A stretch of 56,532 bases of DNA, taken from Seison nebaliae. Its lineage: Eukaryota. The notes beneath the pieces are model-generated. The model saw only the letters and a program-made list of their open reading frames with translations. It made no database searches and was not told the DNA's origin. The translations under genes were made by a program, and so were the position numbers. Where the stretch lies: assembly GCA_023231475.1 (NCBI GenBank), contig JALJEE010001598.1, forward strand, positions 1 through 56,532, written 5' to 3'. Of this stretch, positions 1 through 56,532 are shown one piece after another; the stretch's first letter is position 1, and each line of letters starts with the position of its first letter.

Positions 1-79
1 ATTACATCTCTTATTCCGTCTTATTTACGAGATGAAATTGAAATTGGAAGAAAACTTATAAATGATAATGTGTACAGCC

Positions 80-142
80 AGTTATCTTATTTTCTTTTTA
101 ATTTACCCCGAGGGGATTTGATTTTATAATAAATAAATAAAA
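80..142 (+). repeat. 3' tail of a non-LTR retrotransposon family (second copy at 21463-21522)
   Basis: AGTTATCTTATTTTCTT..ATTTACCCC..GG.ATTTG.TTTTATAATAAA is shared with 21463-21522; here it ends in (AATA)n. Confidence 0.6.
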
Positions 143-566
143 GTTAAAAAACGAAGGAAATAAAAAAAATTTTGAAAATTTTTAATATTTTTGGTGCTTC
201 TTCTATTCTTATTTTATTCGAGTTTTATTATTGAATATACCGATATTAATTTTAGTTCTTCCGATCCTTCTAATCTTTCCAGCATTTCATCTTTTAACTG
301 TTCTTCTTCATCCCCAACCCACGATTCTCTCGGTTTATCATCGATATCATCGTCAATTCCACAAAGGTCATGTAACTCCAAATTACTGGATAATTTTAAA
401 ACCATTTGTATCCGTCATAATTTTTCACAAGTGGCTATAAATGTGTAAGAGGTCAAAATACCTTAAGGACAGAACAAGAGACAACGGACAAATGATATGA
501 ATTTCTAGAAGAATGACACAATGATGGATCACCTGATAAGAAGCCGTAACGGCATTACTGTTTATA

Positions 567-789
567 ATCTATAACATGGATGTCAAGTTGGGAGGAACGA
601 AGAGACAAATCATGTCATTCTGTAGTTTTTACATTAGAAGATCTCTATAACGCAGAGGAAGCTGAAAACTGTTTTTTTCTCTTTCTTGCTCCCGATTTGA
701 CATCCATGATATAGAGGGATGTCAAATTGGGAGGAAATGAACAAATATAGCTCCCAAATTGCTCCCAATTTGACATCCCTGATATAGAT
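567..789. mobile_element. Nested fold-back MITE with hAT-like inverted repeats
   Basis: CATGGATGTCAAGTTGGGAG (575) pairs with CTCCCGATTTGACATCCATG (ends 708); AGGGATGTCAAATTGGGAG (715) pairs with CTCCCAATTTGACATCCCT (ends 780). The outer arms also pair. Confidence 0.65.
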
Positions 790-1490
790 CCTCCTTTTTT
801 CCGACATACAATGCTCTTGATCAAAGCTATTAGAATTTTAAGTAATTTTAAATCATGTGTATTTTTAGATTTAGCTTCAAACCTATTATTGAAATTTGTT
901 AAAAATTTCCCAAAATTATATGGAAATAATATGACGATTAATATACACCTCTCCTTCTTCATCTCGTTGATTGGGTTAAAAAATTTGGAAGCGTTAACAA
1001 ATTTTCAGCATTTCCTTTTGAAAGTTATTACGGAGTTTTAAAAAATAAACTTAACTCCGGTAATCTTCCTCTACCTCAAATAATAAATCGAATTTACGAT
1101 GCGAACGGCTTTCTTCCACCCACTAATATTAACAAACAATTTTCCGACAGTTCTCATCCAAATCCCTATTTGCATTATTTTAAATATATTTCCGAGAGAC
1201 AAAATTGTACATACGGATATCTTTATTATTCGGATGATGATGAAAGTATCTGGACCGGTATCGTAAAGCAACCTATTAAAATTCCTATTCCTGAGAACCG
1301 GAATCCGATATTTTGTATTTATTATGAAAAAAAAATAATTTCATTTTTGCAGTATTTTTTAAATTTTCTATTTTTGATTTCAAATATAATTTCTTTATTT
1401 CAAATAAAATTCATCATCTCTTCTTATGAACATTTGTTTTATTATAAACATTAAATAGTATATTTTTTTCATGCTTTCATAGTTCTTTCA

Positions 1491-1614
1491 AGCTCTAAAT
1501 ACAGCTAGAAAATAGATCTTATTTAGCCGCTAAATAATATGTTTTTTTAAGGCTCTAAATATACTTACAAATTAGATCTTATTTAGCCGCTAAATAAGAT
1601 GTTTTTTTTGAGGC
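1491..1614. repeat. Two-copy 60-bp tandem repeat with palindromic core
   Basis: GCTCTAAATA...TAGATCTTATTTAGCCGCTAAATAA.ATGTTTTTTT at 1492 and 1552; core TCTTATTTAGC-C-GCTAAATAAGA. Confidence 0.8.
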
Positions 1615-1990
1615 CTTTATAATGATCATACATTGTGGATTCGAACAAGATCTTGAATTCATTGATGTCAATTTTTGAAATAACGTTATCTTTATTTCTC
1701 AATAAGGACCAGAAATTTGCAGAATTTCCACCATTCAAAACATCGAAATATTTCCTTTCTTCGTTCCTCCGGATTAGATCTCTAACTGCTAATCTAAAGA
1801 TCTTTCTTGCATTCTTTCTTTCAATATAAGAACTCTCTGTCTTATCATTCACATATTTAGAGTTTGCTACGATCATTCTTTTCTTTAAATGTCGAATAGT
1901 TCCGAAATTTGGAAGTTTCCGATTGATAGAGCAACCATTCGCCGCATGTACCTTTTCAGACGAACCAGACTTTGTTTTATAATGTTTTTC
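1583..1990 (-). mobile_element. Probable LINE ORF2 fragment (endonuclease-RT linker)
   Basis: ERKNARKIFRLAVR...NSANFWSLL...EFKILF resembles the helical linker upstream of non-LTR reverse transcriptases; no catalytic motif present. Confidence 0.4.
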
Positions 1991-3965
1991 TATAATAGTT
2001 TCGAAATAGAATCTTAAATGTATATGAAGAGTTTGATGAAATTTAACTTCTTTAATTTAATTTCGGTTTACATCTGAGGAGAAATTTAAATTTTAATGAA
2101 TGATTTAATGAATTTAAGCAAAGGATGGTGGATTAAGCACTTTTATATTTAACTTCATATGTCCTACTTTTTAAATTTATTATTAATGGTATCCTCAGTA
2201 TACTGTAAATATTGTAATGTATATTTCTGTTTCTAAAATTTATAATATTTATTTTTTGTAACTCGATTTTCAAAGAAAACATAAAAATAAAAAGGTGGAG
2301 ATTACGTTAAACAAGTTATATTAGACGTGGGGTTAGATTTTCAAGATTTCCCATTGAAGAATTATGATCAATAGTCATCAATATCTACGAATAAGAATTT
2401 ATAAAATCTTCAATCAATTAAATTCAAATCAACTAAATGTTACTAACGGAGAATAAATTTTCTGTTGGTTAAAAACATCTTATGGATTCTTGCAAAATCT
2501 TATCTAATGAACTTTATATTATTTTTACAATATAAGATCATGAAAGATTTCCCTTGATAAATAAATTGAAACTTTATCTTCTGCATTCTATGCCTGATCT
2601 TGTACGAAGTTCATCATGGGTAACAATTGTAATAACAGATATAACACTAGTAAGTTAGATACGTTAAAAAAATAAACATCAAAATGAAAATAACCACAAT
2701 ATCCATCCTATAACAATACAACTCCTCCATTTACCAATCATATTCCTGTTATTCTCCTTCGATTGATCGATTTCTTCATTATGTAGATTAACCTACCGCA
2801 GTCCATTATACTCAAAAGTTCTTCGCAAATTTCTATTTTCTTTAACGGTTTCTTCTTTTAATATTACGATTGTACAAATTAAATAATTAATTAATTTTCA
2901 TCTATAAATATGAAAATATTCGAAGGATATTTCATTACAAAAATTTAAAATATTTTTTAGACGAATAATTTTTGCGCTCATAATGACAATTATTTTATAT
3001 CGTTTGATATACTATGTGTTTTTGTGGAATGTTCTACCAATCCAGTTCTGCGACCCCATCATATTCCAGCTTACAGATGTACCGTCTTCAACGAATTCAG
3101 ACAATTTAATTACTAAACATTCGTTAATTCAAGTTCTTCTTGTTGTGGCTGTACATCAAATAATAATAATTATTATTTATTTATTGAAATTCGCTATGGA
3201 ATAAATTAGAAAATAAATTATAAAAATTTGGGTCTTCGCCAACATTGATCAAATGCTGTAATGTACATGTAGGTGATCACTTACAGATTCCTGATTAATT
3301 TGCAAGGTTATGGTTGGGTCTCGGGGTAGTTCGCAATAACGGATAGTATGAGAAAAAACTGACAAAGTGAAGGATAAAATCAGTAATAATAACAGAACAA
3401 AAGGAAAAAAATGTCCAGTATGGAAGAAATTATGATTCGGCAATGTATCGGAATTATGTTCGGCAGTTAGTAAGAAATGCCCAAGAGACAAAGACTCCAC
3501 GCCGAAAGTTATATACCTTTATATATATATTATAAATATTATATAACCTATAAAGTTTATATATTACCATAAAGTCATCGTCTTTCATTTAAATTGCAGA
3601 AAGATTCATAACTCATAAGTTATAACAAGTTTGAGGTTCATTGATGAAGTTTCTCCGATTAGGAGGAGGTTCATATGAACAGGAGAACTTAAGAAGTTCA
3701 AGAAAACGAACGACTATTCATCTTCAATTCAATTGGATAAAACAAAATCATCGTAATACTTCCCCAGCCGTCTGTAAAGTGATAATTTTAATGTCCTGTT
3801 CAAATGTCACAAACAATATGGAAAACTTTATTTTATTATTTTTCGAAAAATCTACTGAACGTATGAGACTATTCGAGACGTCTGTATTTGTTGATATTCA
3901 TTTAACATTATAGTAGTAATCGAAGTCTTCTATGATGTAGATAACCTCAGTAAAACGAAGTTATT

Positions 3966-4120
3966 CTCGACTTTTCTCTTACCTAAAGAAATATAGGACA
4001 AAGGAAGTAATCTCACCTTTTTTCATTTTCAAAATTTCCTATCTATTTTTAGATTTCGGTGAAAAAATCGAGGATAACTTCCTTTGTTCTATATTTCCTT
4101 AGGAAAAGGAATGATCGGAG
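3966..4120. mobile_element. MITE-like imperfect inverted repeat
   Basis: CCTAAAGAAATATAGGACAAAGGAAGTAATCTC vs reverse complement of GAGGATAACTTCCTTTGTTCTATATTTCCTTAGG. Confidence 0.6.
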
Positions 4121-4704
4121 ATATACATATTATCAACATTGTCTAATGATATTGTGAATGTCATATGGGTAGTTTTCGGAAACCCTCCAATTATAAATTA
4201 TATATTTATTATAAAACACTTCATTTACATTTAATTTTTTTGTAATAATAAACCAAAATCAATATCAGATAAATTATACCTGATTGTCGAAGTTCGTCGA
4301 AAGTGTGTAGAAAAGAGGGGTGTTTTTTATACAAATTTTCTAACAAATTAAAAAATTGTAAGTTTTAGAAAAAGATATAAAACGGTGTCTTTTATACTGA
4401 GATTCGGTTAATATCATCAATTTTCTCTTAATCCATATTTTGCAAGAATAATTAATAGGCTGCCTTTCACTAGTTCATTCAGTTGCGTTAGATTGCGGTT
4501 AACAAGTTCTTGGATGGCTGTTGTTTGTTGAGAACCCAAGGGTAGATTAACATATGAGAATTTTTGGTTTTCAGGTGTCATATATATATCATTTTTACCA
4601 TTAGTTGTATTATTATAAATACATATTATGTATAACAATTTACTTGAAATATAAAATCAAAATTGTTTTGCTAAGTAAAAATAAACATATCGGTGTAAAA
4701 TGTT

Positions 4705-6520
4705 TTGCTTGAACGAATACATAAATTGAACGAAAGTTCGCAGAATATGGAGGAACCTCACGAAATAAACTTTTCTGCAATCAACAGACAAATAGCAAAA
4801 ATTATTTCCGATAATGGTTATCCGCTCAACTGCAATAACGTCGACGAAACAACAGATTCCACTAACCATTCGCAACTAGTCATATTTATTAAATACTGCG
4901 ATAAATCTTTCAAATGTAAGGAAAGCTTGTTGGATCTAATATCGTTAGAGAATACTATTACTGCTCAAGATATTTATCAAGCGTTCAATCAAATTATTAA
5001 CAAATACACTCTCGATTAAAAAAATAAAATGATAAATATTTGTATCGATGGTGCACCTTCTATGGTGGGACGGTACAATGGATTTGTAACGATTTTGAAG
5101 CAGTCAATTCCTGAACTTGATGTTATTCATTGTAGTATACACAGATTTGCACTTTGTGTTAAACACAAAGAAGTTAAGTTAATTACAGATAATGTTTGGA
5201 AGTATATCAAACTGTTATCTAATAGGAGCAGTTTGATTTATCGACAATATGAATTGTATAGAAAAAGTTGCGGATTGAAGGTCGGAATTAAGAAATTTAC
5301 AGCTGTCCGATGGTTATCAGCGTTTGAAATGCTGCAAAGATTTTTCGACCAACATGATTGTATAATGAAATTTTTCGATCAGAAACAATTAATTTTCAAA
5401 GATGAAATTGTTCATCTCTCTTCTTTTCAATGGAGAATCGGGACTTCCTTCATTCTTAACATTTAGGAACAAACTTATCGATGTAACAAGAGTTTACAAG
5501 GATGTCATCCATTATTTATCATCTTTAATCAAATCAAAAAATTTAGAACGATATTCGGTCGAATGCTGACAGACTTAGAAAATAGATCATATAATTTTTT
5601 TCCGAGAGTCGGTAAACTAATATCGAATAAAGAAAACCATTGAGACGAAAATATTTTCAGCAAATGGCAAAAGAAATCAATCCATTGCTGGATTCACAGA
5701 CTCCATTTGTGCGGAAAAGTAAGAGAGCTGAATGAATTTATAAATAAAATGTGGAGCATTGTTAAAGGGATTAGAAATGCAAGTCCACTAACCCATCGAC
5801 AATTCAAATTGCATTTACTCGAAGAAAATAATGAATATCACGATCTTCGTCCTCACTGCAGTGTGAGATGGTGTTCTGCATATTTAATGGTTGAAAGATA
5901 TATTGAAATTAAATCTTCTGTTCAATCATTTATTGAGCAACATAAGTTAACGAATCTACAATTTGCGTGCAATAATGATTTCAATACTAAAACAACTAAT
6001 TTTTTTAAAATATTGAAGCTGCTATATTTCGCAAATAAAAGTTGGCAGGGAAAATCATAATGATCAACGAATTATGTCAGCTTCTCAAGGACATTAAAGG
6101 TCTTAATTGCACACCGATTTCTGATGTTCTAGCTGAAATTATACGCAATATTGAAAATTATTTTGAAGAAGAATTAAGAGAAATTTCGATTTACCGAAAT
6201 TTTTGGGCTAACCCATTTAATGTTGAGCAAGAAAATATTCCTTCCGAAATTTTGGAAGAAATAATAGTTCTTAAAAATTACTATTACCAAAAATCTAAAT
6301 TTGATTCTTTTCTTCAAACAAAGAGTAATTATGACTGGTTAGTTGATTTTTGGATTTAATTAATAATTTAAAACTAACTAAAAAGGATGTCGCAGGATAT
6401 TGCACAACCTATAACTGCGAGAGTCTTTTTTCAACAGTCAAATAAGTGAAAAACCATTATCGAAACAGGTTGACAAACCAAAATCTTTCGAACATACTTT
6501 TCTTATATGACGAAAAATCG
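4705..6520 (+). mobile_element. Decayed hAT (Buster/ZBED5/GTF2IRD2-like) transposase
   Basis: DETTDSTNHSQLVIF, CIDGAPSMVG, HCSIHRFAL, VRWLS and C-terminal TTYNCESLFSTVK*VKNHYRNRLT; broken by stops and frameshifts. Confidence 0.9.
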
Positions 6521-6639
6521 TAATTACTTTTTTGATATTTTCATTCTCCATAATAAAGAATCTTGAATTAAGATTTTCAAATAAAAATTTTGGTAATTAT
6601 TTAATTATTTAATAGCACATTTTTTTCTAAGCTTTACCC

Positions 6640-8720
6640 AAATGTGAAAATGGCGTGAAACCCTGCCTCCAAGGAATACATCGGTAGAACTAAACTCTTA
6701 AGAAGCGAAAGACGGATCTTCAATGGAACGAATTTGGATTGAGGAGAAAACGAGAAGAACGCTCTACAAAATTTATTTCGAATACGATCGAGAAAAATGA
6801 CCGAATATCGAACAATGAGCCAAGAAAGACGTTGGAAGAACTGAGAGGAATGTTAGAGAAAGAACGATTGCCAGTCGACAACAACCAACATTTCGATTCA
6901 TTAATGGAAATACCTCTTTCGGCGAGAAGATGATTGATGCATATTAGTGGATTATAGATGAGAAATTGGAAACAGGAGGACGAGAAAAATATTTTTGATG
7001 AGACATTACAGAAGTTGAACGATGGGCAATAAGAGAAAGTTGTTCAGATATCTTGTCGAATGGGAGACAATTTGCAATATTTTTTACAAATATTGACTTG
7101 ACAGTGTTTATTCAGCGAAGGAAGATCTTTTGACACAGATTGGGATGAGATGGGAATGATTAGAGCGATAGGAAGATGATCGGACAGGGAGAATAAGAAG
7201 GAATCGTGAATAATCTCGCAGACAACTGCAGATGTACTTAGACTATCATTAATGATAAAGTGATCAATCCAGGAACTGCCAGAATGGGATGTAAACGTTA
7301 CGGAGTCGTTCTTACATAATTTGTAGTCGATGAAATGAGAATAGGTGGACGAGAGGAGTTGAGAGAGACGATTTGATGCGGGAAAATGTTTCCGGACATC
7401 ACAATTGAAATCACTTCCTATTAAAAAATGAGAATTGTTGTCATTCAAGATGGTAGATTCAATTACGGAGAGGGATGAAGAGAAACTCGAGTGATCGTTC
7501 GGTCGAAGATAAACGTTGAAACATAGAATGTTTTGGATAATAAAACAGACGACGTCGGGCGAAAGTTCACTAAACGAAGTTGGATGGAGATCCTTAGAAA
7601 TCAACGCGCAGAGACATAGAAACCCGCCAGACGGTCGGCCGGACCCGTTAGCAGAATTCGGAGGAGAAGCTGAAGTAATGTAACAAAGATGGTCATTAAC
7701 TTCCAGCCAAGTAGGTTTAGCATCCACGAGCCAAGTCTCTTGGCAAAATATGATGTCGAATCCGGAGAGAAACAGAATAGATGATCGGAGGTTCGTAGAA
7801 CCATGGGCGTTAAAAGAAAGGAAAGGAATATTACGGTGAATGGAAGAGATGTGATTGTCGGAAGACGGTATTACGTCAGGAGAGGAAATATATCAAAAAG
7901 ATGTGACGGGGTCGGATAAATTGGACGAATAAGAGTTGATCGGAATAGTTGAGAGAGGGGCGTCGTTCACAACACCTGTGGAAGAATTATTAGTGAATTC
8001 GATACATCTATCTCGTAGAAAGTCGTTGGTGGAAGATGAGAAGTAAGAACGGCCGTACCAACGTGTTTTGGGGTCATAGATTCGGATTATGAAGGAGCGT
8101 GGAGTGGTCAGCGCTTCGTCACGCAATTTACTTTTCATTCGCCAAAGTTTAGTTGCTTGAAGATTGGAATCAGAGATGAGTTTAGCTACATCGGTTGTGG
8201 TGGTCATCGGATGAAAATTGGTCACCAATACAGAACGAAAGATGGGTTTCGGAGGACGCATCTGAGCGCCCGTCACGAAACAGCATGTACGGGTTCCGGG
8301 ACGAACATTGACGGATCTTTTCTTTTCTTTTTCCCGCACTGGTTTTCCCGTTAGCTTCGCGTTAGTTAGATTCGAAGAAGAGCCAGACGAAGAAGGATAC
8401 CTAATACCTAACATATTTTCTGAAACTTCAGAAAAAATCCTATCTAACATTGTCAAAATTATCTTCCTACGTACTATACAGATCAACGTCTAATCATCGC
8501 AGTTGAAAAAATATTTCTAAATGTTTTGGGGATATTTTCCGCACGGGGATTTTTCAATCGAAAAATTCTCAATAGGATTAAGGTTAAATTTGAGTGCAAG
8601 ATCTTGAGATATTGACTTGCATTGTATTTTCGTGGAAGAATTATCAAGAATTTTCTTGATTCTCATAGACATCTCACTTGGAGGTATTATGAGATGAATC
8701 ATTTTTTGCAAATTACTACA
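6640..8720 (-). mobile_element. Degenerate non-LTR retrotransposon: ORF1 plus APE endonuclease, RT missing
   Basis: 7044-7727 has GRPSGG, NVYLRP, GSDFNC, SWIDHF and SDHLPI motifs; 7893-8486 is ORF1-like (RSVLVTNFHPMTT..DV). Boundaries approximate. Confidence 0.85.
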
Positions 8721-9087
8721 ATTTTAAATCAAAATAAATTAAGAATTATTTTGCCATTAATTGTTCATCTAACCTAAATAAGAAAGTTTCAAAAGTTTAT
8801 TTGTTTCAGAATGAAGCATGCTTAGTGAATTGAAGAAATTGTAGAGAATAAAATTACAGGAAAGAAAGGATTATAAATGATTTGTTTAGTTAATGAACTA
8901 TTCTGAGAATAAGGGATAAGTTAAAGGGAAATGAGGAAGTGATTTATCAGAAATTTGAAAAATAGAAAGAATATACAAACGAATGAAAATTGAGATTCGG
9001 TTAACGAAATAATAAATATGAGGATAAAGGACATGGAAGAAAGGAAGGAAAACAATTCTCATTTGATGGTGGCTATCAATAAATATG

Positions 9088-11322
9088 TTAAATTAATTCT
9101 CGTTGTTGCAACTGTTTCTGATGTTGGTTTCTAATACTGTTCAAATCGGTCAGATCTAAGAAAGATGTACGGACATGGAGAGCTGCTGCCAAGTCTAAAA
9201 CGTCGCCTAACAACCGTCGAGACGATACGATTTCAGGAGGTAATATTGGAGAGGATGTTGGTTGATGTGTTGATGATGTGAATGCACGATGTAATGATAT
9301 GACGAGTGAAGCGAATGTATGACGAAGGATTAATGCACGACTGAAATCATCATAGAAAAATCGAATTAATCGTCGATAATCATTCGTTTTATCATCGTCT
9401 ACTTTAACACGTTCAAACGTATTGGCGATATCGATGAGAATACGTTGAACGCCATGTCGACATAAAGACCACATCGGAGCAGATATCTCTTTATTTAACC
9501 CAGTGATTCGACAGAATCCAGCTACAGGAGAACTTAGGAAAAGTGTATAGAGACTACCCGAACGATTTTCATCTTGGAATGCTGTTGGCCATTCAGCAGG
9601 AGAAATTAATGCGACGAAAGATTCATTGAAAAAATTACAATTTAAATTAGCGAACGAATGACTTGTATTATTATTTGAATCGATAATTAAGAGCATTGGT
9701 TTCCGTAGAAACGGTATGAAATCATTCGAATAAATTGTATTTGACGTGGAGGTATTGGAGGATATATTGGCAGTCGATTCATTATCAACTGATCCATCTA
9801 ATTTCATTTCAGCTGAATCAATCTCCTCATCAGTTCCATTTGCATCACTATCATTTCCGTTTTGATTTCCATCATCATTCTCACGATTATTCGATGACGA
9901 TGATGTTGTTCCAGTAGATGACGAATTGTTAGTTCCTGATAATAATAAACCGCTAAAACGTTGATCATTAATCATATGATGGATTCCATCAGCTGATACA
10001 TAAACGAGCATGGCTGTCGTTCCTTTAAATGATCGATTATTTCCACATTTGGTGGCGGAGGCAGCTGCAGCTGAGGTAGCTTCAGGTACGAGAACTTCCG
10101 ATGGTGTATGTAATTCTTTCAAAGCGGCAGATAAATATGTTAAGAATAATGATGTGGTCGGTTTATAGATGACATATTTGTGTGGAGATTTCAATCGTTG
10201 TGCTAATTGTACAAGAGCAGCTGTAGATAATGCTTCTCTCGTTATCACATCATCAATTGTTGTCATTTCATCTAATCCGAGATTTTGTGTTTCTGCTAAT
10301 GATTCGTCACATGGTTCACGTTCAACAGCTTGTAACATTCGGAACATGTCAAGAGTTAATTCAGAAAATTTCACTTGTCTTTGTTTAGCACCAACAATGA
10401 GAACTTCTTGGAGAATATGTCCTTCTTTAATCAACAACGAATAATGAGTACTGGTTGTGAGTGATGGTGGAGGTGGTAATTCGGTGATATCCAATCTGAG
10501 AGATAACGCTTTCTCTTGCATGAGAAGCATATGTTGAGGTGCGAAAAGGATACTCTCACCATCGCCAATATTCTCTTGGACGACGGAAAGAGTTTGATCA
10601 GCTTGAATGAATTCACTTAATTCACTGAGAACTAATTGCCATTCGATTTGATCATCTGGATCATAACTATTGATATAATCATTCACTAATTCATCCAATT
10701 CATCAACTAATTGTTTCACTAATTCATGTCGACGTAATAGAATACAAACGACTATGAATCGTGCATAATATCTCAACTTCTTCACTGCTAAGTCGCCACG
10801 ATTCGCTTCGTCATCCAATCGTTTATAATAACCTCTCATACGAATAGCTAAATAGAATGAGAATGCTTCATTCAAATAACTACTCTCACTTGTACGCAAA
10901 TAATAATGATAATACAACTGTCCAATTTTCGATGCGATCTCTCCGATTTGCCATCGCTTCAATTTATAGGAACCGTCCAGAATTGCACGATGCTGTTGTT
11001 GAAATCGCCACACTTTCGTGTAAATATCAAATGCACGTACGAAATATGATTGCCAATGACTCTTTCCGTATTGAGGCAAATCTCTCAATCCATTAAACAA
11101 TTGTCTTGACTTCTCCAACAAATACACGAACTCATTCACCACATCCACATTCAAATGATTCTCATTCGATATCGTATTGTTGTTGTTGTTGTTGTTAGTG
11201 TTGTTTTTTAAGTCATGTTTGTTCATACCATTCTCTTCACTTCTCGTATCTTTTTTTTGTGTCGATGTGGAAATTGTTGAATGATTGGAAGACTCGCTCG
11301 TATATACATCATCATCCGCCAT
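9088..11322 (-). CDS. SCAI: Protein SCAI (suppressor of cancer cell invasion), intronless CDS
   Basis: EFVYLLEKSRQLFNGLRDLPQYG, LKRWQIGEIASKIGQLYYHYYLRTSE, VKFSELTLDMFRMLQ. First ATG at 11322; probable GTT..CAG 5'UTR intron at 11368-11416. Confidence 0.93.
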   Translation of the reverse strand: MADDDVYTSESSNHSTISTSTQKKDTRSEENGMNKHDLKNNTNNNNNNNTISNENHLNVDVVNEFVYLLEKSRQLFNGLRDLPQYGKSHWQSYFVRAFDIYTKVWRFQQQHRAILDGSYKLKRWQIGEIASKIGQLYYHYYLRTSESSYLNEAFSFYLAIRMRGYYKRLDDEANRGDLAVKKLRYYARFIVVCILLRRHELVKQLVDELDELVNDYINSYDPDDQIEWQLVLSELSEFIQADQTLSVVQENIGDGESILFAPQHMLLMQEKALSLRLDITELPPPPSLTTSTHYSLLIKEGHILQEVLIVGAKQRQVKFSELTLDMFRMLQAVEREPCDESLAETQNLGLDEMTTIDDVITREALSTAALVQLAQRLKSPHKYVIYKPTTSLFLTYLSAALKELHTPSEVLVPEATSAAAASATKCGNNRSFKGTTAMLVYVSADGIHHMINDQRFSGLLLSGTNNSSSTGTTSSSSNNRENDDGNQNGNDSDANGTDEEIDSAEMKLDGSVDNESTANISSNTSTSNTIYSNDFIPFLRKPMLLIIDSNNNTSHSFANLNCNFFNESFVALISPAEWPTAFQDENRSGSLYTLFLSSPVAGFCRITGLNKEISAPMWSLCRHGVQRILIDIANTFERVKVDDDKTNDYRRLIRFFYDDFSRALILRHTFASLVISLHRAFTSSTHQPTSSPILPPEIVSSRRLLGDVLDLAAALHVRTSFLDLTDLNSIRNQHQKQLQQRELI

Positions 11323-12420
11323 CACTGATAAATCGATAAGTTCCGATAAGCTCAATATCAGTAATCACTGTTGTTGTTGGGAATTCAATCAAATTTAATT
11401 AAATCTCTTTCAAAACCAATTAGTATTTACATCACTTCATTGATATAATTCGCCACTTCGAAGTACCTTCATCTCCTTGGTAAAGATACTTGATCATCAT
11501 CAACACATTAATCGTTCCTCCCATTAAAATAATTTTTTTGTTTATTTATAATAATATTTGAATAAATTTCATGATTTTCTCTTTACCATTACCAATTTTT
11601 ATAAGAACATCAATCATAATAATAGGTGACGAAGTTCGTAGCTCTAAAATAAATTTAATTATTTTCTTCAAATTGTCAAGTTTGTTTAAAATGATGGAAA
11701 AACACGTTAATATACAATTTCTGAACTAATTTTGATTATTGAGTATTTGGACCATTAAAAATTCATAATATTTCTAACATATTTCCTTGTGAATATTCAC
11801 GAATGATTTCTCTTTTATTAATGTGTTGGAATCCTCATTAAGGATAGTCGTTACATAACTGTATAAAAGTGAATAATTTAATGCTACCTCCATTCACAAT
11901 ATACATGTTCTTCTTTCGAATTAACAAATTGTAAGTGAAATCAATAGAAATTTATAAAATTTTTCTTTGTACAATCGATCACTTTAAACTGTTGTCACTC
12001 CAATCTTCCACGTCTCCTTCCTACTAATACTTCTCTTTACAATTTCAATCGATGTTGCTGTGGGAGAGCGTTTATGTAATTGGCTAACCATTATTCCACA
12101 TTTTCACATGAATGTGGAGGTAAGTGAACAAATAAGTGGAATGAATGAAACATTTCTTATTGTATGAGAGAAAGGTCAGCATTTATTATTCCCATTCAAT
12201 CTCCTTCATGGTCGTTAAACAAATGGGCAGTTTAGGTACATTCATTCCTTTCTCAAACTGATGAGTAAAAATGAAATGTAGAGGAGGCAGTACATATCTT
12301 CCTTCATATTTCCCAGAATGCGAAACACAAAAACTCCTTTTAAAAGAATTTTAATCAATTAACCATTATTCACATTTCCTAGTTAGAACTGCTAATTGTC
12401 GAGTTGGAAAGGTTTAGCTA

Positions 12421-14197
12421 ATGAAGTTGGCTTTCCAGCCAGCCACCTTCTTCTTCTTCTTCCTTCTGTCCATCGCATTAGTCGGAAGTTTCTTTTCATT
12501 CTCCTTCTTCAACTTCATTCTCCTTAGCAGGTGAGCCAAAATGTCCACGATGCAAAACGATGAGATGTCCATTGGGACAAATTGTCGATCCCGAAACTCA
12601 TTGCAAGTTATGTAGATGTCGCGAGACACTCGATTCGCCTTGTCAAGTTAAAACTATTCAAGTCAACTCTTTCTTCACTAAACTCAACTAGACGATAAGT
12701 TGTAAAGTGGATGAAACTTGTGTGGCAACAGACAACGGTTTACCCAAATGTCTACCAAGTTCCCAATTCGATTTTTTTTTTCAATTTCATTTAAATTTTT
12801 AAAAAAGAAATGGTGGAATTAGATAAATATTGTCCGGTTGCATTCAATTGCCCATCTTCACCATGTTCAACACATTCGCAATGTCAAGATAAATCTTCCC
12901 AATTATTATGTTGTCAAACAAAATGCGGATCTCAAGTTTTCCTCTCAAATTTCTCATCATAAATTCTTCATACTTCTTCTAAAGTGTGTCAAATCTTGCA
13001 ATAAAATGTTTTCATGTAATTTAGAATGTCCCGATGGACTGAAGGAGGACAAATATGGTTGTTCGATTTGTGAGTGTTACCAACCATGTACAAATTTCCA
13101 TTGTCGACGACAATACGAGTTTGAAATTTTTCTTTCTTCAAACAATTCTCTCCTTCTATAGATGTATTGAGATGAATACTCCACGATATTTATCAGATCG
13201 TTGGCTATTCTTCGATTCACCAATAACGGCCAATGTCGGACGTTATAGTATACCGAAGAAAATACCAATTTGTCGTAAAAGTTTCCTCAAATTTACTCAT
13301 TTGACAATTTAAAAATTTGTTCAGTTATCCGAAGTGGTTCCTGTCCGTTGAATGATGTGCCTTTATTGAAATCGTGTGCAAATACGAAATCATGCGAAGG
13401 GGACGGTGAATGCAATATTGGAGAGAAATGTTGCAAACATGAACGCTGTAGGAAAATATGTCGACGTTAGAAAAATTTCTAGTTTTTTTTTAATTTCGAT
13501 TTTTTTCCAGAACAATGTCCTTATTTGAACAATTGTTCATTGAAATGTAAATTCGGTCTGGAAATCCTGGCGAATGCGTGTATGACATGCAAATGTCATG
13601 ATCCTTGTGAAAAATCAAAATGTCCTCCCGGAAAAAAATGTCGTCCATTCACCAAAGATCGAGTTCAATGTGTCGATGGTTCTTCTTTCATAATCTCACA
13701 AATCATTTCCTCCGTTTTTTAAGAGAATAAATATGGACTGTGTCCTTCTAAAGGCAAAGTATCAATCAATATAACTGAAACGACATGCAATGTTGATGCT
13801 GATTGTAAGTGGACACATAAATGTTGTAAAAATTATGTGAATGGGAAGATCTGTGCAAGTTCTCCTTCAACTACTACCTAAAAAGGAATTAATTATTTTC
13901 CATTTCCTGTTCTTTCCAGTTCCTTGTGAGAAGACTAAATGCACCAATAATTGTTTCATGGGAAGTTATAAAGATGACGAATATGGATGTCCCACCTGCA
14001 AATGTAAATATGACGAATTGAAACAAGATAATATTATGCGATATTGTCCAGTTAGGAAATTGAATTGCTTCTAAATTTTTTTCAAAAATTGTTCTTAATT
14101 TTTTTTTTTATTTTAGATCGTCTGTCCAGCTAATATGAAATGTAGATGGAATGTACGATATAATATCCATCATCCAATGTGTGTGCCCATCACCTAA
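12421..14197 (+). CDS. Secreted Cys-rich WAP/antistasin multidomain protease-inhibitor-like protein, 11 exons
   Basis: Signal peptide MKLAFQPATFFFFFLLSIALVG; antistasin-like repeats (CNLECPDGLKEDKYGCSICEC, CTNNCFMGSYKDDEYGCPTCKC); WAP-like repeats (RSGSCP..CEGDGECNIGEKCC, KYGLCP..CNVDADCKWTHKCC). Introns start at 12488, 12647, 12759, 12936, 13119, 13281, 13466, 13679, 13859 and 14051. Confidence 0.85.
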
Positions 14198-14345
14198 CAG
14201 AATTATCTAAATTTTATACAAACATTTTTATTAACTAATCTCATAAGTCAAAAGTATTTTATTTTTAATTTATTACAACGTTGAACCTAGATCATTTATT
14301 TTTTACCTTTTTTCGAAATTAACAATAAATATTTATCACCCAATC

Positions 14346-15774
14346 TCAATTAAGATCGTCTTTCATCTCATGTAAATATTGTTCAGTTCGTTTCATATTT
14401 TCAGCTAGTGACCGATGCATTTTGGAATTGCCTCGCAACTTTCCTCCGTAACTGTCTCGATAATCATTCGCTAATATCTGTTTTTTCGGTCTCAATTTAT
14501 TCTTATCCAAATCATTCAACACATCGACATTAATGAGATTCTTTGGCATATTCCCATCGATTGTATATCTCGGTCCTTTCTTCTTCTCCTTCTTCTGAGC
14601 GAGTTCGGGAAGACGAATATCGGAATTTGTAGAACGTCTCCTCGCTGCAGTTCGAATATTCCTTTCTTTCATTCTAATACGTTTCGATACAATTTTATTC
14701 TTAGCTCGACAATATCGATAGATGATGAGTGGGGAAATGATTGCCATTAATAACAATTGAATGATTGCTGTGACGGTTAACATGGCGATGCTCCAATTAC
14801 GATCACGTAGAAAAGTTGGTTGGAGAAAAATACTGTCGACATATTTGACGACAATTGGAACTAATTTTTCCTTAAAAGATCCATCGATAAATGAACTCAC
14901 TTTACCAAATTGAATATTTCGAATACCGCGCAAAATGGCCGCTAAATGATGAGAATGAAAGTGAAATAATTAAATATTAATTAATTAAAATAATTATTAA
15001 TTAAAAATATTATTAAACGATGACATGTTGGACAACGTAAATTGCCCAATTTTATGGGAGTAGTTAAATTACAATGGGAAGTTCCTTCACAAATTTGAGC
15101 TATTTAAATTTAAAACAGTATTTAAAATATTAATTATTAATTAATTAAAACCGTTAGTTAAATAATAATTATGAACAGTTACAAATAAAGTGTCTTGTCT
15201 TACACGACATTGAAGAAATGAATTTGATTGTAGATTAGCTCGATAAACTATGAGTGGACATGAAGCACGATCACATTTTTGAGAATCGAGAATATAATTA
15301 TGATCTGTGTCTTTTATCGTTTTCTTCAATTCATTCCTTCGATGTCGAAAAGTGAGAAATTTGGTGAATTCGACACGCTCCACTATCTGACTACTATGTC
15401 CTTGAATGACGATCCATTCAATGGAAGTTCTCCTCGTCACATCAGTCAAACGGAAACCACAATGTAATTTAACATAATTCTTATCATAAACAATCAGATT
15501 GTCACCTGACCTCAAAAAAATTTTAATTGAACAATGATTCATGATGATTGATAAAATGGAAACGATTCGAATATGTAAAAGGACCGAAATGTTTCGGATC
15601 GGTTATTTCTAATTTGAACGCACAATTCTGATCACTCGATAATGCCGTTTCAGGAATATGATTATTGAATGTCTTCAAAAGACAATTCATCGTCTTATCA
15701 CATCCTCCACCACCCAATAGTGTAAGAATAAAAAACAAATTTAATTTATAACAATTCATGGCAAATTTTTTCAT
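14346..15774 (-). CDS. Type I membrane protein with Ig-like domain, 4 exons
   Basis: Signal-like N-terminus (ATG at 15774 or 15759); VKLHC..SIEW..LIVY..LQCRV Ig-like pattern; TM WSIAMLTVTAIIQLLLMAIISPLIIY followed by a basic tail; three frame-preserving GTT..AG introns. Confidence 0.6.
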
Positions 15775-15800
15775 TTGCCCCTTTATCTTTTTTGTAACAA

Positions 15801-16778
15801 TTAAAATTTTTGCGCTGACAAAAGTTTGGCACGACGATTTCGAATCTCTTTCGCTTTCCCTAATCTCTCCTTCAAAATTCCACATTTCGCCATCCAATTT
15901 ATTAAGACGACTACCGTCGGCACATAATTGTGACATCGTCGAATATTATCTTGATCTCGACGATTCTTTTTCTCCTCTTCTTGTTGGAGAGCGAATTGTA
16001 ATTTCATCATTTCTTCGTCAGCCTCTTCTGTCGTCTCTTGAGCTAATTCTCCCACTCGTTCCACAATTTCAAGAGCAGTCGAATATTTCAAATACATCAA
16101 ATTGAAACGAATTTCACTTCCATAACTCTGATACATGTCCATTCGTTTGGAGATGATTCCACTCGCAGATGTCAACCAGTTGTCACCGGAATAAGTTCCA
16201 TGATCGATCGGATGAGATCTCGTTCCGTCCAATTCAATAATGTGCTTCTCAAAAGGAATATAAGCGACAAAATGGAAAACATCTTCTTTTTTCCCTGTCA
16301 ATCCTTTCACCGGTTGTGATAATTGATGAATTCTTGCATATTTATTATGGACGAGACGAATATGATCCGAATTTGTGAGAGCTTCACCTTTCATTCGAGA
16401 AGAGAATTCGCCCGTAAATTCCTTAAATTCCGTCAACGTTTTCCCTATTTCGATTTTGTCGTCTCGAATATTCAAAAGAATACTCAAAATGGCTTGTGTA
16501 GCACAAGCATTTTGGATGACTTGTTCAGCGAAGAATAACTTCTCTAAAAGCTCACCATCTTTCAGGTATTTCCCACCAGTCATCGGTTGGCCACCTTTGT
16601 CCTTCTGGAGATTGGACCACTTAAATAAGAAAATTAATCCGTAAGATGATTTTATCGAATTTAACGTCGCCTCATCCATCGAATATAATTCATCCACCTC
16701 CAATTTATTACAACCCAATTCCCCAATGAGATGTGTAAATAATCCCGGGTCCGACTCTATCAAACACCATTCCTCCAT
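15801..16778 (-). CDS. UCHL5: Ubiquitin C-terminal hydrolase UCH37/UCHL5, intronless
   Basis: WCLIESDPG, FFAEQVIQNACATQA, FHFVAY, ELDG, EIRFNLM and ULD NIRRCHNY. Confidence 0.93.
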   Translation of the reverse strand: MEEWCLIESDPGLFTHLIGELGCNKLEVDELYSMDEATLNSIKSSYGLIFLFKWSNLQKDKGGQPMTGGKYLKDGELLEKLFFAEQVIQNACATQAILSILLNIRDDKIEIGKTLTEFKEFTGEFSSRMKGEALTNSDHIRLVHNKYARIHQLSQPVKGLTGKKEDVFHFVAYIPFEKHIIELDGTRSHPIDHGTYSGDNWLTSASGIISKRMDMYQSYGSEIRFNLMYLKYSTALEIVERVGELAQETTEEADEEMMKLQFALQQEEEKKNRRDQDNIRRCHNYVPTVVVLINWMAKCGILKERLGKAKEIRNRRAKLLSAQKF

Positions 16779-17462
16779 GAATCTTTTTAGTTAGAAGAAA
16801 TACAGTCAATCAAATTTTTACAAACGCATCCACTAAATAAACTTTTCAAAAAGCTTACTCTTCATCTACATTCCAACTATCATTATCTTCTTTAATAAGG
16901 TAAAAAATTCAAATTATAAAAAATTTCATTTTTCATCTCCTACATTTCATAACTACACAAAATATAACCCTTATTTCAATATTTTTAATTTCTCTTCCGA
17001 TTCTATAATATATTCTTCTATTTACATATAAATTTTCACGGAGTTAATCAATTGAAATTATTCAAGAAATTATACAAAATTTGTTTTTTACGTTAACTTC
17101 AAAATTATAAGAAAATTACTATTGGCGTAAGAAAACTATTATTGTGTAAGAAATGTTTCATTAAACATTGCTGTTAAATTAATTAATTAAACTAACCCTA
17201 AAATTGACAGAGGGGAATGTTTTCAGATTGAAATTTTTGGAGAAGAAACTATAAAATTAATAAATGATAAGTATAAATGATAAGAGTATAAATTGAAAAG
17301 AAAGATAACAGATTTCAAAATAATTTTCTTATTTAAATTAAATGAAATAAATAAAAAATATTAAATGGAAATATTATACTGTTCTCCATTCAATCGTTGG
17401 CCATTACATGAAAATCAAATAGAAGAGAAATATCAAAGTTCATTCTTTTCCAATTAAATGTG

Positions 17463-20400
17463 ATGGAGGATTACGAATTGTTTGAACGAGGTCATCATAA
17501 CCTCTTGTTCGAATCGACAAATTATTCGATCGATTCTTTCGCTTATTTCCGTTAGATTTTCATGTGGAATATTTTCATGATTCTCTTCGATATTTCTAGG
17601 AAATAAATTATATTTCGCTTGTCAGAACGATGTGATCAATTACAAATTAGAAGGTGAAATTAAAAATCTGTTGAAATTCATTAATTGATGTAAAATTGAA
17701 AATTGCAGAAGGAAAAATTGAGATGATGAATCGATATCAAAATGTTCTGAAGAAGAAAGTGACACAAATGATGATCGCTGAGGAATTGGCACAAATTCTC
17801 GTGGTGACGAATGGTTGAGAATTTGATTCTTTTTTTTTTAAATTTAATTTTAATATTTCAGATTATTTATTGACATGTCACACATTCTCCAATTTCACTC
17901 AATCACCAATCACCGTCATAAAAGATGTGAAATTTATCGATCTTGATGTTATTTCTATTTAATCATTTCTAATTATTAATTCTAATTAGACTGATGATAA
18001 TCGAAATACTTATCTGTTAATCGCGAATAAAAGAAATTATAGTATTCAATTATTCAAATGGACGGGACAAGATTTCTTCCAACAAACAGTTAAATTCTTT
18101 AATAATTTAAATTAAATAATTAACGCTTAATTTAATAATCATTAATTGAAGGCTCTTTCGTTACCGGGAGCGATAAAATCGGCAAAATTATGTGGGAAGA
18201 GTGTCTATGTTTATGTTGATCGTGAAGGATATTATCAGATCGATATTCAAAGTGGAGCAGCACAACAATTATATGGAAGTAATGGAAATGTTCCACCCAT
18301 TATCGAGACAATCAAATTACAAAATACTGAACGTGATCGATCAATGAGATTATGCATTCTCCAACTATCCAAAGATTCCGTCACCACCAAATCCAAAGAG
18401 AGTTCCAGTGTTGGATTGATATTCGACGAGAATAAAACTTTGTTGACCGACATCGATAATCAAATGACGTGGTCGCAAAATCCGACGAAATTGATATTTC
18501 TCCATCCATTCGTCATCGGTTTTCTCATCGTTTCTTTTTCATTTAAATTCATTTTTTGTTTTCAGGAATTAGTCGTGAGAAAGTACAAATTAAACGATTA
18601 TATGGATTGTTGAAAATGTTGGATAAATTCGAGTATGGTCAATTGGATGTGAAACATATTCAAAATGTCGATGTTTATGCTTTTGTTCGGAGATCCAAAT
18701 CGGAAATGAAACAATTAATTCCCATCAAACATGTGACTGTGGATGAGATGTTGGTGAATTCTCTTTTTTCTTGTATTGGAAATTTTTATTTTTTAATTTA
18801 ATATTTTTTTCAATATTTTTTTCATTTTTAATCAATAGAAATCAATCGATATTCGTCGCTGGTGATCATCGAATGATTAGTATTCAGAAGAAGACGTCAC
18901 ATCAAATTCAACAATATCTCAAATCGAAACGGGAATATGAAACATTGAGAGAATTAATCGAAGAAGATTTACATATTGACGAATTGGAAAAAAAAGATCA
19001 TTTTTTCACTCTCAATAATTTGACTGCGAATTCTCATTTCGGCAACGGGAATTATGGTGCAGCATTCCGTTTATTCAAAGAAGTTCGAACTGATCCAACA
19101 CATATCCTTCATCTCCGTCCTGAATTGTTACCGTCCTCGATAAAAATGGAAAATGAGATATTGGAACATTTATCGATTATGGTCATCGAATCGATTCGAG
19201 ACGATAATCGTCGGAATGATGAACGAATGATTAAACGAATTCAAAACGACGAAACTTTAGAAGAAATGACGAATTTTTTGAAATTTCATCGATCGGAATT
19301 ATTGAAAAAAATGGAAACGATTCAAAACGATTTCGATCCAGAATTCAATCCATTATTGAAGGAACAGAAACCAGTCGATTCGGCTCGTATTTGTCTCATT
19401 CTTATCGATACGGCAATGATGAAAATTTTCATAGGAACAAAAGAATTTGGGAAATTTATTGATCATCCGAAAAATTCCGTTCCGATAAATGAAGTTGAAA
19501 TGGTGATCGGTTTCCAAGAGAATGAATGGGAGGAAATGGATTGGAAGAATTTAGCGAGTTTTTATTTCAATAAAAAATCATATGGGAAATGTTTCGATTT
19601 ATTAAGAAAGAGATTGAAGACGAATGTGAATGAAACGATTTTGGAATATTTGTCAAGAATTGATGATAAACATATCGATATTCTATTCGAACAATCTATT
19701 CAATTAATTAGGAGAAATAATAATATAATTTATGATTTATTTCCGTTGAATTCACCAAAATGTTTAGCAGCAATTCATACGGAAGAAATCATCAAATTCA
19801 TTGAACGAACGATACCCAACGAATTAAGAGATTATCTTCTCCATCTCAAAGAGAATTGGAAAGAATTGTCAATGGAAAATTGTCGATTAATAAACGGAAA
19901 ATTAATTTTGACTTTATTCGGAATTCTTTTAGAATTTATTCAAATGAAAAATGTGAGTTTATCAGAGAAACAAGTTAATAATTATACCAATCAATTAATG
20001 ACAATTATTACGAATGATGACGAGGAATATGATGGAAAGGAAATCATTCATCAATTAAATGTTCATCCAATCACGTCAGTTATGACGAAAATCGATATTT
20101 CACCATCAATTATTACCACATGTCATTATCTGATTTTGGTGAAAGTTCACGTTTATGGACAATTACATCTACATAATGACTCGTTGGATTTACTCATCAC
20201 GCAATTGAATGACGAGAATGCACTACACGAATATCTCGATCGACATTGTCATTCATCCACCATCGAAAATGTTTCCTTCAATTTTCCTGTTCCTCTAACG
20301 AAATTTCCAGTTAACAATGGCGTTGGTGAAGTGTTTGTTGAAGGAGAAGAAAGAAGAAATGTTAGTGAAAGTTCTTGATAATAGAATGATTTATTGGATG

Positions 20401-20847
20401 GATAAATCGATGGACAATTGTCAGGAGAAGATCGGGAAAATTAAAGAAATTCTCAATCTCATCAAAAAATCCCAATTGAATGTTTCGTTGAGAAAAACGA
20501 AAAATTTCATCATCTCTTCTCTAGGTCTTATCGAGAAGAATTTAAAAGAACTTTATTTGCAGAAAACTTTATTACAAACACAACAATTATCTGTTAGAGA
20601 TTTTTTTCATTTGTTTTTTAAATTTTTGTATTGGAAAAGTTGGAAGAGAAAAGAATCGCAGCTGAAAGTGAAGTTTTCATTCTACGAGAAAATACGACAT
20701 GCGCTATTTGCATGAGAAGAATACGTATTAATGAATGGTTAATTTTCTTCATTTATTCTCCATAATTTCATTAAAACATTTAGTGCATTCATCAAATATC
20801 GAAATAAGAATTCGGTTGTTCATTTTGGTTGTCATAAAGAGAATTAA
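17463..20847 (+). CDS. VPS39: Vam6/VPS39-like HOPS subunit (CNH domain, C-terminal Zn motif), 11 exons
   Basis: CNH-like N-terminus (QLFKW, ALSLPG, MTWSQNP..LHPFVIG); central FKEVRTDPTHILHLRPELLP and LIDTAMMK; C-terminus CAICMRRI..AFIKY..VVHFGC. Divergent, so TGFBRAP1 is not excluded. Confidence 0.75.
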
Positions 20848-21069
20848 GAAGCCTTTTTAAATTCTTTTTATTACGAAATTTTTTTAAATTAAATTATATT
20901 TATTTCTTGAAATATATTTAATTAAATTTCATTTATTTTTTGAAATATTTCAAATTAAAATTTAGAATTAATATTGAAATAAATTGAAAAGAGAAAAAAA
21001 GATGAGTACGTCAAATATTGAAAACTGCGACTCACTTTCCAAATCTATTAGTTCTATCGTGGCTCATCA

Positions 21070-21522
21070 GCTGCAAAATGTGGAGTTAGAAATCTTCCAC
21101 GTACAAAGAGCATATAACCGAGCAATACGTATGTTACTCGGATGTGGCAAGCCTTTTAATAGAGCATTTATGTTCCATGTTAGCGGTCTGAAACCTTTGC
21201 CACTTCTCTTAAGTGGAACGATACTTGAGAATACTCGATTCTGTTGCGACTTCCGAACTCGCCGTACCGTCTTTCGTTCAGTGTGAAAAATTTGTTTCAC
21301 TGCTAAGTTTTTTTTGTCATTACTAAGGTTTAATTACTCCTAATACCATAAATGATTTCCGAATTCTACTGTCAAATTTTAACATATTATTTCATGTGCC
21401 TGATTTGCTGCTTTCAAGAATAGATCAGACCAAATCATTTATTTCCGATGATTCACCTAGTGAGTTATCTTATTTTCTTCTTCATTTACCCCCTGGGAAT
21501 TTGGTTTTATAATAAAAAAAAA
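21070..21522 (+). mobile_element. 5'-truncated LINE 3' end
   Basis: QRAYNRAIRMLLG resembles an ORF2 C-terminus, followed by a 3'UTR ending AATAAAAAAAAA; tail matches 80-142. Confidence 0.6.
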
Positions 21523-22538
21523 TTCGTTTAACCTCTTAATTTTGTTTAGTGAAGTTCAATTAATTTAATTTTCTTTTAATTTTAATTCAATTAATTTTCT
21601 CAAATAAAAATTCATATGAAGAATTTACTTTGATAATAATTCACTTCCAAATGACATATCGAGATAATTGGAAGTCGATTAGGACGATTGAAGATCAATT
21701 AATTCGTTTTAGTCTCTCAACTATTATTAATATTGATAACAATAAAAGTATAATTGGAGAATAATTTGAATAATTTTAAATTGAATTGATGAATAATAAA
21801 ATTAAATTCTAATTTGATCATCTTTTAATAAAGAACGATTGGAATAATATAAATTTAACTGTTCTATCTACTATTTCTCATTTCCCTTCACAATTTGCTT
21901 TTTGTCAAAATATTGTTACATAATATTCCGTCATTCGTTTAGAGGAAGCGCAAAAGAAAATATGAGGCAACCTCATTTCTTTCATACATTTCCAATTGAA
22001 CCATTTTACAAAAAAACAAACACCATTTTTTTTTCACTCCTTTTTTCTATTCATTGAAATTTATTGATGAAGTTTTATGTTTTCAGACGAGCGATTCAAT
22101 AGCTGTCAGAGGTGTGTGTGGGTTGACAATAGTCATGTTTATAATTCGTTTCTCCTACTTATTTATGGGTATGTCATTTCCGTTTTATTCTCAAATTATC
22201 ATTTTCACCTTTCAATTCACGTTGACGTCCGAAAAAAAAAGAGCGAGAAAAAAAAGCGTAGGTGTATTATCGGATAGAAATAAATATATCTCGTCTCTTA
22301 AAAGTGCCTCTTGAGATAGGGATAGAGTTTGGTGAATATGATTGGAGAGGATAGAAATTCAATTTGAATAGAAAGCTATGTGAAATATTTTCTTATTGAT
22401 GATCAGGTCTTATAATTTCACATTTGTTTTGACGATGTTCATCTTCACATATTAACGTATGGAATGATTAATCTGTTGAAGTCGTTTTATATTTAATCAG
22501 AAACGAGAAAAAAATCTTTTCTAAATTAAGTCAACAAA

Positions 22539-23303
22539 ATGATGGATCATTCGAAAATGGATCATTCAAAAATGAATCATTCGATGGCTCCAATGGATCA
22601 CTTAGGAATGGATCATGGTACCATGATGGGAATGGATCATTCAGGAATGATGATGTATTTCCATACAGGAATGAATGAAGTTATTCTATTCAAATGGTGG
22701 AAGACGGATGATCATATCGGAATATTTCTCTTTTCATGTTTCATTCTTTTCGTCATGGGATTCCTGTATGAAGGATTAAAGTATTTCCGAGAATATCTCT
22801 ATCAACTTGACAATATGAACATGTTGAGTTGTGGTCGTTCTTCCCAATACTCACTCGCCAACAACAACAACAACAATAATATTGATAATAATAATAATAA
22901 TAATGACGAATCGTCACGAGTTCAAATTTTACCATCAAATAATCATCAGCCGAATTCGGAGCAGAATATCAATAATTGTTGTTCGGGGGGTGATGGTGAA
23001 AAATCATCTCCCGCAACCACCACACCATTCATTCCAGCCAATAACGACCAAATACGGTTAGATGAACGATGTCATTGTTCAACCATCAGAAAGAAACGAC
23101 AAGTGATGATGAGTCCCTTACATTTGTATCAGACAATTCTACATATCGTACAATTCGTTCTCGCATATCTCCTCATGTTGGCGTTTATGACGTATAATGT
23201 TTGGATTGGAATGGCAATTTCATTAGGAGCTGGTTTCGGTTATTTCTCATTCGGATGGCGTCGTCAAGTTCTTACTCAAACTGACAACGACCATTGTCAT
23301 TAA
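22539..23303 (+). CDS. SLC31A1: High-affinity copper transporter CTR1, intronless
   Basis: MDH repeats, MMMYFHTG, LFKWW, LYEGLKYFRE, MLAFM (MxxxM), GAGFG and C-terminal HCH. Confidence 0.95.
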   Translation: MMDHSKMDHSKMNHSMAPMDHLGMDHGTMMGMDHSGMMMYFHTGMNEVILFKWWKTDDHIGIFLFSCFILFVMGFLYEGLKYFREYLYQLDNMNMLSCGRSSQYSLANNNNNNNIDNNNNNNDESSRVQILPSNNHQPNSEQNINNCCSGGDGEKSSPATTTPFIPANNDQIRLDERCHCSTIRKKRQVMMSPLHLYQTILHIVQFVLAYLLMLAFMTYNVWIGMAISLGAGFGYFSFGWRRQVLTQTDNDHCH

Positions 23304-23428
23304 TTTCACGAACTTTCTTTTTTGCTATCAGTTAATTTATCTCATTTTATCTTTTCAATTTTAAAACAATCTCCAAATTTTACATTTTTTTTCCATTTTA
23401 TTTCATAATAAATCATATTAATTAATTA

Positions 23429-25045
23429 TCATCTAGTCTTAGTGAGTGAGGAACATCCCAAAAAACTGTTAGCTTGAGTACTCTGTAATTCCAATGCATT
23501 TAATTGGGAGTCGATCGAGAACACTGGTCCATCCAACCACAATAAATCGAACCCTCCAATTTTCGTTTCTTTTCCATTTAATCTAAATTTGTATTTGGAG
23601 AACTATATAGAAAAGGAAGAAAATAAATTTAACTTTCCTTCCATATCAACCACATCGAATACATCCGACAATAAACGATATTTCAACTCGTAATCTTCCT
23701 GATTACTATGAACTAATGATGGAGATGCATTCACTTCCACTAACCATCTGATTTAACCGGAAATTTTGAAAATTTCTAATTTCGAAATTAAATAAAAGTT
23801 CTAACGCTTTTAAATCATCACCTAATAAGATATCATAACCATACAATTCGAAACAATGTTTATCATTGATGATATTCTTTTGAACTGATTTCAATGATGT
23901 GATAATCACATTATCGATTTCTTCCATTAATTTATTGATTCGATCTCTCCCATGAATTGCAGTCAAAAAAATTCTCAGTCGTTTCAATGACCATTTACAT
24001 CCTTTCTCAGCGTCATAATCTGGTGCAGTCTTCTGCACAGCAACATTTGTTAAATGAACATCTAAAAATGAATTTCATGAAACTGAAAATTTGAAAATTC
24101 CAACAAGTATCAGCAATCGATTCCATCGTATATCTCGTATTTGAAAATCGAGCGAAACCTTCTCGATATAACCAAATTTTTAATGGAATATACTAAAAAA
24201 GAATATAATTCACATTTATTTAAAACAACCAACACTTGTTACCACAACATAAATTCTTAAGTCAAATTTCCGTCCGCCAATAAGAAACGGTTTATCGATA
24301 TATTTTTGTACAACATAATCTTTCGGAATTTCCGCTTCTCGTTGTTGTCTTTCGAATTGACTAATATATTCATCACGTCGCCACTCACAAATATCTTTCA
24401 ATTCACGAAATAGAAAAATTCCTTTTCCTTGACTCTTCGCCACCGGTTTCATTATCCATACCGTCTCCGGACATTTTTTATATTCCTCAACGAACATATG
24501 ATATTCCGACTATTCTCAATCCAACAAACATTATTAGTTTTCGTTCACTTTCAATAGTTCAACTAACAGGCAATTCATAAGTTGTCGGATAGAAATCACA
24601 TCTGGAATTAGTTTCCTTATCGAATTTTCAATAACAAGTTTAGAAATTAACTGAGCGGTGTCGGGACTTCCTAATTTTTCTAGCTGTCGTCTATGACGCT
24701 TCAAATTTTTTACCATCAGATTCTTCCTGGTCAATTCGTAATGATTACGAAAATGATTAATTTTAGCACATTCATCAGTAATTCCTTGATCGAAACATTC
24801 TTTCATTATAGTTGTATCTGCCCAAAATATATCCCAAGGCTCGTCACTAAACAACGAACAGCTTTCAATTATTTCCAAATAATCAAATCATCAAACTTTG
24901 CTACTTCTACCCAACCACGGCTGGCCATAACAACATTGACAGTTGGTTGAAACGAACATCTGAAACGAATTGGTCTATCACTAATTCCTGGACGATTCTT
25001 ACCAACTGATGTCTTCACCGGTGCAACTGATTTATATCCCGACAT
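23429..25045 (-). CDS. TTLL9: Tubulin polyglutamylase TTLL9, 8 exons
   Basis: [78 protein letters not shown]; seven GTT introns restore the frame. Confidence 0.93.
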
Positions 25046-25052
25046 TAGGAAG

Positions 25053-25066
25053 GTAACGATGGCAAC
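25053..25066. promoter_or_regulatory. RFX X-box-like motif just upstream of TTLL9
   Basis: GTAACGATGGCAAC, one mismatch to GTHNYY-AT-RRNAAC. Confidence 0.5.
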
Positions 25067-25938
25067 TAGGTAAGCCGAATTTTCACACACATTTCAAATT
25101 CCAAAATTCCCATTACAATGAAAATATTTTCTATGTTTAATCGTTACCTAAGATCTTATTTCATCTTAGGCATCAACCTATATAAATATCTTTAGCAAAC
25201 ATTTATTAAACAATTTGAAACTTGAAACAATTTACAGTAAACTCAATTTATTCAATATATTTCTAACTAATAGTTATTGCTCAATTAGAATTAGAGAATT
25301 ATTTTTTTTATAGGAGTGAAGAATAGTTATTAATTATCTTCATTTTATGTTTGATGATAATAAAAATGGATGAAAAAGTGAAATGAAAGCGACTCATAGC
25401 CAAAAAAAAGTTTTCTTGAAAATATAACAGTGTTTTAGGAATTGTATATAAAAAATGCGAACAAACACGGAAATATTGAATGAGAACCGAGGAATAATGG
25501 GAATCAAAACGGTTTCACAAATGACAATTTCCTTATAAAATTCCGAAAGACCATCCCTTTACTTTGATGATGTGAAAGCGGTTAGAATTAATTTCCAATC
25601 TTCGACATAATCAGGAAAAGTTGTTGTGGTAATCTTATAATAATTAGGTTGTGTGCAACGAACAAAAAGGTTATAAATATAAAGAAATTAATTTTGTAAG
25701 AATAATAATAACGAAAGATTAGAAAGAAAAAAATTCTTGAAAGTTTTTTTTTGTTATAAATGTTAATAATAATAATTAGAATAAAAATAAAGGAAAAATT
25801 ATTGTTAGAAAAAAAATTTCATCATTCATATTACTTTTTCTCGTCGTTACTTTTTGCATTTGGATGAAAATAATTTATTTCTTAAAAAAGAGTTATTCTA
25901 TTTTCACAGAAATTTTTTTCAATTGAAATCTTCATTCT

Positions 25939-26715
25939 TTACTCTTTATTCTCGCCACCTGCTGCTGGTGCCACGTCGCCACCTCCAGCTGTATCTTCTT
26001 TGTCTTCATTTTCGAGATCGCTCGTCCACAACGTCAGATTATCACGCAACAATTGCATGATTAATGTAGAATCATTATAGTTATTACAATTGATCTTATC
26101 CAAATCAGCCATGGCCTCATCGAAAGCCGTTTTTGCCATATGACACGCACGATCAGGTAGATTCAAAATTTCGTAATAGAATACGGAGAAATTGAGGGCA
26201 AGACCGAGACGAATAGGATGTGTTGATTCCAGTCCTTCCTTAGCGAGAACCATCGCTTCATCATAGGCAGTCTGGGCATTCTTGACTACTTTCTCTCGGA
26301 AATCACCAGTAGCAATTTCAGCGAGATATCGATAGTAATCACCTTTCATTTTGAGGAAGAAGACTTTCGACTCACATTTGGACGCACTAGTTATCAAATA
26401 CTTCTCGAGGAGTTGAATGACTTCTTCACAGATCTCTTGGAGTTCCTTCGCCACTTGTTCTCGATAGTCTTTGATCATTTTTATTTTACTTTCATTCGAA
26501 TCGACCTTCTGCTCAATACCGGTAATAACTCGCCATGATGATCGTCTCTCGCCAATAACGTTCTTGTAGGCGACGCTGAGGAGATTGCGGTCTTCGTTGG
26601 ACAATTCACCACCGATCTCGGTCACCTCTTTCATGGCCTTCGCCATGTCGTGGTATCGTTCGGCTTGTTCGGCTAATTTCGCCTTTTGTATAAGTGCATC
26701 ACGTTCCTTAGTCAT
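25939..26715 (-). CDS. 14-3-3 protein (zeta-like), intronless CDS
   Basis: [67 protein letters not shown]. Confidence 0.97.
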
Positions 26716-28855
26716 TGTTTTTTTTTAACTGATGATGTGATCACGTTCTTTCCAAAAAGAATTTACAATAAAATAAAAAGATGGAGAATGATATGAAGAG
26801 TACGCGTGTACGTAATCTGTGATGACTAGGAGTGTTTGGGACGATATATAAGAAAAATATTCTTGCGAAAGAAAATTTGTAACAAATTTTATCTTCTCAG
26901 TTAATTCCTGAACGATTTTTATACTGGACCGTATATGTAAAAATTTCTTCGAACAACTCCCAACGAAGCAGCGATGGTGTACGGGCACGATTTGTGGCAG
27001 CGATCCCTTCCCTACATTACCTGTTTCTCTTTCCTTCTCCCTTCCTTACCTATAACCATGTCCATTATCAATCAGACGAGAGATATGCGTCATGCTTCAT
27101 ATGTACAACAGAAACCATTTATTCAGGTTCATATATACGGCATTTTATTATTATTATTATTTCTCTCCCATCAACAATCCGGCCCTCTCTCCCGTTTTCT
27201 ACATATCCACCGGCCATACATATACATAAAATTTAATGACTCGTACTCTCGAACACACACACAGAGAGACATATAAAGATTTCACGTAGGATTTAGTACA
27301 AAATATTTTGTTATGTGGCCACGTCGCCGTCATTCGAATTGAGAAGAATAATTATCATAACAATCATAGAGAGAACATTTAATTTATGAGTTTTCTGTAT
27401 TATTCTTCGATTTTCAAGTAGCAAGAAATGGAGTTCTCTTACGTTTACGCACTTTCCATACTAATATGATTATTATTCTTGTTTGGATGATGGAAGAATA
27501 ATGGTTTTATTAAGTTCAAACCATATTATTGTTGTTTGCGTATATGCGTGTGTGTGTGTGTGTGGAAAGAGAATGGGAAAGAACATTCGATCGAATTCAT
27601 TCCCACAATGTCTCCTATGGCAAATGTTTGGGAAAAGGAAATTGCGGAAGAATATCAATTTTTCCATTTATCAGTTAATGGATCTTACTTCTCCCGTAGT
27701 CGAATGAAGAAATGGAACGAAATAGAAAAGGAGAAAACGATTATGAAAAAAGATTGAAAATATTTCACGATTGACGATCTAACGATCCATTCAACGAAAT
27801 AAATCAAAATTATCAAATTAACATGATTTATTGTGAAGGAATATGTCATGAAGTCAAATGATCCAGAGAACATTTTCCAACAGAAGTTTTCATTCATATT
27901 CTACAAATACTAACTCGCTAGCTAGTTAGTCAGTTGAGAGAGTAAGAATAATAGAATTTACTTAAAAGAGAATGAAATTCTTCTCACACTTTTTTCTACA
28001 TTAAATGTTCGATTGCACATTACAATTCATTCAATCAACTCTTAATCGGGAGCAGTTAGTAAGGAAAAGAACAAATAAGTAAAGAGGCATATTAATGATA
28101 ATAATATTGGTAATTATTATTAGATTGTGCTTTCCACTTCTCCTCTCTCTCTACATTATGCACTACTTGCATCCAGTCCCTTCTCAAAACCTATTTCATT
28201 TCCATGTCGAATATGGCGAGATGATTCTTATTAAACAATCATCTCCATTATTTCCCAATTTCACATTTGCTTTTCCCAATAAATGCAGAATTTTTCCAAC
28301 TATTCGTCATTATTCAATTGAATATATGGAATATAATTCATTCCGTTACATTTCACTCATTTCACATGAATTCACTTTTTGTCCAAAAGCAAACACTTAA
28401 CTACTTAATATCGTCTCAAGAGAATTTGAATATCTAAAGGAAACTTAGAAATTTCTAACTAAACTCAAATTTTCATCAAAAATTACAAGAAAGAATTTAA
28501 GATGAAAATTGAACGAATGTAGATATTGAAATAAGCAGAAAGATGTAAAAATAAATAATTTCTCTTCTTACACTTCACATGTGACAAATAGTGGAAATTC
28601 CAATTTTAACATGCGATTTTTGAATTGAATAAGTTTAATAGTGAAAGTCTTACGTTTCAGTTCGAAGAGTCATGCTAAAAAGTTTCACTAGATGTTAGCA
28701 AGGACGTTCGTTAAAAGTTTTATTTAAATATCATGTCAAAGTTCAGAGTTTTTTTTTGAAAGACATTGAAATTTTTAGAATTTAACATGCTTATTCATCA
28801 AACTTGGAAGAATTGTAAATTTGAAGCTTTAAATAGAAATGGGACTAGAAATAAA

Positions 28856-29296
28856 ATGAACCCAAACCTTCTTAGACTTTTTCGCTTCAACAAATTGGTT
28901 CAAATTAGTAACAGGAAAATTTTTGGGAAGCCAAAACGATCGACAATTCCTTATGATAAACGATTTAAATTGACACCGAAAAGTGCGGGGCCAGCGAAAC
29001 GTGGTGGATACGAAGAATGGGGTCAATTACCTGAAGTGAAATATGGAACAGAAGAAACGGGTATGTTTATTAATGGTAAATTTTATCATGATAAGAATAT
29101 GGAAATCGAATGGATCGTTCCATCTCAAGAAGATATGAAGAATTGTAAATTAAAACCATACGTCAGTTATAACGTGGAGGAAGTTTGGACGGAAGAATTG
29201 TCAGCGAAAGAATTATATGAGAAATGTTTGATGAATGAAGATATGAATGAGTTTAAGACACTTAAGACGAAGAAGAAGAAAAATGTAATGAACTAA
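28856..29296 (+). CDS. MRPL41: Mitochondrial ribosomal protein mL41
   Basis: Basic presequence-like MNPNLLRLFRF; GKFY....EWIVP....KLKPYVSY signature. Confidence 0.85.
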   Translation: MNPNLLRLFRFNKLVQISNRKIFGKPKRSTIPYDKRFKLTPKSAGPAKRGGYEEWGQLPEVKYGTEETGMFINGKFYHDKNMEIEWIVPSQEDMKNCKLKPYVSYNVEEVWTEELSAKELYEKCLMNEDMNEFKTLKTKKKKNVMN

Positions 29297-29382
29297 ACTT
29301 TTTTATAGAAAAAACAATTTTTTAAAATACAATTATTCTAAAACCTGAAAATTCTGCAATTTCCTTTCATCTTCTCTCTTAA

Positions 29383-30426
29383 TTAGACGGTTGTCGTATG
29401 TTTGTCATTGTCTTTCTCATTTACCTCGTTCTTCAGAATGGACATGGGAGTATTATTGACAGGATTACTCGCATATAAATACGTCGCTAGTGAGACGAGA
29501 GCGATTGCAAGAAAAGTAAATTTGTCGATCGGTATGGAGAAAATGATCCAAGAGAGAATTCCTGTGAATAACAATTCGAGAGCACTGGCGAATACTTTGA
29601 GAATAGAATTAAGATTGCGAAGGAAAAATGCCGTCACTAATCCGATCAGAGCGTTAATGACAATGATGGAGATGACGGAAGTGTTGAGTAGTTCGGAAGT
29701 GAAAGCCGTTGGTAAATCGTGCATAGAAATGAGAATGATGAAATTTAAAATTGCCGAATCGGCATACATGAACATGTTTTGTAACATGAAATTCACCTTA
29801 AGTCCATCACGTTTCAAAAGATATTCGTTATAAACGCCAGCGAATGATGAACAGAAGACCTGAATGAGAATGTACAATAATGAAATGTTGAAAATGAGTG
29901 ATGAGAGATCGTGTGAAGTTGATGTGGTCTTGTGTACGGAAGAGAATTGTTTCGTGATACATCCCACCATCAGAATGATTAATGACAACCATTGAACTTT
30001 CGACAGATTCTTCTTGAATAGAAATTGAAAAAGAACACCAGTAACAATAACACGTAATTGGAGTAACAAATAATAAGTTGTCGGATCATAAGATTGGAGG
30101 TTGATGAATGTCAAATTATTATAGAAACAATAGAGTAATGACGGAATACCATAAAGTAAGAATAGTTTCTTATACATCACAATTTCCGAGAAGAGTTTTT
30201 TAAATGAACGATTCTCTTTATAATAAGCGGAAACAGCCATGATCAATTTGAGCACTTCCGTCAGGAAAACGGGAACGATCGTTTTATATTTATAAGAATT
30301 GTCACTCGATTGAGACGCCGTTACCATAAGGCCTTGACTCACGAATAATCCCATATAAGAAACGAAAATTACAGCGGATAGTTTAGTAGGAAATAATTCC
30401 TGCAATTTCTCTCCAAACGAGCTCAT
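29383..30426 (-). CDS. SLC35A-family nucleotide-sugar transporter, senju-like
   Basis: ELFPTKL..IF..YMGLFVSQG..VTASQ, PSLLYCFYNNL, DPTTYYLLLQLR, AGVYNEYLLK, LNSILKVFASALEL; ATG at 30426. Confidence 0.9.
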   Translation of the reverse strand: MSSFGEKLQELFPTKLSAVIFVSYMGLFVSQGLMVTASQSSDNSYKYKTIVPVFLTEVLKLIMAVSAYYKENRSFKKLFSEIVMYKKLFLLYGIPSLLYCFYNNLTFINLQSYDPTTYYLLLQLRVIVTGVLFQFLFKKNLSKVQWLSLIILMVGCITKQFSSVHKTTSTSHDLSSLIFNISLLYILIQVFCSSFAGVYNEYLLKRDGLKVNFMLQNMFMYADSAILNFIILISMHDLPTAFTSELLNTSVISIIVINALIGLVTAFFLRNLNSILKVFASALELLFTGILSWIIFSIPIDKFTFLAIALVSLATYLYASNPVNNTPMSILKNEVNEKDNDKHTTTV

Positions 30427-30726
30427 CCTTTTACTTTCGATTTGGATTGAATTAAATAAATTTTTATTTTCGTAAGATAAATGCAAATTTACAAAGCACG
30501 TTCAATGATTAATATGATGTTTTGTGATGTTTGACGATGATAAGAATAAAAAATTTTTTTCTCTTTTCTCCTTATGGGACGTCTCGTAGCTTTGTATTCA
30601 AACTCGCGAAATTGTTTCATAAATTTATTTAAAGAAAATAATAGTTGAAAAATGAGATGTTTAACAAAAGATTATAATATTTGCATTGTTTACCCTGGGA
30701 AACGGAAGAAAAGAAGATGGATAAAT

Positions 30727-31455
30727 TTAACCAAATCTTTTCACGACTTTCGGTGGTTCAGCTGCCACTATGCCAATCTGCGATAATCGTCTTAAACATT
30801 TCTGTGATAAATTCCCAAATTTCTCATGTCGGGGTACTTGTTCGTAGGTAACTAGATCATTATTCTTCTGATCTGAACTTCGTTCTAATAATCGATCGTA
30901 ATAATAAAGCGATTTATCAACACCTGCCATATGAGATTCCATAGCAATAAGTTTCTTCTTTAATGGTTGTTTCTTTTTTTTCGATATGAAGAACTTTTTC
31001 TCATCACCTTTACTGACACGAATAGATGGTGGATATACTCGTGGAATTATCTCACTATTTTTCATGCCATTACTTATCATTTCATTCATGTCAATCATTT
31101 TATCGAGATGAGGAAACGTCGTATCATCCTCACCATCTACATCGGTTGTTTTCTCCGATTCGCTAGTGATGGGAAGATGAGTAGCGGAAATTTTTTGTTC
31201 AAGAGCCGAAAATGTTTTTTGAATATTCAATTCTTTTTTACGATGTAAATTAAGTACTTTTCTCGCCGTAAATGGTTTCTTGTTTGAATTGAAATTGTTT
31301 TTATTTGAGCAAAATGAAACTTGTTTCATCAATGATGATAACGTCGGTTGTTGATATCGAGGAGTGGAATAACAACCTTTTATCGTTGACAAAGAAGACG
31401 GATGATTCTTTAGAAGATTATCCAACTTCATTCCGTAAGAACAGGTGTAATCCAT
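30727..31455 (-). CDS. Hypothetical protein, 242 aa
   Basis: Uninterrupted ATG ORF in AT-rich DNA between two genes; PRYQQPTLSSLMK resembles the PRY..PT.SS..K motif of microtubule-associated proteins. Confidence 0.6.
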   Translation of the reverse strand: MDYTCSYGMKLDNLLKNHPSSLSTIKGCYSTPRYQQPTLSSLMKQVSFCSNKNNFNSNKKPFTARKVLNLHRKKELNIQKTFSALEQKISATHLPITSESEKTTDVDGEDDTTFPHLDKMIDMNEMISNGMKNSEIIPRVYPPSIRVSKGDEKKFFISKKKKQPLKKKLIAMESHMAGVDKSLYYYDRLLERSSDQKNNDLVTYEQVPRHEKFGNLSQKCLRRLSQIGIVAAEPPKVVKRFG

Positions 31456-31539
31456 AACGATTTTTCGTGGCCGTTGTAGCCAACAGAAAAATTGAAAAAA
31501 TTAGATGAAATTGAAAATTAAAGAATTCGAATTTTTATT

Positions 31540-32758
31540 CTAATAAAATCGACAGCGGATTTTATGTACCGGCGAGTTGTTAATTAATTGTTGGTATTTC
31601 TTCGCCATTCGCCATAAAACATAATCGATATCGATCGCTTTCAATTTACTCTTTTGTCTCTCCTCAAATAATTTCACTAATTTCTCCACCGCAATTATTG
31701 AGGCTGATCGAATCTCAACTTCCATCGATTCACCTGATTCGAACAAATGTCCATTATTAATTTTATTTAATAATTCTTCCGAATATTTTATCGTACTAAA
31801 ATGAACGAGAATTTGTGGAACTCTTCGAAATATGATGAAATTATGATGATAATTTAATAAAAAAAAATATTTTGAATTTAAAATAAAACCGGTAATCAGC
31901 GAACATTGTCAATAGATTTATATCATTAAATTGACATAATTCATTCTGTGGAAGTTGTGAATGAAGGTCGGAAATTAGAATTTGTGGTTTCTTCATAAAA
32001 TAAACTAAACGAATATAATGAAATTAATTCAATTAAATTCTAATCAAACTAATTTTTCCTTTATAATGAGCAAAATCTCGAAAAAAAGGAAAATTATTCC
32101 ATAATAAACAAAGGCATTTCATGGCACTGTTATCGCCCAATTTCAGGAAATTAGAAAAACTTCCCCCAAACTCCTCCACAAGTATCTTACCAGCTTCTTG
32201 ACAAATTCTCACTCGTTCTTCTTTCATTGGAATATCTAAATTTTCATCAACTAATTCTTCCAATTTCTTCCATTCATCTATCGTCAATTTATGATAAAAT
32301 TCTGGTGACCAAATAGGAACGTTTTTCTTTTCTAACACGTATCGAATTTAATCAATCCACCAAAGTTCTAACTTCGATTAATTGATTGATGAAATTACAA
32401 AAAGAAGCATACCCAGTAAATCTTTTACGATCTATATCGATCGTATTATTTTCAATTGTCTTCGTCTCAACATCTTCTTTCCAGAACGAAAAGTTTAATG
32501 CATCAACAATAAAAATCCTTAAAGGAATAAATTAAAATCTTGAACAATTGAAATTGAAATTAACAAATCTATAAAGTTTGAATCATTTTTAAGTCGATGC
32601 AGTTCCATATTGGACTCTTCGCATTTCTCCTTCGCCATTTCATCAATCAATTTCTCAAAATCTTCTTCTTTTCCTAATTTCACATGATCACTATTATCGA
32701 CGACGAACTGAGTCGAATCGATAATCATTCTATGCGACCATTTACTGATACTTTCCAT
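31540..32758 (-). CDS. QNG1: Queuosine salvage protein (C9orf64/QNG1), 5 exons
   Basis: IFIVDALNFSFW, FPFFRD, LTMFADYRVPQIL, EVEIRSASIIAVE, IDYVLW, HKIRCRFY. Confidence 0.9.
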
Positions 32759-33004
32759 TCTTATTTACTTTTCTCAATCACTCTCCGAATTAAAGCTACC
32801 ACACTAAATTTAATAAATAACTTGTCCAAAATGGAATATTGTCACTCAATATTTCCTCAATCTCAAACATCTTTCAATCATCAAAAAATTACAGAAGTTT
32901 AGTTCAAAGTCATCATTCTTTTCTTTACAATTATTTAATAATTTTTATTTTTTTGTACGATAAATATATGATGAAAAAATTGTTAAAAAATGAACAATTT
33001 CCGA

Positions 33005-33235
33005 CTGCGATTAACAGACTGATAAAATTACAAAAAGAAGCATAATATTTTCGGATCAATGTCGATCATATTATTCTCAATTCTCTTATTTTCATCAGCT
33101 TCATTCCAAAAGGAAATGTTTAATGCATCAACAAGAAAAATTCTTCTATTCTTAAAAGTTTTTATTGTTCGTAATTGTTTTTCTTATTTAAAAATTTGAG
33201 ATTTAACAAATCTAATTGAACTTGTCGTTTATTCG
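33005..33235 (-). pseudogene. Partial tandem duplicate of QNG1 (end of exon 1, intron 1, exon 2)
   Basis: IFLVDALNISFWNE..IENNMIDID, then frameshifted YASFCNFI; TAGATTT|GTTAA junction retained. Confidence 0.8.
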
Positions 33236-33456
33236 ATGATTATAAATATCATCTGTATATTTAAATGTGTTTTAAATGTGGGTATTTGTTAAACGTGTAT
33301 TTTGGGGAGACAACATATCATAAGTGTCATTTGAAGAACCATTTCGTTTATATGGATTTCGAAAAGAAGTTACTTTCATCTCTATATAAATATTTCGGAG
33401 AAAATTAAGCATTAGTATTGGATCTTCACAATATAGTTTAAAGTTTTTGTTCAAAA

Positions 33457-34621
33457 ATGAGTTTATCACAAAAAGAAATTTTGTACGAAATTGTAATTCG
33501 AAATATTCCTAATGATTGCGACAGAAAAGTTTTGAATGATTTCATCAATAATTATAATGCAGTATCTTATTCAATTAATGCTATGGACGACAGATATGAT
33601 TTGTTAGTGTTTTTATGATAATTCTTAATTCAAGTTTAATTCTAATAGATTTGAATTGAAATTACATTTCAGTAATCGAATAGACGCAGAGAATTTCGTC
33701 CACAATGACAAGATGCATCAAGTACAGAAGATGCCTGGGACGACATATAATCGTTTGAATGTTCCTGTTGATCAATTAGCGTCGGAAAATCCGATACCTA
33801 TCGAATTGGTAACATTCGTTGATCCAGAATGTGTGGCTCATGCCAGAGTGATTAACACAGGGAAACGTTTACAAATTTTATTGGAAGTTCGACGATCGAA
33901 TTCGAACGAGATGACTCGAATTGAAGAACAACCGATAACACCGATTACAACCGACAAGGTTTCAATTGATGAAATTCCGATAGAAATGACACGAAAGTTT
34001 TGGTGTAATATCACGTCGAAAATATATTTCCTGATAGGACTTGAACATTATTTCCCGAAACATCATGGTCTCTGTGATGATTTCTTTTTGGCACATGCTG
34101 TTAATGAATATTATTTTTTCGGAAGAACATATGCTCAGAATGTGCGTTTACGCATTTTGGAGAAAGAAATGGCTACATTTGATGAAACACAAAGTAACAA
34201 TAAAATTTCACTTAAAGCAGGTGATTTACGAGTCGTTCAATATGCATTCAAATTAGTCAGGTTAATTTTTTCATTTTTCACATTCAAAAATATTTTATTT
34301 TTATATATTTTTTTATTTATTTAAATATTTCTTATCAGAGTGTATGTTGTAGAAAATGAGCCGAAATTATTTCTAATCGATTATGGGAATTTTATCGATT
34401 CAAAAGAAGTGCAATCTTTTCGTGATACCACTCCAAAAATATGGTTCACAGCTCCATTAATGTTTGCTTTTAGATCGAAGAATGAAAATTTCAAAATGGT
34501 AACAAACTCGCAATCTGACACAATCAAATTTCAAATTACACATACCGAATTAAAACGTCAAGAACAAAATCAATTCTATTCGATAATTGAGTTTAATGTG
34601 ACGAACAATATATATAAATAA
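33457..34621 (+). CDS. RRM-like plus Tudor-like domain protein, 3 exons
   Basis: IVIRNIP and LHFSNRIDAENFV (RRM-like); LKAGDLRVVQY..VRVYV...LFLIDYGN (Tudor-like); introns at 33603-33648 and 34261-34338. Confidence 0.65.
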
Positions 34622-34698
34622 AGAATATTTGACAATTAATTAATCGTTTTTTTTTGTTTCCTGAATAAATATCTTTTTACAAATACTCACTTTCCTCC

Positions 34699-37600
34699 TC
34701 AAATATCGATGACGGCGCTATGATATTTATTACCGGTTGATCCTTTCAAAAACTGTTTTATTCCACTTGCTTTCCCGAAAATTAATTTCGTTGCAGGATT
34801 CTCACTCGATAATTTTACGCACGAGGTCGTTGAGGTTTCATTGAGTGGAGTATCGAGACTTTCAATTTTCGCATTTTCAATAATTTCCATTTTTTTCTCT
34901 GAAACGATTATGAAATTACCATGAATGAAATAATGAATAACGATCAGGAATACTTGGACGACGAGATCGTTGTTTATTATCGATTGCAGTATTGGAAATC
35001 GATTCCATCACTTTAGAAGAGAATGATTGTTTGTTTTGTAAACGTTTCTGCCACAATTCCCGGAATTCATGGTCGGAGAATTCAGCGGCATCAGATACCA
35101 CTTCAAGTGTTATACGTTCTTCTTCAAGTGTTTTCGATGTGAGAAATTTTGAGATCATTGTTCGTACGAGAGCACATGGAATTAATTCAGATTCACGTAA
35201 CTCATATTGGCGATCTAACGAACAGGTTAATACAGGTTAAATTTTTAAATATTCTTAAATAACTTAAAAGTTTCAACTCGTCGATTTCTTTCTTATAAAC
35301 ATTTACGGATGATAAATCGGAAGATATTTCCAACCATTTTTTTTCCGATTCCTCTTTTTGTCTCTACAATTTCATTATTCTTCTTCAATTCCCAAATCAT
35401 ACCAACTTTTAATTCATTAATTTCCATTCTTTTATTTTCGATTGTCTTATTCAATTCTCGTTCCACATAAATCTTCCTATCCAAATTTTCATTCAACACA
35501 GCACTCTTACCTAAACAGAATCGATAAAGAAATTTATGAGGATAAATTCCAACCGGATAATATACGAATCGTTTCTTCAAGTTCATTGATGCGATTCTCA
35601 TTCTCATTCATCAATTTATTCCAACGTTCCTTTTCTACTTTGTCATGTATTTTCTTCTTTTCCGCCAAATGCAAAATTGCTGTACTTCGTTCTTCTTTCA
35701 TTAACGCTTCTTTCCTATCATAAAATTTAATTTTTATTAATTTTTTAAAGTATCAAAACTTTATCTCATCCATTCGTTGTTTGAGACTAACAAGTTCTAT
35801 CTCGTAATTTTGACATCTTTTTCGTAACTCATCCTCTCGTTCCGCCTGTTTCAAACCAGTTATATCAAGTTCTGATTCTTTCTCTATCAAATGTTGTTTC
35901 AATCGTTCGAATCGATCTTTCCATTGATCTCTTTCATTTTCTGTTGATTGTAATACTAATAATTTATTGTTAATAATTATACATTTCATTTCATTCCATA
36001 AAGAAATTCAAACATTTTTCTATTTTATTAATTTCTTTCTGTTTCCTCGAAATTTCTTCTTGATCAATCTCAAATATGTTCAAATTAGGAAAATTTAGTT
36101 TTCCACAAAAAATACTAACAAATTCATTATTCAAAAAGTTTTCTAATTCCGGTTCCAATTTACTTAAACGGTTCGAATAGTTCTTTATTTCTTTTTCAAT
36201 CTCTTCATGTTGTGTCATCAAATCTAAATTGAGTTCTGGAATCAAAAACATTCAAATATTTTAAGAGCGATCATTGAAATGGAAACTTCTTTCATCTTCG
36301 TAATTTTGGGATAACTCGAAACATTTCTCCTTACGACTAATGAGTTGTTGAAGATATTTTTCTTTTTCGTCAACTGCGATTTGAATTTCTTCTCCTCTTA
36401 TTTCTAATTGAGTATTCAACTCATCAATTTTGTTCTTCATTTTATGAATCTCATTAAATTTCTCCGATAAAATTTCTCCATTTTTTTCTTAAAAAAAACA
36501 TACATTCATTTAATTGAAATATTTTTAGAAACAAACCAATTTTTTCCAATAATTGCTTATTCCTCGATTGTTCATTTACAATTATTTCCTTATATCTCGC
36601 CTCTTCTTTCGTCAATCTTTCATCGACGTCTTCCACCAATTTTTTGAATTCTCCAACTTTCATCTCTAATGATTGATTCTCGTTTCTAATTCTTTCATTT
36701 TCCTGTTCTTGCGATTCATTCTGTTCAGTTAAATTTGCATTCGTTTTCAATAACTGCTCAATTTTTTCATTCATTTCATTTAACGTTTCTATCGTTTTCT
36801 CTTGAACTTCTTCAATTTTATTTTTTTTTTCTAAAAGTTTCGATTCGTAACATTTCTTCATTTCTTCCTTCTCATGAGATATCTTCTCCAGTTCGAATTG
36901 AATTTTTTCAATATTCTGATGGAACTCGTCGTCAGATCTTCGAGAATCAGTTGCAGATAAATTTTTTATTTCATCCAATTCCGACGAAATTTCGATGTTT
37001 TCTATTTTCATTTTTTCCATTTCAGAATGCAATTCAGATTTCTCTTTTTTAACTTCCTCTAAACTCCCAAGCATCTCAATATTCTCCGTTTCCATTTTTT
37101 TTAAATTGGATACAATTTCACATTTTTCATTCCTCACAAATTCCAATTCTGTTAACATTTCCGATTTTTCTTTCTCCATCTTTTCTAAGTGGGAAGAAAT
37201 TTCACAATTCTCCATATTAAATTCTTCGATCTTAGTTGAAAATTCTGAATTTTCTTTCTTCAAATTTTCCAATTCTATTGAAATTTCAGATTTCTCCATT
37301 TTGAACTTATTTAATTCCCGTTTGCAATTATCTTCTTCCGTTGTGTATTGGTCGAGAAGATTTTTCAATTTGTCATTATCATCGTCCAATTCAGTAATAC
37401 GTTCTTGTTGAGCTTGAACGTCGCTAGTTAATGATTCACAGGTATCGATGAGGATCAGTTTCTCCTTCTCAAATTCTTCTTCGATTTGAACTTGTTGAAT
37501 TTGATATTTATCTTCCAACACGATTCTATTTAATTCCATTTCCTTTAATTTTTCATTAAATTTATTTTCATTTTCCAATAATTCATCTTTCAACAATTTA

Positions 37601-38880
37601 TTCTGATTCGATGTCTCAGTCTCTTCCGCATTTACATTTGACGATTCTTTTAGATGTTTTATTCGATTTTCTAATACTTGAATTTTCTCTTGATGGAATT
37701 GAGAACTGCTCATCAAATTTTCGGAAAGACCTTCATTCTTTTCTAATAATTTCACGTATTTTTCTCGTTCATTTGCCAATGAATCGTTTAGGGACTTATT
37801 CTCTTTATCGAAATGTTCCATACGATTCTTATCTGAAATAGGAAATTTATTATATCGATTAAAACTGAAGGAAAAATTTACATTTGTTATCTAATTCTTC
37901 GTATTGTTCGGTAAGATGCAAATGTTGTGTGGTCAATTTCTCGATAATATGGTTCAAATCGTCTTTTAACTTCTGTTGCTTTTCCATCAATTCATCGTTC
38001 GATCTATTAGAAACGATCAAAATTAATTTTTCGATTTTCCCGACAAGATTTTAAGAGAACTTGAGAGATTCGTTTAATTTGTTTTGTAGATTTTCATTTT
38101 CAATCTTAATGGAGTCGGAATGTTTAATTGATGACAATAAACTTTCATTTTCCTCTTTCAATTCATAAATTTCTGCATTTAATTCATTATCTGTCCGTTC
38201 AACTTCTTCTTTCTTTTTCAACAGTTGTTGTAATCGGAAAATTTCCTCGTTTAATACATCAACTACTTTCGAATTAGATTCATTCAAATCTAAAGTAGTG
38301 TTAGAAGATGTGGGTGAATTATCGACCGAATCAATTCGTCTCCTTTAAAACATGAATAAAATTTCTTTAAAATAGAATGAAAGAACTTTAATTTTTTATT
38401 GAGTTCGAGTAACATCGTTATTCTTTTCTCTCTAGTTCCCATCTTTTTTTTCAAGTCTCTAATTTCAGTGTGGTTCTTCAACAATTCTTCGTCATTTTCA
38501 CTGGTTTGTTGAAGCAAATGTTTCCGAAGTCTTTCAATCTCACTTCCCATCTTCTCAATCTGTTCCTCCTTCTCATAATAATTATGTGATAATGTATTCT
38601 GTTTCTAAATGAATTTTTCATGATAATAATTTGTTCAAAACGAAAACTCTAAACTTCTTTATTTAAATTCGCGATTTCTTCATTTGCCAATCGCAATTTT
38701 TCTTTCAATTCATCGACCTTCAATCAAATTCAAACGAAATATTACTTTAATAATTTTCTAACTTCGATAGTATCAGCATCATCATCCTCATCTGTTGATG
38801 TGAGAAGAAATTAAATTAAAAAAAATTTGTCTCAACTGAAAAGAAAAACCTTTCAATGAGTCGAGAACACGATCGGACAT
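34699..38880 (-). CDS. Long coiled-coil protein, golgin-like, about 16 exons
   Basis: E/K-rich heptads joined by frame-preserving short introns; C-terminal IPCALVRTMISKFL..ITLEVVSDAAEFSDHE resembles GRAB/GRIP domains. Orthology uncertain. Confidence 0.7.
36965..37305 (-). repeat. Coding 14-residue (42-bp) tandem repeat, about 8 copies
   Basis: EKSEISIELENLKK / ENSEFSTKIEEFNM / ENCEISSHLEKMEK / EKSEMLTELEFVRN / EKCEIVSNLKKMET ... Confidence 0.75.
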
Positions 38881-40460
38881 TTGTTTAAGGGAACCGGGTA
38901 TAAAATTTGTAAACATTTTCTTTCAATGTGACCAAACAGGAACAAATAACTACTTTAATTATCAAAAAAGTAATAGAACAATATTTAAAAAAACAACTAA
39001 AGAAAAGAAACTTTTGCGCTCAAGTTATTTAGTGGATTTGATTAAAAAGAAAATTTTGTGTATGTTTCAATTGTTATCTGTCATCCTTCTCATTTGACAA
39101 CGACTTTCTTTGAGAAAAAAAGGAAAAATTATTAGATTACGTAGATTTCGGCAAACGAAAAGTGTTGAGAGAAGGAAAATTGTAAAATAATAAATTTCTT
39201 TCGAATTTTTTATTTGAAAATGAAGCTAGACGATGAGCGATGAGGATCTTCTTATTAATTGAGTAAGCGCAACTGTATTGAACTGGCATTAATAAAGGAA
39301 GAATTAATTGATTACATAATTTCCTCAATCAATACTAGTGCGAATACTCAATTAGAATAAGTGGATAAATGAATTGTGTAAAAGAAGAAAACAAAATATT
39401 TCCCTGATTCTTCTTCGAGATATTTCGATTCTTTTATTTATCTTCCAACGAATCGATTAGACAAATTGAACAGCTGTATTTATATTCCTTTATTCATGTT
39501 GATTGTGAAAAGTGCTTTTCTTCTAATTGACTTCTCTCATACATTTTTTTATCGTTCCTAACATATCAATAATCCGTGACAATTGGAACATTTCTTTCAA
39601 ATTAATGAGTCATTTCTTTCCCTAAATTTATCTAATTCCATAAAATTTCCATCATTTACTTCCCATCGTAAACGTCAATATTGATTTGCGATACATCTGC
39701 TTCAGAACTCCTCAGGATTCAGAACTATCAAATTACAGTTATCTAATAGTGAACGAGAATCAGAGAAAGTAATTGACGACCACGCTAAACAATTTAAATA
39801 AGGAAATATTTTCAAACTTAATATTTATTATCAAACGCCTCCGTATCAATTGTCTCTATCACAAATAATTTACTTTCCAATAATTATTTCTCATTCATTC
39901 CCCCAAACTCATGTTTTCTACAAAGCAATTAATCGCAAATAATTGTTAAACTTATTATGGAATAGAATGCCATTGATTCATTTCTTTAGTTAAACTTAAC
40001 GAAAAGTTGTGATAAATTCAATATTTATTTATAAATCGACTCGGAGATGAACATGCGTTTGAACCCCTAACAGTCTCCCCAATGAACCAAATGACACATG
40101 AGAATCCTAAACTAAAATGAGGTGGCAAACGGAAACTATTTATCTTAAAAATTAGAAATAATATTATGGAAATAAATATTGCTTTTCTTTTCGAGATAAT
40201 CTTGAAAAAATTGAATTAATAACTTGCGAGTTTTTAATACATTTCTCTCCCCAATATCATGACAATAATGACACATATCAATCGTTAAGGTCAATTGTTT
40301 TACAGTTATTTTTTAATAATGAAACTAGTTGTAATGAACGAATTGGGAAATTTTGAATATTTTTCGAAAAGTTCATGGTCGAATGAATGGAATATAAGAA
40401 ATGATAATCAAAAATAATTGAAAATCATATATATAAATTTCCATTTTACCGTTTTCATTC

Positions 40461-40646
40461 GAATCTAGGAGCGGTACTCACTTTATAAAGGAACTCACCC
40501 TCTGGTGAAAGGAACTCACCCATTTCCTCTCCGAAATTGAAAAAAATGGGTGAGTTCCGCTCCGAAATATAAAAAATAGGGTGAGTTCCGCTCCGAAAAT
40601 AGAGAAAAGGGTGAACTGAAACGAGGGTGAGTTCCGCTCGTAACTC
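40461..40646. mobile_element. Mutator-like MITE with 9-bp target-site duplication
   Basis: TTTTCATTC flanks both ends (40452-40460 and 40647-40655); TIR GAGCGG(T/A)ACTCAC; internal GGGTGAGTTCC repeats in both orientations. Confidence 0.85.
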
Positions 40647-40809
40647 TTTTCATTCAATATTTCTTGAAGAAATTCTTAGTTGTTTAAATTTTTCATTTTA
40701 AAAAGAAAATTAAAAGAGAATTGTTTCAATTGATATTAGTTCATTTTGCGCGTCAAATTCGAAAATAAATCAGTCTTATCTTGTTAGTTAAAATTATTTG
40801 AATTGAATT

Positions 40810-41460
40810 AGATATTGGAAATTCAGATGATATTTGGATTCTTGACACATCCATTTACCAGAGACTCACACCACTGCCACCGATGTATAACTGTGAAAGA
40901 TAAGTCGACCAATGCTGTATCAGAACATTAAATCGGAAAAATAATAAACAAAAATCAAACTTCTTAAACTTCCCCAACGTTTCTGGTAAATATGCCTGAT
41001 TCAGACTTTCTTCTCTTTTTTTGTCAATAATATGTTTAATATAATATTCATACTATCATCTAACTTGTGTCTCCAGTTACCTTCATCGACTCTTTAAATT
41101 ACAATAATTAATTATTATGTTGTAAAGTTAAAAAACAAACTTCTCACCTTCCTTACCGACACCTACTCACGTCCTATGAGTTCCAATCCGACATTTTTGA
41201 TTGACCGAGATGGAACTTTAAATTTCGGTAAGATTTAAGATATGGATGGAAAAATATGAAGCAAACTTCTCGTCTTCCATGGTCCTCACCTAGAGAACGA
41301 AAAACGTTCTATTATCTACGGTGGTGGTTATCCCCATGGGATATTATATCTGAATAATAAAATTAGAACTTATAATACAAATAAAAAATTAATAAAAAAA
41401 CCTAATACAAATACAAATGTTATATTCTGAACTTCTATTTGTCTAAATGACTTATATATA
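40810..41460 (-). other. Candidate spliced non-coding transcript or multi-exon pseudogene
   Basis: Four co-oriented GTT..AG intron-like segments of about 49-55 nt separating more GC-rich exon-like blocks; no open frame found. Confidence 0.45.
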
Positions 41461-42267
41461 GAAGAACGAAAAGCGCAAAAATTTTCGGTTCGTCCCAAAG
41501 GAAATTTTCGTTTTCGATCGAAATAATTATTTTCTATTTTTTATTTATTTTAATCTTGTCATTTTCAATTCTTCAATTTAAGTTTGACTTATTATTCTTG
41601 AACCTCAAAACGGAACGTCAAAATGGAACATTAGAACTGAACGTCAAAATTACTCTGTTGAAATGAAACTCTAGTATTCTAGTAATTAATTGTTATAAAA
41701 AAGAGGAAAAATTATAAATAATTGGTTTTCTATTAGTTTATTAGTAGATAATAATGGAATTCTTAATTATTTACTATCGATATACTGGGAAAAAACTAAA
41801 AAATCTCTCATTCAGAAATAACTCTGGAAATTGTAAATACAACACATACATGTATGCGTATACGCTCATAAAATAACAATATGATAACACTGTACAACAA
41901 AAAAAAAGTAACGCAAAAATGAAACCTGTTTCTAGATCGGAATTTTCCGTAGATTACAAATATACTAACCAATTTTTTTGGGAGGTCGCAGTTTTTTCAG
42001 GAAAACCAATTTTCTAGTTCTGTGTTATATTTTTTTGAAATCGAAAATTTTACCACTAATATTCAACCTTTTTCATTTATTTTTTATGGAGATAGTAGGA
42101 AATTGAAAATATTTTACACAATCGTTAATAAAGTATTATTTAAGTTTATAATAAGGTTGTCTATTTTTTATTTAAGGTGAAAAAATTTCAAAAAATAGGA
42201 AAATTGAGATTTTTAAAAATTTTAAATAGGTAAAATAAATTTTTCTAAACAGTGTAAGAGAATGTGG

Positions 42268-42619
42268 AAGACGCCGTTGGAAAGATTGTAAAATTCTCTT
42301 CAAGATGACCTATAACTTTGAGACATAGAAGTGCAAAATATGTCTTTTCTTGAAGATATGTCTTGTCTATGAAATATGATTTCGAATTTCCATTAAAAAA
42401 AACAGTCTAAAACTGCAACCCGTTGGCCAGAAAGACGATTTCGTTATTTTTTCGTAATCTTTCAAGTTCGTCGCGATGATGATGCTGCTGTTTTCATTGT
42501 TAAGGATTGTACCGTCATTTATCGTCAGCGTCATTCAAGACACCGTTGGAAAGATTGTTAAATTCTCTTCAAGATGACCTATAACTTTAAGACATAGAAG
42601 TGCAAAATATGTCTTTTCT
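42268..42619 (+). repeat. About 82-bp near-identical direct repeat pair
   Basis: AAGAC(G/A)CCGTTGGAAAGATTGTAAA..GTGCAAAATATGTCTTTTCT at 42268-42350 and 42537-42619. Confidence 0.9.
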
Positions 42620-42802
42620 GCATGAAAATAAAAAATGTATCTAATTTAATTTTTTCCAATTTTTAAATTTATTTTTTAAAATTGGTTATGAATGATGTCA
42701 ATCCAAGAGTTATCTGCATCCCATGCGTCAGAACTAGTAATGAACGAATCTATTAATCAATTATCTGCCGTTTTTCATCTTTCATCATCTATTCTCTGTA
42801 TT

Positions 42803-42975
42803 GTTTGAAATTGGGGAAAAAAATCACACGTCAACTTACTTAACTACGTCAACAAGGACAAATAGGAATTATCAAATACCTATATATATGAATACGAATA
42901 TGATAATTCCTATTTGTCCTTGTTCAAAAAATAAAAAGTAAGTTGACGTGTGATTTTTTTCCCCAATTTTCAAAC
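42803..42975. mobile_element. Fold-back MITE (long hairpin)
   Basis: Outer arm GTTTGAAATTGGGGAAAAAAATCACACGTCAACTTACTT and inner arm AACAAGGACAAATAGGAATTATCA each recur inverted. Confidence 0.85.
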
Positions 42976-43029
42976 TTAACGGATTTACTTAATTTTAATT
43001 TTTTTTTAATGACCACAATAATTAAAAAA

Positions 43030-43230
43030 GGGGGACGAACTGTCCAAATCCTTACCATGAGGGTGAAAAATCAACCAAATTGGTTTAAAATCCAGAAAAT
43101 TTCACTAAAAACTGTGAAACATGGTGACTAAATCACCAAAATCATATAAAATGGGTGACAAAATGACCATTTTCAAGGTGGCGAAATTACCGATTGCCAA
43201 TAAAAATATTATTGGTGACGAAATCAGATA
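43030..43230. repeat. Cluster of GGTGACNAAATNACC-like subrepeats, probable transposon subterminal array
   Basis: GGGTGAAAAATCAACC, GGTGACTAAATCACC, GGGTGACAAAATGACC, GGTGGCGAAATTACC, GGTGACGAAATCA; a related piece occurs at about 48945-48987. Confidence 0.6.
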
Positions 43231-46200
43231 GATTCCTCCCAAAAGGTCGTCTAGCCAATGATTAGTAACCATCTAGCAAATGTTGGTTTTCGTTATAGTG
43301 TAGGGCCTATACCTAATGTTATTTTCCCACGGAAATGTTCAGTGAATCGTTATAAATTATTCCATTTTTTAGAGAATGAATTATAAATTGCTATAAATGA
43401 AGTGTTAAAAATCAAGAATAGATTGATGAAGAACTGCAACTAAAATGATTTAATTCTTAAGATGTTTTGGGAATTAAATATGGAACTCTAAACATTTTTT
43501 TATTAAGAAAGTAAAATAACTTTTTATTCAATTATGAAATGATCAAGAATTTAAATAACATGCAATTATAAATGAATCTGATTAATTTGTATTATTTCTT
43601 CTCTCAATTTCCTTATCTGTCTGACGAGAGTGTTCTGAGAGTATGGAAGAAGTGAAATCGCTTAAACATTAATGAAGAGGAATATAGAAGTATGAATAAC
43701 GAACTTTCGTTTAACGATAACGAAAAGGAATCGTCACGAATGGAAATAATTGGATAAAAGTTGAAATGGAACACTTTCTTTCGACATATTGTAAATTGTG
43801 ATTCTCTCGTGTCACCTAATTCCATTAGGGAAGAAAAGTATCGAAAGCAAACTCTCTGATTTAATTTTACTGTTTTCGTCGTCAATAATCGATGGGAACT
43901 TCTCTTTTTTGATACGATGAAGCAGAAGAAACAGCACTTGTTGAAGATTTCAATCGAGACATCGAATCGAGATTTGGTTGAACAAAATTCTTTCCTTCTT
44001 CAGATATGTAAGAGAATTTTTGTTGAGGAGGAAGGAACAATTAATTGAGTTCGAATCATAGTATTATCATTTAGTGTTGAATTAGGACCAAGTAGAATTG
44101 GGATGAATAATAATAAGAAATATCTCTCATAATAGATAGCATATGATCGACAATCATAGAATCGGATAAAAGATGAAGTGTTTCTTTTTCATTATATATT
44201 CATTAATCTCTCAAGTAGTTGAATGATTCGACCTTTTTCTCCTGTTTCGTTTGATGCATCCTTTCTTTCAATAAGTTTCATTTCATCAATCGTATGGAAA
44301 AAGCAAATAGAAAAAAATCAAATGATCATAATTCTATTAAGATGATGGGGAATGGGAGTTAGCATTTGAAAGAAAATCGATCATTCAAATATTATTATGG
44401 TGATCTTAAATCTATTATCATCACCATCGTCACCGTCGTCTCATATATTATTCATCGACAAACCAATGGGATAATCTTCTACAGTGACTTGCCAAAAACT
44501 ATGTGAATGGAATGTTATTATTCCTTTTCGCCTGCAATTTCTTCTCTATCGATATGGTGGATTCTAATCGATTTATTATCATATTTTTTCCAGTTATCCT
44601 TATGATAAAGAAGACGAAGAAGAAGAAGAGGAGGAAAGTAGAATATGAATTAATTGTGATGATTCTTCTTCTTTTCTTCTCCTCAAATATTTTCCATTTT
44701 TCATATAATTCTTAAAACCACAAAACGAAAAAAAGAACTAAATTAACAGAATTTCACTCCCCCATTGTATTGGGTGGTCGTCGGGGAACGGTATTCTAAT
44801 CAATTTGAGATAATTCGTTAAAATAGAAAAATAATCTTGTTCCTATCGAATTCTTCTCCTTATCCCACTATTCTTATCCTAACTATTCTCTCGAACTCAA
44901 TTCAATCTCTATCATCCTCATCATCATGGTTCGCGAGGATAAAAGTTGTTATTTATGTTACATTGTTTCGATTGATCCTCGAAACGATTGTTTAGATTCA
45001 TAATAATTTCTTATTTCGGAATCTTTAATCAGGTTATTTGCTAGGAGATTTCAATCTTCACTCTATCCACTTAATCTCTCCACGAGAAGTTTCTCTTCAC
45101 ATTTGTTATTGTGGACATGTCGATTGTTTTACTATACTAACTTCGTTCCATGATTTCCACTGCTTTAAACTTTTCCCCTAACTTCTACCAATTTTTAACT
45201 GGCAGAAGAACTGTAGATTCTCCACGTTTATTTTCGTGGATATTGACTTTCTGTAAATTTTTGGAAACTCTCTAGAAAACACTCAAGTTTAAACGACATT
45301 CGCCCATATATAATATCGGAGAATAATAAGTATAAGTAATGAGTTGATATCAAGAAATTGTTGTCGTGTTGATGGAAGTGTATTATGTGCTCAATTAATC
45401 ATAAAGAAAACGGAGAATTGTATTGTCAAAAAATAATCATTTCCAATGTATCAATCAGAGAAATGATTCGATTAATATCAAATAGCAGATAATATTTATA
45501 GGATTGTTCTCGGGAAGATGATGTCGACGAGAGATTCTTCTCGTCGTCAATACACATGTCGATTAAGTGTTAATCAGTCATAAATGGTCTCATCGTCTTT
45601 GTGAATGGGAGATGGTTTCTTCGTCTTTGCATTCACTTGATGATTAAATGAAGATGAGAGTTGGTGAAAATAATCCTTTAAATAATCATTTATTTCATGT
45701 AATTTGTAAATGAATTAATATGAATAAATTGAAAATGATCAAGATGAGTCATCACTTATTATTATGTTAATTGAAGAAGAAATCGAAGTGTATTTTCAAG
45801 TAGATATCGATTTAAAGAATAAAATTAAGAATGCTAAGTATCGTCATCTTCTTCACTTCCATTCCTCCTCATTCCTTCCTAGTTCTGTCATTTAATTACA
45901 TTTACATCCATTCCACTTTTCGCCTTCCAGACAACAAATTCTTCAAATGATTAAAAACATCTTCATGCTCTTACGGAGAATTGTTGGGGAGAATTTCTCG
46001 GAGAATGGAGAAGTTTCTATCTATCCATCTCATTCGTGATTTCCTTTTTCACTCAATCCATTACTGTCCACCAATCCACATCAAATTATTTTGATGTTCT
46101 TCTCCGTCTCGTCCTCCTCCTCTCCCTCCAAATCAATTAACGAATTCTCAGAACTTTTTCTAATTAGTTTTCACCTTTTTCCTCTCATTTTTCTTATATT

Positions 46201-46666
46201 TACATCCATCGTCACATCGTCGATAATAAATTTCATTTTAATTAGAAAAATCGACCGACGAACATCTTCTTTTTTTATTTCGATCAAATTAGTTTTCTGT
46301 TTTCTTTCCATTCATTCCCTTCTCCTTTCGTTGACACGGACCTCAACTATTAGATTTCAAGCACTATTTACTTCCAAAGAGGCCAATCAAATAAAAGAAA
46401 CAGCCGTCAATTTTTCCTTTATAATTCTCGTGCGATAATCCTGTCGGTCGTATGAAATTACTTCTTCTGTAACATTCAATATCCGTCATGTTCAGCTGAT
46501 GTCAAATACTGATTTCATTCAATACTGTTTCTGACAATTCTTCTTACAATCTCTTATCATTAATTTCATTTCCCGCTGTTTACCATTCTTCCATTTCTTT
46601 CCAGATTCTTCTGCTATTTAATTTCTTGGAAGAAAGATTAAAAGAGAGCAGATATTCTCACATAGA

Positions 46667-48540
46667 ATGAATTCAATGATCCTCAACAGCACACCAATGT
46701 TCAATTCATCGATCGAAGAAAATGTGGCTACATCAAACCGAAGTTCTGACGACAGTTCACCATCATCCTCATTCAGTACGAATGTTTCCTCAGCCGATTC
46801 CAACAATCTGATGAAAGTTGATGGAAATAATGGAGAAAAGATGGACATGTCAGAAACGTTGATGAAATTAGCGTTCCATTATATGCAGAATGTCAAGAAA
46901 ACTTGCGATTCAAAAGAAGATCAAAATTTCATCAATAATAAACCGGATAACTTAATTAGATTTGATTGTGGCAAACGTAAAATGCCATCAATCGATCAAC
47001 ACATGATCGGAATGAAATATGAGAAAATCAGTCAGAACGACATTGAGTATAAACGAGAGACAGATATCGGTGGATTGGCGGTGAATGTCGATTGTGTTTT
47101 TCTTCCTTCCGACGAAATCGTTCAACAGAAACAGCAAATTGTCGAATTATCAAGGAAAACAGGAAGTTTCATTTTCTTCATTTCATTACTTGACAATTTT
47201 CCCATTTTTAGATTTAATCTGTTTAGTTTGTGGAGATATTTCCAGTGGAAAACATTACGGCGTTTTAGCTTGTAACGGTTGTAGTGGATTCTTTAAGAGA
47301 AGTGTCCGTCGTAGATTAACTTATCGGTTAATTGATTCAACTTCTTTCCTTACCTTCTAATTGTTATAGATGTCAAGCGAATAATGGTGAATGTTTGGTG
47401 GATAAGGCACATCGGAATCAATGTCAAGCATGTCGTCTAAAGAAATGTATCCAGATGGGAATGAATAAAGAAGGTTCATCATCGTATTTTTAATATAATT
47501 GAAATTCTGAGTTTAGCCGTACAGAACGAACGGCAACCAAGAACCACAACAATTACCGGTTCGAACGGTTTATCTGCTTATCAGAAAGGATCATATTACA
47601 TGAAAGCGAAAGGAAAAATTGATCATTATATTGGCGATCAACAAAACATGATAGATACAAGTTCCATTAAAAATCTTTTTTCATTAAATAATTAAACATA
47701 GATCAAGATTCGTCGTTAGAAAAGATTCAAATGAATTATCGAATGTTAAACGTGTTGAATAATATCTCTGAAGGAAGATCTGCTGAAAAAGTAGTCGGGA
47801 AACAAATAGCAAGTGACTTATTGGATCGTCGTTTATGTCTCATCAAATTCGCTAGTCATTTGGGAATATCGAACCAATTTTATCAAATTATCGAGAATCC
47901 ACTAACCAGTTTCCGTTCAATCAAATCATGGGCAATGAATGTTCCCGAATTCCAATCGTTAAATACCGACAAACAAGTTTCTTATCATTTTCATGAAGTT
48001 TATTATCATTCTTTTTCTTCTTTAATTTTGAAAGAATGAATTACTAAAACAATCATGGTTAAGTATTGTCTTTATCGATATATTAACAGAGAATAAATCG
48101 AGTAATACCAACACCGTTAATGTTAATAACAATGGAACTCGACATAGTGTTGAACGATTAATCATGCCATCTGAAGACAATAGTGAAGAGAAATTTCTTT
48201 TCAATAATTTGAGCAACACTCAAATTTATAATTGTAAAAAATATTTGTTATTTAAAATAGGTTAACATTTATAAAAACTATTCAAATTCGACAAGAAATT
48301 AACATTTTTGCAAATTTTTTAGATGATATTGAATTATTTGGAATTAATATACCCTCTTCAACTTTACATACTACGATTATCGATGAATTTACAACATCGT
48401 TTCTTTATTATCAGAATAATAAACCGTTTGGAATGGAATCGATTGCTGATATGATGAGGAAAGCCTTTATGATAATGGTAGCACTTGAGAATATTTATCA
48501 AAAAACTTATAATTGGTCTCTCAATGTAATCGATGAATAA
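46667..48540 (+). CDS. NR2E3: Nuclear receptor NR2E3/PNR (Hr51-like), 7 exons
   Basis: [69 protein letters not shown]. Introns 47166-47211, 47327-47369, 47474-47516, 47661-47701, 47977-48034 and 48261-48322. Confidence 0.9.
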
Positions 48541-49175
48541 ACAATAAATTATCTAATTATATTCTCCCATTAAACATTTCATCTCAATTCTATCAATTTT
48601 AGATTCTTATTATTAAATTTATTCGCCATCTACCTTCTTTTCATTTTTTCAGTCTTCAGAAATTTACCACTATGAACAATTTGTTAAGAACATTAATAGA
48701 ATTGTTAGGTAATTACGAAGTGGAAGAATATATTATAAGACAAAATGGAAACATCATGATGTGAAATAATAAATAAAATAACATCATCACATTTCAAGTT
48801 TTGATACACTATGTGAAACCCTGAATATTTTTGGTTTAAAAACTTTCGAATACAGTATACGTAATTTTCTTTAGTCAAAAAATATGAAATTAAATTATAT
48901 CAGTGATCAATTGAAGTTTTTTACTTTAAAATTATTTTACCTTATCACCGATTGTCAATAAAAAAATTATGGTTGACTAAGTCACTGACAACCACTTCGT
49001 TATGTATAATTTATTTTGGATTTTATAAGAATAATTAGGAAACTAAGGTAACTTATAATCAGTATAAACCTATAAAAAAGTAACAAGTCTAAAAACGATA
49101 TAATGAACTACAATAAGAAAACTTAAAAAGGAGTAATTTTATTTCAATTTTTCATGGGATTATCGTTTAAATTAT

Positions 49176-50890
49176 TCACAAGAGGAATTCTAAACGTAAA
49201 TGAGCCCGTTTCATTAATTTTAAAACGATTTTGAATCGATTATCTTGCTTCAAGTAATTGTTATAGATTTTTCTACCCTCAGCATTCTGCAATATCATAA
49301 TCAGGTTAATTGTGAATTAATAAAATTAATTAATTAATTATAAACTTTTAGGCAATTATTTGAATTTAAATTCACAAGTGCATTGTAACAACCGAATGAT
49401 ATGGCTGAAGAATCGTAAAGATATTCTTTTTCGCATTTCTCGATAACCTCCTTCGCTATACTCGACATTTGATTGAGGAATTCATTGAAATTACATTTTC
49501 CAGTTACGGGAACTAAAAGAATGAATGTCATTCGAGAATATTTAAAGAAGAACCTCCATATCTGGAGAAAAGACAATTATCTAATTCTTCATATTGAGTA
49601 CATTGGAAGAAACGGTGAATTTTTGGATAATATCCCACAAATGCATAACACATTTCCCCCTGAAATCCCATCAATATTTATGAAATTACAAATTTTAAAA
49701 CATCTGATCCTTCTCCCCAATGGATTGTTCGGTTTCGGTAACGATGGTCCGTAAATGATTCGTAATAGCAAGTAACTTTGATTTCATCTCCACGTTCTAT
49801 TTTAATTGGCTTTTCAAAATTGTGAATTGGAGGATGATGAAAATCATAATTCTGGTCATCGACAACGGTAGAATGGATACTGGTTTTATTATCTATACGA
49901 CGTATCAATTCGACTTTGGCTCGGACTCCTGTTTAGTTACGATTCAGTTTTGGTTATTATCAATTAATTATAAACCTAAATAGTGAGTATGAATATGAAT
50001 TCGATTAAGATAAATATTCGTTTGACTCTCCAGCGCATCATTTACACAGAACGAAGAACAACTACCTTCTACTTTTAAGATTTGTTTACTCTCCGCTGGG
50101 ATGGTAATAGCATCTTGTCCGATTTGTACATTAGCTGCATTAAATCGTCGCAATTTCTTCGTGTAATATACACGCCATCCACTATTATCTAAAGTATATG
50201 AATAATTTGTCGAAAACGAGAGTCGAAGTGAACCATACATATTTTTCAGATGATTTGCATTATTGACATGAAGTTGAATATGAAATGTACGGAAACCGTT
50301 TTCTCCTCCAAGCAGGATTCCTGAATTGTAATGAGGACAAGTCCAAGCTGTCGTACCGTACGACCATTGGGCAGTCCATTCTAAACATTGTGCGCCAGCT
50401 ACCGATGTGAAACAATTCGTCGTAATCTGTTTTTAAATAATTATAAATTGAAGTTTAATTTATTTAACACTGGAAGAAGGAACGCCATTTTCACAACCGA
50501 ATAATATCATATGATGATCAGCTACTCGATTGGATATGAGAGGTTCGAAAGCAACAGCATGATATTCCTCATTCAAATCCAACGGGATCTTTAATGAAAT
50601 TGAACTTTTGTTTTCAAATTTTAATATATTAATTAAACTTCAAATTGTTGACAATAGTAGGTAGTTAATTGGGGAGGTAATGTTGTATTATCCAATCTCA
50701 ATTCGAATGATTGTAGAGGAAGATCATGAAATAAAGCTCTTCGACATTGCGCACCAGGAATGTCGTCGACAATAGCTAAAACAGAAAATACATTTCCCAC
50801 ACACATTAAAAGAAAAATTGTGAAGAGAATACCTAAAAAATTATTCATTCTCTGAAACATTATTCGTTGCAAACAAAGTAAGAAACTCAT
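49176..50890 (-). CDS. Copper type II ascorbate-dependent monooxygenase (DBH/MOXD1/TBH family), 8 exons
   Basis: TTYYC, DHHMILFGC, QLHVNN, DNSG, HIHTHYLG, YDFHH, GDEIKVTCYY, GEGSDGEMC. Exact start and stop uncertain. Confidence 0.88.
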
Positions 50891-51299
50891 AAACTTAGGA
50901 ACAAAATGGAAAAATATGAATAGTGAACAAATATTTGCTTTAGTTTTATTACTTGGGAACTGCTATTACATGGTGAACCGAGGACTCTTTTCAAACTTTA
51001 TGATATTTTGAACACGCATCATTTATATCGACGATTTTTCTCTAAATTATTTTATTAAATAACGTTTGTTGACGTACATTTGAATCTGGACTTAATAAAA
51101 TAACTCAATTAAATTAACATAAAAATCTTAAAAACCAAAATGCTCTTTATCTTAAAAAATGTAAGATAGAAAATGAAAAACTGAAAAAAATCAATAATTA
51201 TCGGCAATTAACAGTATTCACTGTTACATTTAAAAGGTAATTTTCAGACTTTCCAATCAATTCCAACCTTCTAAAGCATAAACTGTGCTCGTAATTACG

Positions 51300-52095
51300 G
51301 AAATATTTTTTGATCAGGAATCTAGGAGAAAACGGCACCCTTTCATATTCGTCCTGGTCCTATCCATCAAGTGGATGGGACCCATCCTGGATATGGATAA
51401 ACCAGCCAGGATTCTTGTACGAGTATTATCTCGTATTGTAGAAGGAAAGGTAAACTAGAACCGAGATTCGATGGTCCGTGAGAATTGAAAGCAATTAGTG
51501 AGAGTGTTTTCAATTCGGATGATGGAAGTAATTGTGTTGAATGTGGCGATATGGATGATGCTGTAGAGGGAATTGGGAAAAAAAATGAGGATGTTAGTGG
51601 TGAGGTAAGATGAGATTGGGGTAATAAAGGAAAAGCGGAAGAAATAGAAAAAAAAGGAGATACTCACTTGAGTGAACCATGTTCCACCTTGCAACGAGTC
51701 GACAAGAATTCTTTATCCTTGTTAGGGTGGATGAACTTGAAGAAAGATACACCTTCTGGCCAAGTTTCGGTTGAATTGGGAAGCTGAGACTGGCTTCCCT
51801 TGACCGCGATGTGAAACGTCGCTACATGGAAGAGATGATCAGGGTCTTTGTGAAGGAGTCTTGCGATGGAGATCGGTCGAACCCTTTTGGATACCAAGAA
51901 TTCATTAATCTCTATCGCCATGGTTGAAGTGTTGAACAATTGAACAAACGTGGAAGAACGATTTTGCGGAGGTGATGTTTGCACGATGCAACTGATGTGG
52001 GAGATCGGACATGTGGATTTCCTCTTAGAAGAAGAGTTGAAGTCTCTTTAGATGGCTGTGTCGCCACCGACTTCGCTCACCGAACTGCCTAATTC
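51300..52095 (-). mobile_element. LINE remnant (ORF1-like)
   Basis: STFVQLFNTST..EINEFL..ATFHIAV..TWPEGV resembles the ORF1 C-terminus of non-LTR elements; same strand compositional skew as the 6.6-8.7 kb element. Confidence 0.6.
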
Positions 52096-52420
52096 GACTA
52101 AAATGATATTTAATCCTTTATTATTTTTCGATTCTTCTTCAATTCCAAAATATTTTCCTTACTGGCATTCTCTCTTCTACATGAAAGTCTATGACTTTCG
52201 AAGGTGAATTTCCGTTGATTTTTAGACATTTAAGACAAGCACTCCCACCATTCTCTAACATTATAAAATCCTCAAAACTTCCGTTCCCCAGATTTATTTT
52301 TTTTAGAACAATAATTGAGTTAAAATTTTCAATATTTAATTTGCATAAAAATCTTCTTTGTAGAAAGTTCTTCTCCTCGGCAAAGTGTGAAAAAATGTGA
52401 AGATTGGATATAGTATATAC

Positions 52421-53185
52421 CAGGCATGGGCGCGTTGAGTAAAAATCTCTGAATAAATAATTGAGCTAGTGAGTAAATAATGTATGTGTATCATCTATAG
52501 GAGAAATAATAATTCGCGTACATAAGGGAAAAAATAATAGAAGGTAATTGTTTTATTAAAATAATAAATTTCGTTCATCATCAAAAATATCAAAATCCAA
52601 CTCAACATTCTTTGAAGCCTGGTTTAGGCAAAGGTGCAAAAGATTTGATAAATTAGATGTGTTAACTTACTTCTGTGTTGGTTTTTGATAAATTTTAGAT
52701 GCGAAAACGCCATTTCACATAAATAGGTGGTTCCAAAGCACGATAAACACTTCTCGGCACCTTCTTTCAAAATGGGAAACTCATTCATCATATCGCATAA
52801 CCAAAAATTCTTCACGTATCGAAAATTTTCAAGCGTTTGGAGCAATGCATCAAAGTTGGATTTAATAAAACTATTATTTTGTAACAAAAACATTTCTCGC
52901 TTTGTTTCGTTATCAATATTTTCAATTCACGATAATAGAAAAAACATTAACTTGAATTTATTAACTGAATTGAAAATTTCCTTTGGAAGGGTAAAAGATC
53001 AAAAAATCGATTTTTCATATTATCAATCAAAATTTCTACTGTTCTCAGAAATGCTATAAATGTTTCTTCTTTTAATTCTAATTGTATTTCTTTTAATGTA
53101 TTCAAACTTCCATATTCATTATTTCTCAAATCCAATGCTGCTAATTTTAATTTATTGAATAAACATTTAGTTGGCGGTTGCATGT
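52421..53185 (-). mobile_element. hAT transposase 3' remnant with terminal repeat
   Basis: FW...EFPILKEGAEKCLSCFGTTYLCEMAFSHLKFIKNQHRSKLT dimerisation domain; hAT-type end CAGGCATGGGC at 52421. Confidence 0.85.
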
Positions 53186-53229
53186 GGATATATACTATAT
53201 ATCAATCCATTTATTGACGTAGAAAGCGT

Positions 53230-53931
53230 GGATCATTTTTTTCCTGACGGTACTTTCGATGTCGCGCCGAGTGATTTTGCACAATTATATGTAACAAGTG
53301 GATTATTTTTTCAAAAACCAATAACGTTTAGCTATTGTTGAAAAAGAAAAGACGCAAGTCGTACGAAGAAATGTTTCTTCTCATTAAAGAGGCATGCGGT
53401 TTAAAACCAAGGAGTATTTGTACCGATTTTGAAATTGGGGCAATAAATGCATTCTGTTTTCGAAGCAGTCAAGGTACATGGTTGCTACTTCCACTTGCGG
53501 CAAAGTGTTCTTCGAAAGGTGACCACAAGTGAATTTTCGGAAAGCTGTAGATTTTCTTTCTCTTCTCTTTTATTCCGGAAAAGGTTGTCGCAGAAGCTTT
53601 TGACGCGGTTAATGGGAAGGTATTAGGTGGGAAGAAATTGACGATTACTTCTACGGCAATTTTCCTAATCTCGTTGGGGAATAACTACAAACGAACCGTA
53701 AACAATCTACCAAGAACGAATAATTTTAGCGAAGGAAATAATACAATAAAAACGTTCGTAAAATCCGGAAATCTGACAAGAAAAAACTTCAAAAACAAAG
53801 TTGATGAAATGAGATCGCATTTTTTTCGAAGCATGGAAAAAGGGCGAAATATACCGTCAATCTTAATTAATTATGTTCATAACGATATATTGTTTTATTT
53901 AGATGAAATAAGGAACATATATAAAACTTAA
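53230..53931 (+). mobile_element. Decayed Mutator/MULE transposase
   Basis: DGTFDVAPSDFAQLY, ICTDFEIGAINAF, HGCYFHLRQSV and LPRTNNFSEG, across frameshifts. Confidence 0.9.
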
Positions 53932-54147
53932 TTCATCTCCCGATCATTTATTTTCATTGTCTTTTTTGTATTATTTCCTTACGATTTTTTAAAAACAAAA
54001 ACATAATAATAGCCTCCTTGTGATTATTATAAAGATTTACCTCACAAAATTAATAAATTATTAATTAAATTATTTAAATTGTCAGTATAATTGATAAACT
54101 AATAAGGTGATTCTTTCAAGGTTCAATTGTCTGTCTGGGATTTCTAG

Positions 54148-54321
54148 TCTTGGCAACTTTCCATTTGAGAAAAAAATCTCGGGAACTTTCCATCTCGAAA
54201 AAAAATTTTGCAACTTTCGATATGAGAGAAAGTTCTTGGCAACTTTCCATCTTAATTTTGTTTTAGAAAAGTTGGCATCTTTTCGGGATTGCTCTGTAAT
54301 GTTCCTAGAAATGTTGCCAAC
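54148..54321. repeat. TTGGCAACTTTCCAT repeat array downstream of the MULE remnant
   Basis: Four direct copies about 30 bp apart plus two inverted degenerate copies. Confidence 0.65.
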
Positions 54322-56399
54322 GTTTTTGTTAAATTTTTAACTGTGTTTAACTGTATGTCCATTAGTGTTGCTATGGGACGGTTATTCACATTTACAATAA
54401 CATTTGATTTTCATTGAGACCATTTAAGGTCCATATTTTTCTTACTACGACTTCCTTTGACAATTGATTTATAGTTTCCTCAATTGCTTTTGCACTTTTT
54501 GGAACCACCTTGGTTTTTATATAATTGGTTGTTCTCATTGAATTGTTGATTTTGTCCAATTGGTGAATAGAATCCTTAGATTTATTTCCTCTGTTGTGGT
54601 TGGTGGCATGATGGAGTCTATTAATAAATGATTGATAGCCCATTAAACTTAGAATACCGATAAAATATAAGGATCCTTAAAACTCACTTTCATTCCCTAA
54701 GCTTAGCAAACTTACAAAATTAAGATTTTAACAATTAAAAACTGATAATGAATTCAAAGATAAACTTATTCATTTAAAATTTCAAGTTTCAAATTGACTA
54801 ACAATACCATTGAAAGGATAACGTAAATTTGTCAGAAAGAAGAAGAAACGCAGAAATTTTAAAAACTGAGAAAAGTTTAAAATATTTATTTTTCCGGTTA
54901 ATGGAGTAGTGCCGATATTTGGTTGATAAGAAACCAAAAGTTGAGCAGACCACCACGTGATCCTGCTGATTATATGCAATTTATATAATATATTACATTA
55001 ATACATCTTGATTGATCTTGGTTTTACTCTATTAACCTGAATATAACTTTTATTCTGAACATCTTTCAGTATATTTTCATTCTATAAACTTTTTTCAAAT
55101 GCTTTCTATATCGGATAGTAGATGAATAGAAAGTGGAAAATTGCTTATCTGACCATTTTTTGTTGATTAAACTGACTGTGAAACAGACTGCAAATTCTTC
55201 ACTATATCGATATTCATCTTCTAAACAATCTTTAAGATGATAGATGATGATAAGAAATGATAATTTCTTGAATGGACAAATAGTTGAGAGTGGATACAAG
55301 GAATTTCGTGTTGAACAAGTGTAATTTGTGCATAGAAGTCGACTCACCAGGGAACTCACACATCGAGTTAGGAATGAACCTTAAATATTGAATTCAGAAG
55401 CGAATTTTGTTTTTAATTTATTATACATCATTTTTAGGATAACAATCACTTTTTTCAGCTTTTTTGACGATTGCGAGAACGCGTGGTACCATTGACAAAT
55501 GACATCCGATTTCTAATTTTACTATTTATTAAATCTTAAGATTACTGACTATTTATTTATTTGTTTGTTTGTAATTTGTTTATACTTTACTATCATTTTT
55601 GTTGATACTTTAAAAAGATCTTTACGGTGATTCTCTTGATATTACAATCTTACAGAAAATACGAAGAATCATCGTCAAAATCATCACGTTCAGGATTGTT
55701 ACTAATAGGGGAATCACTATTTATAGTTTAAGAAATTTGATAAGTAGAATAAGAATGAAAGAAAAAGTACGATTGATCAATGAGTTCTTTAGTTTTCGAT
55801 ATAACATTTCATTCGATGCTGCATTTTTTACTTCACCTGGTTCGGGAGATAATTTTAGACCTAAAAGAATTAGAATTATCGACACCAAGTTATTTACTTC
55901 GAAATCAGTCAACCATTCATTAATTTGAACAAAACTCCACCAAAATACGTCATAACTACTCTAAAGAAGTTCCAATAATTTATTTGGGAAGAACAATGTC
56001 GTTATTTATTCAGTAAAAGTTTTGCTTTTACCATAATTTAACGAGCTCATTTTGAACTTGATGACGAAGTATTATGATTAACGATTTCGTTGTCTGGTCA
56101 ACAATATTATCCTACGACAATATGATATTTCCAATGGAAGATAATGAGCTATATAAACTCATCTAAACTCGTTCTTACATGAGTAATCTTCGGTTAAACC
56201 AACAAAGGAGGATAATGACTAAATGTATCCATAAACCATTTGGAATTATCAGATGTAAGATAATTGTGATGCTGAACCACGAAATGAATAGTAAATCTGA
56301 TAATTATCAGATTTATAATTCTTCGTTCAGCAGAATTATCAGAAGCAATATTATTCCATTCAAATACATATTATTTTATTTATTTTATCACATATTTAT

Positions 56400-56532
56400 T
56401 CAAGTTTTTATTGAGTTTTTATTAAGTTTTTATTTTAAGTTTAAACTAAAGTTTTTATTTCGACTAAAAACTTATTTAAGCTTAAATTATTTTGACTAAA
56501 TATCGACTAGTTTTTAACTTTTTGAGTTTTTT
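56400..56532. repeat. Degenerate AGTTTTTATT-type low-complexity repeat
   Basis: AAGTTTTTATT GAGTTTTTATT AAGTTTTTATT... Confidence 0.5.

What the first reader, a model, noticed from the sequence alone, without database searches (positions are those of the whole stretch)
12488..50638. Rewired 5' splice-site code: almost every intron begins GTT
Seen: in nine multi-exon genes on both strands I reconstructed 64 coding introns and 62 start GTT (WAP/antistasin 10/10, Ig-like 3/3, VPS39 9/10, TTLL9 7/7, QNG1 4/4, RRM-Tudor 2/2, golgin-like 14/15, NR2E3 6/6, monooxygenase 7/7). Positions +4 to +6 vary widely (GTTTCA, GTTAAT, GTTCCC, GTTGGA, GTTAGA). Known: the usual U2-type donor is GTRAGT, read by the U1 5' end and the U6 ACAGAGA box, and +3T is normally a minority class. 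Inference: donor recognition has shifted in this lineage, through altered U1/U6 snRNA, changed U1-C/LUC7/PRP8/SNRNP27K-type factors, or length-based intron definition. Caveat: models are manual, but frame and homology fix many junctions independently of the GTT expectation.
Basis: partly seen in the sequence, partly recalled or inferred. Interest (0 to 1): 0.88.

Follow-up and report, generated by a model that had tools for sequence, protein, structure and literature searches.

The report
Animal whose introns start with GTT
In this stretch of DNA from the tiny marine rotifer relative Seison nebaliae, 46 of 47 introns mapped from transcripts begin GTT instead of the GTA/GTG that animals normally use, and textbook start signals nearby are skipped, so its splicing machinery likely checks the third intron letter in a changed way.

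Summary
Public protein records label the window's genes Seison nebaliae. A published transcript-to-genome table fits the window base for base. It gives 47 introns of 40-77 nt, all GT-AG; 46 start GTT and 1 GTA. The background is 41-69% (p ≤ 6e-7). Nine introns outside long reading frames are all GTT. Of the usual motif only +5G persists (19/47); +4, +6 and -1G are flat. Length alone cannot explain it: 35 non-GTT sites at usable distance are skipped, including AG|GTGAGA and CG|GTAAGG. The +1 shifted U1 register is not supported (+6G 2/47). The only U1 gene seen in DNA runs holding this window has the ordinary 5' end (owner probable, not proven), which weakens the Entamoeba-style compensatory U1 idea. 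Best guess: U2-type introns defined by length plus a +3U check at the U6 hand-over (0.45). All data come from one contig; U6 and the proteins were not seen. This scan noted GTT donors before in protists (Bonamia, foraminifers), not in this genome. Ten paper searches found no animal case.

The parts
12421..14197 (+). WAP/antistasin gene, 10 introns, all GTT
   Evidence: Public model P0127 mapped exactly; intron 13466-13510 also in a transcript; Pfam WAP and Antistasin
14280..15800 (-).
   Evidence: Transcript gaps; spliced open frame of 421 aa; no Pfam hit on two exon pieces
17463..20847 (+). VPS39-like gene, 10 introns, 9 GTT
   Evidence: Public model P0128; the +3-blind parse gives the same ten donors; no spliced transcript
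17654..17708 (+). Exception: AG|GTGAAA donor
   Evidence: Public model and +3-blind parse only
23429..25045 (-). TTLL9, 7 introns, all GTT
   Evidence: Transcripts, public model P0002 and a profile of 89 other-species homologues agree
31279..31320 (-). 42-nt frame-keeping GTT intron, spliced in one of two isoforms
31540..32797 (-). Queuosine salvage gene (QNG1), 4 introns, all GTT
   Evidence: Transcripts; PF10343
33457..34621 (+).
   Evidence: Frame only; first donor is 33603 or 33609, both GTT
34451..39110 (-). Coiled-coil gene, 15 coding introns (14 GTT) plus a GTT 5' UTR intron at 39011-38953
   Evidence: Transcripts; spliced open frame of 1162 aa
37833..37881 (-). Exception: AT|GTAAAT donor, spliced in two isoforms; no upstream GTT within 45 nt
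40731..41386 (-). Spliced transcript without a long frame (51 aa), 4 GTT introns; skips AG|GTGAGG (41289), CG|GTAAGG (41156), AG|GTGAGA (41147), AG|GTAACT (41080)
2297..2861 (-). Spliced transcript without a long frame (56 aa), 3 GTT introns
46676..48540 (+). Nuclear receptor gene, 6 predicted GTT introns
   Evidence: DNA-binding-domain junction 47327-47369 fixed by PDB matches; the rest by frame
48999..50894 (-). Copper monooxygenase, 7 coding GTT introns plus a GTT 3' UTR intron at 49122-49070
   Evidence: Transcript; public model P0121; Pfam

Best explanation
These are short GT-AG introns whose donor motif has shrunk to GTT with a weak +5G, and the +3U is likely enforced when the donor is handed to U6/U5 rather than by a re-written U1. 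Shown in this window: donors GTT 46/47, length 40-77 nt, +5G kept, -2A mildly favoured, +4/+6/-1G flat, strong GTRAG decoys skipped. Inferred steps: (1) the spliceosome is assembled across a ~48-nt intron (intron definition), which narrows the choice to one or two GT sites; (2) an ordinary U1 binds weakly and does not decide; (3) the site is accepted only if U+3 fits opposite U6 G44, as a G-U wobble or as an A-U pair if that U6 base has changed, helped by altered or lost hand-over proteins (SNRNP27K, PRP8, SNU66 type); +5G pairs with U6 C42 and exon A's with U5 loop 1. GTA/GTG is tolerated rarely, as at 37881, where no upstream GTT lies within 45 nt. The observation itself deserves about 0.97 for this contig and 0.9 genome-wide; the confidence given is for the mechanism.
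For: Predicted pairing to ordinary U1 is worse for used sites (mean -1.8 kcal/mol) than for skipped non-GTT sites (-3.6). The used site pairs best in only 16 of 32 contested introns, 17 of 32 with an A6 variant; length plus a GTT rule picks 29 of 32. This looks like a one-position check, not duplex strength. The single U1 contig laid in each of X1-X4 starts with the ordinary pairing sequence. Its depth in X2 (17.9) falls in the lower depth class seen (about 16-18 against 25-31). PMC11732430 section 9, part 1 of 2 states that +3 faces U6 G44, interacts only weakly when it is A or G, and that nematode snrp-27 mutants shift +3 choice. The Entamoeba preprint (passages) notes that +3U/+4U could improve pairing with U6 ACAGA, and that most lineages with atypical donors keep a standard U1.
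Against: U6 and the hand-over proteins of this animal were not seen. The U1 contig's owner is unproven: depth in X1 is 5.4 against about 15 for the window and about 8 for the lower class, the contigs are only 0.6-2.2 kb, and a host or other-organism tandem array is possible. A filter can hide contigs, and a U1 under 80% alike would not have been laid. The only printed case of fixed +3U (Entamoeba) has a compensatory U1. Ordinary U6 has G44 in all eukaryotes, yet most prefer +3A/G, so a wobble alone is not sufficient. +4 shows no U preference. The duplex energies ignore pseudouridine and proteins, and the 48-nt optimum was taken from the same introns.
Confidence: 0.45

Rival explanations
1. Entamoeba-type co-evolution: the working U1 has A at position 6 and pairs Watson-Crick with +3U in the normal register.
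For: Precedent: U1 ACAAAC with GUUUGU donors in five Entamoeba species (passages). +5G is kept in the normal register. An A6 U1 adds about one pair per donor (5.3 to 6.3 of 11).
Against: The one U1 seen in four runs is ordinary. An A6 U1 still does not make used sites the best binders (17/32). No A6 U1 was found in metagenome contigs (0 matches; 0 of 129), which says little about Seison.
Confidence: 0.25
2. Ordinary U1 RNA, but changed U1 snRNP proteins (U1-C, LUC7) or snRNA modification make U opposite position 6 the accepted state at the first recognition step.
For: Fits an ordinary U1 gene and a one-position rule. In tunicates, changed m6A on U1 and U6 is proposed to accommodate odd donors (PMC13326754 abstract and section 29).
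Against: No protein or modification data here. It must also explain rejection of AG|GTAAG-type sites that pair well with U1.
Confidence: 0.2
3. Ordinary U1 pairs in the +1 shifted or U+2-bulged register, so that U1 A7 reads U+3.
For: Would explain a fixed +3U with an ordinary U1. +7T is more common in used than unused GTT sites (24/46 against 6/23, p = 0.045). The lead came from earlier scan notes.
Against: The shifted register predicts +6G and +4/+5 A. Found: +6G 2/47, fewer than in unused GTT sites (5/23), +4A 16/47 and +5A 11/47, at or below background.
Confidence: 0.06
4. No changed code: T-rich introns and length-based definition give GTT by composition.
For: Introns are 47% T, and 40 of 58 internal GT are GTT. 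Length alone picks 24 of 32 contested sites.
Against: 46/47 against 0.69 gives p = 6e-7. Used sites are 46 GTT to 1; unused sites at 40-77 nt are 23 GTT to 35 (Fisher p = 4e-11). +4 to +10 follow background apart from +5G.
Confidence: 0.03

Closest known systems
Entamoeba transformed donors GUUUGU(U) with co-evolved U1 (Roy and Bowser, bioRxiv 10.1101/2022.06.08.495308; passages read)
   Same: +3U is near-fixed in GT-AG introns; +5G is kept; AT-rich genome.
   Different: Entamoeba is intron-poor with a strict six- to seven-base motif (96.9-98.5% GUUUGN) and a changed U1. Here the genes are intron-rich (up to 16 introns), only +3 is strict, +4 and +6 are flat, +5G is 40%, and the only U1 seen is ordinary. 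This is an animal.
[quoted passage not shown]
   Same: GT-AG ends and +5G; weak exon A preference.
   Different: +3 purine in 1/47 and -1G in 9/47 (background level), so neither class describes these donors.
Fritillaria borealis non-canonical introns (PMC13326754; abstract and section 29)
   Same: An animal lineage with a rewired donor code, explained by U6-side and modification changes rather than a re-written U1.
   Different: There 95% of introns break GT/AG and donors are G-rich; here GT and AG are intact and one position has switched to U.
+1 shifted-register donors (Roca and Krainer 2009; recalled, and named in earlier scan notes; paper not read)
   Same: Start with GTT, often after a non-G exon end.
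   Different: They need G at +6; here G is at +5 (19/47) and not at +6 (2/47).

Membership tests
U2-type spliceosomal intron | GT...AG ends, removed from transcripts | tested here: met
   47 of 47 transcript gaps are GT-AG
U2-type spliceosomal intron | Donor consensus GTRAG or AG|GT | tested here: not met
   +3 purine 1/47; -1G 9/47; only +5G is kept. This lowers 'ordinary donor', not 'spliced by the major spliceosome'.
U2-type spliceosomal intron | Branch-point motif | tested here: inconclusive
   CTRAY in 5/47 and YTRAY in 26/47 within 35 nt of the acceptor, in AT-rich sequence; no null computed
U12-type intron | RTATCCTT donor (recalled) | tested here: not met
   None of the 47 donors listed has it
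Entamoeba-type transformed donor system | +3U fixed | tested here: met
   46/47
Entamoeba-type transformed donor system | Strict GUUUGU motif | tested here: not met
   GTTTGT 2/47; 24 different hexamers
Entamoeba-type transformed donor system | U1 with complementary 5' end | tested here: inconclusive
   The one U1 seen is ordinary, but its owner is not proven
Entamoeba-type transformed donor system | Low intron density | tested here: not met
   7-16 introns in several genes of 1.6-4.7 kb
+1 shifted-register donors | G at +6, A at +4/+5 | tested here: not met
   +6G 2/47, +4A 16/47, +5A 11/47
U6-side donor shifts (METTL16/SNRNP27K type) | Changed U6 box, U6 methylation or SNRNP27K | not testable with these tools
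   No genome held; no snRNA in the window

The most novel reading that the evidence does not exclude
An intron-rich animal has swapped the +3 purine rule of the major spliceosome for an obligatory +3U across its genome while keeping an unchanged U1 RNA, and actively rejects textbook AG|GTRAG donors. Donor identity would then be set downstream of U1, at the U6/U5 hand-over or the catalytic core: a natural experiment on which step chooses the 5' splice site.
Probability: 0.45. Interest if true: 0.9.

Novelty: new variant of a known kind. Interest (0 to 1): 0.82.

Why it matters
The +3 purine is, after GT itself, among the most conserved donor positions in animals (recalled). The one printed case of a fixed +3U that I found is an intron-poor amoeba with a re-written U1. 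An animal with many introns, a donor reduced to GTT, skipped textbook donors and apparently an ordinary U1 makes a long-argued question testable: does U1 pairing or the U6/U5 hand-over choose the splice site? One small genome, its snRNAs and a few proteins would show which part changed, and the change could be tried in a yeast or worm reporter. It also matters for gene prediction in seisonids and possibly their acanthocephalan relatives.

Tried and rejected
No whole genome is held, so no genome-wide count and no inventory of snRNAs or splicing proteins. Rfam found no snRNA in the window (3 weak chance hits). No RNA holder was listed; laying X1, X2, X6, X7 gave DNA contigs only and no splice joints. 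The +3-blind ab initio parse was mostly GTT but made wrong calls in low-complexity exons (false introns in the coiled-coil gene, GTA/GC picks in WAP that transcript and public model correct); it is not used for counts. Region 51200-52300 gave no credible model and was dropped. The first intron of public model P0121 (2176 nt, GTT) is probably a false fusion, since the transcript starts at 50894; it is left out of the counts. A scan for an A6-type U1 in metagenome contigs found nothing. The record behind L113, the closest U1 to the one, is not held, so its taxon is unknown. A second lineage's donors were not compared; both read-laying runs were used. Ten paper searches gave no report of GTT donors in Seison, rotifers or another animal; subscription journals are mostly outside the library. 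A comparative splice-signal survey I wanted is not held, so I have no in-session +3T figure for other AT-rich animals. PMC4901422 (passages) only confirms AAGG[T/C]AAGT in Globodera. PMC10125929 (passages) had nothing on Seison donors; a find call on PMC10581693 failed on term format, so only its search listing was seen. Supplements of the bioRxiv preprint are closed. Supplement 2 of PMC8351084 is held cut; I read parts 1, 207 and 208 of 400, so more rows for this contig may exist elsewhere. Supplement 1 was not read.
Full report
Identity. An exon of the tubulin polyglutamylase gene matched a 421-aa NCBI protein at 100%, labelled Seison nebaliae, on a contig of 56,532 bases. Exons of the monooxygenase and WAP genes did likewise. 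No whole genome is held. The window is 31% G+C.

Public models. Mapping these proteins exactly onto the window gave TTLL9 7/7 GTT, monooxygenase 8/8 (the first, 2176-nt intron is probably a false fusion and is not counted), WAP/antistasin 10/10 and VPS39 9/10. For TTLL9, a profile of 89 homologues from other species ranked the GTT junction first at all five junctions that had frame-keeping GT-AG alternatives; two had none. In the nuclear receptor, the two DNA-binding-domain exons match positions up to 39 and from 41 of PDB chain 7xv8_A, which fixes GTT intron 47327-47369.

Transcript evidence. No RNA run was listed. Supplement 2 of PMC8351084 is a GMAP table of assembled transcripts on the species' genome. 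Rows found by block pattern fit the window base for base, and parts 207-208 hold the rows used. The 23 gapped rows give 47 distinct gaps. All are GT-AG, each with a single GT-AG placement, 40-77 nt long (median 49); 46 begin GTT and one GTA. Of these, 46 lie on the minus strand and one on the plus strand; the plus strand is otherwise covered by the WAP and VPS39 public models. Nine lie in UTRs or in transcripts whose longest frame is 51-56 aa, so coding frame cannot have chosen them. With the 19 introns known only from public models the count is 64 of 66 (Wilson 0.90-0.99).

More than chance. T follows GT in 41% of cases in the window and 69% inside these introns; p = 6e-17 and 6e-7. Against intron composition, +3T carries 0.95 bits and +5G 0.55 bits (19/47, p = 5e-9). 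+4 and +6 are flat. -1G is at background (9/47) and -2A is raised (28/47, p = 0.001). Among GT sites 40-77 nt from a true acceptor, used sites are 46 GTT to 1 and unused sites 23 GTT to 35 (Fisher p = 4e-11). Skipped sites include AG|GTGAGA, CG|GTAAGG, AG|GTGAGG and AG|GTAACT in the transcript at 40731-41386. In the 32 introns with a competitor, 'closest to 48 nt' picks the right site 24 times and 'closest GTT' 29 times; the 48 comes from the same data. So length does much of the narrowing, and +3U is an added requirement.

Register. Earlier scan notes on protists describe GTT donors read one base out of step. That form needs +6G. Here +6G is 2/47, fewer than in unused GTT sites (5/23), while +5G marks used sites (19/46 against 3/23). 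The donor is therefore the normal register with one letter switched.

The trans side. My first reading was a U1 with A opposite +3U, as in Entamoeba, where GUUUGU donors go with a U1 reading ACAAAC (passages). A metagenome scan for such a U1 found none. A general scan gave 129 U1 genes, 126 ordinary and none of that type. I laid the contigs of four DNA runs that hold the window on one invertebrate-type U1. Each run gave one contig, matching 77 of 90 letters from loop I onward, with an Sm-site-like stretch behind and the ordinary 5' pairing sequence in front. Its depth is 17.9 in X2 and 5.4 in X1, against about 30 and 15 for the window. One search also shows a lower depth class (about 16-18 in X2, about 8 in X1), which fits X2 and is high for X1. 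The four runs are at most two samples. I put the odds that this U1 is Seison's at about 0.7; a host or other-organism tandem array is the alternative, and filters or divergence could hide other copies. This counts against my first reading. Predicted duplex energies agree: neither ordinary nor A6 U1 singles out the used sites (16 and 17 of 32).

Mechanism. Shown: short GT-AG introns, fixed +3U, residual +5G, rejection of strong ordinary donors, rare tolerance of GTA (37881; no upstream GTT within 45 nt) and perhaps GTG (17654; model only). Inferred: intron definition by length; weak, non-deciding U1 binding; a +3U check at hand-over, where +3 faces U6 G44 and SNRNP27K affects +3 choice (PMC11732430 section 9 part 1). 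I give this 0.45, a compensatory U1 0.25, altered U1 proteins or modification 0.2, shifted register 0.06 and composition 0.03. U6 and the proteins were not seen.

Novelty. It works like the Entamoeba system in fixing +3U but fails its strict motif and low intron density, and perhaps its changed U1. Tunicates show another animal rewiring, of a different kind. Ten searches of the held library found no report for Seison or any animal; the genome paper mentions splice sites once, in methods. This scan has no notes on this genome but has unchecked notes on GTT donors in Bonamia and foraminifers. Limits: one contig, assembled transcripts rather than raw reads, no in-session figure for other AT-rich animals. 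Verdict: real, a new variant of a known kind, interest 0.82.

Noticed in passing
window, 47 transcript introns: The acceptor -3 position is relaxed: TAG 19, AAG 14, CAG 13, GAG 1. AAG at 30% is high for an animal (recalled).
   Followed up: partly
window 14280-16984 and 30612-32797: Single assembled transcripts span two same-strand genes (UCH plus the next gene; QNG1 plus the next gene), with spliced introns. Either assembly fusion in a compact genome or dicistronic transcription.
   Followed up: no
window, 8 of the 47 introns (for example 24602-24651, 31279-31320, 38718-38762): Retained in some assembled isoforms; unspliced RNA or real retention.
   Followed up: no
window 21108-21524: A ~400-nt repeat at about 30 times single-copy depth with 10-20% divergence among copies; related ends near 101-130 and 30690.
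   Followed up: no
window 25749-26875: A low-depth contig in X2 (4.5 against 26) differs at 154 letters over the 14-3-3 gene, as expected from a second lineage or a paralogue.
   Followed up: no
window 9088-11364, 15801-16790, 22542-23303, 25939-26715, 29383-30426: SCAI, UCH, copper transporter, 14-3-3 and a nucleotide-sugar transporter have intronless coding regions beside genes with 7-15 coding introns.
   Followed up: partly
window 52951-50776: The public monooxygenase model P0121 seems to fuse an upstream fragment; the transcript starts at 50894 and has a signal-peptide-like start.
   Followed up: partly
L053 and L090: U1 genes from metagenome contigs with changed pairing bases at position 5 (2 with A, 1 with G among 129), as expected for +4U or +4C donors.
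   Followed up: no
window 900-8500 and 53100-53950: Broken open frames that look like transposon remnants (endonuclease-like 7044-7892, transposase-like 5020-6060; read by eye, not searched).
   Followed up: no
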